Shown here: positions 1 to 64,000 of the stretch, piece after piece | Numbering within the stretch: position 1 is the stretch's first letter | How the letters are laid out: each line of letters opens with the position of its first letter | Assembly (NCBI GenBank): GCA_965218095.1 | Contig: OZ244587.1 | Location: 736,001 to 800,000, forward strand | Direction: 5' to 3' | DNA: 64,000 nucleotides | Source: Candidatus Poribacteria bacterium | Lineage (GTDB): Bacteria; Poribacteria; WGA-4E; PCPOR2b | The notes under the pieces: model-generated | What the model saw: only the letters and a program-made list of their open reading frames with translations | Databases searched by the model: none | What the model was told of the DNA's origin: nothing | Made by a program: the position numbers and the translations under genes

Positions 1-2
1 AC

Positions 3-1022
3 GAGTCGATCATCAATGCGATGGTGTCCGACCTGCTTATCGCCGTCAACGCCGACAAGAATCATTGGCACGTTGGTTGAATCCTCGTAAAACAGGCTTT
101 TCGCCCACAAGCCGTGATTTCCAAGCATATCGCCGTGATCAGATGTGAACAGGATGATGGTGTCGTCCAGCAGCCCCTCTTCGCGCAGCGTTCCGATGAC
201 AACCCGAAGCTGATGGTCGATATGCGTACAGAGCGCGTAAAATGCCCGGCGCGCTGACCGGATCTGATATTCCGTAACAGGAACCAATTGCTCCTGCCGC
301 GCTTTGAGACAGTACGGAAGCCTATCCGGATCTGATGCCCATTCGCCGATGTACGGCTGTCCCGGATCGATCTCGCGGTACATATCGAGGTAACACGCTA
401 GTGGCTCCACAGGTGGATGGGGGTGACAGTAGGAGAGATACCAGAACCCTGGACGGGTTGGATCGCGTCGCTTGATAAGCCGTGCCATCTGCTGCGTCGT
501 CCAATTGGTGACATGACATCCCTCCGGCAGATGCCACGGGCGGTTGAGATATTCATTATTACCCATCCCGTGAGCGAATTGCTGCCCCGCATAGCCTCGA
601 TCTCCGAGGAACAGTTCATAGTCATCAACGACGCCATATTGCAGCCGCCCTTCTTCACTCAGGACCACGTCGTCGAAGCCGATCCGGTTACGCTGTGGAT
701 AGACGTGCAGTTTTCCAACAGCATACGCCTGATAGCCAGCGTCTCGGAGGGTTTGAGCGATGGTCGGAACTTCGGGCATCCGGAGCGTTCCCTGATTTTC
801 GCGACAACCGTGCATACGCGGCGTTGTCCCCGTCATCAGCGTCCGTCGGGCGGGAATGCACACCGGACATTCACTGTAACCGCGGATGAAGCGAACACCG
901 CTGCGTGCCAGTTCATCCAGCGTCGGTGTCTGGATAGCGGGATGCCCAGCCTCCCCGAGCAGGGACGTGGGCCAGTGATCTGTGCAGATCAGAAGCACAT
1001 GGGGACGGTCAGATGTTGACAT
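3..1022 (-). CDS. Sulfatase (Cys-type), 3' end runs off window
   Basis: Manual translation (not in ORF track): MSTSDRPHVLLICTDHW...CPVCIPARRTLMTG (CxPxR), GKLH, HPHPP, IILFTSDHGDMLGNHGLWAKSLFYEDSTNVPMI. Confidence 0.9.
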   Translation of the reverse strand, partial: MSTSDRPHVLLICTDHWPTSLLGEAGHPAIQTPTLDELARSGVRFIRGYSECPVCIPARRTLMTGTTPRMHGCRENQGTLRMPEVPTIAQTLRDAGYQAYAVGKLHVYPQRNRIGFDDVVLSEEGRLQYGVVDDYELFLGDRGYAGQQFAHGMGNNEYLNRPWHLPEGCHVTNWTTQQMARLIKRRDPTRPGFWYLSYCHPHPPVEPLACYLDMYREIDPGQPYIGEWASDPDRLPYCLKARQEQLVPVTEYQIRSARRAFYALCTHIDHQLRVVIGTLREEGLLDDTIILFTSDHGDMLGNHGLWAKSLFYEDSTNVPMILVGVDGDKQVGHHRIDDRL

Positions 1023-1074
1023 GACACTTCCTTTCATCAGCCGTAGGATGATCTGTTAGATCGTTTGTGAACGA

Positions 1075-2517
1075 CTAGATCACAAACATCTGCATGAATT
1101 CATTGACCGACATGGCCTCCAATCGTTTCTGGTCAAGGCAAAGTTCCATGATCGCCTGCGCTTGCTTCGCCGGAAAACGGGTCGCCAGATTGGCAGCAAA
1201 TTTTTCCTCCAACAACGGAATCCCTTCGGCTCGGCGGTGACGATGCCCAATCGGGTATTCGACGGTGACCTTTTCGGTAGTTGAGCCATCCTTAAAACGA
1301 ATTTGGAGCGCATTGGTAATCGAACGTTTGTCTGGGTCGAGATAGTTTTTGGTATACTGGGGGGCTTCCACAACGGTCATTTTTTCGCGTAAGACATAGA
1401 TACGCGGGTCAGCCGCAACCTCATCTTCGTAGTGGTCAGCGGTCAGCGTGCCATAGATCAGCCCAATCGCTGTCATGTACTGGAGACAGTGATCGCGATC
1501 CGCGGGATTGTGCAGTGGACCCGTTTTTGAGATAATCCGTATCGCGGATTTGTGGGTCGTAATCATAATCGTGTCGATTTGATCGAGACGATCCTTCACC
1601 TGATGGTGCAACTTGAAAGCGCATTCAACAGCCGTCTGGGCGTGGAATTCCGCAGGGAATGAGATTTTGAACAGGATATTCTCCATCACGTAAGAGGCGT
1701 ACGGCTGCCGTCGGATGAATGACTTCCCTTTGAACAACACGTCGTAAAAGCCCCACGTCCTGGCGGACATCGCAGAGGGATAGCCCATTTCCCCCTTCAT
1801 CGCCATCAACGCCAGCCATAGCGCGCGGCTCGTCGCATCACCCGCCGCCCACGATTTCCGCGACCCGGTGTTGGGGGCGTGTCGGTAGACTCGCAAACTC
1901 CCGCCGTCCACAAAAGCGTTGGAGACAGCGTTGATGATTTCTTCTACGCTGCCTCCCAGCATTCCGGTAACGACCGCCGTTGAGGCAACTTTCACAAAGT
2001 GTACGTGGTCCAAGCCAACACGGTTCAAGCTGTTTTCCAGTGCGAGAACGCCTTGGATTTCGTAGGCTTTGATCATGGCGGTGAGTACGTCACGCATCAC
2101 GAACGGCGGACGACCGTCCGCCAGATTCCGGTGACTTAGGTAATCCGCGGTTGCCAGGATGCCGCCCAAATTGTCGGACGGGTGTCCCCACTCCGCCGCC
2201 AGCCAGGTGTCGTTGTAGTCCAGCCAGCGAAGCAGACAGCCCATATTGAACGCCGCCTGCACCGGATCTAATTCAAACTGAGTCCCCGGAACGCGGGCCC
2301 CATGTGGGACGTGCGTGCCAGGGACAATTGGGCCCAGGTGTTTGGTGCATTCGGGATAGCGCAGCGCCAGCAGAGCACAGCCAAGGGAGTCCATCAGACA
2401 ATGGCGGGCGGTCTCGTAAGCGAGGTCACTGTCGATAACGCCATCAGCGACGTACTCGGCGATGTCAACGAGTACCGGGTCAGGTTTGGAGCGAACATTG
2501 GAAATGGGAGTGATCAT
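1075..2517 (-). CDS. prpD: 2-methylcitrate dehydratase (MmgE/PrpD)
   Basis: [69 protein letters not shown]. Confidence 0.95.
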
Positions 2518-2578
2518 GAAAGCATTTTCCTTTTCTGTTCTCTATGCATCGATTAAATCAATTATTCTTTGAGCCCTT

Positions 2579-2763
2579 TCAAGGATCTTATCTTTATAAC
2601 CCATGACCCGCGTGCGGACTCGGTTCGCTTGAATGTCTTCGACAGCCGGGATGAGCCGGGTCCCCCGAAACGCATTCGGCCAGGCATCTTCATCCTGTCG
2701 CACGGGGAGGCCATCCCGGTTGCTCCGGGTGAGTTCATCAAATGCCGCTATTGCCTCCTGCGG
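2579..2763 (-). pseudogene. Internal fragment of an amidase-family gene
   Basis: Manual translation EAIAAFDELTRSNRDGLPVRQDEDAWPNAFRGTRLIPAVEDIQANRVRTRVM resembles an amidase-signature-family segment; no start, about 60 codons. Confidence 0.6.
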
Positions 2764-4743
2764 CTAATTGCGTTCCGAAATTTGCAAACGCCAATTGAAA
2801 AGACCGACGACCAGGACGACAATCAATGCCAGCAGTTGCAGCCCGGTTAAACTCGCACCGGATTTGGTGAAAAAGAAAATCATCGCTGCAACAAACAGTG
2901 TCGCCCGTTTCCAAAAACCGAGCGGCGCAAACAAATGACCAGAGATACTCGCAGCCAGGGGGATAATTCCAAAGGCGGTGATCAGGACGTTTACCGCTAC
3001 AGCGACAAAACCAGCGGCGCCCCCATCCGGGGATAAGAATAATAATTCTGGTCGCAAAACAAAGGCGTAAGGCAAAGCAAACCCCACCAACGCGAAACGG
3101 AAGGCGGCGAATCCGGTTTGCATGATGCCGGTGCCCGCAATAGCGCCCGCCGTATAAGCCGCCAGAGCTACTGGCGGAGTCACCATCGACATCATGCCGA
3201 AATAAAAGATAAAGAGATGGGCGGCGAGAGGTACCAGGCCCAAATCACCCAGAACGGGTCCAACTAATGTCGCCATGAGCAGGTAACACACCGACGACGG
3301 TAATCCCATCCCAAGGATGATTGTCGAAATCATCAAGAAGACCAGTGCAAAAATCAGGTTGTCTTGGGCGAGCAGCAAAAGGGTTCCTGGTAACTTCGTA
3401 CCGACCCCTGTCAGGGTGACCACGCCAAGGATCAAACCCACGCATGAAGCTGCCGCAATTAGCGAAACGCCGCCATGAGCAGTCTTTTCCATCGCCTCCA
3501 AAACACCGCGGGGGCCAACGCGGGTTTGCTTGCTAAAGGCACTCAGAATCAGGATTAAAAGCAAGCTCAAACTAACTGCTCGAAACGGCGTGTAACCGAG
3601 CGCCAAAAAAAGGATGAGCGTGGCGAATGCAGCAAAAAAGATGAATCCCCCGCTACGCCCATCCCGATTCTCGGGATGGGCGCTTCGCTCGGCTTGCACC
3701 GCTGGCGGGATTGCGGTTTCACCTTCTTTGGCGCCTTCGGTCAATGCGTCCACACGACGGGCGTAGAAATGAACGATCAAGAGAAGCGCTGTGTAATAGA
3801 GAACCGCAGGAATCAGCGCGGCTTTGATAATTTCCAAATAGGTGACAGCTGGCTGGATGAGCTCCAGCATCATGTAGGCCCCTGCCCCCATGATGGGTGG
3901 GACCAGCGCCCCGCCTGAACTAGCTGCGGCTTCAACGCCGGCGGCAATGGTCGGTTTGAATCCGGCGCCTCGCATCATGGGGATGGTAAAGGTACCGGTG
4001 GTAGCTGTGTTAGCCACGGCGCTGCCGGAAAGCGACCCCATCATGCCACTGCTGATGACGGCGACCTTAGCGGGGCCACCGGCGCTCGAGCGAAACAAAC
4101 GTCTCGCGAAGCTGATGGTATAGCCAGTTGCTCCTGTTTTTTCTAGCAATGTTCCAAACAGGACGAAGAGAAACACATAGGTGAACATCACCTTTAAGGC
4201 AATGCCAAACACACCCTGGCTATGCAGAAAGGTTTGGCTGACAATCCGTTGCCAGGAGTAACCCCTGTGAGGGAATAGCCAGTCTGGCATTAACGGTCCC
4301 AAAGCCGCGTAAGCTAAAAAGGCAAGAGACAGGACGCAAAGGGTCAAGCCGATAGCGCGACGTGTCGCTTCCAAAACCAGGAACAGCCCCAACAGTCCCA
4401 CGACGTAGTCCCACGATTGCTCCATGCCCGCCCGATTCCCAAGGGGCTGACCACCAAGCCAGAACGTTTCAAACATAGGCTCCGTTTGGATCAGGATATA
4501 ACCAAAGCAGATCGCCGCGGCGATAGCCAAAACGAAATCCAAAACATGGAAAACAACCTTTTCCTCAAGCCGACGGTGGATGGGGTATTTGAGAAAAACT
4601 AAGATCAAGCCCAGCATGGCGAAAATCGCCAATTGGGATTGGGGCGAAAGCCGGGGATAATTGACCTCGATCAAAATAAACAAGCTGAGAATCGCCGTGA
4701 GCGTCCGAAAAATGATTTGCCCAATCCGTTGGAGGATGTTCAT
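2764..4743 (-). CDS. TRAP transporter fused 4TM/12TM permease (TAXI-associated)
   Basis: GGPAKVAVISSGMMGSLSGSAVAN, EAAASSGGALVPPIMGAGAY, LGMGLP, VTPPVALAAY; ATG overlaps the TGA of the upstream gene. Confidence 0.93.
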   Translation of the reverse strand: MNILQRIGQIIFRTLTAILSLFILIEVNYPRLSPQSQLAIFAMLGLILVFLKYPIHRRLEEKVVFHVLDFVLAIAAAICFGYILIQTEPMFETFWLGGQPLGNRAGMEQSWDYVVGLLGLFLVLEATRRAIGLTLCVLSLAFLAYAALGPLMPDWLFPHRGYSWQRIVSQTFLHSQGVFGIALKVMFTYVFLFVLFGTLLEKTGATGYTISFARRLFRSSAGGPAKVAVISSGMMGSLSGSAVANTATTGTFTIPMMRGAGFKPTIAAGVEAAASSGGALVPPIMGAGAYMMLELIQPAVTYLEIIKAALIPAVLYYTALLLIVHFYARRVDALTEGAKEGETAIPPAVQAERSAHPENRDGRSGGFIFFAAFATLILFLALGYTPFRAVSLSLLLILILSAFSKQTRVGPRGVLEAMEKTAHGGVSLIAAASCVGLILGVVTLTGVGTKLPGTLLLLAQDNLIFALVFLMISTIILGMGLPSSVCYLLMATLVGPVLGDLGLVPLAAHLFIFYFGMMSMVTPPVALAAYTAGAIAGTGIMQTGFAAFRFALVGFALPYAFVLRPELLFLSPDGGAAGFVAVAVNVLITAFGIIPLAASISGHLFAPLGFWKRATLFVAAMIFFFTKSGASLTGLQLLALIVVLVVGLFNWRLQISERN

Positions 4744-5786
4744 TTCTGAGGCCAAATCCCAATTTCCTTGTAATAGCGAACCGCACCGGGATGGAACGGC
4801 GTACCGGTGTCCTTAACGACGTTTTGGGGGTTGATTGCCTTACCCGCAGGGTGTCTCTTCACGACCTCAACGCGGTGTTCGTAGAGGATTTTGGTGAAGC
4901 GGTAAACCTCTTCCGCGTCCATGTTTGCGGCGGAGATCAGGTGCATGGCGCCGACATTCATGCCATGGAAGGGCTCGTCTTGATCCCGATAGGTTCCCGC
5001 AGGAATAGTAGCAGCGTTAAAAAACGGGTAGTTTTCAAACAGACGCTGTTTCGCCGCGTCATCAAAGGGGATGAAAAAGATGTTCTGGGACGCGGAGGCT
5101 TGGGTAATTGATGCCGTGGGGACCGCACCACCCAGGAAAGCGGCGGCGGCAGAACCATCAGCCAGCATGTCAACAGCACCAGCCTGAGTGTTGTGGAGCG
5201 GCGTAAAATCCTGGTAGGTCACGCCGTGTGCCGCCAGAATCGGTTCCAGGAAGTACTTGAACCCTGCGCCGGCGGGCCCAACCACCACACGCTTGCCCTT
5301 TAGATCCGCAATCTTCTTTACACCGGAAGATTTTTTTGTGATAAAAAGGGCGACGTTCAGCGCAAGGGTCATCACTGTGCGCACAGGGTGTTCCCGCTTC
5401 CACGCCCCCTCGCCGCGAACGGCGAAATAGGAGATGGCGGCGTTGGCGAGGGCGAACTCCAATTCACCGCTGATCAGACGCCGGATATTTTCCTGCGTGC
5501 CTTTGGTTGCTTCGGCAGAAACTTTCCAGTTCAGGTCACCCACATTCTCGCTGACGACTTGCGCAATGGTACCGCCAACCACAAAAAACGCCCCACCTGG
5601 CGGCGCCGTTCCAACACTGAGGAATTGACGTTTTCCCCTTTTTTTCTCCGGGTTGCCGCTTGCGTTGGATAGAGTCAAACATAACGTGGCGAGAAGCGCC
5701 AGAATTATAAAAAAACCTCGCAGACACGGTATGCAGGGGTTAAAGCCCCACACTAATAGCTGTCTGCCTTTTTCAGTTGAATCCAT
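4740..5786 (-). CDS. TAXI-family TRAP solute-binding protein
   Basis: GTAPPGGAFF, EATKGTQENI, DLKGKRVVVGPAGAG, PFHPGAVRYYKEIG; start placed at ATG after AAAGGAG. Confidence 0.92.
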   Translation of the reverse strand: MDSTEKGRQLLVWGFNPCIPCLRGFFIILALLATLCLTLSNASGNPEKKRGKRQFLSVGTAPPGGAFFVVGGTIAQVVSENVGDLNWKVSAEATKGTQENIRRLISGELEFALANAAISYFAVRGEGAWKREHPVRTVMTLALNVALFITKKSSGVKKIADLKGKRVVVGPAGAGFKYFLEPILAAHGVTYQDFTPLHNTQAGAVDMLADGSAAAAFLGGAVPTASITQASASQNIFFIPFDDAAKQRLFENYPFFNAATIPAGTYRDQDEPFHGMNVGAMHLISAANMDAEEVYRFTKILYEHRVEVVKRHPAGKAINPQNVVKDTGTPFHPGAVRYYKEIGIWPQK

Positions 5787-5805
5787 GAATATGCTCCTTT
5801 CAAAT

Positions 5806-6060
5806 TCAGTCCACGCTCCAGAGGGCAAACATCGCAGCATCTTTGATCAGAATCTGTTTTCCCAGAACAACCAGATGCGCCCAGGTCGGACTATCAGCGA
5901 CCGAACACTGCGCGATCGGCTCAAATTTTCGCGCTTCTCTTAACGATGATCAACCCGGCATCAGTCGTCAGAAGGAACAACGCTTCTCCGGCACTGAGGA
6001 TCGCATCGCGGTTCTGTCCTCGCCACTGCGGCCATTCCCCGCTGCGCGGGATTTCGCTAC
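5806..6060 (-). pseudogene. Internally deleted PQQ-like beta-propeller gene remnant
   Basis: GEWPQWRGQNRDA joined directly to ILSAGEALFLLTTDAGLIIVKRSAK, frameshift, then FEPIAQCSVADSPTWAHLVVLGKQILIKDAAMFALWSVD*. Confidence 0.75.
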
Positions 6061-6071
6061 CCTCAACCTCA

Positions 6072-7334
6072 TTACAAATTCATTTCCTCCGGAAGCGGAC
6101 ACATTTGACTCAAGGGCCCAAAGATTCCACTGACATCTTTCCTATAAATATTGCCGCTGAGTATGTCAACGATTCCCTGCTGGCACTCCGGGAACCGTTT
6201 CAAGAATCTGGCAAAACTGAAGTCCCTCGTATAAAAGGCATATACCAGTTTACGAATGGCTTCCATTCCCGGCACAAATTCAGGTCCGAAACACCCCAAT
6301 TGCTCGCCTGAAAAATCTCCCTTTGCAAAAGCTTCATTGATGGCATCCGCTGCCATCTCGCCGGATTTGAGTGCGAGAAACAGTCCGGAGGAATAGACGG
6401 GATCTAAAAATCCAAAAGCATCCCCGACGAGCACCCAACCATCTCCGGCAATTTGACTGGCTCGATAGGAGAAATCTTTGGTGACTTTAACCGGGAAGAC
6501 CTGCTTTGCATTTGCGAGTCGCGGTTTCAAGGCAGGGCACTTTTCGAGTTCATCATCAAAAATCTGCTGGTGGGAGAGTGATTTGCGGTTCTGTATTAGA
6601 TAATCGATTGAAGCGACTACACCCACGCTCACGCGATTATAGGGAAGTGGGATGTACCAGAACCACGAATCCTTATTCTCGGTGTGGAGAATTAATGTCG
6701 CGCCCTCGTCAATGCCTTCATCCCGAACCCCGCCCGCAAAGTGTGTAAAAATCGAAGCCTTTTTCAGGTTAGGCTCCGTTGTGTTTATTTTCAACTTCCG
6801 CGAAATCAGGGCGCTTTGCCCCGTCGAATCCACGATGATTTTTGCCGGGAATTCTTTTATATTTCCGTCCGAAAGCTTTGCCCGGACACCAACCGCTTTT
6901 TCACCTCCAAACAACACCTCGTGAACACTGACCCCTCGTTGCACTTCCGCCCCTTTTTCCTGAGCATTTTCGAGCAGCATCTGGTCAAACTCGCTGCGAA
7001 GCACTTGCCAGGTCACAGAACGCTCATGGGGGTCACTTTGGTAAAAATAGAACGGCGAGGACGCTCTTCCAGAACCAGAATAAAACTGGACGCTGTATTT
7101 TTTGGGGAAATGACTGGCTTTCAGTTTTTCCAGAACGCCCAGCCGCTTAAATGTCCAATAAGTCGCCGGCATCAGCGATTCGCCGATCTTAAACCGGGAG
7201 GATTTATCGCGTTCCAGAAGCAGGATCCGATGTCCCTTCTCTGCGACTAATGCGGCGGTGGTGCTGCCCCCAGGCCCACCACCGATGACGATTACGTCGT
7301 AGTTGTTATTTTGAGGAAAGTTTAGTTTTTTCAT
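6072..7334 (-). CDS. Flavin-dependent halogenase-like FAD oxidoreductase
   Basis: GGGPGG, KIGESLMP, Lys in HFPKKY, RSEFDQML, WFWYIP (WxWxIP), GDAFGFLDPVYSSG. Confidence 0.8.
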   Translation of the reverse strand: MKKLNFPQNNNYDVIVIGGGPGGSTTAALVAEKGHRILLLERDKSSRFKIGESLMPATYWTFKRLGVLEKLKASHFPKKYSVQFYSGSGRASSPFYFYQSDPHERSVTWQVLRSEFDQMLLENAQEKGAEVQRGVSVHEVLFGGEKAVGVRAKLSDGNIKEFPAKIIVDSTGQSALISRKLKINTTEPNLKKASIFTHFAGGVRDEGIDEGATLILHTENKDSWFWYIPLPYNRVSVGVVASIDYLIQNRKSLSHQQIFDDELEKCPALKPRLANAKQVFPVKVTKDFSYRASQIAGDGWVLVGDAFGFLDPVYSSGLFLALKSGEMAADAINEAFAKGDFSGEQLGCFGPEFVPGMEAIRKLVYAFYTRDFSFARFLKRFPECQQGIVDILSGNIYRKDVSGIFGPLSQMCPLPEEMNL

Positions 7335-7525
7335 CGTTCATATTCGGTTTTTGCTGTTGAATCTTGCTCAGGTTGCAGGTTTACTTCTTGCGTTTTCCAC
7401 AAGCGGTACAGTTCAATTGTCCGCCTCATGAGCCATTTCTGGTCACTTGGGACAATGATTTTGACACCTTCATCCACTAATTCTTCCAGACGCCACCATC
7501 AAAACTGATCAGCTACTCTCCTAAC

Positions 7526-8845
7526 TCACTCACTTATCACGTTTCCATTGAGACGACGATAGTCCGTCAACCGCCGTGCCTTCAACTCAAAGCGAGGCAA
7601 CGTCCCATGAACCACCGGCTTCACATCCACACGTAGTCCCAAGGCATCCCGAATCGCTCTAGTGACGGCAGCGGCAATCCTGTCAGATTCAGCGTTGCTA
7701 ACCTCCAGCCGAATCTCCATTTCATCGAGCACCTGCCGGCGATAAACGTCCACCGCAAACTCGCCTACTTCGGGGAAACGGCGGACGATGTTTTCAATGG
7801 CGCTAGGATAGACATTTACGCCGCGTATAATCAGTGCGTCGTCGATTCGTCCGATGACGCCGCCTTCCAAACGCCAAAATGTACGACCGCATTCGCACGG
7901 TTCGGTTTGCAGCTTGACCTGATCGCCGGTGCGGTAGCGGATCACTGGCATGCCAACCCGGCGGAGATTGGTGATAACCAGCTCGCCTTCTTCGGCTGGC
8001 TCACCCGTGGCAGGATTGATGACCTCGCAAATGAATTCACCCTCGTTCAGATGAACGCCCGCCTGTGCCTGACACTCAAACCCCCACGCCCCCACTTCGG
8101 TCGCGCCGGCATGATCGTAACACTTTGCCCTCCACGCGCTTTCGATCCGATGTTTCGTCCCCGGCAGGCTAGCCCCCGGCTCACCAGCGTGAATGGTGAT
8201 GCGAACGTTGGTGTTCGCAATGTCAATCCCCTCCGCTTCGGCGACCTCAGCAAGGCGTAACGCATAAGTCGGCGTACAGATCAAAGTCGAGATGTCATTG
8301 AACCGGATTGCTCTCAGTCGCTGAAGGGAGGTCATCCCGCCGCCCGGAATGGACAGTGCGCCAATGTGGCGAGCCCCTTCGTGGGCGCTCCAGAAGCCGA
8401 TAAACGGACCGAAGGAAAAGGCGAAGAAGATCCGATCGCCCGAGGTCACACTGGCCGCACGATACACCGCCCCCCAGCAGCACGCCCACCAATTCCAACT
8501 CTCCTCGGTATCCAGCCAGCGTAACGGTTCGCCGGTCGTACCAGAGGTTTGATGGATGCGGATGTACCGCTCGCAGGGAAAGGTGAGATTGGTACCATAG
8601 GGTGGGTGAGCTGTCTGATCAGTAGAAAGCTCCTCTTTGGTGGTAAAGGGCGCCTGTCGGTAATCTTCAAGTGTTCGCACATCCTCCGGATGCTTCACCC
8701 CCGCTTCGCCCAGCTTTCGCTGATAGAAGGGGTTGGTCTGCAACACCGGGGAAAGCATCATCTGCAATTTCTTTAATTGGATCTGCGTTAGTGCTTCTCG
8801 CCCCAGCGTTTCAATGCAAGGGTCAAAGTAACTTATTGTCTCCAT
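7526..8845 (-). CDS. Phenylacetate-CoA ligase (PaaK)-family aryl-CoA ligase
   Basis: HQTSGTTGEP, TPTYAL, AGEPG, GATEVG, RYRTGD, GRIDDALIIRGVNVYPSAIE. Confidence 0.88.
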   Translation of the reverse strand: METISYFDPCIETLGREALTQIQLKKLQMMLSPVLQTNPFYQRKLGEAGVKHPEDVRTLEDYRQAPFTTKEELSTDQTAHPPYGTNLTFPCERYIRIHQTSGTTGEPLRWLDTEESWNWWACCWGAVYRAASVTSGDRIFFAFSFGPFIGFWSAHEGARHIGALSIPGGGMTSLQRLRAIRFNDISTLICTPTYALRLAEVAEAEGIDIANTNVRITIHAGEPGASLPGTKHRIESAWRAKCYDHAGATEVGAWGFECQAQAGVHLNEGEFICEVINPATGEPAEEGELVITNLRRVGMPVIRYRTGDQVKLQTEPCECGRTFWRLEGGVIGRIDDALIIRGVNVYPSAIENIVRRFPEVGEFAVDVYRRQVLDEMEIRLEVSNAESDRIAAAVTRAIRDALGLRVDVKPVVHGTLPRFELKARRLTDYRRLNGNVISE

Positions 8846-8862
8846 GTGCGTAAAACTGAAAT

Positions 8863-8891
8863 GGAGAGGCACGGTACGCCATGCCCCTACA
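8863..8891. repeat. GTAG-type REP-like palindrome
   Basis: Minus strand GTAGGGGCATGGCGTACCGTGCCTCT, imperfect hairpin preceded by GTAG. Confidence 0.5.
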
Positions 8892-8904
8892 GGAAAGTCA
8901 ACGA

Positions 8905-9393
8905 TTAGGGATTTTCATTTATTCGCTCAGACGTTGCTAGAGGGCGGGTCATCTCAAAGGTCCCCGTGTATTTTCGGCTGGTATAGAAACCGACGAATTT
9001 TTCTTCAGTCGCTCGGCCAATCCAGTCGTAGGTGCCGCCATCCTGTTTGCCGAGATCGGCGCTGCCTTTGAACAAGACAACCTCCCCGACCCGCCGACCA
9101 GGCATCTGAATCGTATACTTATAGGGACGACCACATTCGCCCTCAAATGTCGCTTCCCATTTATCGGGACTTAACGCCACCACACGACAATCCAGACGCT
9201 GCTGATAATTTTGTGGGGCGCCTGAGACTCCCCAAGTTCCAACCCAATCGCCGCTGATGCGGGGTTGTTCAGCCTGCTGGTATACTAGCTGGGTTTGGCT
9301 GATTTGCGAGGATTTATCTGAGTGGCTACATCCCACACCGAAAATTACGCCTGAAAGCAATACGGCTACTGCTGAAAGTGTGCTAAAACGCAT
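8905..9393 (-). CDS. Hypothetical lipoprotein
   Basis: AAGGAGG RBS; signal peptide ending FGVG-C; beta-rich mature part. Confidence 0.75.
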   Translation of the reverse strand: MRFSTLSAVAVLLSGVIFGVGCSHSDKSSQISQTQLVYQQAEQPRISGDWVGTWGVSGAPQNYQQRLDCRVVALSPDKWEATFEGECGRPYKYTIQMPGRRVGEVVLFKGSADLGKQDGGTYDWIGRATEEKFVGFYTSRKYTGTFEMTRPLATSERINENP

Positions 9394-9407
9394 TTTATCA
9401 AACCTCC

Positions 9408-9480
9408 TTGCGTCAAATGTGAAACGTGATGTGTGGTGCAATTGACGCTTGTCAATTGCAGATTGCAGATTACTGATTTT
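9408..9480. repeat. Degenerate heptamer array plus perfect palindrome TGCAATTGAC-N4-GTCAATTGCA
   Basis: Minus strand caccaca catcacg tttcaca tttgacg directly before the RBS; palindrome at 9437-9460. Confidence 0.6.
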
Positions 9481-9489
9481 CTGCTTGGT

Positions 9490-10758
9490 TTAATTCTGTT
9501 CTGTCATGTCTAAACAGACCATTTCCTTCTGGTTTCGGAGATAAAGTCTGCCACCGGCGAGCGTTGGAACGGTCCAACATTTTCCTTGTAGGACCTGAAC
9601 GCTGGCTTTCTCTTTATATTCCGAAACTAACGCTTCGACCAACGCCAGTTTGCCTTGATCTCCAAGGACAATTAAATGACCATCGGCGAGAATCAAAGTA
9701 CCTTTGCCGAAGCCACGTTGTTTCCATTGTTCCTCCCCGGTGTTTGCCTTGATACACTTTAGGATAGTGTTGTCGAAACCGTACAGATAGTCACCTTGAA
9801 GCACTGACGAGTTGAAATGATTCTTCATCACGCGACTCTGCCATGCTTCCTCAACCACCATCCCATCCGGATCGGCTTTCATTTTGAGGAGTACAGCACC
9901 CTTGTCGTACGAAGCAGAGATGAAAATTTTATCCGGCGCGATGAAGATTGGCGTGGCGATATTGATACCCTCTGGCCAGTGATACTTCCAGTAAATCTGA
10001 CCGTCCTTTGGCGCAACAGAAAGGAGGGTCTTCGATGTTAGAAAAATGATCTGCCGCATGCCATTGAACGTTATGGCAATCGGCGATGAATATGCCGGCG
10101 CGTCTGTATGGGAAGTCCACATCACATGGCCGCTTTTTTTGTCAAATGCGACTATGGATTTTCCAACCTCGCCGCCGACTTCAACCAAAAGGAGATCGCC
10201 TTCAACGAGAGGTGATGAGGAGAATCCCCACGCAGGTATACTGCTACCGAATTCCTCTACGAAATCATGTTCCCACAATTTTTCCCCGTTGCGGGTGTCT
10301 AAGGCGTAGAGCTTGCCTTCTGCCCCCAGCGCAAAAACCCAATCGCCGTCAACGGTCGGCATTGAGCGTGGGCCATCGCCGCGTTGTTCGGTGAATTTGG
10401 AGCCGGACGGACATCGCCAAATTTCCTCTCCATTGGATGCATCTAGGCAAATTACAAACTCGTTGTCACCTTCCGCGGACATCGTGTAGATATGTCCTTG
10501 TGAAATGGCAATAGCCGAAAAACCATCCCCAATCGGGACTCGCCATAAGACATTGGGGCCGTCCTCTGGCCAATTTTTGAGAAAACCGGTTTCATGGGAA
10601 ATCCCATCACGATTGGGCCCGCGCCATTGGGGCCACTCCTCTCCGATATCATCACCGATTTCAGCATTTACTATTCCACTGCTGAAATGCCATGCCAAAA
10701 ACAGCGCGGCCACTGCCAAAAATTTGCTCAAACGGATCAATCGATTTCTACTTCGCAT
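9490..10758 (-). CDS. Secreted PQQ-like (BamB-type) beta-propeller protein
   Basis: Signal peptide, WPQWRGPNRDG, GPRSMPTV, repeated ALD..G...W blades, CWTVPTLAGGRLYLRN. Confidence 0.88.
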   Translation of the reverse strand: MRSRNRLIRLSKFLAVAALFLAWHFSSGIVNAEIGDDIGEEWPQWRGPNRDGISHETGFLKNWPEDGPNVLWRVPIGDGFSAIAISQGHIYTMSAEGDNEFVICLDASNGEEIWRCPSGSKFTEQRGDGPRSMPTVDGDWVFALGAEGKLYALDTRNGEKLWEHDFVEEFGSSIPAWGFSSSPLVEGDLLLVEVGGEVGKSIVAFDKKSGHVMWTSHTDAPAYSSPIAITFNGMRQIIFLTSKTLLSVAPKDGQIYWKYHWPEGINIATPIFIAPDKIFISASYDKGAVLLKMKADPDGMVVEEAWQSRVMKNHFNSSVLQGDYLYGFDNTILKCIKANTGEEQWKQRGFGKGTLILADGHLIVLGDQGKLALVEALVSEYKEKASVQVLQGKCWTVPTLAGGRLYLRNQKEMVCLDMTEQN

Positions 10759-10892
10759 TGTTGAAACTTCCTGATGTGAAATGAAAAGCGTAAAACGTGG
10801 TGCGTGAAACATAATTTAGTACAACCAATAAGCCCATGTTTCAGTGGATTCACATTAGTCAACAAAATGGTTGCCACATCTGGTCGGCCCCT

Positions 10893-11525
10893 CTAAGACC
10901 ACATACGCGCTGATTCATCAAACGGGAACTTTTCATTAATCAGCATCATTGGCTGTCCGTCGGCGATGATACGATACATGCGACTGATAAACATCTCATC
11001 CGCCAGATGCCCGATAGCGGGTGGCAATTCCCTGGCGTGTTCCAGCCCATACCACAGCAGTTCACGCCGGGTCTCTACCCGGCTGCGGCGCAAGAGATCG
11101 CCTAGCCCCTCGTCATCAACCTCCAAACCCTGTTTAATCACCTCTGGAAGCCGGTCCGACACAATGAGGGACATCGCGTATACATAGAGAGTAGACTTGC
11201 CTTGCAGTAGCACCTGACGGGCAATCACAGCGGTTCCTTCAGGCGCTTCAAGCCAGACGTGATCGGTGGATAGGCGTTGCGTCTCCTGGTTGAGCCGGAC
11301 AATTTCTACCGGCTCCATTGTGTAAGCTTCGATGAATTGTGTCACCGTGCCATCAATGACCAGCAAAGCACGCTGAAATGGAGTAAGCGTCCTCAGATCA
11401 ATCGCATCCAGGTACGCCGGTTTAGCAAATTGAGCGACAAAAAGATCTCTCATCTGTTTGCTGGTAAGATAGCTTGGATTAAGACGGGATGAGGTTACCT
11501 CGCCTGTACAGGTATTCGAATTCAT
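10893..11525 (-). CDS. Chorismate pyruvate-lyase family (DUF98/Rv2949c-like 4-hydroxybenzoate synthase)
   Basis: LTPFQRALLVIDGTVTQFIEAY, RQVLL, YAMSLI, GLGDLL..SRVETRRELL, SRMYRII, INEKFP. Confidence 0.8.
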   Translation of the reverse strand: MNSNTCTGEVTSSRLNPSYLTSKQMRDLFVAQFAKPAYLDAIDLRTLTPFQRALLVIDGTVTQFIEAYTMEPVEIVRLNQETQRLSTDHVWLEAPEGTAVIARQVLLQGKSTLYVYAMSLIVSDRLPEVIKQGLEVDDEGLGDLLRRSRVETRRELLWYGLEHARELPPAIGHLADEMFISRMYRIIADGQPMMLINEKFPFDESARMWS

Positions 11526-11531
11526 CGGTCT

Positions 11532-12560
11532 CTAATCCCCTGCTTTGATTTCCCCCCACAAAGCCGGGAGCTTTCCTTTGGCTTCGACCCTGAAATCTCC
11601 GGGTCCGAGGTCATATTCTTCCACAGTCAAAAGTGCAGGGCCTAAACCTGCCGCTGCCCCACCGATGACATAGATCTTCTCATTCACGACGCTCGTCGAT
11701 AAAAACACTCTTTCGGTCGGCATGTCTGCTTTCGGCGTCCATTTGTCTGTCGGTGGCTGGTATTCTTCTACGGTTGAAAGACCGGGGCCCTGCACAACCT
11801 CCGTTCCCCCAACGGCATAGATCCTTCCATTGACGACGCTGGTGGATAAAGCCGTTCTCTTGGTTGGCATATCGGACTTCTTCGTCCATGTATCCGTTGC
11901 TGGATCATATTCTTCTACCGTCGGAAGCACAGGCCCCTGCAAGGCGAAGACTCCCCCGATAAGATAGATCTTTCCGTTGACGACACTGCTAGACATGCCT
12001 GCCCTCGCCGCAACCATGTCGGCTTTTTTCGTCCACTTGTCCGCCGCGGGATGGTATTCTTCTACGGTTCGAAGCACAGGGCCAAAATTGGTTGCCGTTC
12101 CGCCAAAGGCATAAATCTTTCCGTTCACCGCACTGGTAGAAAAGAACACTCTTGCGGTTGGCATATCGGCTTTCTGGGTCCATCTGTCCGCCGCGGGATG
12201 GTATTCTTCTACAGTCGAAAGCGCCGGGCGATCGTTACTCCAGCCACCAATGACATAAATCTTTCCGTCTACCACACTGATGGATACGCCCGCCCTTGCG
12301 GTTGGCATATCGGCTTTCTGGGTCCATTTGTCCTGAGCCGGATCGTACGCTTCCACGGTCGCGAGAACACCGGCGCCCCCAACGCCGCCAATAGCATAAA
12401 TCCTTCCGTTTACCGAGGCGGTGGCGAAAAACATCTTTGCGGCCGGCATGTCGGCTTTCAGCGTCCATTTCTCCTCTGCTGCAAGACTCATTGAAGAAAA
12501 ACCCAACAACTCACTGAGCCACCATCCGAATCCGAACATCCAAACAAAATATCGTTTCAT
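11532..12560 (-). CDS. Secreted six-blade Kelch-repeat protein with short C-terminal motif
   Basis: Six repeats KIYxIGG...TVEEY.P..DKWT.KADMPT.R; start MKRYFVWMF; ends VEAKGKLPALWGEIKAGD; the ORF-track 5' extension is a separate remnant. Confidence 0.88.
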   Translation of the reverse strand: MKRYFVWMFGFGWWLSELLGFSSMSLAAEEKWTLKADMPAAKMFFATASVNGRIYAIGGVGGAGVLATVEAYDPAQDKWTQKADMPTARAGVSISVVDGKIYVIGGWSNDRPALSTVEEYHPAADRWTQKADMPTARVFFSTSAVNGKIYAFGGTATNFGPVLRTVEEYHPAADKWTKKADMVAARAGMSSSVVNGKIYLIGGVFALQGPVLPTVEEYDPATDTWTKKSDMPTKRTALSTSVVNGRIYAVGGTEVVQGPGLSTVEEYQPPTDKWTPKADMPTERVFLSTSVVNEKIYVIGGAAAGLGPALLTVEEYDLGPGDFRVEAKGKLPALWGEIKAGD

Positions 12561-12634
12561 GATAAGACTTTTCCCAATAATGATAAGGACGACATCTGTC
12601 CATGAAGAAAAGGAGATGTGAAACGTGAAGCCAG

Positions 12635-12835
12635 GATTGATTTGCCGAATACCATCAACTGTGATGGCAATGGGCGATGAATATGCGGGCACGTCTGTGT
12701 GGGAAGTCCACACTACACTGCCGCTTTGTTTGTCAAAGGCAATAATAGATTTTCCTGCCTTGTTGCCAACTTCAACCAAAAGCAGATCGTCCTCAACAAT
12801 CCGATCAAAGGGAAAAACCGATTTTTACTTTTCAT
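12635..12835 (-). pseudogene. Remnant of a further PQQ-like propeller paralog
   Basis: MKSKNRFFPLIG then, frameshifted, IVEDDLLLVEVGNKAGKSIIAFDKQSGSVVWTSHTDVPAYSSPIAITVDGIRQI, closely matching the middle of 9490..10758 and 12896..14170. Confidence 0.8.
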
Positions 12836-12895
12836 AGAAACATCCTTTTTAAATTGACGATTGTCAATCGCCGATTGCCCTGGATAAATCGGGTT

Positions 12896-14170
12896 CTACC
12901 GACTCGTCATATCTAAACAAACTATCGCCTTTTCGTTTCGGAGATAGAGTTTACCACCAGCAAGCGTCGGCGCCGTCCAGCAGAGTCCACTCAGCACTTC
13001 GGCGCTCGCGCTTTCTTTATACCCTGCAGGTGTTGCTTCAGCTAACGCCAGTTTGCCACGATCACTGAGGATAATCAAGTGACCATCAGCAAGAATTAGA
13101 GTGCCTTTCCCAAGACCGCGTGTCTTCCATTTTTCCTCGCCGGTGCTTGCCTCAATACACTTCAAGATGGAATTGTCGAAGCCATACAGATGATTTCCGT
13201 AAAGAACTGAAGAGGCAAAATGATTCTTCAGTTTGCGACTTTTCCAGATTTCTTCAACCCTTATTGTGCCTTGGTTTTCCCTGATTTGCACCCTTGCAGT
13301 GCGGTCATCATCGGGCGAGACGAAAACTCTCATCTGTAGCATGGCGGCACCCTTGTCATACCCGGAGGATATGAAGACTTTATCCGGCGGAATAAAGACC
13401 GGCGTGGCGGCGTTGATATCGTAACCGGTCTTCCACGGGTATTTCCAGTAAATTGTTCCATCGGTTGGAGAGACAGAAACCAGCTTAGTTCCTGTAAAAA
13501 AGATGATTTGTCGAATCCCCTTGACCGTAATGGCGATAGGCGATGAATATCCAAGTTTGTCTTTATGAGAACTCCATATCACATCGCCGTTTTTTTTATC
13601 AAAGGCAACGATAGATTTTTCACCCTTCCCACCGACTTCAACCAAAAGCAACTCCCCATCAACCAGCGGCGATGTGCTGAACCCCCATCTGGGCATTTCG
13701 CTTCCGAACTCTTGCTGCAAATTATGTGACCAGACCTTTTTCCCATTCTCGGCATTCAGGGCATACAGTTTGCCATGGGCACTGATTGTAAAGAGGAGAG
13801 CCCCGTCAACCGTCGGGGTTGCACGAGGCCCATTGCCACCCTGACCCTCGTAGTAATTGTTATCCGATCGGAAACGCCAAATTTCCCCCCCATCTGTGGC
13901 ATTGAGGCAAACGACAAACTCGTCGTTCCCTTTGGAGAACATGGTGTAGACCCGTCCCTGAGAAACAGAGATACCAGAAAATCCCCCTCCAAGTGGGATC
14001 TTCCAAAGCACTTTGGGACCGCTCGGGGACCACTCCTTGAGGAGTCCCATTTCATCGGAGACCCCATCGCGATTGGGGCCCCGCCATTGGGGCCATTCCG
14101 TAGCTCTGGTCGTTAAAATACTGCTGCAAAGCAACACGGACACGATTAAAAAAGTTGTGATTTTTTTCAT
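12896..14170 (-). CDS. Secreted PQQ-like beta-propeller protein (paralog of 9490..10758)
   Basis: Signal peptide, WPQWRGPNRDG, GPRATPTV, CWTAPTLAGGKLYLRN. Confidence 0.88.
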   Translation of the reverse strand: MKKITTFLIVSVLLCSSILTTRATEWPQWRGPNRDGVSDEMGLLKEWSPSGPKVLWKIPLGGGFSGISVSQGRVYTMFSKGNDEFVVCLNATDGGEIWRFRSDNNYYEGQGGNGPRATPTVDGALLFTISAHGKLYALNAENGKKVWSHNLQQEFGSEMPRWGFSTSPLVDGELLLVEVGGKGEKSIVAFDKKNGDVIWSSHKDKLGYSSPIAITVKGIRQIIFFTGTKLVSVSPTDGTIYWKYPWKTGYDINAATPVFIPPDKVFISSGYDKGAAMLQMRVFVSPDDDRTARVQIRENQGTIRVEEIWKSRKLKNHFASSVLYGNHLYGFDNSILKCIEASTGEEKWKTRGLGKGTLILADGHLIILSDRGKLALAEATPAGYKESASAEVLSGLCWTAPTLAGGKLYLRNEKAIVCLDMTSR

Positions 14171-14311
14171 TATAATCTCACGTTGGAAAAACTCTTTTTC
14201 TAAATATGACCCGAATTGTTACTTATAGGGTAGGTCGCAACTTAGGTTATATTAACAAAGATTCAATGAGCCTTGTACCTATTAGATCTATGGTCACCCC
14301 TCCGGTTCGAT

Positions 14312-15952
14312 TCAACGTCGAGGGACATCTAAAGCGATGTCCACTGGATTATCCAATTGGGTGATGAGGTCTTGTATATTAGACCCATCAAGGTTAGCAC
14401 ACTGAATCTTATTCGTACCATTGTCTATCCAATACATCTTGTCGCCGTCAACATCTAAGGCAATGCCCGCTAGAAAGGCAATACCCCCTAGCGTATCCAA
14501 TTGATTGACGATGACGAGGTCTTGTACATTGGATCCATCAAGGTTGGCACGCTGAATCTTATCCGTACGAATGGTTGTCCAATACATCTTGCCGCCGTCA
14601 ACATCTAGGGCAATGCGCTGTGCCGTATGCAATTGAGTGACGAGGTCTTGTACATTGGATCCATCAAGGTTAGCACGCTGAATCTTACCCTTACGATCGT
14701 CTATCCAATACATCTTGTCGTCGTCAACATCTAAGGCGATGCCCGATAGTTCACGCACTCCGGTGACGAGGTCTTGTACATTGGATCCATCAAGGTTGGC
14801 ACACTGAATCTTACTCTTACCACCGTCCGCCCAGTACATCTTGTCGTCGTCAACATTTAAGGCGATGTCCAATGGTACATTCAATCGAGTGATGAGGTCT
14901 TGTACATTGGATCCATCAAGGTCGGCACGCTGGATCTTATTCCTGTATGTGTCTGTCCAATAGATCATACCGCCTGTAACATCCAAGGCAATGTCCCGTG
15001 GCGTACCCGTATCCCATCGAGTGATGAGGTCTTGGACATTGGAACCATCAAGGTTGGCACGTTGAATCTTACCCGTATTCCAGTTCGCCCAGTACATCTT
15101 GCTATCTGCGACATCCAAGGCGATACCCGATAGTTTAAACACTCCGGTAACGAGGTCTTGGACATTGGATCCATCGAGGTTGGCACGTTGAATCTTATTC
15201 GTCCCCCTGTCTGTCCAATACATCTTGCCGCCGCCAACATCTAAGGCAATGCCCTGTGGCGTATCCAATCGAGTGATGAGGTCTTGGACATTGGAACCAT
15301 CAAGGTTGGCACACTGAATCTTACCTACGCCATTGTCCGTCCAGTACATCTTGCCGCCGTCAATATCTAAGGCGATGCCCGCTGGCGTATCCAATCGAGT
15401 GATGAGGCCTTGGACATTGGAACCATCAAGGTTGGCACACTGAATCTTACCTACACCATTGTCCGTCCAGTACATCTTGCTGCCGTCAACATCTAAGGCG
15501 ATACCCATTGGATTATCCAATTGAGTGACGAGGTCTTGGACATTGGAACCATCAAGGTTGGCACACTGAATATTCGTCCCCCTGTCTGTCCAATACATCT
15601 TGCCGCCGTCAACATCTAAGGCGATACCCTGTGGCGTACCTAAGAGACTGACGAGGTCTTGGACATTGGAACCATCAAGGTTAGCACGTTGAATCTTAGT
15701 TGTACCCACGTCTGTCCAATACATCTTGCCGCCGTCAACATCTAAGGCGATGCCCGCTGGATTATCCAATTGAGTGACGAGGTCTTGTACATTGGAACCA
15801 TCAAGGTTGGCACGCTGAATCTTACCTATACCACTGTCTGTCCAGTACATATGAGTTGCTGTTGGTGCGACATCCTCATCGTCCTGTCCACAACCTGAAA
15901 AAGATATTAAGCCCAAAATCAACGATGCCGTCAAAACTAAGCTTTTTTTCAT
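14312..15952 (-). CDS. Lipoprotein with 12 LDL-receptor class B (YWTD) repeats
   Basis: Lipobox FSG-C; 12 units of about 43 aa GIALDVDGGKMYWTD....KIQRANLDGSNVQDL, near-identical at DNA level. Confidence 0.92.
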   Translation of the reverse strand: MKKSLVLTASLILGLISFSGCGQDDEDVAPTATHMYWTDSGIGKIQRANLDGSNVQDLVTQLDNPAGIALDVDGGKMYWTDVGTTKIQRANLDGSNVQDLVSLLGTPQGIALDVDGGKMYWTDRGTNIQCANLDGSNVQDLVTQLDNPMGIALDVDGSKMYWTDNGVGKIQCANLDGSNVQGLITRLDTPAGIALDIDGGKMYWTDNGVGKIQCANLDGSNVQDLITRLDTPQGIALDVGGGKMYWTDRGTNKIQRANLDGSNVQDLVTGVFKLSGIALDVADSKMYWANWNTGKIQRANLDGSNVQDLITRWDTGTPRDIALDVTGGMIYWTDTYRNKIQRADLDGSNVQDLITRLNVPLDIALNVDDDKMYWADGGKSKIQCANLDGSNVQDLVTGVRELSGIALDVDDDKMYWIDDRKGKIQRANLDGSNVQDLVTQLHTAQRIALDVDGGKMYWTTIRTDKIQRANLDGSNVQDLVIVNQLDTLGGIAFLAGIALDVDGDKMYWIDNGTNKIQCANLDGSNIQDLITQLDNPVDIALDVPRR

Positions 15953-16015
15953 CGGATTTTCCTTTCTTTTGAAATGGGGTGCAATAGATATTATACCCCG
16001 ATTTCCATCCCCTTT

Positions 16016-17362
16016 TTACGTATATCGCGCATTCTGATATTTGGGAGCGTAGAACTCCGGCAACAACCCATCTACCCGGAGCAATCCCTTCCGTGTCAAC
16101 GTTACAGCATCTTTGTTAAACGTCAGCATCCCCTCATCACCCAGTCTTTGGTAGGTTGAACCAAACACCTCCAAAATATCGGTATTAAATTTATCACGAT
16201 AGTAAGCTGTCTCTATTTTTCCCAACTTTAATTGCAGTATCATCTCTCGGGTCAAACGTTCATCCGGCGTTGTAGGAAACGCACGATCCAGCGGCAACTG
16301 ATTCGCATGGAGTGAATTAACATATTCGTCCCAACTCGTCGCATTTTGGAAATGGACGCCACTCATATGAGAGAAAGAAGCAACACCCGTGCCGAGCATG
16401 TCGCTGCCACGCCAGACTGCGTCCCGATAAACGAATTTCCCCGGCTTATCCTGTTTCACCATTGTGTATACGCTCGACATCTTATATCCGGAGGCTACCA
16501 ATTGCTCAAACGCATAGTGGTGCCATTCCCGTTTCGTTTTCCAATCCGCTACAAATAGATCTTTTCCGCCAAAAATATCCTTTGAGTAAACAGTGTTGAA
16601 CGGCAATTCCATCTGATAAACGGTGATGCTGTCAGGGTTCAGATCGATGGTTCTCTCGACGGTATCCCGCCAACTTTCCCACGTTTCCCCCACCATTCCC
16701 GCGATTAAATCTATGTTGACCTGATCAAATTCGAGGGCTTTGATCCATGGAACAACCCTAAATACCTCCTTAGAGAGATGAGCTCTACCGTTTTCTGCCA
16801 GGATTGCATCATTGAGATTTTCGACACCAAGGCTCAATCGCGTGACCCCAATCTCCTTTATGGCTTTTAGCTTGGTCTGCGTCAGGGTGCCGGGTTCGCA
16901 TTCAAAAGCGACTTCTTCAGTGTTATCCCAGGGCATAGCCGCTTTAATACGCTTGGCAAGCGCCTTCAGGTGCCTGGCGCTAATGTAGGAGGGCGTCCCT
17001 CCGCCGAAATAGACAAACTTCAGTGGTCGTCCCACCACGGCTGGAAGGTCGCTGTAAAGCTCAACCTCTGTCGCCAACGCATTGAGGTAGATCTGAATAT
17101 CAGAACTGTTTTTATCGGTATAAACCCGAAAGTAACAGAACTTGCACCGTTTGCGGCAGAACGGAATATGCAGATAAACCCCTAAAGGCGCTTCCGGGGT
17201 TGGTGGGGAATTCAATGCTTTTATCGCTTCCGGGACGTATTCTTTTCCCCAGAATGAATACGGCGGATAGTTTGAAACGAACACACTTCCGATTTCCGTC
17301 TCCTTTGCATCCGTTCTTGTGGTCGCCGGTTCCGGTTTTGCTGTTTTCAATTGATTACTCAT
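16016..17362 (-). CDS. HemN-like (class C) radical SAM protein
   Basis: YLHIPFCRKRCKFC (CxxxCxxC), YFGGGTPS, RLSLGVE, NIDLIAG, LGTGVASFS, C-terminal LTRKGLL. Confidence 0.9.
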   Translation of the reverse strand: MSNQLKTAKPEPATTRTDAKETEIGSVFVSNYPPYSFWGKEYVPEAIKALNSPPTPEAPLGVYLHIPFCRKRCKFCYFRVYTDKNSSDIQIYLNALATEVELYSDLPAVVGRPLKFVYFGGGTPSYISARHLKALAKRIKAAMPWDNTEEVAFECEPGTLTQTKLKAIKEIGVTRLSLGVENLNDAILAENGRAHLSKEVFRVVPWIKALEFDQVNIDLIAGMVGETWESWRDTVERTIDLNPDSITVYQMELPFNTVYSKDIFGGKDLFVADWKTKREWHHYAFEQLVASGYKMSSVYTMVKQDKPGKFVYRDAVWRGSDMLGTGVASFSHMSGVHFQNATSWDEYVNSLHANQLPLDRAFPTTPDERLTREMILQLKLGKIETAYYRDKFNTDILEVFGSTYQRLGDEGMLTFNKDAVTLTRKGLLRVDGLLPEFYAPKYQNARYT

Positions 17363-17368
17363 ACATCT

Positions 17369-18508
17369 CTACCTTTCTCCAAAGCAGTATACACGGCCAT
17401 CATCCGAACCTATCACGAGCTTACCAGCCGCAACGCTCGGAGATGCAATGATAGATGACCCTGTTACAAATTCCCAAACCTGTTCCCCCGAATTAACGTT
17501 CAGCGCGTATATCACTCCCCCGACCGTCCCAAAGAAAACCCGCTCCCCGACAATCACTGCCGAGGAGTCTATCCGCGATTTAGCCACATAAGTCCACAGC
17601 GATTCACCCGTTTGCGGATTCAGCGCATGAACCAGTTTATCCCGCCCACCAACGATCACCAACTCCTCTGTTACGGCGGCCGAAGCGTAAAATGGAAAAT
17701 GCCGTTCCGGGTGTTGATAGTGCCAAAGAATTTCTGAGTTTTTCAGATCCATGCACAAAACCTGATTCCCAAACGTTCCGGCATAAGCACGGTTGTTCAA
17801 AACGGCAGCGCTGGCGCCGACATAGTCGCCCAGCGCTATCTGTTTTTTCTCCTGCCCATCCTTCAGGCTGATGACGCGCAGGTAGCCATCGCAGCCTGAA
17901 ATAATCACCGCGTCATTGACAACCGCCGGTGTGCCATGAACATATCCCTCAGTCTCAAATTTCCAAATCAGCGAGCCATCAGTGGTGGATAGACAGTAGA
18001 GATACTGATCATACGAGCCAAACAGCACACCATCCCCGGCAAAATTGGCGGATGAAATAATCTCGGCATCAGTTTCAAAGGTCCACCTGGGCTCGCCAGT
18101 CTGGGCATCCACCGCATGAAAAACACCCATTCCATCCCCGAAGTATACCACATTTCTAAACACAGCGGGAGACGATTTTATCTCACCAGATGCCTGATAC
18201 TTCCATTTTAGCTTACCCTCTTCAAGCTCTATAGCGTAAAGGTGTCCATCTAAAGAACCGACGTAGACCGTTCCCGCTGCAATGGCGGACGTTGACTCAA
18301 CCCCGTCTGCCGCCTCGAATGTCCACAGCAATTGGGGGGTCTCAGGGAGATTGCCGACGGCGACCCCTGTGAGTTGAGGGTTGCCGCGGAAACTGGGCCA
18401 ATCCGCCAAAGATGTCTCACTTTGTCCGGCAGGGCTGATGAAGATACAACTTAGGAAAACGTAAAACGTAATGTGTAATGCGTATTGCGTATTAATAAGC
18501 CAATTCAT
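17369..18508 (-). CDS. Secreted PQQ-like beta-propeller protein
   Basis: WPSFRGNPQLTG, regular SS.A....VY.GS.DG.LYA...G...W repeats; start uncertain. Confidence 0.85.
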   Translation of the reverse strand: MNWLINTQYALHITFYVFLSCIFISPAGQSETSLADWPSFRGNPQLTGVAVGNLPETPQLLWTFEAADGVESTSAIAAGTVYVGSLDGHLYAIELEEGKLKWKYQASGEIKSSPAVFRNVVYFGDGMGVFHAVDAQTGEPRWTFETDAEIISSANFAGDGVLFGSYDQYLYCLSTTDGSLIWKFETEGYVHGTPAVVNDAVIISGCDGYLRVISLKDGQEKKQIALGDYVGASAAVLNNRAYAGTFGNQVLCMDLKNSEILWHYQHPERHFPFYASAAVTEELVIVGGRDKLVHALNPQTGESLWTYVAKSRIDSSAVIVGERVFFGTVGGVIYALNVNSGEQVWEFVTGSSIIASPSVAAGKLVIGSDDGRVYCFGER

Positions 18509-19601
18509 AAAGTTGAAGCAATTCCATTTCGCCCACCGGTCGAGGGTTAAATTTCCCCGTCCACTGGCTGGCGGCTTCCTTTGCCAATTTGGCCAGGTTC
18601 TTCCAATTAATTTCAAAATCCCGCAGCCGTTCTGGTAGACCCGCTGCGGCTTTCAATGCGATAATCCGTTCATGGAGGGGCGAAGGGTGCAAGTCCTCAT
18701 ACAGATCGTTCACCGCTTGACTGTTAAACCGAATGACATGCGGAAGCATCAGTCCGACCGCGACACCATGCGTGATACCATATCTGGCGGTCAGGGGATT
18801 TGCACAGGCGTGTGCAGCACCGAGCATGGAGTTTTCTATCGCGGTGCCCGCCAAATGCGCCCCCAGGAGCATCTCACTTCGAGCTGCCATATTTTCCGGA
18901 TCGATTGACACAATTTCAAAGTTCTCCTCCAACAAGCGCCATGCTTCTTTGGCGAACATCTGAGAAATCGGATTTCGCAGCGTGGAGACATAGCTTTCCA
19001 CCGCATGGGAGATGGCATCAATACCTGTGGAGGCTGTCACCTGCTTCGGTGCGCTTGTGGTCAAAACCGGATCGAGAATGACGGTTCGGAATCTGGCTTT
19101 TTTGTCGCCGCACGCCATCTTCTGATGGGTACCCTCTTGAGCAATCAGCGCAAAAGACTGGGCTTCGCTGCCCGTCCCTGCTGTTGTCGGAATGCCAACG
19201 GAGGGAAGCATCGGCTGGGCAACTTTGTCCACGCCCCAATAGTCTTCCATCCGTCCACTGTTTGTCAAGATGAGGTTGATCCCTTTCGCGCAGTCCATCG
19301 CGCTCCCGCCGCCAAGCCCGATGAGCAGGTTGATGCCTCCTTGATCTTTGGCAAACCGGACGCCATCTTCGACATGCCGCGTGGTTGGATTTTCTGCGAC
19401 ACTATCGAAAACGGAGACATCAAGGCACTCCCTTTTCAGGGAATGGAGCGCCCTTTCCAGAATTCCCACCCTGACAATGCCGGAATCGGTGACGATCAGA
19501 ACCCGACATCCGCCGAGTTCTCTCGTCAAATGTCCCAATTGGTCTAAGGTATTCCCGCCGAAAATGACGCGGATGCTGGGTTGGAAATCGAATGATTGCA
19601 T
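18492..19601 (-). CDS. Iron-containing alcohol dehydrogenase
   Basis: GGGSAMDCAK, PTTAGTGSE, GIDAISHAVE, LGAAHACANPL, HGVAV. Confidence 0.93.
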   Translation of the reverse strand: MQSFDFQPSIRVIFGGNTLDQLGHLTRELGGCRVLIVTDSGIVRVGILERALHSLKRECLDVSVFDSVAENPTTRHVEDGVRFAKDQGGINLLIGLGGGSAMDCAKGINLILTNSGRMEDYWGVDKVAQPMLPSVGIPTTAGTGSEAQSFALIAQEGTHQKMACGDKKARFRTVILDPVLTTSAPKQVTASTGIDAISHAVESYVSTLRNPISQMFAKEAWRLLEENFEIVSIDPENMAARSEMLLGAHLAGTAIENSMLGAAHACANPLTARYGITHGVAVGLMLPHVIRFNSQAVNDLYEDLHPSPLHERIIALKAAAGLPERLRDFEINWKNLAKLAKEAASQWTGKFNPRPVGEMELLQLYELAY

Positions 19602-19610
19602 TTTGGAATT

Positions 19611-19637
19611 GATAATGATAATGATAATGATAATGAT
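19611..19637. repeat. (GATAAT)n microsatellite, about 4.5 units
   Basis: gataatgataatgataatgataatgat, 10 bp upstream of the ADH start. Confidence 0.8.
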
Positions 19638-19658
19638 TCAACCGCGTTGAAGTCCCGA

Positions 19659-20405
19659 TTAATCGAATGGCTTCAACGCCCGGATCTGCTTAATCTGTGC
19701 AGCAATCTCATCGGCGGAAGCATCTAGCATCCGCTCCCCTTTTTCGGCAGTTGCAGGCCGCGGATCGCCGACGCCGCCATGCCGGGTGCGCTGGTCGAAG
19801 CGGTGGTAGGAGGATATCCCCTCCACCCGCATCCCCTCACGCTCACCGTCGGGGTCCAGCCGATCTGTGCGCACGAGATCTGGGTTGATTGCCATGATCA
19901 TGCAGGTCTCGGTTTCGCCGGCGTGCCCGGAACCTGCGCCACCCAATTCACGAATTTCATCGAGTACCCCGCCGCTTGCCCAGGCCCAGCGGGAATAGAA
20001 TTCCACGCCCTCATCCCCGTAACGTTCCATCAAACGTTGGAGGAGGACGGAGATATTTGCGCCATTGCCGCCATGGCTGTTCTGGATGAGAATCTTCTTG
20101 AAGCCGTGTCCCACCATGGAGGCGACGATGTCCATCATCAGCAGCAGGTGGGTTTCCGATATGGCACTGATGGTGCCAGGATACCGTATATGATGCTGTG
20201 AGTATCCAAGCCATTGCATCGGCAAGACCAGGACATCGTCCGGGCAACGTTCATGGATACGACGCGCCACCTCCTGCCCAATGAGGCTGTCGGTAAATAC
20301 CGGCAGATGCAGGCTATGTTGTTCGCAAGATGCCATCGGCATCAGCACGACAGTATTGCGTGGCAGAGCATCAACTTCGGGTGAGGTCATTTCTGCTAAG
20401 ATCAT
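19659..20405 (-). CDS. Creatininase/creatinine amidohydrolase family
   Basis: SCEQHSLHLPVFTD, GYSQHH, NSHGGN, GHAGETET, GVGDPRPATAEKG. Confidence 0.92.
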   Translation of the reverse strand: MILAEMTSPEVDALPRNTVVLMPMASCEQHSLHLPVFTDSLIGQEVARRIHERCPDDVLVLPMQWLGYSQHHIRYPGTISAISETHLLLMMDIVASMVGHGFKKILIQNSHGGNGANISVLLQRLMERYGDEGVEFYSRWAWASGGVLDEIRELGGAGSGHAGETETCMIMAINPDLVRTDRLDPDGEREGMRVEGISSYHRFDQRTRHGGVGDPRPATAEKGERMLDASADEIAAQIKQIRALKPFD

Positions 20406-20662
20406 AGAGGTTTCTCCTGTTTTGGGTTGGTTTTTCTAGGGTGTGTTGGCATCGCCGGCGGAACTCGCTTATTGTCTTACTCTAATCGCCGTTGGATTTT
20501 CCAATCTAACGGAAGCGTCGATAATTCACACGCGCTATCTTTGAACATGCAGTAGACAGCAAGCAGTTTTTGCGCAAAATTGAAAACTGCATACGAGCCG
20601 CCTCCAGTATTGTGTCTCTTAGCACGATTTCTAAGTCCATTTTTATCCTCTGTCTATACGAA

Positions 20663-22096
20663 TCATTTTCGCCGCTCGCTGCTCACCTGCAATGCCCGTT
20701 GACGATAAAGAAACTCAAACAGATTCCCTTCGTGGGGCTGATCCCACGAAATCTGATTCGTGGAAATGGGACCCAAATTCAGACGTTCTACATCCGGAGA
20801 GCCGAGCAGATCCTGGATAAATTCTTCATCTTCCGTGATGGCAGTCACCACCAGGGTGGGACCGATACGGTCTAATATCTCCCGTTGTGGGACTTCCACC
20901 ACACTGACGAAGGAAAATAAAAACTCCGTGTTTGCCAGTGGATGTTCTGGGGCTTCGCACCAGATGACAGTCGGGGCGAGGAACGTACAACCATCCTTCT
21001 CAATCACCCGTCGTCCATCTCGATATTTGGCTGTCAGATCCGTCGCGCCGGGAACTTTCAGTTGATTGTCAATAAGATCTGAAATCCCCTCGGCGACTTT
21101 CGGATTTGTGAAAGCGGCGACTTGGGCTTCCGGGTCATCTAGCGGCTTTGCGGTGATGCACGCCAAACGTTTCGCCAACGCCTCCGCGATTTCACGTCCG
21201 TGCAATGGAACCCAGACGCCGGATGCGTTGATGCAAGACCTACCACCGTTTTCAGCTATGGAAGCGACCGTGAGGTCTAGATGGTCTTCCCACTGTGAGA
21301 CACTGTCCCCTGTAATGATAATTTTACTCCGCCCGGGGCCGTGAATTTGTACGCCGGGATGGGTCTTCCACGGCACCACCGTCGAACCACCTCCAAACAA
21401 CAGAGATCTGCCGCAACGAAGCAGGATTTCAGCGGCACCCGAATAATCTGTAGGGTAGAACCCAAACGCTTCGGGTGGACAGCCCGCCGCGATAAAAGCC
21501 TGCGCGATGCGAAGAGGCGTCCACGGTTCCTCACTGCCGGGCTTGAGGAGGAGCGGTGTTTTCAGCGGAATCGCCGGCAGCCAAAGGGAATGTACGCCTG
21601 GGGAGTTGCTGGGAAGCACTGCCCCCAATGCGTCGGTCTGGGGGACGTAGCTCAGGGGGCGTTTGTTTTGGACGCCCCATCCGGAATCGAGAACGGAAAG
21701 ATCTAGCCCGCGTGTCAGTCCACCCAAGACCGCCTCCATCTCGTTCAAAACCAACTGGATCTTCTTCATATTTTTGCGGCAGAGGATTTCAGGCAGACCC
21801 GTCGTCCCAGAAACCTGCCGAATATAGTCGTCGGGCGATTGCAAATCACCGTCCAAAGGCAGTTTTGATGCCATAAAAAAATCAGCAGCTTTTTTACAAA
21901 TCGCCAGAAGTTCTGAGATGGAAAACGCTTCAAGGGCGTGTCTGTTTTCCGCTGCCGCGCATAAGTCCTTTGCAATCAACCCGCGATTTGCCTGACTCAC
22001 AATCGCGAGCGGTTTGCCTGTCTTAATGTGTGGTACGCAAACGAGATTCAAACTCTTATAAGAAAGTCCGGCTCGCAAAATCGGAATGTGTTTCAT
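20663..22096 (-). CDS. Aldehyde dehydrogenase-fold protein, LuxC/EhpG-like
   Basis: VLPSNSPGVH, LKPGSEEPWT, HGPGRSK replacing LELGGK, catalytic Cys in NGGRSCINAS, PHEGNLFEFLY. Confidence 0.8.
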   Translation of the reverse strand: MKHIPILRAGLSYKSLNLVCVPHIKTGKPLAIVSQANRGLIAKDLCAAAENRHALEAFSISELLAICKKAADFFMASKLPLDGDLQSPDDYIRQVSGTTGLPEILCRKNMKKIQLVLNEMEAVLGGLTRGLDLSVLDSGWGVQNKRPLSYVPQTDALGAVLPSNSPGVHSLWLPAIPLKTPLLLKPGSEEPWTPLRIAQAFIAAGCPPEAFGFYPTDYSGAAEILLRCGRSLLFGGGSTVVPWKTHPGVQIHGPGRSKIIITGDSVSQWEDHLDLTVASIAENGGRSCINASGVWVPLHGREIAEALAKRLACITAKPLDDPEAQVAAFTNPKVAEGISDLIDNQLKVPGATDLTAKYRDGRRVIEKDGCTFLAPTVIWCEAPEHPLANTEFLFSFVSVVEVPQREILDRIGPTLVVTAITEDEEFIQDLLGSPDVERLNLGPISTNQISWDQPHEGNLFEFLYRQRALQVSSERRK

Positions 22097-22170
22097 GGTG
22101 AATAGCTCCAGTGTATACAGATTCGGATTGGTTTTTCCAGCCGGATGAACGGAAGAACTTGGCGTGGATT

Positions 22171-22194
22171 TGGCAATCCACGCCGGGCATTTTC
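22171..22194. repeat. Perfect 10-bp hairpin (REP-like)
   Basis: GGCGTGGATT-TGGC-AATCCACGCC between the ThDP enzyme and the ALDH-like gene. Confidence 0.55.
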
Positions 22195-22204
22195 CGGATG
22201 GCGA

Positions 22205-23956
22205 CTAAGCCGCGCGGGCTTGAGCTGTCGCCACGGCATCCGCAAGACGAAATTGCACGGCGGCACGTCCACCCTTTGGCAGGCCGAGCGGCAATCGGAG
22301 GTTCAGGAGGAATGGGCGATTTTCCCCTTCAACCACGTTCAGTCCATGGTTAATTGCCGCAGCAAGGCGAGACTCCTCTTGTACGTGCATACCGTCCACG
22401 TCAAACCCCTCTGCGAGTTTCACGGGGTCGATCCCGTCCAGAACGACGCCTGCATATTCGCCGGTCTCCTTCATCACCCCATCAGCTCGTCCAAAGTGGT
22501 GCGCGACGATGCCGTAGGATTCGTTGTTCGCAATGACGTAGAGGACTGGAATGTCATGATGCGCCGCTGTCCAGAGCCCTGAATCCGCGTAGAACATCGA
22601 ACCGTCTCCGACTAACCCAACGACAGGTTTCTCAGGCGCCGCGAGTTTCAGGCCAACTGCTCCGCCAACGCCGTAGCCCTCCGAACCCCCGGCAGCCCGA
22701 ATATACAGGTTCCTGCCACCACCCTGCAACCCACCTACGATATCCAGGGGGACAACGAATTGCTCGATCATGACTAGCCCACCACCTCGACGCTCCAGGG
22801 CTTTATCGAGGGCATCCGCGACCAGCCACGGACGTATTTGACCGGGTTGTTGCTCAACACCTTGCGCCTCTTTCAGACGTTGCGCACAGAGTGCGGCAGC
22901 TTGTTCATGCGCCCAGGCGCGTCGCTCGTCAAAGTGTTTTGGGGTCGAATGGCTTGACGCTAATTCCACAAGACGCTCAAACGTCCGGCGCTCATCCGCC
23001 AGAACCGCTACATCTAAATTCGGGATATTCTTGAGATACTTGACATCCGAGCCGATGGCGACAATCCGCTGCGCTTCAGAAAACACCCTGAAATCACCAG
23101 GCTTTCCGCCTCCACCATGGCGCATGCCGATACAAACGATGAGGTCTGGCTGAATGGCATCCGCCGCTTGATCCAGCCGTCCACAGTTTAGTTCATGTTT
23201 AGTTGAAATGCCTCTCCCCCAGCTACCGACAAAGGGAGCGCCAAAATGCTCAGCGAGCGCGGTGACTTGATTCTCCGCACCGCTCTTCCAGACGCCGTCA
23301 CCAATATAAAGCAGGGGACGCTTTGCGTCGTGCAAGGCACGTCCAACTTCTTCGACATCACTATTGACCGGATAACCTGCTCGGAGGTCCGGGATACCAC
23401 CTTCAATGATGCTCGTGGCGATCTGCTCCGGTCCAAGTACCCGATCGTAGACGGCAAGATGTACAGGGCCAACCGGCGGCGTTTTGGCGACCAGTAGGGC
23501 ACGGTGTATTGCTTGCGGAAGCCCTTCGGGTTCAATCACCGTCCAGTTCTCCTTTGTAAAAGGCGCGGCGATGGACGTTGGGCCAAAGTTGTGATTGAGA
23601 TCGAGGCTGACCTTATCCGCGTAGCTTCCGGTGTCACCTGCAAACGTGATGACCACAACGGGCAAACTGCCGCTCCAGACGTTAATGAGTTGTCCCAGGC
23701 ATTGGGCGAGCCCCGCTCCGAGATGCACCACCATGACCGATGGATCCAGATTCATCTGCGTGTAACCGCCAGCCATCGCCGCGACGCTACCCTCATGAAG
23801 CGCCAAAATGCCGTGTATGTCTGGATGTACATGTAGCGCATCGAAAAAGCGTGCCTCGCGCGATCCGGAGTTATTGAACACATACTTCACGCCCAATGCT
23901 GCGAGCTGCTCGACCATGATCTGAGATGAATTTGCTGTGATTGGTCTCATCTGCAT
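22205..23956 (-). CDS. Thiamine diphosphate-dependent enzyme (benzoylformate decarboxylase-like)
   Basis: LHEGSVAAMAGGY; GDGSMFYADSGLWTAAH...IANNESYG. Confidence 0.85.
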   Translation of the reverse strand: MQMRPITANSSQIMVEQLAALGVKYVFNNSGSREARFFDALHVHPDIHGILALHEGSVAAMAGGYTQMNLDPSVMVVHLGAGLAQCLGQLINVWSGSLPVVVITFAGDTGSYADKVSLDLNHNFGPTSIAAPFTKENWTVIEPEGLPQAIHRALLVAKTPPVGPVHLAVYDRVLGPEQIATSIIEGGIPDLRAGYPVNSDVEEVGRALHDAKRPLLYIGDGVWKSGAENQVTALAEHFGAPFVGSWGRGISTKHELNCGRLDQAADAIQPDLIVCIGMRHGGGGKPGDFRVFSEAQRIVAIGSDVKYLKNIPNLDVAVLADERRTFERLVELASSHSTPKHFDERRAWAHEQAAALCAQRLKEAQGVEQQPGQIRPWLVADALDKALERRGGGLVMIEQFVVPLDIVGGLQGGGRNLYIRAAGGSEGYGVGGAVGLKLAAPEKPVVGLVGDGSMFYADSGLWTAAHHDIPVLYVIANNESYGIVAHHFGRADGVMKETGEYAGVVLDGIDPVKLAEGFDVDGMHVQEESRLAAAINHGLNVVEGENRPFLLNLRLPLGLPKGGRAAVQFRLADAVATAQARAA

Positions 23957-24307
23957 GAGATGTTATCCTTCCTTTCTTTATCCGAGTAGAGGCGAAAAGG
24001 TGGGTCACTCCTACCCAACGCTGTATTTGTAGTATTTTCATACATCCGCTAAGGAATAAGCTCGACACCCGTCCAGAAGGCGACGTAATTCTTAATCTCT
24101 TTTGCGGCTTCCTTTGGTTCAGGGTAATACCTTCTTGTTAAGCTGGAATGTTGTTACCTGGCAATAAACTCCCGGCAGCTTTTTACATCATCTATACGCA
24201 ATTCCCCAAAAGTCGCCTGTATCGATTTCTCTGGCATTGGACTGGCTATGCTTTCCTTCGCCTAAAATTGCTTAAATTGACGGCTATGCCCATATTTCTG
24301 AATTTCT

Positions 24308-25396
24308 CTAATACACCCCCACTACAACAGACTCCTGAAGCTCAGAAAGCAGCCGGAGGTTTTTAACGCCATCCCAGGGATACCCCTCAATCGGCTCAGC
24401 CCGTTCTGCTTCATCCCTTTCGAGAAAACGCGGCATGAAGAATTCCTTCGTCAGTGTCGTCAACATCACCCGCCCTGTTTCGCCGTAGCCGACAGGTTCT
24501 TCGGGGTTGTCTGGATTGACCAATTCAATGACAGCGCGGGGTTGAGGTGGGTAGTAGATAATGGCATAGTTGTCCGCAGGGTCAAACGGTTTGCAGACCG
24601 CCAAGCCCATCAGGGTGTTCCCATACGTCGGCAAAAAATCGACCCCCGGTACCAACTCCTCGCGGGCGAAACGGTGAAATTGGGCGTCCATCTCCGTTCC
24701 ACCGCAAAAGATGCCTTTGATACCAACCTTTTGTAGGGAGATCTTTTCGCACAACTCCTCAAGCAGCTTCGGTGTTGTGAACAAACACTGGATGTTATCG
24801 TGGGCGCGTAGGATATTCAATGCTTGATCAATGACGTGGTTTTTATAAAGATCCGACTCCTGATGCTTTTCGTACTGAATCAATTTGTTCACCCATCGCG
24901 GATCGAGATCAACGAGGAAGCAGATGCCGCCGCGATGTTGAGCTAGGTATTCAACGGCGAGGCGGAGCCGTCGCGGCCCGGTGGGGCCCAGCATGAGCCA
25001 ATCGCTTCCACGTGGAAATCCCTCATCGGAAAGGGTTTCGCTGAACATTTCATAATCGATCTGAAAGTCGCGGATGCTGATGCGGCTCTTCGGGACGCCG
25101 GTAGAGCCGCCTGTTTCAAATACATACACAGGTTGGTCTGCGTAATCTTTGGGCACCCACCTCCGCACCGGTCCACCGCGCAACCATTCATCCTGAAAAT
25201 GCTCAAGGAGCTTTAAGTCGTCGTAGCCCCCGATCGCTTTGCGAGGGTCAAAATCGAGTTTCTCTACAAATTCTGACCAAAATGGAGGACCAGTTTCTGG
25301 ATTGAAATGCCACTGGACAATTTCACGAACATGGGCATCAAGTTGGTCACGCGCTTCTCCCACCTTTTTAGATAGTGATTGATTTAAGGTATCCAT
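24308..25396 (-). CDS. EhpF-like truncated ANL adenylating enzyme / acyl-protein synthetase
   Basis: WHFNPETGPPFW, FETGGSTGVPK, FLVDLDPRWV, YGNTLMG, GETGRV.LTTLTKEFFMPRFLERD, ends GVY. Confidence 0.75.
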   Translation of the reverse strand: MDTLNQSLSKKVGEARDQLDAHVREIVQWHFNPETGPPFWSEFVEKLDFDPRKAIGGYDDLKLLEHFQDEWLRGGPVRRWVPKDYADQPVYVFETGGSTGVPKSRISIRDFQIDYEMFSETLSDEGFPRGSDWLMLGPTGPRRLRLAVEYLAQHRGGICFLVDLDPRWVNKLIQYEKHQESDLYKNHVIDQALNILRAHDNIQCLFTTPKLLEELCEKISLQKVGIKGIFCGGTEMDAQFHRFAREELVPGVDFLPTYGNTLMGLAVCKPFDPADNYAIIYYPPQPRAVIELVNPDNPEEPVGYGETGRVMLTTLTKEFFMPRFLERDEAERAEPIEGYPWDGVKNLRLLSELQESVVVGVY

Positions 25397-25420
25397 AATT
25401 ATAGATGTATCCTGATACCG

Positions 25421-25786
25421 TTAGGCCAGTCGCCACGATTCAACATTCTTCAGGATTTCAGCAGACCGATGGAGAGTGAACGCCTCCGTTTCCAGAATGC
25501 ACCGATTGATTTTCAGGTAATTTTCGTTCTCAAGCAACTTCCAAAGGGGTTTTGAGTATTCGATGAAAGCGTGCTTGACACGAGTCTCCCCACGTTTCAA
25601 GTTGCCCTCCGGATCGAGTACCTGACCGACAGAATCCTTCAATTCCTCCACATAATCTGGAGACAACATATTTTTTACAACAGCGAAACCGTGTGCATCA
25701 TGACAAGCCTTAATCGCCGAAAGTTCGTCCGGTGCAAACTCATATTGATATGGTAAATTGACAGGCTGAAAGTTATTGTTGGACAT
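25421..25786 (-). pseudogene. Truncated phytanoyl-CoA dioxygenase (PhyH)-family gene
   Basis: GAGGAG RBS; HDAHGFAVVKNMLSPDYVEELK N-terminal motif; ends at 121 aa before any HxD iron motif. Confidence 0.65.
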
Positions 25787-25879
25787 TGATTTCTCCTCCT
25801 CTATACCGCTGTCGGTAATTCCCTGAACTCTTGATGTGTTCTTTGTAGCGTCATATTCAATCCGATTTCCATGCCCTCA

Positions 25880-27331
25880 TTACTGCATAGCAATCGCAAA
25901 GAGCGTATTCCGACTTGCAATATACAGTACACCGTTTTTTGCTACCGGGGTGGTATAAACCGCACTCCCCATATTGGTCTCATAGATTAGTTCTTTCTTT
26001 TTGCCTGCTTTTAAGATGGCAACATCTCCGTCCTCGTCTCCGATGTACACCTTGCCATCCGCCACGAATGTTGACCCCCAAATCGCAGCAAATGTGTCAT
26101 ACGTCCAATGATGCTCACCCGTGTTGGCATCAAGGCAGTAGACGAAACCGCTCAAGTCTGCCACGTAGAGCAGATCATCGGCAATTGCGACAGTGGACAT
26201 CGCGCGATGGAAATCTTCGTCGCCTCGATGCCAGACGGCCCCGGTCTCGGTGATGTCTCCTTCACCCGTTGCGTCAATTGCCCAGAGATGGCCGATTCCC
26301 TCCCCATGTTCCGGGTCCTGTCCCACGCTGATGTAAACCTTATCCTCCCAAATGACAGGTGTCGAAATAATGTTATTGCGTGTACCTCGGCCGCCCAGCT
26401 CCCAAACGGAATCTTTGGGATTACAGTCAAATTTCCAGATTAGTGTTCCTGTCTCAGGTTCGAGGGAATAGATCCAGCCGTCGCCGCCGGGAAAGATGAC
26501 TTGGGGTTTGCCGTTGATTACCCCGTAGGCGGGGTTAGACCATTGACCGTGTAAGATATTTTCGGCAGGAGAGGCATCTTCCCAAACCAGTTCGCCGGTC
26601 GTTTTATTGAGTGCGATAAAGCTCGGCGCAAAAGGGGAAGGAATGTGAACGTGCCCTTCGTCGACACCGTTGCTCGTTTCCACAAAGAGCAAATCACCAA
26701 CACCGACTGGGGAACAGGTGGCGAGATTGTGGGGAAAAACCTCCAATTCTTCGATCATATCATACTTCCAGATGATGTCTCCATCAATTTCGCTGGTGTC
26801 GGTCTCCTCCTTGAAGGGTCCATCATTTTCACCGTCCATGAAGCCTTCGGTATCTACGCAAACAATTTCAGCGCGGTTGGAAATATAATAGAGCCGATCG
26901 TCCTCGATAAAAGGCGTTGAACAGATACCCTGTTGAGGCCAATCGTTGACGCGTCCGGCGGGGAGTTTAGTATGTGTGGATTGCCAGAGAAATTCCCCGT
27001 CCGACTCGCGGAACGCCATAATAACGCCGCGGTCACCAGTAAGTTTCGGATTTCGCATCCCTTGGTTGTTCGTGCCGACAAACACCTTACCGCCGATGAG
27101 AACGGGACCCGCATAGGTCTGCGACCCCAAGGTTGCTGTCCATTTGATGTTTAATCCGGTTTCTGTGTCCCATTTTTCCGGCAGATTTTTTTCATCGGAG
27201 ACCAAGTTGCGCGATGGTGTGAAACCCCACATCGCTGTCTCAGCGGCGACGGGTGTTACCGATACTATCAAAACCGTTAAGAGAATAATGTAAAAGATAG
27301 CACCTGTTTCTAGAATCTGTTGATGTCTCAT
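25880..27331 (-). CDS. Secreted PQQ-like beta-propeller protein (acidic subfamily)
   Basis: Signal peptide, WGFTPSRN, LGSQTYAGP, VGTNN, DWPQQGICSTP, HGQWSNP, GQDPEHGEG. Confidence 0.85.
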   Translation of the reverse strand: MRHQQILETGAIFYIILLTVLIVSVTPVAAETAMWGFTPSRNLVSDEKNLPEKWDTETGLNIKWTATLGSQTYAGPVLIGGKVFVGTNNQGMRNPKLTGDRGVIMAFRESDGEFLWQSTHTKLPAGRVNDWPQQGICSTPFIEDDRLYYISNRAEIVCVDTEGFMDGENDGPFKEETDTSEIDGDIIWKYDMIEELEVFPHNLATCSPVGVGDLLFVETSNGVDEGHVHIPSPFAPSFIALNKTTGELVWEDASPAENILHGQWSNPAYGVINGKPQVIFPGGDGWIYSLEPETGTLIWKFDCNPKDSVWELGGRGTRNNIISTPVIWEDKVYISVGQDPEHGEGIGHLWAIDATGEGDITETGAVWHRGDEDFHRAMSTVAIADDLLYVADLSGFVYCLDANTGEHHWTYDTFAAIWGSTFVADGKVYIGDEDGDVAILKAGKKKELIYETNMGSAVYTTPVAKNGVLYIASRNTLFAIAMQ

Positions 27332-27370
27332 TTCGCTCCTCTAAAATTGTGAGTAGTTGATAACCGTAAA

Positions 27371-28126
27371 TTAAAAATCGTCTAACTGTGGTCCTGTTAT
27401 TACACTCAATATTCCGTTGTGAAGTTTGTATTTAGCATCGAAGTCTGCACAGTCGTGATTAGAGTATTTTTCCAACACTTTTACGCACCAAGCAAACAAG
27501 GTTCTGAGCGAAGCGCATGCGTCGGGGCGAGACAGAATGTACTCAATGTTAATTTTATTCAAAATTGCTCCGCCATGTTTAATTTCATCAAAACAGGAAT
27601 ACAACCCTTTGAGTTTATTTTTAGGATGGCGAATTTCCTCAACATCACCTTCGTTGTCTGAAAGGGAGGTTTTCAGGATAGTGTTAATCGCTTGTGCGTC
27701 AGCGAAGGAGTACGCCTCAAGCATATTCACCAGAAAATGCACAGATGCGCGATGCTTCAAGGTGTTTAGTACCGTATCAAGTGCCAATCGATAGCGATTA
27801 AAGACCTGTTGCGCTTGATCTCTGCGGTCATATTCCAGATCGTCAATTAGGAGGACAAAGTGGCAAACGTCAGTCATTAGATACTTTCTTGCCGCCAATC
27901 CAATTTTCGCATCTTTGCTAGGAATGTCCTTGCCGTTGCGAAGCGCTTTAAGTCTTTTCGTTGAGGTAATTGCTCCAAGCTGACCGACGCGCCGAATCAC
28001 TTCAAAGGTACAAACCCCGGTTTCCATTAGCGACTTAAATAACTTTGGAAGATGTTGTTGTTCAGTTTCCCCGGTAACGATTAAGCCAAAGTGGAAAGTG
28101 GAAATAGGTGCATTGTGGATATTCAT
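27371..28126 (-). CDS. DUF4276-like TOPRIM-fold protein
   Basis: GLIVTGETE, LIDDLE, MLEAYSFAD, HPK, CASL; directly downstream of an ABC-type ATPase; AT-rich. Confidence 0.6.
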   Translation of the reverse strand: MNIHNAPISTFHFGLIVTGETEQQHLPKLFKSLMETGVCTFEVIRRVGQLGAITSTKRLKALRNGKDIPSKDAKIGLAARKYLMTDVCHFVLLIDDLEYDRRDQAQQVFNRYRLALDTVLNTLKHRASVHFLVNMLEAYSFADAQAINTILKTSLSDNEGDVEEIRHPKNKLKGLYSCFDEIKHGGAILNKINIEYILSRPDACASLRTLFAWCVKVLEKYSNHDCADFDAKYKLHNGILSVITGPQLDDF

Positions 28127-28147
28127 CAGGCTGTGTGTCCTCTGCAG

Positions 28148-29377
28148 TCATTCCCCCTTCTCCTTGGCGTAGGGTTTACTTTGGGGGGCAATGGCTTCAG
28201 CCATGTAAAGCGAGCCGGTATCATAGCTTTCCAGCAAATCTTGAATATCGTCCATCTCACTGACCCGCGTTAGAACCGTCTGCCCAGCCTTATCCAGTCC
28301 TGTTGCCAAAATATCTGCTGGCTCAAACTGACCAATCAAAACTGGGGAATGTGTTGCGATGAAAACCTGCTTGTTCCATTCCTTTGTGGCTTGCTTGACT
28401 GCCTCCGCAAAAACAGAGATAGCATAAGGGTGAAGCGAGGTTTCCGGCTCATCGAACAAGATTAGCACGTCATGCTGATTTCCGTGAGCAAACAGCGAAG
28501 TTAGCAGAATGAGCATTTGCAATTGACCCTCCGACTCGCTTAGTGCTGGAATTGGGTCTTGCAGGTTTTTTTGGACAAAGCTGGCGTAGATTGCGTTTGG
28601 ACCGGCGGGATCAAACACCAGATCTTTGAAATTAGGGAAACTTTTTCGCATAAAACTGATAATAGTTTCATAGCGCGAATCGATTGCACTTTTATCGCGA
28701 ATGTTGCGCAGAACCGACCATAGATTCCCGCAATCCTCGCGCAACGTGATATCCATACCTGACTCCGAGCCGCGTTGCTTAAGCCCATATAGGTCAGTAT
28801 AATGAGAGTGGAAAAAATGAACAGAGTTGAGCAAACTTCGTAAATCGAAAGCATCTGGAGGAATAAGTTTCCTTCCTTGCATATACTGAATCAAAGAAGG
28901 TTCATATTGAATCAAAGCAAGTTTTTCTGGAAAGGTCAGGCGAGTTTGTGCCGAAGAGTTTTCTTCATAATGATAAAAGTCAGCCTCATTGCTGCCTACT
29001 CTTCGATTTATTAGGCGGACTTTTTTTTCTTTGGAATATAGAACTTCCCCGGCATACGGATCAATTTGACCAAGTGAAAATCCTAATCGGAGTGCGTACT
29101 CGGCAAGTACTGTTTCCAACGTGATTGATATACCTTCCCATTCATCAACGCGTTGCCCAACACCCTGCCGCAACATACCAAAACCGTTATTCCGGCTTCT
29201 ACCAGCCTCGGCAACATCTCGAAAAACACAATCCCTGACCAACCGAATTGCTTCCAACAACGTCGATTTCCCTGAACCATTCGGTCCAAACAGGACATTA
29301 ATTGGGCGCAGTTCTACTGAGACATCTGCCAGTGATCGGAAGTTTTGGATATGTAAACGGGTTAGTTGATTGCCCAT
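28148..29377 (-). CDS. AAA_21/ABC-type ATPase
   Basis: IQNFRSL, GPNGSGKS, LSESEGQ, LFDEPETSLHP, IATHSP. Confidence 0.9.
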   Translation of the reverse strand: MGNQLTRLHIQNFRSLADVSVELRPINVLFGPNGSGKSTLLEAIRLVRDCVFRDVAEAGRSRNNGFGMLRQGVGQRVDEWEGISITLETVLAEYALRLGFSLGQIDPYAGEVLYSKEKKVRLINRRVGSNEADFYHYEENSSAQTRLTFPEKLALIQYEPSLIQYMQGRKLIPPDAFDLRSLLNSVHFFHSHYTDLYGLKQRGSESGMDITLREDCGNLWSVLRNIRDKSAIDSRYETIISFMRKSFPNFKDLVFDPAGPNAIYASFVQKNLQDPIPALSESEGQLQMLILLTSLFAHGNQHDVLILFDEPETSLHPYAISVFAEAVKQATKEWNKQVFIATHSPVLIGQFEPADILATGLDKAGQTVLTRVSEMDDIQDLLESYDTGSLYMAEAIAPQSKPYAKEKGE

Positions 29378-29385
29378 GATTTTCC

Positions 29386-31596
29386 TCAATTCCCCCAAAC
29401 CTTCAGATTATCATAATAGATCTCAGCCGGCGAATAGCCGTAGATGCCCGGACTCCCTTCCCGATTCGGCAGCGGATCTTCGACTATAATCGTCCATTCA
29501 TCCGGTTCCGGCTCACCTCTGACCCAAACCTTTCCCTTGACGTGCGCCGTGTCATCAACAATATCCACCGTCATTTTCATGGTGTACCAGACATTCGGCT
29601 CCCACTTGAAATCAACCCACTTTGCCATTCGGAGATCTGATCGCCACGAAAGCACCTGAAGCCGTTGGTAATTGCCTTGCATCTCAAGTGTGTAGCGGTG
29701 AGCGATGAGTCCCATGTCCGGAAGGTTTCGCTTCGGCTTCGTTCCCAGCAAATCGACTTGGAGGGTATAATTTTGTATGTTCGGGGGACCGATGTAAACG
29801 TTGGAGCGGTGCAATCCGCGGCGGGCGGGCGGTTTGACGAGAATTTTGTTCCCATCCATTTGACGGACGACAAATCGGTTTGTTGCACGGACCCAATGCG
29901 GCGGACTCTTCCCCTCCTCTATCGACTCAAAATCTTCGTGCCACGGCAATTGTGGAATAACTCGGACTCGTGCGGAGTTGCTTAAATCGCCAATCTTCGC
30001 CGATACTGTTCCTGCTTGACCGGGGCGACTCGGTTCAAGAATCAACTTTCCGTTGTCATCAATAGTCCCTGACAATCCATTGAGTGACCACTCAGCAGCC
30101 TTTTCGCCAATCAGTGCACCTTTATTGTCAAAAGCACGAACGCTAAATTGGAGGCTGTCCCCCGATTGGACTAGAACTTCGGTGGGTACAATCTGTATTG
30201 ATGCAGGAGCAGAAGTAGACATCGCCACAGTGCTGGGTGCTGATACAGGAACAGGCTGGGTTGAGGTGGAAGACCCCTGAACCCCTAAGCAGTAAAGCCC
30301 TTCCTCAGTGGTAAAGTAAACTCGACCGTTAGCGATGGCAGGTGAACCGTAGATCTCCGCATAGCGACCGGATTCCCTTTCAATCTGTACTGTGTTAAGC
30401 GTTTTACACTCGTTCTCACCCGGCTGCAGGATGTGGAAGTGACCATTGACTTCCGTGACATAGATTTTTCCGTCAGCGACAACAGGGGACCCTTTACCCA
30501 CTGTGCCGAGGCTATGTGTCCAATGAGCCTCCCCGGTTTTGCCGTTGAGACAGTGTAAATTCGCCGAACTGTCCACAACATAAAGCCGGCCATCGTCCAG
30601 CGCTGGAGAACTATAACCCGCCTCTATGCCGTCAACTCGCCAGACCTCATGCGATTTTGTAATATCGCCCGTGCCAGTTCCATCAATGCAGACGACGCGC
30701 CCCATCACTGTCGTGTCCGTGTTCTCCTGATTGTGACTTGCGTAAACCCGTGTGCCATCTACGACCACTGACGCATTGAGAGCCCCTTGACTGACCCGGA
30801 AGCCCCAGACTTTTTCACCGGTTCGCACATCCATCGCGTACACATAACCATCTGCATTACCGTCGATTAACAGCCGGCGCCCGTGGATCTCGGCGACGAC
30901 AGCCACTGGATATGTTGTATTCTTCGGGGGGCCACCGGGTGTTGTGGGCCAAACCACATCTCCCGTGCGTTTGTCGAACGCAAAATAACGATGTCGCATC
31001 GCGGCGTGACTGCCCCAACTGGTGTTAAGAAAACTGAGGATCACAAGGTTTCCATCGACAACAGGTGTAACAACTCGCCCACCATAGCCCGTGAACCGAC
31101 CAAATTCTTCTGTCAAAGAACGCGACCAAACAACCTGCCCGTCCTTATCGAAACAGGCAAACACGCCGCTAATGGTGTGGGCATAGATATAACCCGTTTC
31201 CCTATCTCCCGCCAGACTTGTCCAACCCAGTCGATTAAAAGGGATTGTGCTGTGAAAGACATTGAATCGGTGTTCCCAGAGCAGACTCCCCGTTTCGGCA
31301 TCAAAGCAGGCAACCCGTTCCTGCTCAGTGATGTCCATCCCAACCCGCCCGATGACATAGACTCGATTGTTCAAAACGATTGGTGTGGAACGACCGATAA
31401 AGTCTACCTTCCAAATTAAGTTCTCGCCATCCACAGACCAGTTCGAGATTAAACCGGTTTGTGAAGACGCGCCATTCTGATTCGGTCCTCGCCAACTTGG
31501 CCAATCCCGAGCCAGCGCGTTGTCGAAGCCAACACTCAGAATGAATAGCACATAAAGAAAAGTACAGGTTGTTTTAAAAGTAATCTGAGACCGCAT
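29386..31596 (-). CDS. Large secreted PQQ-like beta-propeller protein with Ig-like and ConA-like C-terminal domains
   Basis: Signal peptide, WPSWRGPNQNG, propeller repeats, S/T/P linker, LPWHEDFE...WYTMKM...KGKVW.RGEPEP..WT...GSPGIYG...YYDNLKV. Confidence 0.85.
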   Translation of the reverse strand: MRSQITFKTTCTFLYVLFILSVGFDNALARDWPSWRGPNQNGASSQTGLISNWSVDGENLIWKVDFIGRSTPIVLNNRVYVIGRVGMDITEQERVACFDAETGSLLWEHRFNVFHSTIPFNRLGWTSLAGDRETGYIYAHTISGVFACFDKDGQVVWSRSLTEEFGRFTGYGGRVVTPVVDGNLVILSFLNTSWGSHAAMRHRYFAFDKRTGDVVWPTTPGGPPKNTTYPVAVVAEIHGRRLLIDGNADGYVYAMDVRTGEKVWGFRVSQGALNASVVVDGTRVYASHNQENTDTTVMGRVVCIDGTGTGDITKSHEVWRVDGIEAGYSSPALDDGRLYVVDSSANLHCLNGKTGEAHWTHSLGTVGKGSPVVADGKIYVTEVNGHFHILQPGENECKTLNTVQIERESGRYAEIYGSPAIANGRVYFTTEEGLYCLGVQGSSTSTQPVPVSAPSTVAMSTSAPASIQIVPTEVLVQSGDSLQFSVRAFDNKGALIGEKAAEWSLNGLSGTIDDNGKLILEPSRPGQAGTVSAKIGDLSNSARVRVIPQLPWHEDFESIEEGKSPPHWVRATNRFVVRQMDGNKILVKPPARRGLHRSNVYIGPPNIQNYTLQVDLLGTKPKRNLPDMGLIAHRYTLEMQGNYQRLQVLSWRSDLRMAKWVDFKWEPNVWYTMKMTVDIVDDTAHVKGKVWVRGEPEPDEWTIIVEDPLPNREGSPGIYGYSPAEIYYDNLKVWGN

Positions 31597-31960
31597 GTAA
31601 ATCTCCTATATTTTTTCTTTTGGTATATGTTGTAAGAGCATAGTTAAAGACGTGAGAATTGTCTTGAAGTTTAACGAAGCCTTAGTCAAGGTCTAGATCG
31701 AAATCGCTGTTGGCCGCATCCGCAAGCACCGCCCTCCGTTGAGTCGAATAAACACATTTTATGGGAAGTTAGAGGTTGAAGTCAATCAAAAAATTGGGCA
31801 GATTGCTGGATTTTGGCAATCCCAACGACGAGAGTGATAAGCGCACCAGCCCAGTGTTAACGAAAAATTGAAGAAAACCACAGAATAGGGGAGACAGAAA
31901 CGAGATTATGTTGTAAAATATGATGGGGACACAGAAAGACATTCAACTTTAACGGAAGGG

Positions 31961-32788
31961 TTGCAGCGTATGCAAACGCGAAAACTGAACAGCACTTCAT
32001 CTTTGATACATCGTTGGCAGCCGTATCAGGAGATCTTCAAACTGACAATTAAACGGATGCTCTGGAGCCGGAAGACAATGCTTGCGGTTCTTGTAAGCAT
32101 GGTACCCGTAGGCATCTCAATCGTCTTCCGCCTTGTGCACCATAGCGCGGGGGATGCCTGCGAGTTTACACCGCATCTGACGATGATATTCTATCTGATG
32201 TTCGTGACCATTCTTATCGCACTCCTTTTCGGCACGGCGATTATCGCCGACGAAGTTGACAACAAAACATTGACTTACCTTGTCACCCGTCCGCTCCGCA
32301 AAGCCCGCATCCTGTTAAGTAAGTTTGCTGCCTATTTGGTTGGGACGATTATGCTTGTTGCCTCATCTCACCTCCTGACAACGCTGATCGTTACAACTGA
32401 CCCCAAGATCGGGGAGAACTTGCTGTTTCATATCGGGATGAGTTTCAAATATATCGGCGTAATCGGCTTGGGATTACTGGCTTACGGGGCGATTTTTGCT
32501 GCCTTTGGGGCGCGATTTAAGCATGCGGTGCTTTGGGGCTTGCTCGTTGCATTCGGTTGGGAGAAGATTACGCTTGTCGTGCCGGGAAATATCAAGAAAC
32601 TCTCCGTCATCCACTATTTGCTTTCCATTTATCCCCGTCACAGTTTATCCGCTCGTATGATTCAAGGATTTGTCGGCGATTCTCCCGCTTCCCCCTGGCT
32701 AGCATTCGTTATGATTGTGCTGATTACAGCTTTATTTCTGAATCTCTCGATCTGGATATTTCAGCGGCGTGAGTATCATACAGATTGA
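31961..32788 (+). CDS. ABC-2 type transporter permease
   Basis: Six hydrophobic segments; IADEVDNKTLTYLVTRPLRK..ILLSKF. Confidence 0.85.
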   Translation: MQRMQTRKLNSTSSLIHRWQPYQEIFKLTIKRMLWSRKTMLAVLVSMVPVGISIVFRLVHHSAGDACEFTPHLTMIFYLMFVTILIALLFGTAIIADEVDNKTLTYLVTRPLRKARILLSKFAAYLVGTIMLVASSHLLTTLIVTTDPKIGENLLFHIGMSFKYIGVIGLGLLAYGAIFAAFGARFKHAVLWGLLVAFGWEKITLVVPGNIKKLSVIHYLLSIYPRHSLSARMIQGFVGDSPASPWLAFVMIVLITALFLNLSIWIFQRREYHTD

Positions 32789-32841
32789 GGAGATTACTTT
32801 ACATTCACGTTTTACGTTTCACGCATAGGGAGGCAATTACG

Positions 32842-33792
32842 ATGATTCGCGTTATTAAGCCGGAAGGTTTCGGCAACATTCAGTTAGAAGATGTACCCAC
32901 TCCTGAGATCAGCGGTCATCAAGTTTTAGTGCGGACCCGCACCACGCTCATTAGTCGTGGTTCTGAGCTATTTCGTCGCTATATCAGAGAGGAGGCAATT
33001 CCCCCATCAATGATGGGGTATTCCCTCACAGGCGTCATTGAGCAGATTGGATCTGATGTCACGGAGTATCAGGTTGGACAACGAGTGATGGCGGGCGCAC
33101 CGCACGCTGAATATGCTGTCGGGGAAGTCGATGTGGTCGTTCCACTGACGGATGATGTCTCCTTTGAAGAAGGGACGTTTCTGGGGCTCTCGACGAGCGC
33201 GGTGGCGTGGGCAGATTCGTCGGAGGTGCAAAGGGGAGATACGATCGTGATCGTTGGACAGGGAATCGTGGGGAGTTTGATGATGCAGGTCTTGCGCGGA
33301 TATGGTCCCGACAGGGTTATCACCGTTGATGCACTGCCGTTGCGCTGCCGAATCTCCGATGAATTGGGTGCGGATGTCGCCATCAATGCTTCAGACGAAG
33401 ACCCGGTTGAGGCGGTGCTTCGCTTAACCGATGGGAAGGGGGCAGACCTTGTGATTGACTGCGTCGGCGGACATGCAGGCGTCAAATCGTTTGAGCAGGC
33501 GCAAGATATGGTGCGCAGGAAGGGGACCATCCAACTAATTGCGTTATACCAACAAGCCCCGCTGCTGCTGCATGCATCGAAGATTATGAGCAAGCGGCTT
33601 GTGGCTGGCATCCTCACCGATGAGCCGAGATCCCAAATTGCTTTGCGTGCGTTGGAAAAGCTTCGTTCAGGCGAGATTCAGGCGGGTCGGATGATCACTC
33701 ACCGCTTTCCCTACACAGAGGCAAAGGAAGCTTTTGATCTCTTGTGGAATAATCCGGGTGAAGCGCTTGGGGTTCTGATGATTTGGCAGTGA
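32842..33792 (+). CDS. Medium-chain dehydrogenase/reductase
   Basis: LISRGSE, GYSLTG, GQGIVG, GADLVIDCVG, ITHRFP; GGGAGG RBS; no structural-zinc Cys cluster. Confidence 0.88.
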   Translation: MIRVIKPEGFGNIQLEDVPTPEISGHQVLVRTRTTLISRGSELFRRYIREEAIPPSMMGYSLTGVIEQIGSDVTEYQVGQRVMAGAPHAEYAVGEVDVVVPLTDDVSFEEGTFLGLSTSAVAWADSSEVQRGDTIVIVGQGIVGSLMMQVLRGYGPDRVITVDALPLRCRISDELGADVAINASDEDPVEAVLRLTDGKGADLVIDCVGGHAGVKSFEQAQDMVRRKGTIQLIALYQQAPLLLHASKIMSKRLVAGILTDEPRSQIALRALEKLRSGEIQAGRMITHRFPYTEAKEAFDLLWNNPGEALGVLMIWQ

Positions 33793-33937
33793 ATAGGGTC
33801 ATTTCATTTCCCGCTTTTGGGCGTCGGTCGAGTAGCCAAAGGCGTATTGAGACCAGCGATACGTCTATTTCACAATATACTAGCGCACGTTGACAGCCAA
33901 CCGCTCCATCATTCCGGCAAAGGTGGCCAGGGTAGTG

Positions 33938-34624
33938 TCAGCCCCTTTTTGCTGCCTGATGCTGACGAATCCGCAGGAGATCGGCGTTGGTGTGGTACGG
34001 TTCGTATTTCTCCACAAACTCCGCCAACGTCTCCGCCACCGTTGAGGATGTGGTATCGAGGACGATCCGCTTCTGTATCAAAGACGCCTCAAACTCCTCC
34101 TCAAACCGTTGAAGGACGTACTCAATATCCTTCTCCTGCACGATCTGGTGGGTGTGCGGATTTTCCTTCATCCGCTTCGCGATGACTTCTGGTGAGGCTT
34201 TGAAAAGGACGAGCACCGTACCCGGCGCTCGCTGAAGCATCCGTTCCTCTATACGCCGCGCCATCTCCGTCCGCTGTCCTTCCGGACTTCGGCCCGGAGA
34301 ACCGCTATCTTTGCCGCCGTAGCCGTAGTACAATGGGGCATAGACCGCTTCCTCAATGACGAGGCCCATCAGGTTGTGGTCGGGTTTACTATAGAAAGCC
34401 GGCGATGTATGATACTCGATCATAAACCGCTGGAACATCTCCCGGACTTGGGGATGAACTACTATTAACGATTCCTTAGCTTCGGGTACGAGCTCATTCG
34501 AAGGGACGCTGAAGTGATCATGGAAATGGCTGGTCCCGCCTACAGTGTTTTCAGCCCACTTCATGACCTCCGCGGCTAATGTCGACTTACCCGTATATTC
34601 GCATCCGACAAAAACGAGATTCAT
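33938..34624 (-). CDS. Uncharacterised P-loop (NMP-kinase-like) protein
   Basis: GGAGG RBS; MNLVFVGCEYTGKST, HFHDHF, EEAVYAPLYYGYGG, ASPEVIAKRM, LDTT. Confidence 0.75.
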   Translation of the reverse strand: MNLVFVGCEYTGKSTLAAEVMKWAENTVGGTSHFHDHFSVPSNELVPEAKESLIVVHPQVREMFQRFMIEYHTSPAFYSKPDHNLMGLVIEEAVYAPLYYGYGGKDSGSPGRSPEGQRTEMARRIEERMLQRAPGTVLVLFKASPEVIAKRMKENPHTHQIVQEKDIEYVLQRFEEEFEASLIQKRIVLDTTSSTVAETLAEFVEKYEPYHTNADLLRIRQHQAAKRG

Positions 34625-34932
34625 GATTCGTCCTCCTACAGTTTTACGTTGGATTGAGAACCTTGAAAAGGTTTGAAACCTTTTCAAGGCTAAATCGAGT
34701 TTAATACTTTGCACGGACATAAACTGCGTTTCTTACCCTGATGTCATCCTGAACCCTTCAGCAAGCATCTGTTAGATTGTGCACATTTCACGTTCTGCTT
34801 CATTTACGACCTGAACGGTTACATATAAAGTAAGTTCGTACAGACACATGAAACAGTCAATCTATGTTTCTACTATTTGTCATGATAGCAGAAAACAAAA
34901 TTGGGGTCAATATCAAAATGCGGTCTTTGGAC

Positions 34933-35913
34933 CTAAACGCCCACTGCCCGCTCCAACTGGACGGATGGCACCTGCCTTTCTTGCAAAGTGAACGCCTCAC
35001 CCGATCCGGCGGCGCTGAATCCCAACGACTCGAACAGCGATTGCTTGTCTTTATCTTCAACTGAAACCGTCGCCTGCCACTCAGTCGCCCCGCGATCGGC
35101 TCCCCAGCCCATTGCCGCCTGCATCAGATCCGCCCAGGCGTCCAGGCAGCGTTGGAGGGTAAAACCATCGACATGGCATGCACCCAATCCATTGAGGCGT
35201 GCGGTAGCCAGCCCGCCCAGGCGTCCCCGATCAGTCTGCGCCCCAAACCAGGTGCCGTTTCTCTCCCGGACCAGCGCTTCGTATCGCGGGTATAGTCCCA
35301 TACACGAAGACTGCACCGCATAGCGCGTTGAAAACATGCCCACGTTGGCGTCCAGCACCTGCCAATTGTGTGGACAGACTATCAGGGGAATCATGGGAAT
35401 ACGCAGCGCCGCTGTCCCAGGTGTGATGGTGACTTGACCGTCCGCTTCCCTGAAGTAGTCTACCAGGAAGGCCTCTGGTGAATCTCCAGACACGATAAGC
35501 GCCATCACGTTGGCTCCGGCGAGTTTCCGCCAACCAAGCCGATAATACACGCGCGCCGCCGCTGGATTGCCCGTGCCGAGGAAAAGTGCCTCGCCGTTCT
35601 GTCTGCGAAAATCATTGCGGGCGGATTCACAGAGAAGCTCAGCAATCCCCTGATGGCGAAATTCAGGCTGCGTCGCCACCTCCCCTAATCCGCCTAACAG
35701 CGGCTCTGCCTTGCAGATCGTCAAGTGGCAAGTGCCCGCGAGTTCTTCCTTTTGCCGCATTAGGTAGACGATGTCGTCGTTGTCTGCGCTTTCATTACCC
35801 GCGAAAATGCCCCGGAAGCCTTCATAGGATGTTTCAAAGATTGTCTCCCAGAATTCGGTCAATTCCGTTATCAGCCCCTCAGGCAGTGGTGGATCAATTT
35901 TCATAAAATTCAT
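34933..35913 (-). CDS. Tandem GNAT-family acetyltransferase
   Basis: GEVATQPEFRHQGIA, NPAAARVYYRLGW, second LFESLGF. Confidence 0.85.
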   Translation of the reverse strand: MNFMKIDPPLPEGLITELTEFWETIFETSYEGFRGIFAGNESADNDDIVYLMRQKEELAGTCHLTICKAEPLLGGLGEVATQPEFRHQGIAELLCESARNDFRRQNGEALFLGTGNPAAARVYYRLGWRKLAGANVMALIVSGDSPEAFLVDYFREADGQVTITPGTAALRIPMIPLIVCPHNWQVLDANVGMFSTRYAVQSSCMGLYPRYEALVRERNGTWFGAQTDRGRLGGLATARLNGLGACHVDGFTLQRCLDAWADLMQAAMGWGADRGATEWQATVSVEDKDKQSLFESLGFSAAGSGEAFTLQERQVPSVQLERAVGV

Positions 35914-36026
35914 AATCTCCCTCCATGATCTGTGTGATAAATATCGCAATAATTCCTTACCGCAGCCACTCACTTTATTAGACAATCGAAAAGCGCAGTT
36001 TATACCGTTGCAAAGTATAAAAGAAA

Positions 36027-36085
36027 GAAGCGAAGAATCTCAGTCAACATCGTAACAGAGATCCTTCGCTTCGCTCAAAATGACA
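36027..36085. repeat. REP-like palindromic element
   Basis: GAAGCGAAGAATCTC...GAGATCCTTCGCTTCGCTCAAAATGACA; related half-site TGTCATCCTGAAC near 34742. Confidence 0.6.
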
Positions 36086-36150
36086 GAAATCTATGCAAAA
36101 TATCGAATTGGTATTGCGGGTGTCTCGGCGGGAGAGGCAATACCTGAAAG

Positions 36151-36380
36151 TCACTTCAAAATAGCCATCTTTCGGGTCGCGCTAAACTCGCCCGCTTGAA
36201 TCGTGTAGAGGTACACGCCACTGCCAACCGGCTCACCCGACGCATTTCGACCATCCCAATGGACAGCTCTAGTTTTGGTTGTGTAAGCCTGCTGCCTGCT
36301 GACCCAGGTCTAACTGCGAACCAGACGCCCAGTAGGGTTGTAAATGTGGATGATCACATGAACATCTTTGACTAAACGGT
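36151..36380 (-). pseudogene. Orphan, frameshifted FlgD-Ig/T9SS-like C-terminal domain
   Basis: VHVIIHIYNPTGRLVR / LDLGQQAAG / YTTKTRAVHWDGRNASGEPVGSGVYLYTIQAGEFSATRKMAILK*, two frameshifts, no upstream body. Confidence 0.8.
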
Positions 36381-36558
36381 TCTATAGAAACCACGGCACC
36401 ATTTGAATCTCTATAGCGAGTTAGATGGATTAAAGAATCAATGCACTCCTGACCTCTGATTTTCCATAGCCAGAAAACACTGACTTGATGTTAGCCCAAA
36501 ATCCGTGCAATGTCAATCCGAAAATTGGGTGTGTCAAGAAATTTGCCGTAAAGATTCC

Positions 36559-36873
36559 TCAATCCATTGGTCTGTCTACCGACAAGGATGGATCAGCGGA
36601 GGCAGCCTTCGTCGGAGGCCCAAAGGCGATTGTAACCTTCGGTGATGGCAAAAGGTGTTCGTCCTGCTCATACGCGAAGATCGCATTGATCAGCCGCTCA
36701 ATTTCTTTGAGCATGTTCATGTCCACATAATCCTCCCCACAAACCGTACAGATTTCCGCAGGAATTCCCATCACCGTCAGAACAATATCAGAATTCTTTC
36801 GTATATAAGTATCCGTCGTAAAACCGGGTTCTGTACGACCATTACATTTCGAGCAGCGTCCCATGGGTTTCAC
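36559..36873 (-). CDS. YgiT-type zinc-finger protein (MqsA-like N-domain)
   Basis: CSKC...GIPAEICTVCGE.Y. Confidence 0.8.
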   Translation of the reverse strand: MKPMGRCSKCNGRTEPGFTTDTYIRKNSDIVLTVMGIPAEICTVCGEDYVDMNMLKEIERLINAIFAYEQDEHLLPSPKVTIAFGPPTKAASADPSLSVDRPMD

Positions 36874-36955
36874 TTCCTCTTTTTCCGAATCCTGTAGTTT
36901 TTTCCCAGATGTCGTCTTCTGGAATATAAGCCGTTACAATTGTAGCGATATCCTC
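36870..36955 (-). pseudogene. 3' remnant of a DUF4258-like toxin gene
   Basis: IATIVTAYIPEDDIWEK then, with one slip in the A6 run, NYRIRKKRK*; the TGA overlaps the GTG of the YgiT-finger gene. Confidence 0.55.
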
Positions 36956-37042
36956 GGAAAAAGTCGCATCTCGTGGTTTGGCGGCGGTTACTGTGGGCAG
37001 TCCCTCTCCAATGAGAAAGTCATAGATGCAGGGAAAGAGATA

Positions 37043-37051
37043 TGATATAAT
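37043..37051 (+). promoter_or_regulatory. Extended -10 promoter for folD
   Basis: TGaTATAAT, 28 bp upstream of the folD start. Confidence 0.55.
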
Positions 37052-37079
37052 AACGCATTAACAGACTTCGGAAACCACT

Positions 37080-37985
37080 TTGAAACAGTCTCGACAGCCC
37101 CATCAGCATCACATTGCCCGACGAGGAGGACCTTCAGAATTGCCAGCAGAAATTATTGACGGAAAAGAGCTCGCTAGATCGATTCGTAGGGAAATTCGAC
37201 GCCAAGTGAGAAAGCTCAAATTTACCCCTGGACTTGCGGTTGTTCAGGTTGGGGATGATCCCGCTTCGACGACCTACGTCAACAACAAGCAGAAGGACTG
37301 TAAGTATGTCCATTTTCATTCAGAGGTTCATCGAATGCCAGCGGAAACAACGCAATCAGAGGTCATAGATCAGATTCACGTTCTGAACCGCCGTGAGGAC
37401 ATACACGGAATTATCGCTCAGATGCCGGTCCCGGATCAGATTGACGGGCAAGCAGTCATTGACGCGATTGCGCATGAAAAGGATGCTGACGGTCTCAGTC
37501 CTGTGAACTTAGGCAATCTGCTCATCAACCGCGAAGGGGTGGTACCATGCACCGCTGCGGGAATTATCCGCCTCATCGAACTCACAGGCGTGGAGATCGA
37601 GGGCAAACGTGCGGTATGTGTGGGGCGCAGTAGTCTTGTTGGAAAACCGGCTGGGTTGATGTTGCTTAACCGCAATGCAACGGTTACATATTGCCACTCG
37701 CGGACGCAAGACCTCCCAGCAGAAACACGGAACGCGGACATCTTGATTGTCGCAACCGGCAAGCCCAACATGATTACGACTGACATGGTGAAAGCAGGGG
37801 CAATCGTAATCGATGTGGGGTTAACCTTTGTTGGTGCTCGCTTCGTCGGTGATGTCGATCTTGAGGGCGTCAAGGAAGTGGCAGGTTTTATCACGCCTGT
37901 GCCCGGCGGTGTGGGCCCGATGACCCGTGCAATGTTGCTAGAAAATACACTCAAACTGGCACTTGTGTCGACAGAAAAGGAATGA
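37080..37985 (+). CDS. folD: Bifunctional methylenetetrahydrofolate dehydrogenase/cyclohydrolase
   Basis: IIDGK, PGLAVVQVGDDPAS..YV..K, EKDADG, PCTAAG, GRSSLVGKP, ITPVPGGVGPMT. Confidence 0.96.
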   Translation: MKQSRQPHQHHIARRGGPSELPAEIIDGKELARSIRREIRRQVRKLKFTPGLAVVQVGDDPASTTYVNNKQKDCKYVHFHSEVHRMPAETTQSEVIDQIHVLNRREDIHGIIAQMPVPDQIDGQAVIDAIAHEKDADGLSPVNLGNLLINREGVVPCTAAGIIRLIELTGVEIEGKRAVCVGRSSLVGKPAGLMLLNRNATVTYCHSRTQDLPAETRNADILIVATGKPNMITTDMVKAGAIVIDVGLTFVGARFVGDVDLEGVKEVAGFITPVPGGVGPMTRAMLLENTLKLALVSTEKE

Positions 37986-38085
37986 GGAAAGAAAGGAAGC
38001 CTGCAAGGATAAGGGAGTTATCCACCAACCTTCCAGTCACTTCAGGTTTCCTGCTTTACGCATTACGCGCAAATGGAGGTTTATT

Positions 38086-38850
38086 ATGGGATTTCCCGGA
38101 TTTGATCTGACAGGTAAAGTGATGTTAATTACAGGCGCTGGCAAAGGAATCGGTCACGGCATTGCGATTGCCGCGGCACAGATGGGGGCTGACGTGCTTT
38201 TGAATAGTCGGACCCGCTCCGATCTTGAGAAGGTCGCGGAGGAGATCCGGGCGGCAGGCGGTAAAGCAGAACCGGTCATTTTCGATGTCAGCAAGATGGA
38301 TGAGATTGCCCGCGGGGCGCAAGAGGCAATCGATGTTTGGGGGCGCATTGATGTCCTCGTCAATAACGCCGGCACGAACCGACCGAAGCCTGCGCTTGAG
38401 GTGACGGAGGAGGACTGGGACGCCATCCATGATCTGAATCTCAAAGGGCTATTCTTTCTCACGCAGACACTCGTGAAGCCGATGATTGAGCGGAAGAGTG
38501 GGAAGATCGTCAACATCTCTTCGACGATGGGGCTTGTCGGTGGCCCGCTGCGGACAGCGTATTCTGCCAGCAAAGGCGGGGTTGTGCTGTTGACCAAAGG
38601 ACTTGCTGTCGAGTGGGCACCTTACAACGTGACGGTGAACGCTGTCTCCCCTGCCTTCACACGAACGCCGCTTGCGGATGCGCTTTTACAACGCAAGGAC
38701 TTCTATGAAGATGTCGTCCGTCGCATTCCGATGGGACGTGTTGGCGAGGTCGATGAAGTTGTCGGAGCAGTGCTGTTCCTCGCTTCGGAAGCTGCCAACT
38801 GGATCACGGGGCAAACAATCGCTGTCGATGGCGGTTGGGTGGCATGGTAG
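38086..38850 (+). CDS. Short-chain dehydrogenase/reductase (gluconate 5-DH/KduD-like)
   Basis: TGAGKGIG, NNAG, YSASK, ITGQTIAVDGG; GGAGG RBS. Confidence 0.92.
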   Translation: MGFPGFDLTGKVMLITGAGKGIGHGIAIAAAQMGADVLLNSRTRSDLEKVAEEIRAAGGKAEPVIFDVSKMDEIARGAQEAIDVWGRIDVLVNNAGTNRPKPALEVTEEDWDAIHDLNLKGLFFLTQTLVKPMIERKSGKIVNISSTMGLVGGPLRTAYSASKGGVVLLTKGLAVEWAPYNVTVNAVSPAFTRTPLADALLQRKDFYEDVVRRIPMGRVGEVDEVVGAVLFLASEAANWITGQTIAVDGGWVAW

Positions 38851-38917
38851 GTAACTATAGCGAAGCGAGACCGGTTGCTGGTAAAGCAATAGACCGAAAA
38901 CAGAATGAACTGTTGTT

Positions 38918-40927
38918 TCATTGAAACGGGACCGGAATCTTGTCCCCATGCCAGGGGAAGGCATAGCTCGGCTGATTGACAAACCGGCGCATACCGGCAT
39001 CCAACCGAATGGTTGTTGAAGGGGGAAGTTGAACCGCGAAATACCTGGCATCGACGGGGATAGTCCTTTCTGACGGATCGTTTTGACCTGCCTCCTGAAA
39101 CCGTACCTCAGTAAACTGGTGTTCCCCGAAAGCCCCCGCCTGCACAATCAAATTTCGAGTTTCGGTTCGATTCAGGTTGACAAGCTGAATGCCTGCACCA
39201 TCAGGCTCCAATGTGTCGACCAGGGCAGCGACATCTCTTGGCAGCCCTGGTCGGGCACGGTCCTGATCGAAGTAGCGCACCGTTGCTCGGAGAAGCCCGC
39301 CATTGTAAACGGATTGTGGCGCCCCCAGCGTCACTTGTGTCAGTCCCTTCGTGAGAACGGGATTGGTTGGGAAGTAGTTCGTCGTAATAATTTCCTCGAT
39401 GCTACGGTTATCAAGCCGCATCTTATCGAAAGCCTCCAACGCCCATTGAAACTCGGCACTCAGGATTTTCTCGGGCCAGTCAGGATTCTTACCATCGTAG
39501 TATTGGAATCGGGCAAACTCTGTCTCACCGCCGTTCTTCTCATAACCCCGATCCCCAACCTCATTCCAATCGCGCTCGACCTCGCCGGCTCGTATCCTCG
39601 TGATTAACTCGTAGTCTTTGGTAGACATCGAAGCATGATACAGGTGGGCAAGCTCCTGCATCCGCCATGGTAGCGGACCAGTGTAGACGCCTCTCATCGG
39701 TAGAATGCCATCGTTTGAGGGGCCGACGGGCGGGTCATATTGCCAGCCATCCGGACCGTATCGCGTGGGCATGATCAGTTGGCCATCTTCACGGGTGATT
39801 GAATTATCCAACAAGAGCTTAATCTGTGAGCGCAGGAGGTCGAGATACCCATAGTCACCGGTGAGCAGCAGAGCACATTCTGCCGCAATAGTCAACGAGT
39901 GAAACATAATGTTAAAACCTTGATAGTGGTTCCAACCATACTGTCCACCCCACCACACGCCATTGCGTCCGTCTCCGATCTTCCCGGTTGGGCCTACATT
40001 GTCCGGCATGATCCCATTATTGCGACGCATTCGATCCATCCAGGCCTCTGTATACTCCAAAACCCAGTTTTTGTACTTTTCTTCCCCTGTATATAGGTAA
40101 GCATTCGTTACCAGCGCGGTGGCGCCAAGACTATTGGGCGTATCGCACTGCAAGACAAGTTTCTCGAATAATTCGACAATCTCTTCCCTGCGTTTAGCGT
40201 CCTCGTACCAATTTAGTTCCAGATCCTCGATGATTGGATAGAGGCTTGCGCGTACACCATAATAATTAACTTCTCCTCCCAGCCACCTCCCAGCAAGCAG
40301 CATGGTATTCGCCATCTCAGCATCCCCATGCAGCCTCGGCCCCTGACTGGAGTGAAAAGGAGATCGCAGAACCTTGTGCTCAGGGTCATAGTTGGGAGCT
40401 TCCGGATCTTCGCCGATGAACATCCCGGCAAATCCCCTCGCCCGGCGCATGTTCTCCGAGATGACGGGACAGGCGACGCCGAAATCGTAGAAAGCCATGT
40501 TGCCTTCGCCAAGGTGATGCCATTCAGCTGCTTGTTCGAGGTTCCAGAATTCATTGTGCGCTGACGGCCTGAACACCTTTGTAAAGTTGTTGTGACGCAG
40601 ACGATGATTGAAGCTATCGTCGCTGATTCGGGTCGTGGCGTTCCATTCCTGCAGCGCGAGATCGTGCAAACTCTCATCGGCGCCGATGGCGTAAAATAGT
40701 CCCCAATTGTAAAACTGTTCGTAGAGGTCGTCGAAGTCCTCCGCGTAGTAAAGTCCGCCTCCCGGCTCAGTGTATTTCTTTACCATCATGGGAGCGGCGT
40801 CCTCCATAAGGCTGATCAGATTGCGCTCCATAAGCGCCCACGCCGGTGGCACCGAGATTTCTGTTGCCTTGATGCCGACCATTCCGGGAATCGAGATGGC
40901 TTGGGTCGAAATGCTTGCTGCTGTCAT
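38918..40927 (-). CDS. Uncharacterised 669-aa protein
   Basis: Long ORF with AAGGAGG RBS; paralog of 41256..43235 (DD.YE, H.GEGN, TNAYLYTGEEKYK, PDNVGPTG, QAGAFGEHQF). Confidence 0.85.
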   Translation of the reverse strand: MTAASISTQAISIPGMVGIKATEISVPPAWALMERNLISLMEDAAPMMVKKYTEPGGGLYYAEDFDDLYEQFYNWGLFYAIGADESLHDLALQEWNATTRISDDSFNHRLRHNNFTKVFRPSAHNEFWNLEQAAEWHHLGEGNMAFYDFGVACPVISENMRRARGFAGMFIGEDPEAPNYDPEHKVLRSPFHSSQGPRLHGDAEMANTMLLAGRWLGGEVNYYGVRASLYPIIEDLELNWYEDAKRREEIVELFEKLVLQCDTPNSLGATALVTNAYLYTGEEKYKNWVLEYTEAWMDRMRRNNGIMPDNVGPTGKIGDGRNGVWWGGQYGWNHYQGFNIMFHSLTIAAECALLLTGDYGYLDLLRSQIKLLLDNSITREDGQLIMPTRYGPDGWQYDPPVGPSNDGILPMRGVYTGPLPWRMQELAHLYHASMSTKDYELITRIRAGEVERDWNEVGDRGYEKNGGETEFARFQYYDGKNPDWPEKILSAEFQWALEAFDKMRLDNRSIEEIITTNYFPTNPVLTKGLTQVTLGAPQSVYNGGLLRATVRYFDQDRARPGLPRDVAALVDTLEPDGAGIQLVNLNRTETRNLIVQAGAFGEHQFTEVRFQEAGQNDPSERTIPVDARYFAVQLPPSTTIRLDAGMRRFVNQPSYAFPWHGDKIPVPFQ

Positions 40928-41073
40928 ATTTTTCCTCCTTGACGAAGCAAAAACCTCATGAGGTCGGACTCGGTTAAGTGCGGCTGAATTTGTTCCGCGA
41001 ATTTCGCTACTGTCTCATCGACCGTCGTGGTCGTCGTGCCGGCGTATTCGCAGCCGATTAGAATTAATCTCAT
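40924..41073 (-). pseudogene. In-frame internally deleted paralog of the P-loop protein at 33938..34624
   Basis: MRLILIGCEYAGTTT fused to TTVDETVAKFAEQIQPHLTESDLMR; matches the first and last segments of the intact paralog. Confidence 0.85.
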
Positions 41074-41255
41074 TTTTTCCTCCGTTAACTTTGGATATGG
41101 TATCACTTGTGAATACAGTAGAGCATGTGCCCCGTTACACGGGATCTCGCTGCGCTAGTTGCTCCCGATGCAATCGGGGAGACTTGCATCCTAATCTATC
41201 GGAGTCCGATTCTCGGACGAGCACTGCTCACTTTACAGGGATAACTGAAAACTCG

Positions 41256-43235
41256 TTATTGAAACGGCGCCGGAATCTTGCCCCCATACCAGGGAAAGGC
41301 ATAGCTCGGCTGATTCACAAAACGTCGCATGCCGACCTCTAGCCGAATGTGTGTCGAAGGGGGGAGTTGAACTGCGAAATACTTGGCATCGATGGAAACC
41401 ACCTTTTTCGTTTGTGAGTTCTCTCCCCTGAGCCATGCGTAGGGATTTTGCGCCAAGCCTTCTTGACTCGTCTCCTGAAACCGCACTTCAGTGAACTGAT
41501 GTTCCCCGAAAGCCCCTGCTTGCACGATCACGTTTCGGATTTCGGTTCGACTCAGGTTCACAAGCTCGATGCCCACTCGGTCAGATTCCAGTTTGTCGAC
41601 GAGCGCGGCGACGTCTTTCGGCAAGCCGGGTCGGGCGCGGTCCGGGTCGAAGTGGCGCACCGTCGCACGTAACAAGCCACCGTTGTAAACGGGCTGCGGC
41701 GAGCCCATCGTCACCTGTGTTAATCCCTTGGTCACAACAGGATTGGGGGGCCACTTGTTGTCCGCGACGATCTGCGCAACATCACGGGGATCGCGACGCA
41801 TGAATTCGAACATCGCTAGGACATATTGATACTCCGCCTGTAACCGCTTTTCGGGCCAATCGGGGTTCTGCCCGTCATAGTATTGAAAACGCGCTTCCAG
41901 ATTCCCGCTGCTCCGGTCTCCCGCAACTTCGATCGCATTCCAATCGGTCTCCCTTTCGCCTTCACGCAGCCTTGTGATCAGCTCATAATCCTTCGAGTCT
42001 ATTGAGGCGTGGTACACCCGCGCCAACCACTGAATTCCCCTCGGCTGATACCCCTCCCAGCCGTTGGGCGTGATTCGCGTCGGCACAAGGAGTTGACCGT
42101 CGTCGCGTGTCTTCGATAGGCTCAACAGAAATTCGATCTGCGAACGTATAAGATCAAGATAGCCGAAGTCACCGGTGAGCAGTAGGGCACACTCAGCGGC
42201 GATGGTAGCCGCTAAAAACGCATTACGAGCAGAATTGCGACTGTTCCAGCCGTAAAACCCTCCCCACCACTGACCGCCGCGCTGCTCGCCGACCTTTCCC
42301 GTTGGCCCAACATTGTCCGGAATAATCCCGTTGTTACCCTGTGTCCGCTCCATCCAGGCTTCCGTATATTCCAATACCCACTGCTTGTATTTCTCCTCGC
42401 CGGTGTAGAGATACGCATTGGTAATGAGGGCAGTAGCAGCCAGATTGTCAGGTATGTCACCATTGAGAACAACCTCATCGAAGATTTTTAAGATCTCCTC
42501 AGCGCGCTCCGGATTCTCGAACCAATCCTCCTCCAAATCCACTACAACCGGATAGAGGTTTGACCGTTGGGCGTGCCCCCTTGCGACGCCGCCCGGATAG
42601 TAGATCGGGTCGAGCAAAATCTTCGCCATCGCAAGGTCTGCGTGAAAGCGGGGACCGACACTCCCGTGGAAAGGGGAACGGATAATTCTATACTCGGGGT
42701 CATAGTTGGCCGCTTCAGGGTCCTCGTTCATGTACATCGCAGCAAACCGTTTGGCGCGTCGCACGTTTTCCGGATTGGTCGGGTCTGCTAAACCGAAACT
42801 GTAAAAAGACTGATTACCCTCGCCCATATGAAACCAGTCAGCGGGGCCGTTCAAGTTGTAATACTCGTTATGGAGTTGTACCCTGAACGCTGGATGCACC
42901 GGTTCGTCCCCCCAGCGCACAACACCATCATCATAAAAACGGGTAATTGCATTCCACTCTCGCAGCCCGATTTCGAGGACACTATCATCCGCGCCGATGG
43001 CGTAGAGGAGTCCCTTGTATGAGTGTGCTTCGTAGGTGTCATCCACGTCATTTACATTGTAAGGCGTTCCGTCTGGACGGGAGTACTTCTTCGCCGCCAA
43101 ATCCACCGCCTTCTCCATGAGGCTAATGAGCTGACGCTCCAGAAGCGCCCACCCGGGTGGGGGCGAGATCTGTGTCGCCTTGATGGAGGCCATTCCGTCA
43201 ATGGGGACCGTATTTGCTGAAAAACTCGCTGTCAT
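41256..43235 (-). CDS. Uncharacterised 659-aa protein
   Basis: GGAGG RBS; end-to-end similarity to 38918..40927, shared C-terminus RRFVNQPSYAFPW.G.KIP.PFQ. Confidence 0.85.
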   Translation of the reverse strand: MTASFSANTVPIDGMASIKATQISPPPGWALLERQLISLMEKAVDLAAKKYSRPDGTPYNVNDVDDTYEAHSYKGLLYAIGADDSVLEIGLREWNAITRFYDDGVVRWGDEPVHPAFRVQLHNEYYNLNGPADWFHMGEGNQSFYSFGLADPTNPENVRRAKRFAAMYMNEDPEAANYDPEYRIIRSPFHGSVGPRFHADLAMAKILLDPIYYPGGVARGHAQRSNLYPVVVDLEEDWFENPERAEEILKIFDEVVLNGDIPDNLAATALITNAYLYTGEEKYKQWVLEYTEAWMERTQGNNGIIPDNVGPTGKVGEQRGGQWWGGFYGWNSRNSARNAFLAATIAAECALLLTGDFGYLDLIRSQIEFLLSLSKTRDDGQLLVPTRITPNGWEGYQPRGIQWLARVYHASIDSKDYELITRLREGERETDWNAIEVAGDRSSGNLEARFQYYDGQNPDWPEKRLQAEYQYVLAMFEFMRRDPRDVAQIVADNKWPPNPVVTKGLTQVTMGSPQPVYNGGLLRATVRHFDPDRARPGLPKDVAALVDKLESDRVGIELVNLSRTEIRNVIVQAGAFGEHQFTEVRFQETSQEGLAQNPYAWLRGENSQTKKVVSIDAKYFAVQLPPSTHIRLEVGMRRFVNQPSYAFPWYGGKIPAPFQ

Positions 43236-43502
43236 TGTTTAACCTCCAAACATCCCGTCGTTTGCTGTGCCGGGAGATGTCCTTGCTTTTTGGGGCATCC
43301 ACTCGTGTGTGATCACGGATGTCCCTCTTTTTATTATCTCATATTTACACCGATTTTGCAACTCCGAATGGCTGTAATCACAGAAAAAACGGATAGATAT
43401 CTTGGTCCTGATGAGATACGATCATACTGTCAAAGCTGACTGTGATACGATAACTTGCAGGGGTGTTTTTGTTGCAATTTTGCTCATCATGTGACATGAC
43501 TA

Positions 43503-43511
43503 TGATATAAT
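43503..43511 (+). promoter_or_regulatory. Extended -10 promoter
   Basis: TGaTATAAT about 220 bp upstream of the dehydratase gene. Confidence 0.55.
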
Positions 43512-43516
43512 GTAAA

Positions 43517-43644
43517 TATACGATTTTTCAGTTGTATGGGAAAACCAGGCACATTCTGGCTCCAACCGCTCCCGTCGGATAGGCAAATCCGACGGCCGTT
43601 CTGGAGTTGCCTATCCAGAACGAGCTAAGTGAAAAACTCGTATA
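43517..43644 (+). other. Structured leader / MITE-like element
   Basis: Terminal inverted repeat TATACGATTTTTCA / TGAAAAACTCGTATA enclosing alternative hairpins. Confidence 0.45.
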
Positions 43645-43730
43645 AATACGTAACCTCTGATGCCAGATTTTTTATGTTTTAACGCAAAAACTCAAAGGGC
43701 GCCACAGCGCGCAAAGAAGGAGCAAAACTA

Positions 43731-44864
43731 ATGCAACCAACGAAGATTGAACGTATAGAAACCATCCTCTGGGACAGGTGGCTGCTGATAAAGATCCACT
43801 GCGAAGACGGCACGGTCGGGATTGGTGAGGGTGGCGTCCACGGTTGGCAGCGACCGACTAGGACGATGGTGGAGACCATGGCACCGTTCCTGATCGGCAA
43901 AGACCCATCGCACATTGAGCATCACTACCAGTGGTTGTACCGCTCGTCGCACTTCATGGGCTCGGTCATTCAGGGTGCGCTTTCAGCCATTGACATCGCG
44001 CTCTGGGACATCAAGGGCAAGCGACTTGGCGTACCGATTTACGACCTGATGGGCGGCATGACCCGACACCGGGTCCGCTGCTACATGCATGCGGATGGCA
44101 AAACCCTGGACGATCTGGCAGCGGATGCTGTGGCGAAGGCCGACCAAGGCTTCACTGCTATACGCTTCTCGCCGTTCCCACCCGACTACTACCTTCACAA
44201 ATCGTATTCAGAGTGGGCAGATGAGGCAGTTCGTCGCGTGGGCACCGTGCGCGAGGCAGTGGGCAACTCGGTTGACATTTGTGTCGAGATCCACCGGCAG
44301 ATGACCCCTGCGGAGTCGATTTGGCTCGGTCGCCAGCTAGAGCAGTTCAACCCGTTCTTCTACGAAGACCCCATGCTGCCAGATAGCCCGGCGATCATGA
44401 GTGACGTGCAGGAGCAGTGCAACATTCCGATCGCGACAGGTGAGCGGTTCACAACAATCTTTGAGTACCAGCAACTACTTGAGACGAAGGCGACCTCATA
44501 CGTTCGGCCCGACGTGTGTCTCTGCGGTGGTCTTTCGGGCTGCAAGAAGGTGGCGGCGATGGCAGAGGCACACCACATCAAGGTAATTCCCCACAACCCG
44601 TTGAGTCCAATAAGCACGGCGGCGTGCGTGCAGTTGGATGCGTCGATTCCGAACTTCGCGCTGCAAGAGTACACCGGCGAGTCAGAGCCGCCGAAGAGCA
44701 ATTTGCTTGTCGAACCACTGGAACTAAAGGACGGTTACCTGACGGCGCCAACGGGTCCAGGGCTGGGGATCGAGCTGAACGAGGCAGCGCTGTTGAGCCA
44801 CCCAGTCAAGGACAAAGCGCTGGATACCCCGATTGGCTTCGACGGATCCGTTCAGGACCGATAG
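43731..44864 (+). CDS. Mandelate racemase/enolase-superfamily dehydratase, galactonate dehydratase-like
   Basis: SAIDIALWDIKGK.LGVPIY.L.GG, VEIH, FYEDP, ATGER, PHNPLSP, QE, GPGLGIE. Confidence 0.88.
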   Translation: MQPTKIERIETILWDRWLLIKIHCEDGTVGIGEGGVHGWQRPTRTMVETMAPFLIGKDPSHIEHHYQWLYRSSHFMGSVIQGALSAIDIALWDIKGKRLGVPIYDLMGGMTRHRVRCYMHADGKTLDDLAADAVAKADQGFTAIRFSPFPPDYYLHKSYSEWADEAVRRVGTVREAVGNSVDICVEIHRQMTPAESIWLGRQLEQFNPFFYEDPMLPDSPAIMSDVQEQCNIPIATGERFTTIFEYQQLLETKATSYVRPDVCLCGGLSGCKKVAAMAEAHHIKVIPHNPLSPISTAACVQLDASIPNFALQEYTGESEPPKSNLLVEPLELKDGYLTAPTGPGLGIELNEAALLSHPVKDKALDTPIGFDGSVQDR

Positions 44865-45336
44865 ACAGGGTTGTGCCCCGAATGGGTTTGGTTCGGGGGT
44901 ACGGACCCATAGGCCAGCCCTGTGAAGATGCTAATTTATACGAGTTCTGTGGCTACACGAGCCATCGAAACATGATTGCCCTTACTCATTTTCGTCCGCT
45001 GTGGTCTCGGTTTTTTCGGGCCACGAGGGTGTTTTTGATATGTAACCGTTCAGGCATCGCGCAAACTGACAGTTTGCGTTACAAGCGCGATTTGCTCCCT
45101 TGAGGTGAAACTCTAACCTCATAACTTTCCGCCGTGGGGGACGATATATACATTATCGTGAATCACGACGAGACGTCCTGGATTGATATCCACGGCGCGT
45201 TTTCTTTCTGCTTAGCGGAGAAGGCGATCACAGAATGGGGCATCACAGTGAATGATTGAGGTAAGCTCCCGGGGACAGGTTGTGGAAGTCCATGTGTAAA
45301 CCACAGAAGCGATGGCGCCGCTTCAAGAGGTGACTA

Positions 45337-46941
45337 TTACTGAGATTTCCAGTCATTCCCCCAGAACCCCCAGTCAAGGAGTTGTCCTCCGGAATAGACA
45401 ATGTAATCGGGCAGGAGTTGCATATTGAGATGACTTCCCCAGCATATTGCATCCGATGTGACCCCACCGTGCACCGCGACATAGCGTTCTGGATTTGAAG
45501 GGTGAGGGAATACGGCGAAAACCGCCGCCCCATCCGTCGTGTATGATTTGTCGGACAGGCAAATTGTCTTACCCTCAAAGTGAAGTGGCAGCTTGCCTTC
45601 AAATTGCGACAGGATGGCGTTAGAATCGTAGACGCCATACAGGAGCAAGTTGTTCGTTTGCAAGAGATCTTCGGTGAGTTCAACGTCAGGGATGACGGGG
45701 AGTTGGACAACGTTATCCCCCATGATGCCGCCGCGATGTACACCCCCATTTCGACTGCGATAGTATCCGACCGCGTTTTTGGCAATCCATTTGTTAAAAA
45801 ACGTCTCCTCCTCTGTCCCAACTGTGCCAGGCACCAGGATAAGCCCATCGAAAAAGAGATTGCCGATGGGGCCCGATGCCCGGTGGCGCTTCTCAGCGGA
45901 GAGATCAAAATCGTCATGCGCCCAAACACCTTCATGATTTCGTTGAAATTGTCTCCGGTGACTCAAGCTCATAAGTTCAAACTTTTGGTTATCAATTACC
46001 ACACTAACCGGTTCGTTCTTCTTAATTGGTCCAAGCGAGAAGGTGCAGATATTCTCAGTATGGACGACGAGGCGGTTTCCCTCGACGAAACGCGCATCGA
46101 CCACACCCCGCTCACCGTAGTGCGCCAGTTGATCAACCATGACCCAGTATGATCGGTTATGGCGCAGATCGCAGGTTGCCAGCGAGACGTGATCCGGAAA
46201 TCGCCGCTTCTGCTGCTTCAGCAGCCAAAGGATCACTTCTTCCCATATATCGGGGGTGCGGCACCCATGGCCCGTTTTGGGAACCTCTGTATATTTGTGC
46301 GTATAGCCCCGTTCTTCCATGAGTCGAGCCATCTGACGGGAATGCTCAACCGGAACACCGCCGCCGACGCCTCGATCCCATTCGCCGTGAATCATCCAAA
46401 CAGGAGTATAGGCGAGGTTTTCGATGAGAAATGCAGCAGATCTAGAGCGCCAGGAGGGCTCTTCCCATTCGTGTATGTGGAACGTGAGTCCCCCCGGTTT
46501 TTCCCACAGTCGATAGTCGCAATAACCACAAAACGGCGCGGCGCCTGCGAAAAGATCGGGATAGTGCGAGATCAGATACCACGTTGCAGCCCCACCCATC
46601 GAACTGCCGGTGATTGTAATGCGGTCGCGGTCAATGGCGTAGTTTGAAGCGACATGCTTGATGGCTTCTAGGACATCGATCTCGCCGTAGTTCTGATAAA
46701 CGGAACCGGAGCCCCGTCCTGTTGGTCTGAGGACGATGCACGGTTGATTGTGTTTGGCAGCAATCCTTGCGATCTGCTCAGTCAACCCAACCGCGCTGGG
46801 TAGATTCCCCAATGCGCCGGGGCTGACTTCCACAATTAACGGCTTCGGCTCGTCACTTGCAGCGGTTGGACATACGGCACAGGGGTGTAGCTTGCCATCA
46901 ACTTCGGATCGAAAATACTGAAGCTGGCCGACTGGTTTCAT
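45337..46941 (-). CDS. Alpha/beta hydrolase (esterase/peptidase-like)
   Basis: GEIDVLEAI, GSSMGG nucleophile elbow, HGEWD, GHG. Confidence 0.85.
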   Translation of the reverse strand: MKPVGQLQYFRSEVDGKLHPCAVCPTAASDEPKPLIVEVSPGALGNLPSAVGLTEQIARIAAKHNQPCIVLRPTGRGSGSVYQNYGEIDVLEAIKHVASNYAIDRDRITITGSSMGGAATWYLISHYPDLFAGAAPFCGYCDYRLWEKPGGLTFHIHEWEEPSWRSRSAAFLIENLAYTPVWMIHGEWDRGVGGGVPVEHSRQMARLMEERGYTHKYTEVPKTGHGCRTPDIWEEVILWLLKQQKRRFPDHVSLATCDLRHNRSYWVMVDQLAHYGERGVVDARFVEGNRLVVHTENICTFSLGPIKKNEPVSVVIDNQKFELMSLSHRRQFQRNHEGVWAHDDFDLSAEKRHRASGPIGNLFFDGLILVPGTVGTEEETFFNKWIAKNAVGYYRSRNGGVHRGGIMGDNVVQLPVIPDVELTEDLLQTNNLLLYGVYDSNAILSQFEGKLPLHFEGKTICLSDKSYTTDGAAVFAVFPHPSNPERYVAVHGGVTSDAICWGSHLNMQLLPDYIVYSGGQLLDWGFWGNDWKSQ

Positions 46942-46961
46942 GTGTGTTCCTTTCCCAAAGC

Positions 46962-47002
46962 AAAAAAGGGGAAACAGCAGACAAATATGCTGTTTCCCCC
47001 TT
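46962..47002 (-). terminator. Intrinsic terminator of the atp operon
   Basis: GGGGAAACAGCA-loop-TGCTGTTTCCCC followed by T6 on the minus strand. Confidence 0.85.
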
Positions 47003-47029
47003 CATAAAGCTAAACATTGATTGAAAAAA

Positions 47030-47437
47030 CTACTGCTGACTCGCAATTCTTAAACGATTCGTTGCACGAGCTAACGCCGCTTCCGCTTGTTCTAGATTGA
47101 TATTTGGATCGCGCGACGCAAGGTGTTCCACTGCGCGCTGCCGAGTGAGTTCTGCACGTTCAACATCAATTTCAGACGCCCACTCAGCGGTATCTGCCAA
47201 CACGGTGACGCCGGTGCGTAATACCTCAAAAACACCCCCACTGGTTGCGACGGATTGGGGCGTGTCAGATTCACGGATGCGGATTTCGCCAATATCCAAC
47301 ACAGTCAGAAAAGGAATGTGCCCGGCGAGGATCTCAAACGAGGCCAGTTCACCAGGGGCTCTCACACTGATAACCTCGCCTTCATAAATCAACTGTTGGG
47401 GTGTTCGGATTTCGAGATGTAATCTTTTTTCAAGCAT
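47030..47437 (-). CDS. atpC: ATP synthase F1 epsilon
   Basis: LEIRTP, ILAGHIP, GGVFEV, VLADTAE...IDVERA; last gene of operon. Confidence 0.93.
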   Translation of the reverse strand: MLEKRLHLEIRTPQQLIYEGEVISVRAPGELASFEILAGHIPFLTVLDIGEIRIRESDTPQSVATSGGVFEVLRTGVTVLADTAEWASEIDVERAELTRQRAVEHLASRDPNINLEQAEAALARATNRLRIASQQ

Positions 47438-47451
47438 AGTTATTTGGTTTG

Positions 47452-48864
<1,413 letters not shown>

Positions 48865-49147
48865 TTATCTCTCTTTCCATCAATTATTTATATTGCCAAT
48901 ACCATCGGCAGGATCTGGTTTGTTCACAAGGCATAACGCCGGGACCGTAAACTATTATCTTTTCCGTATGTCTTTTCCTATTCAATAAGACTGCCCCGAA
49001 CACCCGTTGGATTATAACCGGTGATGTTATTTTTTTATGAATTCTTTGACCGTTGAATCTTATGGTAAATTTTGCATTTTATGTGAGTGGAGACACGGTT
49101 CCCTGAACCCTAGGCCCATTCAGGGAGCCGGGTGCCAGCCTCAATAA

Positions 49148-49944
49148 CTATTCGTTGACGTAATCTGAACGCAGCTCAAACATAAGTTGAGTCACGCGAC
49201 TTGCTCGGTTTGGGAGTTCAGCATTAACAGCCCGTATCTCCTCCCGTTCTAGGCTTCTTCAACGCTATCAAATTCAAACTCAATGAACCGGTGTGGAGAT
49301 ACACCATAATAGTTGTCGTAAGATGCTATCCGTTTGACCTCTTCGGGTGCTTGTAGTGAGCCTGCAACAGACGCAACCCACTCCAGATACGCGGCTTTTC
49401 CACCAAGCGGGTAGTCAACTAAGTAAACCAGTTTAGCCATCCGGGTGGAATCTTCACTTTTCGAGTAATCGGAGCGCTGGATAAATACATGTGTACTCGC
49501 CTCACTGCTGTGATCTGGAAGTGCTGCGAGAATCGCAGCGATATCGGGACGATTCAGATATGTCGCCGCATCTGCGAAACTATCAAATTCAAACTCAACG
49601 AGTCGATGCGGATTCTCACCGCGGACATTATCGTAAGATGCTACCCGTTTGAGCTCTTCGGGTGCTTGTAGTGTCGGTGCAACAGTTGCAATTCATGCAA
49701 TATAGTCAGCTTTCCCACCGACCGGATAGTTGATTAACCACACCAACTTCACCGGAACACCTTCCATATCAGAGGCATCATCCATCTCGGTATCCATGGA
49801 CATCATGTCCATCGCATCAGTCATCTCATTATCCATGGATGACATCGTGTCCATCACCATATCTCTGGCGGTGTCACAACCGACTAAAGCAACTAGTGCT
49901 ATCAGAGCAACTAGAAACATACTTCCTAATTTGAACTTCATCAA
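49148..49944 (-). pseudogene. Lipoprotein with Met-rich linker and two tandem ~95-aa domains, disrupted
   Basis: LVG-C lipobox; TGA at 49693-49695 aligns with Trp of repeat 2; frame continues IATVAPTLQAPEELKRVASYDN...; frameshift near 49250, then LEREEIRAVNAELPNRASRVTQLMFELRSDYVNE*. Confidence 0.8.
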
Positions 49945-50034
49945 TTGGTCTCCTTTGGTGCAAAGTAGATTAACTGTTAGGGGTAAGTCTTTGACTCACA
50001 TATCTTTGGGTTTTACGGTTTCATCGTAATAAAA

Positions 50035-50508
50035 TTAAAGACTAGGACATTCCTTGTGAAAATGCACGGTCGCTGTCTCAAGGTTATGCAATGGGTATTG
50101 TTTATCGCGCAGTGGCATCATGAGGTTCCCTTGCTGAATTTTCTTATTGAGTTGTTCTAACCGAGCGGTATACGTTTCCAATGCCCGTGTGCGCTCCAGT
50201 TCAAAAGCCGATCGAATTGCATCACGTTTTAGGGGTTGTGCTCGGAGCTTGGCTTCCAAACGCGCCCGTCGTCCTTTGATATTTGCGATTAATTTTTCTG
50301 CCTTTTCATTTTCGGCTCGAATTTCCTTGTCTAGTTCAATCCAACGAGGCGCGAAGCCGTTATCCTTGAGCATCTGATTGGCCATACGGACTGCTGGAGG
50401 GATGTAAGGATTATCATCGCGCTGCTGAGGCTTCCCCTTACCGGGCAAATCTTTGAAATCGCCCCGCTCCATCGCCTCTTGAATCTGTTTGTTGACGTTG
50501 TAGGGCAT
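50035..50508 (-). CDS. DUF1992 (DnaJC28 conserved domain) protein
   Basis: QIQEAMERGDFKDLPGKGKP, RMANQMLKDNGFAPRWIEL.KEI. Confidence 0.88.
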   Translation of the reverse strand: MPYNVNKQIQEAMERGDFKDLPGKGKPQQRDDNPYIPPAVRMANQMLKDNGFAPRWIELDKEIRAENEKAEKLIANIKGRRARLEAKLRAQPLKRDAIRSAFELERTRALETYTARLEQLNKKIQQGNLMMPLRDKQYPLHNLETATVHFHKECPSL

Positions 50509-50592
50509 GTTTTCACCCCCAATAAAACCTTTCGGCTCATCTCACAAAGTTTGCAGGAGGTTTTTCACGAACAAAGTAATCTCAATCTTCCC

Positions 50593-52320
50593 TCATTCGG
50601 TTATCGTTTCGGCACTTTTAGGCGTAGCATAATAATAGCCCACCATGATACACATCTCGTCTTCGGACGTAAATCCGAATGTGAGTGGAACATCCCCATC
50701 GTAATTGTTATGGGTACACTCGAAGGAGAGGCCATCACCGGCGTCCAGGACCAGGGGCGGATCAAACACGGTAACAGGTGCATCGTCATAAGCGACGCTT
50801 CGGTGCAACAAGGCCCCCGTTGAGATCTGAGTGATTTCAAACAACTCACCGTGCCTGTGCATGTGAGATGTGAGCATGACGACATTCAACACTGTATTTG
50901 GATCGAAGCCTCGACGATCGAGTTCATCTTTAACGTACTCGTTCTTTTTGACGACGCGGGTTGTTCCGGGCGGAACGTTAATATTTGTGATGACAGCGAA
51001 AATCTCAACCGGCTCGTACTCAACTTCTTCGGGCAGAATCGTGTGAAGATTGACATAGACCTCACCCACCAGCGTTTCGGCACCCAATAAATTGACGAAG
51101 TGAGCGTTCAGGTCATAGATAGTATCGCCTGCAAAACGGAATGCCACCCCTTTTGGAAATGCAAACGTGGTTTTATCGCCGGTTTGCGTTCCACCAAGCC
51201 AGACGCGGTGTACACCAAAGTTTCCGAGTGCCTGTGGATTCAGGGGATTGAGTTCCCGGAAAGAATCTTGCGGGTCAACACCAATTCCGGGTGTCACCCC
51301 AACATTGAGGATACCATCTGCTATTCCCCGATCAGTTATCCGATATAGGATGAAGTGATGGCTGCCGGTTGGATAGACTATCTCGTATTTATTGACGAAT
51401 ATGTCTTCCTGCAGCGGCTGTCCATTTTCATCGGTGATTTGCGTTGCGTAGAAGACTTCCCGCTCTGTGCCAGGCTCAATGTTAAAAGGTGGCACACGGA
51501 GTTGATAGCCTTCTCCGGGCAAGGGTGCCGGGAGCGGTTCAAACGTTTCAAAGGGATCGCGTAGCACACTGAGGTCCCCGACATCTCTTAGTTTTCCTTT
51601 CTCTGGCGCACCTGCCGCAATCCACCTCCGAATTGCATCTATCCTTCCATCATGGAGTGGCCCCGCGCCCAAGGGCATGCGGGCTCCCTGTGCCGGTGCT
51701 GTCGGTCCCATCAACTTCGTCAGAAGGAAACTGTTCTCTGGATTGCCAGGATCAACGCGCTTCATACCGGCTGATGCCGCCGCGAGGTTCTGTGGCACAC
51801 GCCCTACCAAATCTTGATAAGAAAGACCGTAGGTGAGATTCAAATTGCCGGCGTTTGTAGGGGCTGTGTGGCAGAAGCTTTTGGCACAACTCTTATCAAA
51901 GATATAATCCTGAATATCATGATAGGTTGAGTTGTCATTCTCCGCAGTTTCGCCGAAACGGTTGGCAACCCGAATGAGGTCAAACACATTGATGGTTCCG
52001 TCGCGGTTGACATCAGGATTCTGCGCCGCGTTTCGATCAACGGGTTGCCCGAACGCATTAGCAACAAGCACCAAGTCTAGGATGTTCACGACACCGTCTT
52101 CGTTGACATCCTCCAACAGGGTGGAGGCATCGTCGTGCCCGAACGCAGACAAGCACAAGCACACACCGCCCATCAGCAAGAGGAGTCGTCGAATAAACCA
52201 GTTGCTTAAATATAGTGCGCATTTTAACCTCCGATTTAAAGGTTTCGCCTTGCCGGGCGGGTGATTGAAATCGCCCCGCCCCATTGCTTCTTGGATCTGT
52301 TTGTTGGTGTTGACTGGCAT
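50593..52320 (-). CDS. Dockerin-like + cytochrome c-like + copper type II monooxygenase-like fusion (5' end irregular)
   Basis: DVNEDGVVNILDL / DVNRDGTINVFDL; CAKSFCH...RMP...IRRWIAAGAP; GSHHFILY, NAHFVN, SHMHRHG, DEMC. Confidence 0.75.
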   Translation of the reverse strand: MPVNTNKQIQEAMGRGDFNHPPGKAKPLNRRLKCALYLSNWFIRRLLLLMGGVCLCLSAFGHDDASTLLEDVNEDGVVNILDLVLVANAFGQPVDRNAAQNPDVNRDGTINVFDLIRVANRFGETAENDNSTYHDIQDYIFDKSCAKSFCHTAPTNAGNLNLTYGLSYQDLVGRVPQNLAAASAGMKRVDPGNPENSFLLTKLMGPTAPAQGARMPLGAGPLHDGRIDAIRRWIAAGAPEKGKLRDVGDLSVLRDPFETFEPLPAPLPGEGYQLRVPPFNIEPGTEREVFYATQITDENGQPLQEDIFVNKYEIVYPTGSHHFILYRITDRGIADGILNVGVTPGIGVDPQDSFRELNPLNPQALGNFGVHRVWLGGTQTGDKTTFAFPKGVAFRFAGDTIYDLNAHFVNLLGAETLVGEVYVNLHTILPEEVEYEPVEIFAVITNINVPPGTTRVVKKNEYVKDELDRRGFDPNTVLNVVMLTSHMHRHGELFEITQISTGALLHRSVAYDDAPVTVFDPPLVLDAGDGLSFECTHNNYDGDVPLTFGFTSEDEMCIMVGYYYATPKSAETITE

Positions 52321-52357
52321 GTTGTCCCCTCCAATAATGCCCTCCGTGAACCGGCCG

Positions 52358-52756
52358 CTACGTATCAAAGTGGTAAACTATTTGGTCGAATTGGTCGCAC
52401 GCGAAGGAGAACACGAAGACCAGCGGCTCGGTGCCGATACAGCGGATAGCATGTTTGGCGTTGGACGGGATGTAGACTGCTGAGCCCGGTCCAATTTCCG
52501 CTTCGTGACCGTCGATCTCAATGTGACCGTTGCCACTGACGACGTAATATGTTTCCTCGGGCTCGTGGTGGTGAAGGGGGAGCTGTGTGCCGGGTGGGAA
52601 CTCCGCTACGCCCATAACAAGCCCGCTGCTCGGTCCTCTTTCTCCGGTGATTAGAAGCTTCCAGCGAATTGCACTCTGGGCAGCAATGGCCGGGTCATCC
52701 CAACCTTCCCAGGCGAGTTCTGCTTGATCGATGATGATGGGTTTCTGCACGCTCAT
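52358..52756 (-). CDS. Cupin, DddK/DddW (DMSP lyase)-like
   Basis: IRWKLLI...SSGLVMGVAEF.PG..L.LHHHEPEETY, YIPSNAKH, F..D.F..IVY. Confidence 0.7.
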   Translation of the reverse strand: MSVQKPIIIDQAELAWEGWDDPAIAAQSAIRWKLLITGERGPSSGLVMGVAEFPPGTQLPLHHHEPEETYYVVSGNGHIEIDGHEAEIGPGSAVYIPSNAKHAIRCIGTEPLVFVFSFACDQFDQIVYHFDT

Positions 52757-52804
52757 AACTTGCTTCCTCCTCCTACATTGAGTAGACTTCTCACTTCACA
52801 GATT

Positions 52805-53671
52805 TTAACCATCCAAAGCCGCTGCGCCACTCACAATCTCAGAAATCTCCGTCGTAATCTGGGTCTGGCGGGCGCGGTTACGCTGAAGAATTAAATCGTC
52901 AATGAGTTCGTTAGCGTTACGTGTTGCATTTTCCATCGCCACCATCCGCGCCGCTTGCTCTGCGGCATTGGAGTCCAACAAAACCTTCCACACCTGCATA
53001 TTCAGGTGTTTCGCCAATACGGACTGAAAAATTGCCTCTTGTGCTGGCTCATATAAATAGTCAAGGAAAAGTTCATCGCCGGTTGGTACTTCAGGGGTGA
53101 GTGGCAGCAATTGCTCGACCAAAACCGTTTGTAGAATTGCGGATTTGAAATTGTTGTAAATCACTTCCACCTTGTCGACCTGCTTGTCCCGATACAGATG
53201 CTCAAACTCCTCCACAATGTCGACAGCGGTCTCAAATGCAAGTTGCCGAAAAATGTTCACATACTCAGCGATGACGTTATAATCGCGCCGTGCGAAATGG
53301 TCTCGGGTGCGTCTGCCAACACAAATGACCATGACCTCCGCCCCCTGCGCTTGATAGTGTTGTGCCCGCTGTATTGTTGTTCGGATCACGTTGCTGTTAA
53401 AACTACCACATAGCCCACGGTCTGCGGAAACGGAGATTAGGCAAACGCGCTTAAGTTCACGCGATTCCAGCAACGGATGGGAGGGATTTTCGATCTGCGC
53501 AATGAGGTGTCCTAAAATAGCATTGAACTTTTCAGCGAAAGGGCGAGTCGCCAGAATATCTTCTTGGGCACGGCGCAACCTTGCTGCCGCAACAACGCGC
53601 ATTGCATCCGTTACTTGCGCGATATTCTCAATGCTTGCGATACGACGCCTGATTTCACGTAGCGTTGCCAT
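52805..53671 (-). CDS. atpG: ATP synthase F1 gamma
   Basis: MATLREIRRRIAS, ADRGLCGSFN, EQAARMVAMENAT.NA, RARQTQITTEISEIVSGA. Confidence 0.96.
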   Translation of the reverse strand: MATLREIRRRIASIENIAQVTDAMRVVAAARLRRAQEDILATRPFAEKFNAILGHLIAQIENPSHPLLESRELKRVCLISVSADRGLCGSFNSNVIRTTIQRAQHYQAQGAEVMVICVGRRTRDHFARRDYNVIAEYVNIFRQLAFETAVDIVEEFEHLYRDKQVDKVEVIYNNFKSAILQTVLVEQLLPLTPEVPTGDELFLDYLYEPAQEAIFQSVLAKHLNMQVWKVLLDSNAAEQAARMVAMENATRNANELIDDLILQRNRARQTQITTEISEIVSGAAALDG

Positions 53672-53679
53672 GGTAAACC

Positions 53680-55203
53680 TCATTCACGTTTGAATTGTTC
53701 CTTGAAACTTTTTACTGCTGCATGCAAACTGTCAATAAGTTCGTCGCTCAGAATACCGGTTTCAGCGATTTCTGTTAGAATATTTGCGTGGTTTCTCTCC
53801 ATATACGAGAGGAACTCGGATTCAAATCGTGCAATCTCAGTTGTCTCGATATCATCCAGATACCCATTGGCACCGCAGAAGATCGACGCAACCTCTTTTT
53901 CAACTGGCATGGGTTCATACTGTGACTGTTTCAGCAGTTCAACTAGGCACTCTCCACGCCGAAGTTGAGCCTGGGTTGCGGCATCGAGATCGGATCCAAA
54001 CTGCGCAAACGCAGCAACTTCACGAAAACTGGCTAAGTCAAGTTTCAACGTCCCCGCAACTTCATCTGCCTTCATGGCTTTAGTTTGTGCATCGCCGCCA
54101 ACACGGGACACCGATGTGCCAACATCAATTGCCGGTCGAATACCTGCATTGAAAAGATCCGTCGTCAGGTAAATTTGTCCATCAGTGATAGAGATCACGT
54201 TTGTTGGGATGTAGGTCGTGAGGTCGCCTTCAAAAATCTCAATAATCGGTAAAGCGGTCAGCGATCCGCCACCTAATTCATCACTGAGTTTTGCGGCACG
54301 TTCCAACAAGCGGGAGTGGAGATAGAAAACATCCCCCGGGTACGCCTCACGTCCCGGTGGCCGCCGTGAAAGGAGAGACATCTGACGATATGCCCACGCA
54401 TGCTTGGTGAGGTCATCATAAATAACTAGGGCGTGCCGGCCGCTATCCCGGAAGAATTCTCCCATTGAGGTGCCCGTGTAAGGCGCAAGATACTGAAGCG
54501 GGGAAGCCTCGCTCGCCAGTGCAGAGACAACAATCGTATACTCCATTGCCCCGTACTGTTGTAATGTATCCACAATCTGGGCGACCGTTGAACCTTTTTG
54601 TCCAACTGCGACGTAAATGCAAAACACATTGGTGTTTTTCTGGTTAATGATAGTGTCAATCGGGATAGCTGTTTTGCCCGTTTGACGGTCGCCGATGATT
54701 AACTCACGTTGTCCGCGCCCGATTGGCATCATGCTGTCAATCGCCTTCAAGCCGGTATAAAGCGGTTCGTTCACTGGCTGGCGTTGAACGATGCCCAATC
54801 CTTTTCGCTCAACGGGAAGCGTCTCCTGGGTTTTGATTTCTCCTTTGCCGTCGATGGGCTGACCAAGGGCGTTGACAACGCGCCCAAGCAATGCCTCTCC
54901 AACAGGAACTTCGAGCAGTCTGTTGGTCCGCTTAGCAAGGTCTCCTTCATGAATCAACTTATCTTCGCCGAAAAGCACACAACCAACGTTATCTTCTTCG
55001 AGGTTGAAAGCCATACCGGAAACCTCGTTGGGAAATTCAATCATTTCACTCGCCATGACGTTGGCAAGTCCATGCACACGGGCAATACCGTCGCCAACAT
55101 CCAAAACTGTCCCAGAATCGTATACGTCAACCTGCTGGCTATATTGTAATAGTTGTTGTTTTAGAATGTTTGAGACTTCATCGGGTCTAACTTCTCTTGC
55201 CAT
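53680..55203 (-). CDS. atpA: ATP synthase F1 alpha
   Basis: [52 protein letters not shown]. Confidence 0.97.
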
Positions 55204-55238
55204 GATTTGTTATCCTTGCTATTTATTCGTTATTATGA

Positions 55239-55778
55239 CTATCCTCTCGCGAGCAATGCTCTCATCCGCTGAAGTTGTGCTGCGACGCTTCCATCGAAGA
55301 TGGTATCCCCTAATCGCACAATGAGCCCACCTTGAATTGCAGCATCTTCGCTCAATTCAAGTCTCACTTCCGCCCCCGAATAGTCGCTCAGTTGCTGGGT
55401 AAGGTCCACTTGCTGCGGTTCGTTTAGCGGCACCACTGATATGACCTGCGCAACGACGCGCCCTGCTTTCCGATCGACAATCTCCAAAAATGCTTTTAAG
55501 ATTGCGACCAAAAATCTCTCACGTTGTTTCGATGCTAGCAGAAGCAGGAAATTGAGCATAAGGGGTTCAACGGTTTCGGATAGGAGTTGCTGAAACATCT
55601 CACCCTTGAACTGCGGCGACAGAATTGGGTTGGTCAGGAACTGATCGAAATCTTCTGATTCTTGCGTCAGATTAATAACTTGATTGGCATCTGCAACGAT
55701 GCGCTCTAAAGCATCCTGCTCTGTCGCTGCATCATACAATGCTTGTGCGTAGGGTTTGGCAATGCGAATTTCTCTCAT
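55239..55778 (-). CDS. atpH: ATP synthase delta
   Basis: IAKPYAQAL, NFLLLL...R, IQGGLIVRLGDTIFDGS. Confidence 0.93.
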   Translation of the reverse strand: MREIRIAKPYAQALYDAATEQDALERIVADANQVINLTQESEDFDQFLTNPILSPQFKGEMFQQLLSETVEPLMLNFLLLLASKQRERFLVAILKAFLEIVDRKAGRVVAQVISVVPLNEPQQVDLTQQLSDYSGAEVRLELSEDAAIQGGLIVRLGDTIFDGSVAAQLQRMRALLARG

Positions 55779-55812
55779 TGGGTATACTCTTCAAACGGGA
55801 TACGTGAAAATA

Positions 55813-56403
55813 TTAAGCATTCTGCGTGGGAAGGCGGCTGATCGACTCGTCAATAATGTGCTGGTGTTTCTCGGCGTCGAGTGCCTGATCGATGATTTTG
55901 CTTGCGGCATCAATTGCAATTTCGGCGACAGTACCTCGGAGTTCGAGGATAGCTTCCTCTTTTTCGCGCTGAATCTCAGCACGCGCCCTTTCAAGTTCGG
56001 CCCCTGCCTCCTGACGTGCTCCATCCAGAATACACTGCCTTTCGACATTCCCCTCATCGATCGCGGCTTGGATTTTCGCCTGTCCCTCAGTTTCAATCTC
56101 GTTCAGCCGTTGACGGGTTTCAGCATTCAAACGATCTAGTTCACGCTGGTCTGCCTCTAGCTTCTCCATTCGTGAAGTGATTTCCTTTTGCCGTTCTTCT
56201 AAGAGTCCACCAACACGACCGAAGACGAATTTCCAAAGAACCAACAGAACAACAAGAAAGCCAAGAGCTTGAAGGATAACTGTCTGCGGATGGATGCCAA
56301 TCGCGCCTAATAGTCCGCCACCACCTTCAGCAGCGAACGCACAGGGCAAAGCCATCAAAGTATTTATACAGATCGCTAAGATTAAATTCCGATATCTTTT
56401 CAT
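55813..56403 (-). CDS. atpF: ATP synthase Fo b
   Basis: Q..GFLVVLLVLWKF, coiled coil, operon position. Confidence 0.9.
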   Translation of the reverse strand: MKRYRNLILAICINTLMALPCAFAAEGGGGLLGAIGIHPQTVILQALGFLVVLLVLWKFVFGRVGGLLEERQKEITSRMEKLEADQRELDRLNAETRQRLNEIETEGQAKIQAAIDEGNVERQCILDGARQEAGAELERARAEIQREKEEAILELRGTVAEIAIDAASKIIDQALDAEKHQHIIDESISRLPTQNA

Positions 56404-56487
56404 AATGATTCGTAGGGTAGTCTATGCTGAAACATACCGCGCGACCGCCATGATCGCGCGGTACATTTCATGCGCTATTTTTTGCTT

Positions 56488-56805
56488 CTATTCGCCGTGT
56501 TGCTCTTCGGTTGCCGCCGCTTGCATAATCTTTTCAAGCGGGCTGACCTTTTCGCCTTCAGCCGGCGTTACGTCCGGGAGTTTCCCCATCAGCAGGAAAA
56601 AGATCAGCAGTGAGTAGATCACAAGCGACTCAATGAGTGCCAAACCGATGATCATCGCTGTCTGAATGCGAGGCGCTGCTTCAGGTTGACGCGCAATACC
56701 TTCGAGGGCGGTGCTCGTCGCCTTTCCTTGTGCAGTCGATGCAGCAATAACCGCAATCGGTAGACCGAGGGCCACCCCAAAAGCTAAAACCGCGAGATAA
56801 ATCAT
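56488..56805 (-). CDS. atpE: ATP synthase Fo c
   Basis: EGIARQPEA loop, GLALIESLVIY; extended C-terminus. Confidence 0.93.
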   Translation of the reverse strand: MIYLAVLAFGVALGLPIAVIAASTAQGKATSTALEGIARQPEAAPRIQTAMIIGLALIESLVIYSLLIFFLLMGKLPDVTPAEGEKVSPLEKIMQAAATEEQHGE

Positions 56806-56889
56806 GAAAGTTCCTCCTTTAATTTTAAGCCAAAACAGAGATTAAAAAACCGAAAACAATATAAACGAGCGACAATAGTCGCTCATTAA

Positions 56890-57732
56890 TCAATGATGTG
56901 CCTCCGCACCATGCCCCTCATCATGATGCGCTAAAAATGTAACGATGTAGATCGAGGTCAACATTGAGAAAACAAGTGCCTGTAGAAAGCCACCAAATAG
57001 CCCAAAAAACAGCATTGGCACCTGAATCGGCATCCATGGGAGGACCCCAGCGATCGCTGGAATTGCAAGCCCCAACAGTGTTAGGTTAATAATAACGGAT
57101 TCCTCACCGAAGATATTTCCGAAAAGTCGAATTGCCAGAGAGCCTGCGCGTGCGATTTCGCCAATAATGTGTAGCGGAAACATCAAAGGTCCCAACCACC
57201 ACGGATCGCCGATAAAGTGTTGCAGATAGCCAACCAGCCCATTCTCTTTAATCGCAATGATATGAACGCCAATCAACGCGCTAATTCCGAGCGCAAGCGT
57301 CGTGTTCAGATCTGCAGTCGGAGATTGAAAACCGGGTATGAGGCCAAGATAATTCAAAAATAGGATAAAGATGAAGTAAGATCCGACGAACGGAACATAT
57401 TTTTTCCCATGTTCGCCCAAGATTTCGCCGAAGAAATCGATTAATCCGCCAACGAACAACTCCAGAAGGGTTTGCCCTTTGCCTTGGGGGAGCCGCTTAA
57501 TTTTTCGCGTCGCAAGGATGAAAAGCAGGGCGATAATCAACACCACGAAGTAAGCGTTGGGGATGAGATCTGGCTGATGCCAGCGCTCTGGCTCTGGAAC
57601 CAGCTCATTTGGGAGAATTTTTGAGATTGGGCTTAACCACGAGCGATGTGCTTCTTCAGCCGCAAAACCGAGATTACAGGCGAGCAAAGAAAAAAGGGAA
57701 ATCGACAATAGTGTGTAAAATGTTTTTTTCAT
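56890..57732 (-). CDS. atpB: ATP synthase Fo a
   Basis: NYLGLIPG..SPT, SLAIRLFGNIFGE, LQALVFSMLT. Confidence 0.95.
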   Translation of the reverse strand: MKKTFYTLLSISLFSLLACNLGFAAEEAHRSWLSPISKILPNELVPEPERWHQPDLIPNAYFVVLIIALLFILATRKIKRLPQGKGQTLLELFVGGLIDFFGEILGEHGKKYVPFVGSYFIFILFLNYLGLIPGFQSPTADLNTTLALGISALIGVHIIAIKENGLVGYLQHFIGDPWWLGPLMFPLHIIGEIARAGSLAIRLFGNIFGEESVIINLTLLGLAIPAIAGVLPWMPIQVPMLFFGLFGGFLQALVFSMLTSIYIVTFLAHHDEGHGAEAHH

Positions 57733-57905
57733 TGGTTGTAATCGTAAAAAAACTCATATTGTGAAAATAGAATTCACGAAATATAGCACCTGAGAATCTG
57801 ATTATGTAGGAGTTTGTGCGAATTTCTGAAAGATGTGAATTTAACAATACATTATCTTCGATTTCACATCGTCGCATTTTTTAATGGTTACGAAAGTAAT
57901 AACAA

Positions 57906-58830
57906 TCATAGTGAAAATAATATCTCACGTAAGTTCTTTTCTAACTTAGCGAGTTCCTCTAAATACGATGATACTGTTTTCCATTCATTTTTCATTCCAG
58001 CAACTTGACACTGACTAAAGATTTCTGATTGTTTTTCTTTTATATTAGCTAATTTCTTGTTATGTTTGGAAAAAAAGAAAGCATAGTCTAATGCTCTTCT
58101 TGCCCCTAATGGGAAACAAAATTTCAATAGATGGCCACTCAAATTTTTTGGACCATTCTTCACAAATGAAGCACAGGCTCTTATAGCCTCTTCATCAATT
58201 TTTATATTATCAGGATGATTCTTGCTCTTTATCATAGAGACTCTTGAACAATTTCAAAGCATTGTTGTAAATTTGATCTTGTGAATAATTTCTTATTCTT
58301 TTCGGCTGTGTCCAATAATGATAATATCCTTTCCTATAGCTAATATTATCTGCCCTCCAGATTTGCTCAAATTCTTTGTGCGGGATTGCTAAAGAAGGGT
58401 ATTTTTGTGGGTCATGAATCCAAACTTCTTCAACCGTTATTTTGTAAACCAATACAAAGTGGTCTGATCCAATTTCATCACTAATTCCCCATGTTGTAAG
58501 ATAGTTTATATCAATTGGACCAACTACAACTAGCGATTTCTTTAAATGTTGTTTAACTTCATTTAGAGGGGGATTCTTTGGGCTTTCTTGTACATATTCC
58601 TTAAAATTAAAACCTAATTGGTTTAAGGAGTTATTTATTCCTTTGTCAGGAGAGGTTACAAAATTACTAAAGAAGATTAATTTTATTTTATCATCCCAAA
58701 ATGCTCCCAATCCAACTCCAGAAAGAACTTCAGTTAGGGCTGGAGAAATATCTTCTTCTTCATATTTCAACATCATAGAAACAGCATTTGCGTAACAATA
58801 AGCTCCATTTCCAATATATTCCGGTAACAT
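57906..58830 (-). pseudogene. AT-rich papain-fold (C39/BtrH-like) gene split by a frameshift
   Basis: GNGAYCYAN (Cys), DHFVLV (His), IHDP (Asp); second ORF 57906..58235 overlaps in another frame and reads as the continuation; strongly AT-rich. Confidence 0.6.
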
Positions 58831-58896
58831 ATATCTGACTATGATTTTCTTCTTTTAAAATTATGAGATTTTTAACTATTACTTGGTTATGATTCA

Positions 58897-59313
58897 TTAA
58901 TTTTTTGTTGTATCGTTTTTGAACAGGATTCCCATCATGAGTCCGACCGCTTTAAGAATTATGACAACTTGCACCAATCCAACTCCCGCTGCAAGGGTGT
59001 AAACATTCAACCAATTTGCTTTCGTCAGGAGATAAAAACCGACAAAGATGATTGTGTATTTTCCTAACGCAATGAACCCCAACCAACGTTTTGTCCGTGG
59101 TGAACCGCTGGGTTTAACCATGCAACGGATGATAAATTCCAATGACAAGATTGCGCTCAAGCTCAAAAGACTACCGATAGCAAAACTCAAACCGGCTGGC
59201 AGACCGTACACCGCCCAAAGGATTGGCATTGCAATGAGCGCAAGAATGGTCGTTAGACGATAGACCTGTCGTAAAAATTGGTCATCCACTTCAAAGGGGG
59301 CGCGGGCAATCAC
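58897..59313 (-). CDS. atpI: ATP synthase protein I-like membrane protein
   Basis: Four TM segments, position upstream of atpB. Confidence 0.7.
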   Translation of the reverse strand: MIARAPFEVDDQFLRQVYRLTTILALIAMPILWAVYGLPAGLSFAIGSLLSLSAILSLEFIIRCMVKPSGSPRTKRWLGFIALGKYTIIFVGFYLLTKANWLNVYTLAAGVGLVQVVIILKAVGLMMGILFKNDTTKN

Positions 59314-59314
59314 T

Positions 59315-59593
59315 TTACGACTCCTCCTCCGAATCTTTTACAGCTACTCGATCCGCTTGCTCCTGGCGTTCCATGCGTTTATTCCACCGGGAAACGGCGC
59401 GAAACATCTCCATAAATCCTGCCGCCGTTCCGACAATAAAGCCAATAATTAAGCCGGTCGTTTGGTTGCCCAATTTGCCGCCAATCCACCAGCCCAATCC
59501 GGATCCAATACCAATCGCAAGCGCAAGCGTGATGCCGATCGAAGCCAAGTCAAGATTATTCCATTCATCGCTGCCCCGTCTAAACTTAGCCAT
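59315..59593 (-). CDS. AtpZ/AtpI-family small membrane protein
   Basis: SIGITLA.AIGIG..LGWW, GFIVG.AAGF..MFR; first gene of atp operon. Confidence 0.8.
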   Translation of the reverse strand: MAKFRRGSDEWNNLDLASIGITLALAIGIGSGLGWWIGGKLGNQTTGLIIGFIVGTAAGFMEMFRAVSRWNKRMERQEQADRVAVKDSEEES

Positions 59594-59624
59594 TGTCGAT
59601 TCACCTGGAACATTGTTGATGTAC

Positions 59625-61055
59625 CTATAAGAACGTGCTAATTTGGGCTGGATTCAAGAAGTATGATGGTAAAATGCCGATCAGGAATACACCAATCGCA
59701 GCAATCAATAACGCAATGACGAGCGTCCGCGGATAAGCAAGGAAGTCGAGTTCTTCTTCCGGTTCTCTCATGTACATTGTCACCACAACACGGAGATAGT
59801 AGAATGCAGAGATTGCGGTATTAATCGCGCCGATAATCACAAGCCAGATTTGCCCAGATTGGATTGCGGATCGGAAAATGTAGAATTTTCCGACGAAACC
59901 GGCAGTCGGTGGAAATCCGGCGAGGGATAGGAGCATAATCGTCATGAATAAGGCGAGAAAGGGTTTCTTAAAACCGAGCCCGGCGTAACCCGAGATCGTC
60001 AGGCTTTCGCCATCTTCTGTTCTTGCAAGAATGACGGATCCAAATGCCCCAATGTTCATAACACAATAGATAAACAGATAGAGCATTGCACTAGAAACAC
60101 CGTCCTTGTTTGCTGCCGCCAAGCCGACCAGCACATATCCGGCATGGGCAATACTTGAATAAGCAAGCATACGCTTGATATTTTGCTGGGCAATGGCAAC
60201 CAGATTTCCAACAGTCATCGTGAGCGCAGCAAGGATTGTGACGGCAACAATCCATTCGGATTGGAGGTCTTGTAAAGCTACCATAAAGATTCGCAGGAAA
60301 GCAGCAAACCCCGCCGCTTTCGGACCGGCAGAGATGAAAGCGGCGATCGAAGTTGGTGCGCCTTCGTAGACATCAGGTGCCCACTGATGGAACGGCACAA
60401 GCGCAACCTTGAAGCCAAATCCCACGATAAGCAGGAACATACCAGCTAAGAGTAACGGCGACTTTACATCTGCGGTTAAAGCGTCGGCAATTTGAGGAAT
60501 ACTCGTTGTGCCGGCACCGCCATAGATCAACGCAATGCCGTACAGGAAAAATCCGCTCGCGAATGCCCCAAGCAGCAGATACTTCATTCCGGCTTCGCTT
60601 GACACCATGCTTCCCCGAAAGTAACTAGCTAGGACATAAAGCGATAACGACATCAGTTCTAAGCCAAGGAAAACGATAATCAATTCATTGCCCGATGCCA
60701 TTAACATCATACCCAGTGTTGCCAAAAGGATTAGTAGATAATACTCTCCCTGCCGCTTATCGTTGCGTCCCAAATAACTTATTGAAATCAGAACAACCAG
60801 AATCGTTGAGACCAAGAATATGACATTGAAAAAGAGGGAATATTCATCCACCTGAATCATATTGTTGAATTCTGTCCCAACTGCGCCGACCCTCAGCATC
60901 TGAACAGAGATGTATAATGCGGTTGCAGAGCCAGCAATTGTCAACCAAGCAAGAAAGGTCTTTTGAAATGAGTCGAACAGATCAAAGACAAGCACAAACA
61001 GAAATGTGCAAACAATGAGGAGTTCCGGCATCAACAGTTGCCAGTCAATTGTCAT
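59625..61055 (-). CDS. nuoN: NADH-quinone oxidoreductase subunit N
   Basis: LELMSLSLY, EAGMKY, FKVALVPFHQWAPDVYEGAP, KRMLAYSSIAHAGY, SLAGFPPTAGFVGK. Confidence 0.95.
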   Translation of the reverse strand: MTIDWQLLMPELLIVCTFLFVLVFDLFDSFQKTFLAWLTIAGSATALYISVQMLRVGAVGTEFNNMIQVDEYSLFFNVIFLVSTILVVLISISYLGRNDKRQGEYYLLILLATLGMMLMASGNELIIVFLGLELMSLSLYVLASYFRGSMVSSEAGMKYLLLGAFASGFFLYGIALIYGGAGTTSIPQIADALTADVKSPLLLAGMFLLIVGFGFKVALVPFHQWAPDVYEGAPTSIAAFISAGPKAAGFAAFLRIFMVALQDLQSEWIVAVTILAALTMTVGNLVAIAQQNIKRMLAYSSIAHAGYVLVGLAAANKDGVSSAMLYLFIYCVMNIGAFGSVILARTEDGESLTISGYAGLGFKKPFLALFMTIMLLSLAGFPPTAGFVGKFYIFRSAIQSGQIWLVIIGAINTAISAFYYLRVVVTMYMREPEEELDFLAYPRTLVIALLIAAIGVFLIGILPSYFLNPAQISTFL

Positions 61056-61091
61056 TGAATCCCTCCCGTTTTGATGAATCTCCGCCCGCGC

Positions 61092-62627
61092 TTAGCGGAG
61101 AAATACAAATGTCACGACCACAAAGAGCGGCACCAATATCACGACCGACCAGAGCATATATCCGAAGAAACTCGGCATCCGAATTCCACTTGCCTCAGCA
61201 ATTCCTCTCACGAGGAAATTGGGTGCGTTCCCGATGTAGGTGTTCGCGCCCATGAACACCGCACCGACGGAGATGGCGGTTAGGAGTTTGATGAATTCAG
61301 GCTTCACCACCTCGCCGATAAGCACTTGGTGAGCCATCGCTTCGGTCAGATGAAGTTGTCCAAGTGCTGTATTGAAGAAGGTCAGATACGTCGGGGCGTT
61401 ATCAAGGAAACTCGATAGCAAACCCGTTATCCAGAAATAGTGCCACGGCTCTTTCACCGCCAGAATTAATCCGCTTAATTCGCCCTGCTCACCCGCTTTC
61501 AGAATCGCAAGTGCCGGAATAATTGTCATGAAAATTCCAGCGAACAGCTTGGCGACTTCGGCGATCGGTTCCCACCCAAAGTGATTCTCGCGCCGAAGTG
61601 TACCTGCAAAGGGCGCGAACTTCAATGACAGCAAACCCATTGCGACGATAAGCAGGTCGCGCAAGATGTTTTGCCATGCCACATGGACGCCGAGTATATT
61701 AATCTCTCCTAGCTTGAAGGTTCCACTCATCAACACCGCGCCAACAATTCCGGCAAGGAAAATCAGGTTGAACAGCCCACCAACACGAATCGGTTCTTTC
61801 TCTCCATCATCAGGGACCTGTCCACCTTCACGTTTGAATAGAACGGTGTCCAGAATAAAGAACAGGATGAGCAGCAGGATGCAGATGAACAACATGTGTG
61901 GGAGAAGTGCGGTTGTTGTCCAGAAGAACGGCACACCGTGCAGAAAACCCAAAAACAGAGGTGGGTCGCCCAATGGCGTCAAAGAGCCTCCGATGTTGCT
62001 AACCAAAAAGATAAAGAAGATGATCAGGTGTGTCTTATTTTTGCGATAGGCGTTGGCACGAATCAGGGGGCGAATCAGCAGTATTGATGCTCCCGTTGTC
62101 CCAATCCACGAAGCGATTACCGTCCCAATCAGTAGCAAAATGAGGTTGACAACCGGTGTGCCACGGAGCGTGCCGCGCACGACAATCCCACCTGCGACCG
62201 TGAATAATCCCCAAAGTAGAATAATAAATGGGATATAGTCAATCAGATAGATATGCAGAATGTCATAAAACGCCGGTCCGTGAAAAACTGCGAGGTATGG
62301 TATGGCGAAACTCAATGCCCATGCCAATAAGATTTTGCCGTAATTGTGATGCCAGAAATGCGGTGCCACGAGTTGCCAAATCGCGATCGATAGCAGAATG
62401 CCAACAAATGGAATCATACTCCATAGCGGTAGGCTTGCCCCGTCAACACCGTGATGTTCAGCATGTGTATCGTGTGTGCTGCTTTCATGTGTCGCGTTGT
62501 GTTCTTCCGCCGCCGAGAAGGCGCACGGTGACAAGAAGATGAATAATGCCACACTGAGAATCGTAAAGCGGCGGAGTGAAGGCTTACTCGTCAATTTCAC
62601 GCTTTGACTTTCCCTCCGATGTATCAT
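61092..62627 (-). CDS. Putative Na+/H+ antiporter (IT superfamily)
   Basis: [52 protein letters not shown]; start uncertain. Confidence 0.85.
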
Positions 62628-64000
62628 CGAGTACGATGGCGGGTGTCGGGGCAGGGGCTGCTCCCATTGGCTGACTTTGGTCTAACAGATAACTGACGGA
62701 CGTCTCCATCCGCTTGAGGAATGGGTTGGGATAGACGCCAATCCAAATAATGAGTATAACAATCGGAATCAGCACGACAATCTCGCGCAAATTCAGATCT
62801 TTCAAAACCTGATTTTTGGGATTATCGAGTCTGCCAAACATAACACGCTGGAACATCCAGAGCATATACACCGCTGCGAGGATGACGCCCGATGTAGCGA
62901 TGATAGCATAAACTTTGGAAAAAGCGCCTGAAATAAAACTGCCAAGTAAGACCATGAACTCACCAACGAATCCATTCAAGCCGGGTAAGCCAATCGATGA
63001 AAGCGTCACAATCATAAAAAATACCGCGAAGACCGGCATCTGTTTTGACAGCCCACCGAAGTCGGCGATCATGCGGGTATGCCGGCGTTCATAAATCATC
63101 CCGACAAGCAGGAAAAGCGCGCCGGTACTTAACCCGTGATTAATCATCTGGAGGATGCCCCCCTGCACGCCTTGATGATTTAGGGCGAAGAGCCCAAGCA
63201 CGACAAAGCCCAGATGACTCACGCTCGAATAGGCGACCAGTTTTTTAAGGTCTGGTTGCACCATCGCCACCAATGCGCCGTAGATAATACCGATAACCGA
63301 GAGGGTCGCAATCAGCGGTGTAAATGCCGCAGCCCCTTCAGGAAAAAGCGGGAGACAAAAGCGCACAATACCGTATGTCCCCATTTTGAGCAAAACCCCT
63401 GCAAGGATAACACTGCCAACAGTCGGTGCTTCAACGTGCGCATCAGGAAGCCAAGTGTGGAACGGGAACAGCGGAACTTTGATAGCAAAGGCGATGAAAA
63501 ACGCCAGAAACAGCAGGTTCTGATGCGATAATGCTCTGCCATACAACGTCATCAGGTTGAAACTGTTGTCATTTTGGAAATAGAGGTACAAAATTCCAAC
63601 GAGCATCAACGCGCTGCCCGCCATTGTGTACAACACGAACTTGATCGTCGCGTAAATACGCCGATGGCCACCCCAGATTCCGATCAGTAAATACATCGGG
63701 ATGAGCATCGCTTCCCAAAACACATAAAACAGGAAGAGGTCTAACGCACAAAACACGCCGATCATTGCCGTTTCGAGCATGAGCAGGGAGACCATGAATC
63801 CGCTGGTGCCTTTCTCTATCGAATTCCATGCTGCCAGTACGCAAATCGGCATCAGAAAAGTGGTCAGCAAAACCAGCCAGAGCGAGATGCCATCAATACC
63901 GAGATGGTAGCTTATGCCGAGCCCCGCAATCCAGGTTCGTTGCTCCTTAAACTGCATCTCGTGCGTGGTTGCGTCAAACTCAGTGTAGAGGGAGAGCGAC
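62584..64000 (-). CDS. nuoM: NADH-quinone oxidoreductase subunit M (5' end outside window)
   Basis: [61 protein letters not shown]. Confidence 0.95.

Follow-up and report, generated by a model that had tools for sequence, protein, structure and literature searches.

The 64-kb window (the whole stretch of DNA analysed), from a probable Poribacteria genome, was found to carry a run of 22 minus-strand genes, best explained as the form that a widely conserved operon takes in this lineage. This operon may direct a trans-envelope small-molecule pathway, probably biosynthetic, built on a two-component carboxylate reductase; the explanation as a whole is given slightly less than even odds (about 0.45).

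Gene content of the window

The 22 ORFs span positions 2764–31596, with spacing between neighbours of −125 to 351 nt and overlap in three pairs. Families were assigned by Pfam, NCBIfam and PDB sequence searches and are listed in the direction of transcription.

29386..31596, minus: PQQ_E, 736 aa, first gene of the operon (Pfam PQQ_2, 113 bits)
28148-29398, minus: AAA_21 ATPase (PADLOC HEC-01A, 169 bits)
27371-28126, minus: DUF4276 protein (PADLOC HEC-01B, 20.8 bits)
25880..27331, minus: PQQ_D, secreted eight-bladed BamB-like propeller (PQQ_2, 93.8 bits)
25421..25786, minus: N-terminal fragment (121 aa) of a truncated PhyH-like dioxygenase
24308..25396, minus: EhpF-like adenylating enzyme of the ANL superfamily, at 362 aa similar in length to EhpF (PDB match)
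22205..23956, minus: ThDP enzyme, benzoylformate-decarboxylase-like (three TPP_enzyme domains)
20663..22096, minus: predicted EhpG-like ALDH-fold thioester reductase (Aldedh, 46.7 bits)
19659..20405, minus: creatininase-family amidohydrolase (Creatininase, 213 bits)
18492..19601, minus: iron-containing alcohol dehydrogenase, FeADH (Fe-ADH, 151 bits; ADH_Fe_C, 123 bits)
17369..18616, minus: PQQ_C, secreted PQQ_2 propeller (Beta-prop_ACSF4, 223 bits; PQQ_2, 137 bits)
16016..17362, minus: HemN-like radical SAM enzyme (Radical_SAM and HemN_C domains)
14312..15952, minus: double propeller of the YWTD type, LDL-receptor class B (11 Ldl_recept_b repeats, 296 bits)
12896..14170, minus: PQQ_B, secreted PQQ_2 propeller (PQQ_2, 114 bits; signal-like N-terminus)
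11532-12779, minus: Kelch propeller (Kelch_1, 237 bits)
10893..11525, minus: chorismate pyruvate-lyase-like protein (Rv2949c-like, 72.6 bits)
9490..10812, minus: PQQ_A, secreted PQQ_2 propeller (PQQ_2, 117 bits; signal-like N-terminus)
8905..9441, minus: putative lipoprotein, 178 aa (lipobox-like GVGC)
7526..8872, minus: PaaK-like aryl/acyl-CoA ligase (AMP-binding_C_2, 68.6 bits)
6072..7334, minus: flavin-dependent halogenase (PDB halogenase matches)
2764..5840, minus: TAXI-TRAP importer, made up of a binding protein (4740-5840) and a fused permease (2764-4755)
31961-32788, plus: ABC-2 permease, outside the minus-strand run

All families named in the preliminary description, from the TAXI-TRAP importer to the EhpF-like ligase, were recovered by these searches; the Kelch and YWTD propellers, the HEC-01-like pair and the truncated PhyH gene had not been mentioned there. 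The run of co-oriented, overlapping genes that it reported holds for the 22 genes above but not for the ABC-2 permease, which has no counterpart in any of the 80 related loci described below and is lineage-specific or unrelated to the pathway. Its five intact PQQ_2 propellers were likewise found, but a single PQQ remnant instead of two, namely a PQQ_A/B-like segment of 54–59 aa (12639-12815) fused with the Kelch ORF at its 5' end (whole 11532..12815) and 76% identical by tblastn to residues 202–255 of PQQ_A. As had also been stated, PKS, NRPS, phz and pqq families are all missing from the scanned ORFs (at least 100 aa in 1–36 kb, at least 150 aa in 36–64 kb), and inspection by eye of the ATG-started ORFs of at least 35 aa in eight gaps disclosed no carrier-protein candidate.

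The conserved core and its spread

A search of species-representative genomes with the ALDH-like gene found at least 599 relatives of it, and the 80 best-scoring loci were kept and viewed over 10 kb on each side. Neighbours were counted on the same strand, denominators comprise only loci with enough flank, and phylum labels are those of the submitters. A collinear core, PQQ_E-PQQ_D-EhpF-ALDH-FeADH-PQQ_C-HemN(-PQQ_B), recurs in this subset, complete with seven genes in 19/80 loci and with at least five in 35/80, and the conservation of its order across phyla exceeds chance. These loci are labelled Poribacteria, Latescibacterota, Gemmatimonadota, Acidobacteriota and Planctomycetota; as the same order occurs in at least five phyla, the operon looks like a widespread pathway. 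The EhpF/ALDH/Fe-ADH/HemN/propeller neighbourhood had earlier been suggested for Planctomycetota and Acidobacteriota; it was indeed located in a locus labelled Planctomycetota (L044) and in Acidobacteriota-labelled loci, and Latescibacterota, Gemmatimonadota and Poribacteria have it too, so that an objection from lack of synteny fails. The ALDH tree tracks the phylum labels, with 8 changes where shuffled labels gave 29.2 on average.

Orthologues have a median identity of 50–75% overall, and of 50–74% for the propellers, to the proteins of the window, while the propeller paralogues within the window share 20–26%, except PQQ_A and PQQ_B (58%). The EhpF-like gene is present in 59/66 loci (median identity 75%), PQQ_D in 40/60 (74%, the best-conserved propeller of the cluster), PQQ_C in 34/65 (55%) and the HemN-like enzyme in 33/60. 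Relative to the ALDH gene, PQQ_E is found upstream in 33/55 loci (56%) and FeADH directly downstream in 39/73 (59%); PQQ_B lies downstream of HemN in 17/55.

The preliminary description took the whole of about 29 kb as one pathway. This stands for the core but not for the ThDP enzyme (2/66 loci), creatininase (4/73), Kelch (2/49), YWTD (0/49) and chorismate lyase genes (0/49 on the operon strand, with a 47–48% relative on the opposite strand in two loci), which are lineage-specific (0–4 loci each), nor for the ABC-2 permease. The ThDP gene is an insertion of this kind, separating EhpF from the ALDH-like gene. The AAA_21/DUF4276 pair (27371-29398), which matches the PADLOC candidate defence system HEC-01 and occurs in only 2/80 loci (L001 and L002), is an inserted defence-like module outside the pathway. 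The PhyH remnant itself has no Pfam match; it shares 81% identity with the beginning of a 291-aa L001 ORF that does match Pfam PhyH (54.9 bits). The 178-aa lipoprotein has no Pfam or NCBIfam match and one relative, in L003, where PQQ_A, a paralogue of PQQ_B, has a 68% orthologue.

Both TAXI-TRAP components exceed their NCBIfam cut-offs (TRAP_TAXI 262 bits, TRAP_fused 538 bits). Among the 80 loci the pair occurs elsewhere only in L031 (Acidobacteria bacterium Mor1), where PQQ_E follows it directly; here it takes the place of an SSF symporter that follows the halogenase in L024, L047, L050 and L053. Further neighbours in relatives are a GT4 glycosyltransferase (24/71), a TonB-dependent receptor (15/51; siderophore-receptor model 237.6 bits, cut-off 223.5), a LolD-like ABC ATPase (10/49) and, with it, a duplicated FtsX permease (8/49). 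The importers, TonB-dependent receptor, GT4 and MacB-type ABC genes of the relatives' clusters were not part of the preliminary description.

Reductase pair, accessory enzymes and propellers

By sequence, ligase and ALDH-fold protein are homologous to the EhpF/EhpG pair. The former matches EhpF (PDB 3HGU/3L2K) over residues 20–362 (E 1.2e-43), and the latter shares 26% identity (E 2e-40) with the product of the ALDH gene adjoining ehpF in a phenazine cluster, named ehpG (PMC11278526). The ALDH-fold protein has more than 8000 homologues at E ≤ 1e-10, a number set by the limit of the search. The general-base Glu, previously reported missing, is indeed replaced, by His252, while Cys288 is retained; the motifs HGPGxS and GG[RA]SC are kept in 75/80 and 77/80 orthologues. 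The two proteins are predicted to bind each other, as supported by a complex model scoring 0.70 against 0.00 for the best of three controls, with at least 93% of contacts agreeing between runs and partner pLDDT of at least 87. The 0.70 mark was reached by 116/157 solved complexes and 2/215 mismatched pairs, counts that hold only roughly here because our own alignments were used. Rare fusions in the protein database (1–3 members per cluster) join EhpF-ALDH, EhpF-ALDH-FeADH, PQQ-EhpF and SSF-EhpF, and on a haloarchaeal plasmid the EhpF/ALDH pair adjoins an SSF symporter.

The HemN-like enzyme carries CxxxCxxC at residue 69, kept in 33/34 orthologues, and matches HemN (E 5.6e-33) and NocN (E 1.6e-26) in the PDB, while falling under every cut-off in the NCBIfam scan. 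The halogenase (14/49 loci) matches 8ZOP (E 5.4e-62), CndH, PltA, Mpy16 and Bmp2; it has GxGxxG at residue 18 and WxWxIP at 224, and a Lys that aligns with the Lys of the two halogenases matching it best (8ZOP and 3E1T). WxWxIP and the Lys are each kept in 15/15 orthologues, as are all three motifs together. The PaaK-like ligase occurs in 8/49 loci, each time beside the halogenase region (NCBIfam PaaK 265 bits, cut-off 700; FlxY 189; BagE/FevW 117). NCBIfam scores were also below cut-off for the ThDP enzyme (benzoylformate decarboxylase, 198 bits against 493) and the creatininase-family protein (MftE, 122 against 172).

The four core propeller genes each form an orthologous family of their own, and the N-termini of their products are signal-like, from which export of the propellers is predicted. 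PQQ_E combines an N-terminal PQQ_2/BamB-like propeller with a C-terminal Ig-like/concanavalin-A-like beta-sandwich module (model pLDDT 92.1), whose Foldseek PDB matches are all weak (TM 0.4–0.6) and by description include lectins, ERGIC-53 and Big_2-CBM56; in one Poribacteria group the module is a separate 306-aa gene. The AF2 model of PQQ_D (pLDDT 82.9, pTM 0.84) has an N-terminal helix at residues 3–23, and residues invariant in 23 sequences include H201, H227, H261, H342, E176, E341 and C137. The PQQ_C ORF has a hydrophobic stretch after an internal Met, and translation probably begins at the in-frame ATG at 18508. The N-terminus of the YWTD propeller ends in a lipobox-like SGC, and the protein is likely a lipoprotein. 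The suggestion that the propellers use the pathway's product as a cofactor or ligand gained no direct support. They are BamB-like and score far under the cut-offs of the NCBIfam models for PQQ dehydrogenases, and the top Foldseek matches of PQQ_D are BamB (TM about 0.8 on target). BamB is known as a scaffold rather than an enzyme.

Proposed pathway and comparison with known systems

The operon would span the cell envelope and act on one small carboxylic acid, imported by a secondary carboxylate importer (SSF in relatives, TAXI-TRAP here), which the relatives' TonB-dependent receptor would join. EhpF would adenylate the carboxylate and the acyl group would pass to Cys288 of the ALDH-fold partner; as this lacks the water-activating Glu, NAD(P)H reduction with release of an aldehyde is expected in place of thioester hydrolysis. 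Fe-ADH would give the alcohol, and the HemN-like enzyme may alter the carbon skeleton, either C-methylating it or decarboxylating it oxidatively. In many lineages, including that of the window, the PaaK-like ligase would activate and the halogenase halogenate an aryl acid, with the chorismate lyase and ThDP decarboxylase as putative extra feeders here. The GT4 and LolD/MacB-type ABC system of relatives would glycosylate and export the product, and the secreted propellers, one bearing a lectin-like module, may bind or process it in the periplasm. The earlier scheme of activation, reduction, methylation and halogenation is consistent with these families, given the EhpF/EhpG homology and the three-motif halogenase.

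A biosynthetic or tailoring role is favoured over catabolism. The halogenase points this way, as do the GT4, the LolD/FtsX system and the siderophore-type TonB receptor of relatives, and the product is possibly an aryl alcohol carrying halogen or methyl groups, or a glycoside of it, perhaps metallophore-like. On the other side, three importer types are among the recurring transporters (TonB receptor, SSF and TAXI-TRAP), a set that uptake would explain at least as well as biosynthesis. Two further points weigh against the favoured role: transporters, carrier proteins and assembly enzymes are all missing from the invariable core, and specialised metabolism does not usually show median identities of 55–75% to the window's proteins in loci of several phyla, or a spread over at least 599 genomes at species level.

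Other observations count against the trans-envelope pathway as drawn. The 64-kb window itself lacks the TonB receptor, GT4 and LolD/MacB-type ABC genes; in one Poribacteria group sulfatase and M19 dipeptidase genes follow the ALDH gene, replacing FeADH/HemN; Blastocatellia-type loci retain only EhpF-ALDH-GT4-ABC-FtsX-PQQ; and PQQ_D most resembles BamB. An aromatic substrate is suggested by accessory genes only, and since the halogenase and PaaK-like ligase are accessory, 'aryl' may not describe the substrate of the core.

Among known systems, a LuxC-LuxE complex has been reported as solved (PMC9157457), and the EhpF/ALDH complex score may thus reflect likeness to it. No characterised pathway covering the gene set was found in the literature, in line with the earlier view of it as a candidate undescribed pathway. 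A 2026 preprint notes PQQ-rich clusters from sponge Latescibacterota, Poribacteria and Acidobacteriota, treated there as orphan BGCs with no MIBiG match and without characterisation, in which PQQ-like, TonB, rSAM, GT and TA genes accompany a halogenase and an adenylase.

Gene content of the operon

The minus strand of the window carries 22 ORFs between 2764 and 31596, all co-oriented and separated by -125 to 351 nt, with overlaps in three pairs. Gene families were called from Pfam, NCBIfam and PDB evidence, and the genes are given below in order of transcription, PQQ_A to PQQ_E being the five secreted PQQ_2/BamB-like propellers.

Genes of the operon and the adjoining permease gene (window coordinates, strand, product)
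29386-31596, minus, PQQ_E, secreted propeller, first in transcription order
27371-29398, minus, AAA_21 ATPase and DUF4276 protein, HEC-01-like pair
25880-27331, minus, PQQ_D
25421-25786, minus, PhyH-like dioxygenase remnant, 121 aa
24308-25396, minus, EhpF-like ligase, 362 aa
22205-23956, minus, ThDP enzyme
20663-22096, minus, ALDH-fold protein, 477 aa
19659-20405, minus, creatininase-family protein
18492-19601, minus, Fe-ADH
17369-18616, minus, PQQ_C
16016-17362, minus, HemN-like radical SAM enzyme
14312-15952, minus, YWTD propeller
12896-14170, minus, PQQ_B
11532-12779, minus, Kelch propeller
10893-11525, minus, chorismate-lyase-like protein
9490-10812, minus, PQQ_A
8905-9441, minus, putative lipoprotein, 178 aa
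7526-8872, minus, PaaK-like ligase
6072-7334, minus, flavin-dependent halogenase
2764-5840, minus, TAXI binding protein and fused TRAP permease
31961-32788, opposite strand to the operon, ABC-2 permease

The preliminary description of this region was largely right and needed correction in several details. The PQQ-like propellers it reported were found; two further propellers proved to be of the Kelch and YWTD types and not PQQ-like. Two PQQ remnants had been claimed and one was found (12639-12815). This PQQ_A/B-like fragment of 54-59 aa, joined in frame to the 5' end of the Kelch ORF, is 76% identical to PQQ_A residues 202-255. The AAA_21/DUF4276 genes and the truncated 121-aa ORF are additions to that description, and the ABC-2 permease, listed there with the cluster genes, lies on the other strand. 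Its statement that PKS, NRPS, phz and pqq genes are lacking was borne out by Pfam and NCBIfam searches, in which none of these families was seen among the window ORFs, the PhzA/B, PhzF, PhzD/E and PhzG families included. Neither an NRPS nor an NIS synthetase family is present in the window, and a TonB-dependent siderophore receptor occurs only in relatives. ATG-started ORFs of the intergenic gaps were judged by eye for a carrier protein or precursor peptide, and none was convincing.

Signal-like or lipoprotein-like N-termini are present in PQQ_A, PQQ_B, PQQ_D, PQQ_E, the YWTD protein and the 178-aa protein, and in PQQ_C an internal Met, probably the true start, precedes a hydrophobic stretch. 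The best sigma-70-like site was at 31785-31756, just 5' of PQQ_E, and terminator-like sites (12) were fewer than in shuffled sequences (mean 19), both being consensus matches only. Rfam at gathering thresholds, applied to the window and four loci, gave no riboswitch or other ligand-naming RNA.

Directly 3' of the TRAP permease gene and on the same strand lie a PrpD gene at 1075-2517 (2-methylcitrate dehydratase; its 867 bits exceed the equivalog cut-off) and, at 3-1037, an arylsulfatase-like gene; distant sulfatases excepted, these have no cluster-adjacent counterpart in the 80 related loci described below. The window from 36 to 64 kb holds housekeeping genes, among them those for ATP synthase, FolD, an SDR and Mrp/Nuo-type subunits. 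The ATP synthase genes are split (47452-57732), with beta (47452-48861) about 4 kb from gamma (52805-53683); between them are a DJC28_CD-domain ORF (50035-50508) and a 591-aa protein (50593-52368) containing dockerin and Cu2-monooxygenase C-terminal domains. Two large minus-strand ORFs, 38918-40927 and 41256-43235 (669 and 659 aa), match no Pfam family at E <= 1e-5. The G+C content is 0.40 at 58001-60000 against about 0.50 elsewhere, and this segment includes a 206-aa ORF (58210-58830) with no Pfam match.

Conservation and variation of the cluster

One genome per GTDB species was scanned with an alignment of 15 ALDH-like homologues (A1), and at least 599 relatives of the ALDH-like gene were found in these species-representative genomes. 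The best 80 of these loci, cited below by L numbers such as L001, were taken together with flanks of up to 10 kb, and genes were counted by tblastn with the window's proteins and seven proteins from the loci (at least 50% query cover, E <= 1e-15). The counts include only same-strand genes and loci with enough flank.

Occurrence of cluster genes in the best-scoring related loci
EhpF, 59/66
PQQ_D, 40/60
PQQ_E, 33/55
FeADH, 39/73
PQQ_C, 34/65
HemN, 33/60
PQQ_B, 17/55
TonB-dependent receptor (TBDR), 15/51
halogenase, 14/49
GT4, 24/71; 15/49 with full flank
ABC ATPase, 10/49
duplicated FtsX permease, 8/49
PaaK, 8/49
SSF, 6/49 downstream and 3/60 upstream
creatininase, 4/73
ThDP, 2/66
Kelch, 2/49
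chorismate lyase, 0/49
YWTD, 0/49
TAXI, 1/53

The gene order is constant, PQQ_E-PQQ_D-(SSF)-EhpF-ALDH-FeADH-PQQ_C-HemN-(PQQ_B)-TBDR-(PaaK)-halogenase-(SSF)-GT4-ABC-FtsX, and the numbers for GT4, ABC and FtsX are probably too low because in full-type loci these genes fall beyond the fetched 10 kb. The TonB receptor, GT4 and ABC genes were not seen within the window. All seven core genes (PQQ_E, PQQ_D, EhpF, ALDH, FeADH, PQQ_C and HemN) are complete in 19 of the 80 best loci, which by submitters' labels are seven Latescibacterota, three Acidobacteriota, two Poribacteria, one Planctomycetota and six unlabelled; at least five core genes are present in 35 of the 80, and in 4/4 Gemmatimonadota loci. 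The cluster is real and its core is conserved. Similar neighbourhoods had been mentioned for Planctomycetota and Acidobacteriota in the preliminary description, and the occurrence of the full core in one and three such loci, together with the repetition of the core order in loci of several phyla, confirmed the expected synteny. At least one PQQ-like gene is found in 62/80 loci, and several of the remaining 18 are contigs of less than 7 kb.

A quick maximum-likelihood tree was built for the ALDH-like proteins of the window and 67 loci, leaving out rows with a called length outside 440-530 aa or with the gene lost to shadow ORFs (high-GC loci). It tracks the phylum labels, which change 8 times on it compared with a mean of 29.2 when shuffled, and it groups the window with Poribacteria; the closest named ALDH-like relatives are Candidatus Poribacteria, at 82% identity. 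Poribacteria form two clades matching two architectures. The full type follows the order from PQQ_E through FtsX. A group of Poribacteria displays a second arrangement, PQQ_E (~450 aa)-306-aa protein-PQQ_D-EhpF-233-aa Vgb-lyase-like protein-ALDH, with sulfatase and M19 dipeptidase genes downstream, in which the C-terminal module of PQQ_E is encoded separately, as the 306-aa protein. In Blastocatellia/Pyrinomonadaceae the order is EhpF-ALDH-GT4-(small genes)-LolD-like ATPase-duplicated FtsX permease-PQQ propellers. The invariant association of all three architectures is that of EhpF/ALDH with PQQ_2 propellers. Isolate and bin names suggest that the spread of the cluster reaches soil and other non-sponge genomes. 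Three loci labelled Heliobacteriaceae/Heliomicrobium (Bacillota; L057, L072 and L074) fall inside the Acidobacteriota clade of the tree, beside a Blastocatellia sequence, and L059, labelled Patescibacteria group and left out of the tree, carries a full PQQ_E-to-HemN set; these four are likely mis-binned contigs or mislabelled MAGs.

The window's operon is the full type with lineage-specific gains and losses. It has gained the HEC-01-like pair, the genes for the ThDP enzyme, creatininase, the YWTD and Kelch propellers, chorismate lyase and PQQ_A, and that for the lipoprotein, and the PhyH gene has been cut down. What is left of the latter at 25421-25786 is an N-terminal PhyH-like remnant; its counterpart in L001 (3477-4349) has 291 aa, and about 170 codons are missing just 5' of the EhpF gene.

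Defence and selfish genes recur at operon junctions across loci. The AAA_21/DUF4276 pair (27371-29398), inserted in the window's operon, corresponds to HEC-01, a candidate defence system in PADLOC. Junctions of related loci hold a BsoBI-type restriction-modification pair (L001:5724-8132), AAA_21 and TnpB/Cas12f-like ORFs (L032:5376-6533 and 12918-13775), a DUF4143 ATPase (L028:8623-9807), 23S-rRNA-IVP proteins (L035:7985-8461 and 9570-9974) and DUF488 with a RecQ-like helicase (L006:15107-18936). It seems that the operon can absorb insertions at the borders of its fixed blocks.

Proposed reductase pair, accessory enzymes and propellers

In a phmmer search of the PDB the EhpF-like ligase matched EhpF itself (3HGU/3L2K) with an E value of 1.2e-43, residues 20-362 aligning with 21-366 of the chain. 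Homologues of EhpF adjoin ALDH-family genes on plasmids, in a phenazine cluster on an E. coli plasmid and beside an SSF symporter on a Halalkalicoccus plasmid, and both of these ALDH partners align with almost the full length of the window's ALDH-like protein (26% identity and E 2e-40 to the one adjoining ehpF; E 1e-36 to that of Halalkalicoccus). The general-base Glu, which the preliminary description had noted as missing, is replaced by His252 (IHGPGRSK, aligned with LEAGGKS of KauB), and Cys288 (GGRSC) is kept. Both residues are invariant among the 15 homologues of A1, and the motifs HGPGxS and GG[RA]SC occur in 75/80 and 77/80 ALDH orthologues, respectively. The EhpF and ALDH-like genes are adjacent in most relatives and are split in the window by the inserted ThDP gene.

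A predicted complex of the EhpF-like and ALDH-like proteins scored 0.70, the best of three controls 0.00; the runs share at least 93% of contacts and the partner pLDDT is at least 87. Of 157 solved complexes 116 attain the mark for this score, as do 2 of 215 mismatched pairs, counts that hold only roughly here because our own alignments (A1 for ALDH, A3 for EhpF) served as input, and the pass may reflect likeness to the LuxC-LuxE complex, already solved according to the accessible text of PMC9157457. The predicted interface comprises residues 15-17 and 35-46 of ALDH and 176-182, 210-217, 237-248 and 276-277 of EhpF, and many invariant columns of A1 and A3 are located there. The model supports, and does not show, that the two proteins bind each other. 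Rare fused proteins unite EhpF with ALDH, with ALDH and Fe-ADH, with a PQQ propeller or with an SSF symporter; they are weak evidence, because each cluster holds only one to three members, and some may be assembly or gene-calling artefacts.

The product of 6072-7334, described at the outset as a halogenase-like flavoprotein, carries all three halogenase motifs and by its sequence is a flavin-dependent halogenase: GxGxxG at residue 18, WxWxIP at 224 and, in FPKKYS, a Lys aligned with the Lys of 8ZOP and 3E1T (CndH). The motifs are found in 15/15 orthologues, except GxGxxG in 14/15, one match being cut short. Matches to solved halogenases range from E 5e-62 to 4e-47 and Trp_halogenase scores 93 bits, and no NCBIfam equivalog cut-off is reached (CmlS, 185 bits against 900). 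In relatives the enzyme is accessory (14/49 loci). The PaaK-like protein beside it matches AMP-binding_C_2 only, and EhpF, 17 kb off, scores 29.4 bits for AMP-binding (cut-off 29.9). The HemN-like protein has CxxxCxxC at residue 69, scores 76 bits for Radical_SAM and 32 bits for HemN_C, and matches PDB HemN with E 5.6e-33. It fits no NCBIfam subfamily, the scores being nearly equal and all below their cut-offs: HemN 186 (325), HutW 180 (400), HemW 163 (205) and STM4012 185 (380). A heme/tetrapyrrole reading was dropped, as this protein resembles HemN at least as much as ChuW/HutW.

Transporters occupy recurrent positions. Loci L044 and L054 have SSF between PQQ_D and EhpF, whereas L024, L047, L050 and L053 have it 3' of the halogenase, and the window's TAXI-TRAP genes have exactly the latter position; therefore the secondary importer looks like a functional part that was replaced non-orthologously. 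In L031 (Acidobacteria bacterium Mor1, CP011806) a TAXI-TRAP pair is placed 5' of PQQ_E. The TonB-dependent receptor of relatives is of the siderophore type (237.6 bits, cut-off 223.5). In two Blastocatellia loci SelD (selenide, water dikinase; 343 bits, above the cut-off) lies just 5' of EhpF-ALDH-GT4 (L058:7300-8259 and L062:7356-8315), and selenium chemistry is a possibility for this variant. As a main reading, with a SenB-like GT, it was dropped, SelD being found 5' of EhpF in these 2/80 loci only.

The PQQ paralogues of the window are 20-26% identical to one another, apart from PQQ_A and PQQ_B (58%), whereas positional counterparts in relatives have median identities to the window's proteins of 74% (PQQ_D), 56% (PQQ_E), 55% (PQQ_C) and 50% (PQQ_B); therefore the propellers are four distinct co-inherited families and not random paralogues. 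The corresponding medians for the enzymes are 75% (EhpF), 64% (HemN), 62% (ALDH) and 59% (FeADH). None of the five PQQ_2 proteins reaches the NCBIfam cut-offs for BamB (TIGR03300, 55-148 bits against 285), for PQQ alcohol dehydrogenase (TIGR03075, 35-91 against 480) or for the acidobacterial 'empty quinoprotein' family (33-61 against 650).

The model of PQQ_D (pLDDT 82.9, pTM 0.84) is a propeller with a low-confidence helix at residues 3-23. BamB came first in Foldseek against the PDB, with TM about 0.75-0.80 on the target and 0.59 on the query due to extra loops, followed lower down by tetrathionate hydrolase and PQQ alcohol dehydrogenases; this search returned BamB and generic propellers and gave no functional assignment. 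The ESM Atlas search with PQQ_D gave PQQ_2 clusters only, mostly of Acidobacteriota, and no new lead. Numerous His, Glu, Asp, Cys and Trp residues of the protein are invariant. In PQQ_E, the last 282 residues form beta-strand domains (pLDDT 92.1), for which Foldseek gave only weak matches (TM 0.4-0.6) that by description include Big_2-CBM56, legume lectins and ERGIC-53. This lectin-like module and the GT4 of relatives hint at a glycosylated ligand.

Proposed function of the cluster and comparison with known systems

EhpF would adenylate a carboxylate, a thioester would form on Cys288 of the ALDH-fold partner, and hydride would release the aldehyde, on which Fe-ADH would then act, taking the acid to the alcohol. 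The HemN-like radical SAM step would accompany the reductase and Fe-ADH, and the secreted propellers may act on or bind the same compound in the periplasm. We infer the acid-to-alcohol steps from homology, and we likewise infer all that is said of the compound itself. The interpretation in the preliminary description, that cytoplasmic enzymes make or remodel a small aromatic compound, is supported in part.

A biosynthetic or tailoring role of the cluster is the preferred reading, with a probability of roughly 0.45. The halogenase, the PaaK/BagE-like ligase, GT4 and the MacB-type ABC system lean to biosynthesis and export, and the importers (TonB receptor, SSF, TAXI-TRAP) lean to precursor uptake, product re-uptake or plain assimilation. 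A long-chain alcohol glycolipid, made with GT4 and a DevA-like ABC system on the model of heterocyst glycolipids, was kept only as a variant of the biosynthetic reading, as nothing shows a fatty substrate. The importers also invite an account by uptake and reductive assimilation, in which a carboxylate too large for porins would enter by the TonB receptor, be bound or trimmed by the propellers, be imported by SSF or TAXI-TRAP and be used or detoxified through reduction by EhpF/EhpG and Fe-ADH, with the halogenase, GT4 and ABC genes as add-ons. The cluster is accompanied by importers of three unrelated types (SSF, TAXI-TRAP and, in 15/51 loci, the TonB receptor), a minimal EhpF/ALDH pair comes after the SSF symporter on the haloarchaeal plasmid, and one cluster of fused proteins (P0133) joins SSF to EhpF. 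The sulfatase and M19 dipeptidase genes of one Poribacteria group, the lectin-like module on PQQ_E, weak NanM-type matches of the Kelch protein and a conservation as high as that of primary metabolism point the same way. Such an account is nonetheless rather unlikely, since spending ATP and NAD(P)H on carboxylate reduction is unusual in catabolism, flavin-dependent halogenases, GT4 and MacB-type ABC systems serve biosynthesis or export, no downstream catabolic enzymes are conserved, and many complete-looking core loci lack transporters.

The idea of a cofactor system, put forward in the preliminary description, has cytoplasmic enzymes make a redox cofactor or ligand that is exported, loaded on the PQQ-like propellers and salvaged by the TonB receptor, as PQQ is. 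The enzyme genes and four propeller families are indeed co-conserved and tightly packed, PQQ_D equals the enzymes in conservation (median 74%) and has His, Glu, Asp and Cys residues that are invariant, the window is without pqq genes, and relatives have an exporter and a TonB receptor. However, the propellers score far under the quinoprotein cut-offs (35-91 against 480 and 33-61 against 650 bits), they have 415-483 aa with BamB as the best structural match, and exporter and receptor are absent from the window and from many loci, which makes this idea improbable. Its fullest form is a shade more doubtful: a complete new periplasmic cofactor system, in which the reductase, Fe-ADH, the HemN-like enzyme and often the halogenase build a molecule for secreted BamB-like 'empty quinoprotein' propellers with TonB salvage, would be a PQQ-like solution in five phyla. 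It is very unlikely that there is no single pathway and that abundant propeller paralogues and other genes merely adjoin EhpF/EhpG as a self-contained reductase module. Much of the window's 29 kb is lineage-specific, selfish and defence genes recur at junctions, 18/80 loci have no PQQ-like gene, and the EhpF/ALDH pair also stands alone in phenazine and other contexts; yet orthologous propellers hold position and strand across phyla at 50-74% median identity, against 20-26% for paralogues, the conserved genes are all on one strand, and several of the PQQ-less loci are contigs of less than 7 kb.

The proteins of the cluster are as conserved as primary-metabolic enzymes, and many carriers belong to poorly cultured phyla, among them Poribacteria, Latescibacterota, Acidobacteriota, Gemmatimonadota and Planctomycetota. 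The cluster provides a genomic context for the very large, unexplained family of secreted PQQ_2/BamB-like propellers of these phyla. Should the product be a halogenated metabolite or metallophore, it would bear on the orphan brominated compounds of sponge holobionts; should it be a propeller cofactor, it would represent a new class of periplasmic redox chemistry. With an enzyme pair, a defined gene set and sequenced carriers such as Acidobacteria bacterium Mor1 (CP011806), the question is directly testable.

The EhpF/EhpG pair of the D-alanylgriseoluteic acid phenazine pathway (Pantoea agglomerans Eh1087) shares with the window the order of ligase and then ALDH, and both ALDH proteins keep the Cys and have GPGR for the Glu motif. 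In a structural study of EhpF the pair was reportedly proposed to reduce a phenazine carboxyl group. The accessible text of PMC11278526 names the ALDH gene adjoining ehpF ehpG, and that of PMC3175449 has EhpF-O turn phenazine-1,6-dicarboxylate into the final antibiotic. Identity to the window's proteins is about 26-35%, and the window has no phz genes; the secreted propellers, Fe-ADH and HemN-like enzyme of the window's operon are not part of the ehp cluster. The two-component EhpF/EhpG carboxylate reductase is now extended far beyond phenazine tailoring.

The LuxC-LuxE fatty acid reductase is alike in outline, an acyl-protein synthetase passing its product to the Cys of an ALDH-fold protein to give an aldehyde. 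LuxE and LuxC are similar in size to the window's proteins of 362 and 477 aa. The window had no match to Pfam LuxC or LuxE at E <= 0.001, no LuxC/LuxE chains were among the PDB sequence matches of the ligase or the ALDH at E <= 1, and luxD, luxA and luxB are absent here; so the window's pair would be an analogue in function and belongs to neither family. LuxC and LuxE form a complex, according to the text available in PMC9157457.

The window's PQQ_D shares the eight-bladed fold of BamB and PQQ-dependent dehydrogenases and is likewise exported. Differences are the extra loops of PQQ_D, the sub-cut-off scores of the propellers, the Ig-like and lectin-like module added in PQQ_E, and the location of the genes in an enzyme operon and not in a BAM context. 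The halogenase has all three motifs in common with phenol- and pyrrole-type enzymes (8ZOP, CndH, PltA, Mpy16, Bmp2). Several such halogenases act on carrier-protein-bound substrates, whereas no carrier protein gene was found in the window.

No characterised pathway of this gene composition was found in the literature searched (EhpF/EhpG, arylcarboxylate reductase, Poribacteria halogenase, PQQ-like/halogenase/TonB), in line with the initial view of a candidate undescribed pathway; one preprint only came close (bioRxiv 10.64898/2026.08.03.742642). According to its accessible parts, sponge metagenomes were mined for clusters of halogenase and adenylating enzyme by a 'Halo_AMP' rule (Trp_halogenase and AMP-binding close together). 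PQQ-like domains occurred 'at high frequency', with TonB transporters, rSAM, GT and TA genes, the best gene-level matches were BagE, Bmp2 and BrtI, and the origins included Acidobacteriota, Latescibacterota and Poribacteria. The same parts report no MIBiG match for any cluster and MIBiG clusters to be without PQQ-like domains. As described there, Halo_AMP clusters fit the PaaK/halogenase end of the window's cluster; the in-depth family CC A has a P450, in which the window differs, and those parts do not describe the EhpF/EhpG/Fe-ADH/HemN/propeller core or a spread beyond sponges. New here are the recognition of the EhpF/EhpG-FeADH-HemN-propeller core as the conserved unit, to which the halogenase is accessory, the assignment of a carboxylate importer to the cluster, and the presence of ALDH-like relatives in at least 599 species-level genomes. 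The cluster is a new combination of known parts.

Follow-up and report, generated by a model that had tools for sequence, protein, structure and literature searches.

A flavin-dependent halogenase, a PaaK-like ligase and a chorismate lyase-family protein in a conserved orphan gene cluster of Poribacteria

Gene content of the locus

The window analysed here is a 64-kb stretch (C1:736001-800000) of a Candidatus Poribacteria genome. Genes for a halogenase (HAL), an aryl-acid ligase (LIG) and a chorismate lyase-family protein (CHORLY) lie on one strand within it (Table 1), and each of these ORFs, as named in a preliminary description of the DNA, was verified. That description also assigned the organism to the probable sponge symbionts, which agrees with its closest relatives being named as members of the sponge-associated candidate phylum Poribacteria and with contigs of sponge metatranscriptome libraries, whose identity to the region is at least 99 %. 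A lipoprotein-like ORF and a PQQ_2 propeller gene lie between LIG and CHORLY, and the co-directional array continues past the three-gene span, to at least position 25396.

Table 1. Features of the window, with positions counted from its first nucleotide
Feature	Position	Strand	Description
Fused TRAP permease	2764-4755	-	NCBIfam TRAP_fused, 538 bits
TAXI-type TRAP solute-binding protein	4740-5840	-	NCBIfam TRAP_TAXI, 262 bits; directly downstream of HAL
HAL	6072-7334	-	420 aa flavin-dependent halogenase, phenol/pyrrole (variant B) type by sequence and fold; single copy in genome
LIG	7526-8872	-	PaaK-like adenylate-forming aryl-acid ligase
178-aa ORF	8905-9441	-	Internal Met, then lipoprotein-like signal ending GC
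PQQ_2 (BamB-like) beta-propeller protein	9490-10812	-	Pfam PQQ_2, 117 bits
CHORLY	10893-11525	-	210 aa Rv2949c-like/DUF98 chorismate pyruvate-lyase family protein
Kelch-repeat propeller	11532-12779	-	Pfam Kelch_1, 237 bits; 6 nt upstream of CHORLY
PQQ_2 propeller	12896-14170	-	Pfam; inserted between conserved parts
LDL-receptor class B (YWTD) repeat protein	14312-15952	-	Pfam; inserted between conserved parts
HemN-like (class C type) radical SAM enzyme	16016-17362	-	Pfam Radical_SAM and HemN_C; conserved cluster member
PQQ_2/ACSF4-type propeller	17369-18616	-	Pfam/NCBIfam; conserved cluster member
Fe-dependent alcohol dehydrogenase (Fe-ADH)	18492-19601	-	Pfam/NCBIfam; conserved cluster member
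Divergent aldehyde dehydrogenase (ALDH)-like protein	20663-22096	-	477 aa; Pfam Aldedh, 46.7 bits; conserved cluster member
EhpF-like truncated adenylating enzyme	24308-25396	-	362 aa; PDB EhpF 3l2k/3hgu; conserved cluster member

Neighbourhoods were compared across 80 HAL loci from several phyla (75 for some counts). The 178-aa ORF had no Pfam or NCBIfam family match, and its homologues were confined to some Poribacteria loci (L009, L010, L037, L038 and L057). Propellers of the family encoded between LIG and CHORLY recurred close to HAL in 35 of 75 loci. The order Kelch then CHORLY was kept in three genomes (G001-G003), and in other Poribacteria the Kelch gene lay ahead of HAD-LIG-HAL. The YWTD gene was matched in none of the 80 loci. 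The radical SAM enzyme, found close to HAL in 36 of 80 loci, has the motifs C69xxxC73xxC76 and GGGTP and matched HemN (1olt, 117 bits) and the NocN methyltransferase (96 bits) in the PDB. The ORF of the next propeller overlaps the Fe-ADH gene, so its true start is probably later; the order Fe-ADH, propeller, radical SAM enzyme was repeated in loci of Latescibacterota, Planctomycetota, Verrucomicrobiota and Poribacteria. Of the 80 loci, 11 have a copy of the ALDH-like gene in the cluster, at 49-76 % identity (L021, L024, L042-L045, L070, L072, L075, L076 and L083). The EhpF-like product matched EhpF structures over its full length (1.2e-43), and its family was also present in L042, L043, L045, L075 and L083. 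In 19 loci a TAXI gene was no more than 8 kb from HAL; the TRAP genes may have been added to the cluster in Poribacteria only. In the window, the conserved members are kept apart by three to eight repeat-protein genes that look unrelated.

Neither a carrier protein nor a flavin reductase was found in the window, as the preliminary description had stated. Genome-wide searches with PF00550 (matches at C1:3125660 and C1:277767) and PF01613 (a match at C1:967842) placed all matches outside it.

Identity of the halogenase

HAL matched the Pfam Trp_halogenase model with 93 bits (cut-off 21). Its top NCBIfam model was CmlS, at 184.9 bits and far under the equivalog cut-off of 900. All top PDB sequence matches were halogenases, ten of them at 132-213 bits, led by 8zop (FasV; 5.4e-62), CndH (3e1t; 6.5e-56) and PltA (1.1e-53) and including Mpy16, Bmp2, ChlB4, CmlS and RadH; the geranylgeranyl-type reductase 3oz2 reached just 7.7e-15 (58 bits). 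The motifs reported previously were located as GxGxxG at G18-G-G20-P-G-G23, WxWxIP at W224-F-W226-Y-I228-P229 (WFWYIP) and FxDPxxSxG at F309-L-D-P-V-Y-S315-S-G317 (FLDPVYSSG). The WxWxIP motif is held to keep substrates off the flavin (PMC6644159). Lys79 (FPKK) aligned with the lysine of CndH (FPIK), PltA (FPKK) and FasV (FQRK), the position at which it had been expected. The halogenase hallmarks are intact throughout the family: K79, W224, W226, I228, P229, F309, D311, P312, S315 and G317 were invariant in 73 of 73 HAL orthologues from several phyla.

The AlphaFold model of HAL (pLDDT 92.7) was nearest in fold to FasV, PltA, ChlB4, Mpy16 and Bmp2 (TM 0.84-0.88), with CndH, RadH and CmlS also among the nearest, and the first characterised non-halogenase appeared at rank 39. 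Seven variant B halogenases (FasV 8zop, PltA 5dbj, Mpy16 5buk, Bmp2 5bva, ChlB4 7fco, CndH 3e1t and CmlS 3i3l) have the same fold as the model (TM 0.79-0.88), share the motifs and the aligned lysine, and are 26-31 % identical to HAL in structural alignment; FasV and Bmp2 are short, as is HAL. By every available sequence and fold test, HAL is a phenol/pyrrole-type flavin-dependent halogenase. The substrates of PltA, Mpy16 and Bmp2 are pyrrolyl-S-carrier proteins, whereas no carrier protein lies near HAL. The HAL family also differs from the variant B halogenases with structures in being a near-universal single-copy gene across a phylum.

Identity of the ligase and the lyase

The sole Pfam match in LIG was AMP-binding_C_2 (68.6 bits). 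Two NCBIfam PaaK models gave 265 bits (cut-off 700) and 242 bits (cut-off 646), and the PaaK structure 4r1l matched over the full length (5.6e-66), in keeping with the PaaK-like ligase described earlier. Further NCBIfam matches were FlxY (189 bits) and the ester-forming BagE_FevW model (117 bits). The PaaK phenylacetate-CoA ligases (4r1l, 2y4o and 2y27) and the BagE/FevW synthetases are the known enzymes nearest to LIG, which falls under every equivalog cut-off; its substrate and CoA acceptor are putative. The alignment of LIG orthologues begins at about residue 14-30, and translation probably starts 27 nt into the ORF, at the ATG of residue 10.

CHORLY matched Pfam PF01947 (Rv2949c-like) with 72.6 bits (cut-off 22) and PDB 2nwi with 9.4e-18, and the earlier reading of this gene as a chorismate lyase stands at family level. 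The NCBIfam cyanobacterial chorismate lyase model gave 31.6 bits against an equivalog cut-off of 175. None of HAL, LIG and CHORLY reached an NCBIfam equivalog cut-off (185/900, 265/700 and 31.6/175).

Linkage across genomes and phyla

Presence and absence were scored in 121 genomes of the phylum. HAL and LIG were each found in 114, and the same seven genomes lacked both; therefore there were no discordant cases. HAL was single copy, with identities of 60-83 % across the 114 genomes and 46 % in G109. The co-occurrence holds despite large spacing in genus g3: in its 12 genomes with both genes on one contig, HAL and LIG were separated by 186 kb to more than 1 Mb. Among the 80 loci, LIG lay inside the examined flank of HAL in 42.

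CHORLY was present in 103 of 121 genomes and absent from six of the seven HAL-negative ones. Twelve HAL-positive genomes were CHORLY-negative, and in family f2 the CHORLY query found 0/9 while HAL and LIG were present in 9/9. The main CHORLY copy was within 10 kb of HAL in just 11 of the 102 genomes with both and far away in most Poribacteria. Contiguous CHORLY-LIG-HAL, with short gaps between the matches, was found in three deep-branching genomes of the same phylum, all of family f5 (G013, G018 and G109), and in a Latescibacterota locus (L023). In seven genomes of genus g7 an additional CHORLY copy lay 1.5-2.2 kb from LIG-HAL, in divergent orientation. An ORF of about 200 aa lay immediately upstream of HAL in 14 of 80 loci (Planctomycetota, Acidobacteriota and Verrucomicrobiota). 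Its alignment to the CHORLY family (hhalign probability 89.9 %, E 1.7e-6, 156 columns) and the recovery of 2nwi by its profile identify it, at the level of profiles, as a remote homologue with a predicted chorismate-lyase fold. In locus L081 a single open frame covers both the chorismate-lyase-fold part and HAL.

The trio is one part of a larger gene cluster, conserved in several phyla, that comprises the HemN-like radical SAM enzyme, propellers, Fe-ADH, the EhpF-like/ALDH-like pair, a glycosyltransferase, a thioesterase and an ABC exporter. The preliminary description did not include this larger cluster. In G109, a TonB receptor, CHORLY, LIG, HAL, a propeller, a symporter, a glycosyltransferase, f34, a thioesterase, ABC and FtsX follow one another on one strand. 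The glycosyltransferase-f34-thioesterase-ABC-FtsX group of the source genome lies at 3.46 Mb (C1:3461046-3470098), 2.7 Mb from the HAL half, and its products are 63-80 % identical to cluster-linked copies in other phyla. The cluster of the source genome is in two halves, broken up by repeat-protein genes. The 4HBT/YbgC-type thioesterase family was found in ten loci, within 8 kb of HAL in nine of them and between HAL and LIG in some.

A functional link between HAL, LIG and CHORLY is supported. Of the route suggested by the preliminary description, the linkage held up, through contiguity and HAL/LIG co-occurrence, whereas its product, a halogenated hydroxybenzoyl-CoA, stays a prediction, with no equivalog cut-off reached and CHORLY at 0/9 in f2.

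Comparison with known systems

Clusters of this kind have already been published as orphans, namely baaA/baaB and the 'Halo_AMP' clusters. In Planctomycetales strain 10988, baaA (chorismate-lyase-like) and baaB (flavin halogenase) are adjacent on the same strand and were proposed to make 3,5-dibromo-p-anisic acid from chorismate via 4-hydroxybenzoate and ring halogenation (Panter et al., 10.1101/723874). As in the window, the available text describes no carrier protein; a ligase, a radical SAM enzyme and an exporter, all present in the cluster here, have no part in that proposal. The lyase-like-then-halogenase arrangement is that of the planctomycete loci of the HAL family, whereas the window has a canonical Rv2949c-like lyase 3.5 kb from HAL.

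Halo_AMP clusters of sponge microbiomes, including Poribacteria, Latescibacterota and Acidobacteriota, are a heterogeneous class whose sole definition is that two domains occur together (Loureiro et al., 10.64898/2026.08.03.742642). In them a FADH2-dependent halogenase accompanies an adenylating enzyme that has phenylacetate-CoA-ligase-like top matches (BagE and YtkN), much as HAL is paired with LIG. PQQ-like domains are frequent, and radical SAM, glycosyltransferase, thioesterase, TonB and ABC genes also occur, as here. Like the window cluster, they are orphans, and the word chorismate has no occurrence in the accessible text of that preprint (10.64898/2026.08.03.742642).

A P450 coupling enzyme is absent here, and HAL is like Bmp2, not Bmp5. 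Bmp5 belongs to a different family from HAL-type halogenases. The bmp pathway (Bmp6 lyase and Bmp5 brominase) has the same logic of a lyase giving 4-hydroxybenzoate for flavin-dependent bromination, but Bmp5 also decarboxylates and is a different kind of flavoenzyme (10.1101/723874). The EhpF-like ORF and its conserved ALDH-like partner recall EhpF/EhpG of phenazine (D-alanylgriseoluteic acid type) clusters, although phenazine genes are absent from the window cluster. EhpF/EhpG take an aromatic carboxylate to the aldehyde. AMP-binding ehpF (1062 nt) lies beside aldehyde-dehydrogenase-family ehpG (1371 nt) in phenazine clusters, and the ALDH-like gene is similar in size and pairing (PMC11278526).

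Alternative explanations

4-Hydroxybenzoate might be only an acyl cap, joined by LIG in a BagE-like manner, as ester or amide, to another scaffold that HAL halogenates. CmlS-like action of HAL on an aliphatic beta-keto/enol thioester, followed by reduction, would then give a chlorohydrin and a product like alichondrichlorin. In this planctomycete compound a long-chain 2-chloro-3-hydroxy acid is esterified with 4-hydroxybenzoate; its biosynthetic genes and route are stated to be unknown (PMC11848864, PMC12078418). CmlS is the top NCBIfam model for HAL, the ester-forming BagE/FevW model matches LIG (117 bits), BagE is the most frequent top match of Halo_AMP ligases (10.64898/2026.08.03.742642), and the EhpF-like, ALDH-like and Fe-ADH genes could supply an alcohol partner. 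However, the conserved cluster lacks fatty-acid and polyketide synthase genes, the CmlS score is far under its cut-off, and the aromatic-ring enzymes FasV, PltA and Bmp2 match HAL equally well or better. An acyl cap is unlikely. It is rather improbable that HAL acts in vivo as a hydroxylase or as a QhpG/LodB-type protein-modifying flavoenzyme, for which the secreted propellers might be targets. NCBIfam scores for QhpG (127 bits), LodB (112 bits) and the geranylgeranyl reductase family (133 bits) are under their own cut-offs and under the halogenase scores, and the QhpG structure 7ctq gave just 4.3e-4. Propeller genes rank third in constancy among the neighbours (35/75 loci) and the near-universal single-copy distribution resembles that of a housekeeping gene, but the lysine and WxWxIP are invariant in 73/73 orthologues and the closest partners of HAL are small-molecule enzymes.

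Very little probability attaches to a reading of the genes as aromatic-acid uptake and catabolism, with TRAP/TonB import, a PaaK-like CoA ligase and a flavoenzyme acting on aryl-CoA. PaaK proper is catabolic, a thioesterase is present, 19 loci have TAXI-TRAP genes after HAL, and in several loci a TonB receptor lies ahead of the module; yet a chorismate lyase produces rather than consumes an aromatic acid, the conserved members include a glycosyltransferase and an ABC/FtsX exporter, and no ring-cleavage or beta-oxidation-like genes were found in the cluster. Least credible is that CHORLY is near HAL incidentally in the source genome and supplies 4-hydroxybenzoate for another use, such as quinone synthesis. 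Its distance from HAL in most Poribacteria and its pairing in G001-G003 with the Kelch gene, not LIG or HAL, would fit. Against this stand the contiguity in three f5 genomes and L023, the second copy beside LIG-HAL in g7, the different chorismate-lyase-fold gene that 14 loci of other phyla have next to HAL, and the Kelch gene itself lying ahead of LIG-HAL in other Poribacteria.

Proposed pathway

The preferred reading, given a probability of about 60 %, is a conserved orphan cluster in which CHORLY makes, LIG activates and HAL halogenates 4-hydroxybenzoate, with the partners tailoring and exporting the product. Several observations weigh against it. A single-copy HAL in 114/121 genomes is atypical for secondary metabolism; all equivalog cut-offs are missed; the CHORLY query found no match in f2, or in 12 HAL-positive genomes in all, and the main CHORLY copy is usually distant (within 10 kb in 11/102). 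The two chorismate-lyase-fold types are remotely homologous, with predicted activities, the cluster is without a flavin reductase or carrier protein, and repeat-protein genes separate its conserved parts in the window. No halogenated hydroxybenzoate linked to Poribacteria was found in the literature examined.

In the proposed sequence, whose substrates, step order, halide and product are all predictions, CHORLY would convert chorismate to 4-hydroxybenzoate and LIG would convert the aryl carboxylate to an acyl-AMP or CoA thioester. HAL, whose substrate may be the CoA thioester or the free acid, would add the halogen to the activated phenolic ring at the position ortho to the hydroxyl, drawing FADH2 from an unlinked flavin reductase and consuming O2 and chloride or bromide, with the hypohalous species relayed via Lys79. 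The HemN-like enzyme may carry out a C-methylation or other radical step, and the EhpF-like/ALDH-like pair with Fe-ADH may reduce carboxylate to aldehyde and alcohol. Further tailoring and export would fall to the partners at C1:3461046-3470098, namely the glycosyltransferase, the small f34-type protein, the 4HBT-type thioesterase and the ABC/FtsX exporter. Across the phylum, HAL is a near-universal single-copy gene and not an occasional gene of secondary metabolism.

Identity of the halogenase, ligase and lyase genes

The putative halogenase HAL matched the Pfam Trp_halogenase family with 93 bits. Its best NCBIfam model was CmlS (184.9 bits, positions 4-358 of a 570-position profile), and identity as a CmlS equivalog was ruled out by the curated cut-off of 900 bits for that model (NF033113). 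The ten best PDB sequence matches were all halogenases at 132-213 bits (8zop, identified as FasV, CndH, PltA, Mpy16, Bmp2, ChlB4, CmlS and RadH), as against 58 bits for the archaeal geranylgeranyl-type reductase 3oz2. An AlphaFold model of HAL made from 28 sequences had a pLDDT of 92.7, and the top folds retrieved with it by Foldseek were FasV, PltA, ChlB4, Mpy16, Bmp2, CndH, RadH and CmlS (TM 0.79-0.88). Halogenases filled ranks 1-13 apart from 3nix, which is uncharacterised; a monooxygenase at rank 39 was the first characterised non-halogenase.

Residue conservation was assessed in 73 orthologues drawn from related loci. The motifs GxGxxG (G18-G-G20-P-G-G23), WxWxIP (W224-F-W226-Y-I228-P229) and FxxPxxSxG (F309-L-D-P312-V-Y-S315-S-G317) were intact, with G18, G20, G23, W224, W226, I228, P229, F309, D311, P312, S315 and G317 unchanged in 73/73. 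The same was true of K79, which phmmer alignments matched with the Lys of FPIK in CndH, FPKK in PltA and FQRK in 8zop, a residue that we take to be the catalytic Lys of these enzymes. Judged by score ranking only, HAL appears nearer to halogenases of established function than to either reductases or monooxygenases, and this ranking together with the motifs files it as a predicted phenol/pyrrole (variant B) type halogenase.

The ligase LIG was homologous along its full length to the PaaK structure 4r1l (5.6e-66). Identity as a PaaK equivalog was ruled out, with scores of 242 and 265 bits against cut-offs of 646 (TIGR02155) and 700 (NF041878), and scores of 189 bits with the FlxY model and 117 bits with the BagE/FevW model left it below every equivalog cut-off. 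By sequence, LIG is a member of the PaaK-like superfamily. A second PaaK-like gene lies outside the window in the same genome (G000:C1:5532246-5533409, +); it is 29 % identical to LIG, with one in-frame TAG within the match.

The lyase-family protein CHORLY matched Pfam PF01947 (Rv2949c-like) with 72.6 bits (cut-off 22) over profile positions 1-143 of 149. Its only solved relative by sequence was 2nwi, an uncharacterised "hypothetical protein", and it scored 31.6 with the NCBIfam cyanobacterial chorismate lyase model, under the cut-off of 175. CHORLY thus falls within the Rv2949c-like family as a predicted chorismate lyase. These family matches and the intact HAL motifs confirmed the three genes of the preliminary description. 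As also noted there, the window held neither a carrier protein nor a flavin reductase: across the genome, PF00550 matched only at C1:3125660 and C1:277767, and PF01613 at one site, C1:967842. HAL differs in this respect from the PltA/Bmp2 type, in which halogenation is carrier-protein-dependent.

Organization of the gene array

The span originally noticed (6072..11525) comprised five genes, namely HAL, LIG, a 178-aa ORF, a PQQ_2 propeller and CHORLY. Among the window ORFs, the minus strand held nearly every gene from 27331 down to 2764. Genes for Kelch, PQQ_2 and YWTD repeat proteins separated the conserved parts of the cluster.

Features of the gene array around the halogenase gene (window positions)
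Feature	Position	Strand	Basis or remark
HAL, flavin-dependent halogenase (predicted)	6072-7334	-	Pfam, NCBIfam, PDB matches
LIG, PaaK-like ligase (predicted)	7526-8872	-	191-nt gap to HAL
Lipoprotein-like ORF, 178 aa	8905-9441	-	Translation
PQQ_2 propeller	9490-10812	-	Pfam
CHORLY, Rv2949c-like chorismate-lyase family (predicted)	10893-11525	-	Pfam PF01947
Kelch-repeat propeller	11532-12779	-	Upstream of CHORLY, 6 nt away
Second PQQ_2 propeller, YWTD-repeat protein	Between Kelch gene and radical SAM gene	-	
HemN-like radical SAM enzyme	16016-17362	-	
Third propeller, Fe-ADH	Upstream of radical SAM gene		
Creatininase/MftE-like protein	19659-20405	-	Inside conserved array
Divergent ALDH-like protein	20663-22096	-	
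Benzoylformate-decarboxylase-like ThDP enzyme	22205-23956	-	Inside conserved array
EhpF-like adenylating enzyme, 362 aa	24308-25396	-	PDB match
TAXI-TRAP binding protein and fused TRAP permease	Downstream of HAL		NCBIfam

No terminator-like site was found on the minus strand in the gap between LIG and HAL, and a promoter scan of 5800-13000 returned 4 sites against 5.5 expected, giving no operon boundaries. The 178-aa ORF, a 121-aa ORF (25421-25786) and the small conserved families f27, f34 and f41 matched no Pfam or NCBIfam family.

Two PQQ_2 propeller genes flank a gene pair at 27371-29398 (-) that encodes a 251-aa DUF4276 protein and a 416-aa AAA_21/AAA_15 ATPase; the pair resembles an inserted two-gene cassette and is possibly a defence-type system. 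Elsewhere in the window, an F-type ATP synthase operon (47030-57732, -) is split between the genes of the gamma subunit (52805-53683) and the beta subunit (47452-48861). The genes inserted there encode a cupin (52358-52756), a DnaJ-C28-like protein (50035-50508) and a 591-aa protein that combines a dockerin with a C-terminal domain of copper type II monooxygenases (50593-52368). Two large ORFs of 669 and 659 aa, at 38918-40927 (-) and 41256-43235 (-), had no Pfam family at E 1e-5.

Conservation of the cluster across phyla

MAGs named Candidatus Poribacteria and KSB1 hold very close relatives of HAL (68-83 % identical), and a scan of genome contigs yielded 128 HAL relatives. The best 80 of the 128 loci (43-83 % identity) were studied; by title they belonged to Poribacteria, Latescibacterota, KSB1, Gemmatimonadaceae, Planctomycetota, Acidobacteriota, Verrucomicrobiota and one Cyanobacteriota MAG. 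Searches by tblastn with window proteins placed LIG in the available HAL flank of 42 of these best 80 of 128 loci, and the radical SAM enzyme in that of 36. The recurring gene order was ALDH-like protein, Fe-ADH, propeller, radical SAM enzyme, LIG and HAL (for example, L042, L021 and L083). Clustering of all ORFs added a GT4-type glycosyltransferase, a sodium:solute symporter, the small protein f34, a YbgC/4HBT-type thioesterase, an ABC ATPase with a 1130-aa FtsX permease, a TonB-dependent receptor and the 362-aa adenylating enzyme. The creatininase/MftE-like and ThDP genes of the window had no match in the flanks of the best 80 of 128 loci, apart from one 24 % ThDP match in L081, and the YWTD gene had no counterpart in them by tblastn.

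The radical SAM enzyme carries C69xxxC73xxC76 and GGGTP, and its nearest solved relatives were HemN and the class C methyltransferase NocN. The 362-aa adenylating enzyme matched EhpF structures (1.2e-43), and passages of PMC11278526 describe ehpF of phenazine clusters as adjoining an ALDH-family gene of similar size, ehpG. A LuxC/LuxE-like identity for the ALDH-like/362-aa pair was rejected, as the Pfam scans returned no member of either family and the match obtained was to EhpF.

Linkage of the chorismate lyase to the halogenase

When the best 80 of 128 loci were searched by phmmer and tblastn, CHORLY was found at L023 only, plus weak matches above E 0.2. At L023 the lyase ORF, seen in a six-frame search, lies directly upstream of LIG-HAL. 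A more remote lyase type was detected by profiles only, and not by phmmer or tblastn: an ORF of ~200 aa stands directly upstream of HAL in 14 of the best 80 of 128 loci, from Planctomycetota, Acidobacteriota and Verrucomicrobiota. A profile of eight such ORFs aligned with the lyase-family profile of the window at an hhalign probability of 89.9 % (E 1.7e-6, 156 columns), and alone it also reached PDB 2nwi (E 0.004). At L081 the remote-lyase part and HAL share a single open frame. A new finding is that different lineages use two different chorismate-lyase-fold genes.

Among 121 sampled genomes of the phylum, CHORLY, LIG and HAL were contiguous on one strand in G013, G018 and G109, all from family f5, the deepest family possessing these genes. 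The one-strand cluster of G109 consists of a TonB receptor, CHORLY, LIG, HAL, a propeller, the symporter, the glycosyltransferase, f34, the thioesterase and the ABC and FtsX genes. Seven genomes of genus g7 carry an extra CHORLY copy, divergent from LIG-HAL and 1.5-2.2 kb off. Taken together, the remote lyase beside HAL, the contiguity within the phylum and the pattern of presence and absence indicate that CHORLY is linked to the module. Against this link, HAL and LIG occurred in 9/9 genomes of family f2 but CHORLY in 0/9 with this query.

In family f2, a HAD hydrolase gene lies between the Kelch gene and LIG. The Kelch gene precedes HAD-LIG-HAL in other Poribacteria and directly precedes the lyase gene in the window; it still does so in G001-G003 (L096-L098), where the lyase is at yet another place. 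This eukaryote-like Kelch repeat protein thus seems to accompany the module from place to place.

Co-occurrence and scattering of the genes in Poribacteria

HAL occurred in 114/121 phylum genomes (110/115 of high quality), invariably as one copy, and LIG also in 114/121, with the identical seven genomes, spread over six families, lacking both; CHORLY occurred in 103/121 (HAL and CHORLY 102, HAL only 12, CHORLY only 1, neither 6), all of these counts being descriptive and carrying no statistical claim, since the sampled genomes are related and not independent. The near-universal, single-copy occurrence of HAL and LIG across the phylum is a new observation, as is their strict co-inheritance after break-up of the operon. 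The functional link that the preliminary description drew between the three genes is borne out by this concordance of HAL and LIG (121/121 genomes) and by the contiguity in G013, G018, G109 and L023.

In genus g3 (14 genomes) HAL and LIG were never linked, lying 186 kb to >1 Mb apart in 12 one-contig cases and on different contigs in the remaining two; HAL adjoins type II secretion genes in this genus. LIG and HAL remain adjacent in the window genome, where the glycosyltransferase, f34, thioesterase, ABC and FtsX genes map 2.7 Mb away from the window, to C1:3461046-3470098, and are 63-80 % identical to cluster-linked copies in other phyla. With the queries used, no orthologue of the SSF symporter (22 % match only) or of the TonB receptor (no match) was found in this genome.

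Four sponge metatranscriptome runs of a single study gave contigs that matched HAL, the start of HAL plus some of the gap, LIG, and the junction between CHORLY and the adjoining PQQ_2 propeller gene with at least 99 % identity, at a depth of 2-5, with DNA carry-over possible, no silent control stretch and uncovered parts uninformative. These matches hint weakly that the genes are present in sponge samples, in agreement with the sponge habitat supposed at the outset.

Relation to known clusters

A halogenase was reportedly assigned to a poribacterium by Bayer et al. in 2013. The passages of PMC6644159 that cite Bayer et al. 2013 do not mention a poribacterial halogenase. According to the abstract and excerpts of their preprint, Loureiro et al. 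describe orphan "Halo_AMP" clusters from sponge metagenomes as a heterogeneous group, Poribacteria and Latescibacterota included, in which PCL-type ligases occur, PQQ-like domains are frequent, and radical SAM, glycosyltransferase, thioesterase, TonB and ABC genes are found; the word chorismate is absent from the preprint (10.64898/2026.08.03.742642). The window genes are a further, fragmented member of an orphan kind of cluster already in print.

In a planctomycete, parts of Panter et al. (10.1101/723874) place baaA (chorismate-lyase-like) beside baaB (flavin halogenase) as the proposed source of 3,5-dibromo-p-anisic acid, without genetic or enzymatic proof. As to this arrangement, a remote lyase-type gene adjoins the halogenase gene in 14 of the best 80 of 128 loci; LIG stands between the two genes in L023, G013, G018 and G109; and in the window they are co-directional but 3.5 kb apart. 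In G001, a related Poribacteria genome, a gene for a small-molecule O-methyltransferase (Methyltransf_2 and dimerisation domain; L100:10160-11155, +) is divergently adjacent to the lone LIG; this gene deserves attention since an unlinked O-methyltransferase is required by the baa proposal.

Proposed pathway and biological meaning

All of the chemistry that follows is what we infer from the gene identities and their linkage. In the best-supported model, CHORLY would make 4-hydroxybenzoate and LIG would activate an aryl acid; the recurring thioesterase suggests a CoA thioester stage. HAL may halogenate the phenolic ring, before or after ligation, with FADH2 from an unlinked flavin reductase; its substrate may be CoA-bound, as the preliminary description had thought plausible, or free. 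Tailoring and release of the product might fall to the radical SAM enzyme, the EhpF-like/ALDH-like/Fe-ADH set, the glycosyltransferase and the exporter, with possible re-uptake suggested by the TonB, TRAP or symporter systems. In a bolder alternative, 4-hydroxybenzoate would be no more than an acyl cap and the halogen would be placed elsewhere, as could be the case in alichondrichlorin. Passages of PMC11848864 and PMC12078418 describe this planctomycete compound as a 4-hydroxybenzoate ester of a chlorohydrin fatty acid, its genes not known.

Halogenated aromatics of unknown origin abound in sponges, and Poribacteria rank with the uncultured symbionts most typical of these hosts. Should the module operate by the proposed lyase, ligase and halogenase steps, nearly the whole phylum (114/121 genomes) could halogenate a chorismate-derived phenolic acid, and this core is small enough for direct testing in E. 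coli. It is also a biosynthetic cluster scattered over the chromosome, its genes intact and co-inherited, a case that cluster-finding software would miss. We regard as unlikely, though deserving mention, the further reading that the halogenated aromatic is a core physiological molecule of Poribacteria and related lineages, metallophore- or signal-like, which is made, glycosylated, exported (ABC/FtsX) and re-imported (TonB, TRAP or symporter), its genes being held under strong selection despite operon break-up. Were that true, an organohalogen would be part of the fundamental physiology of a major sponge-symbiont group.
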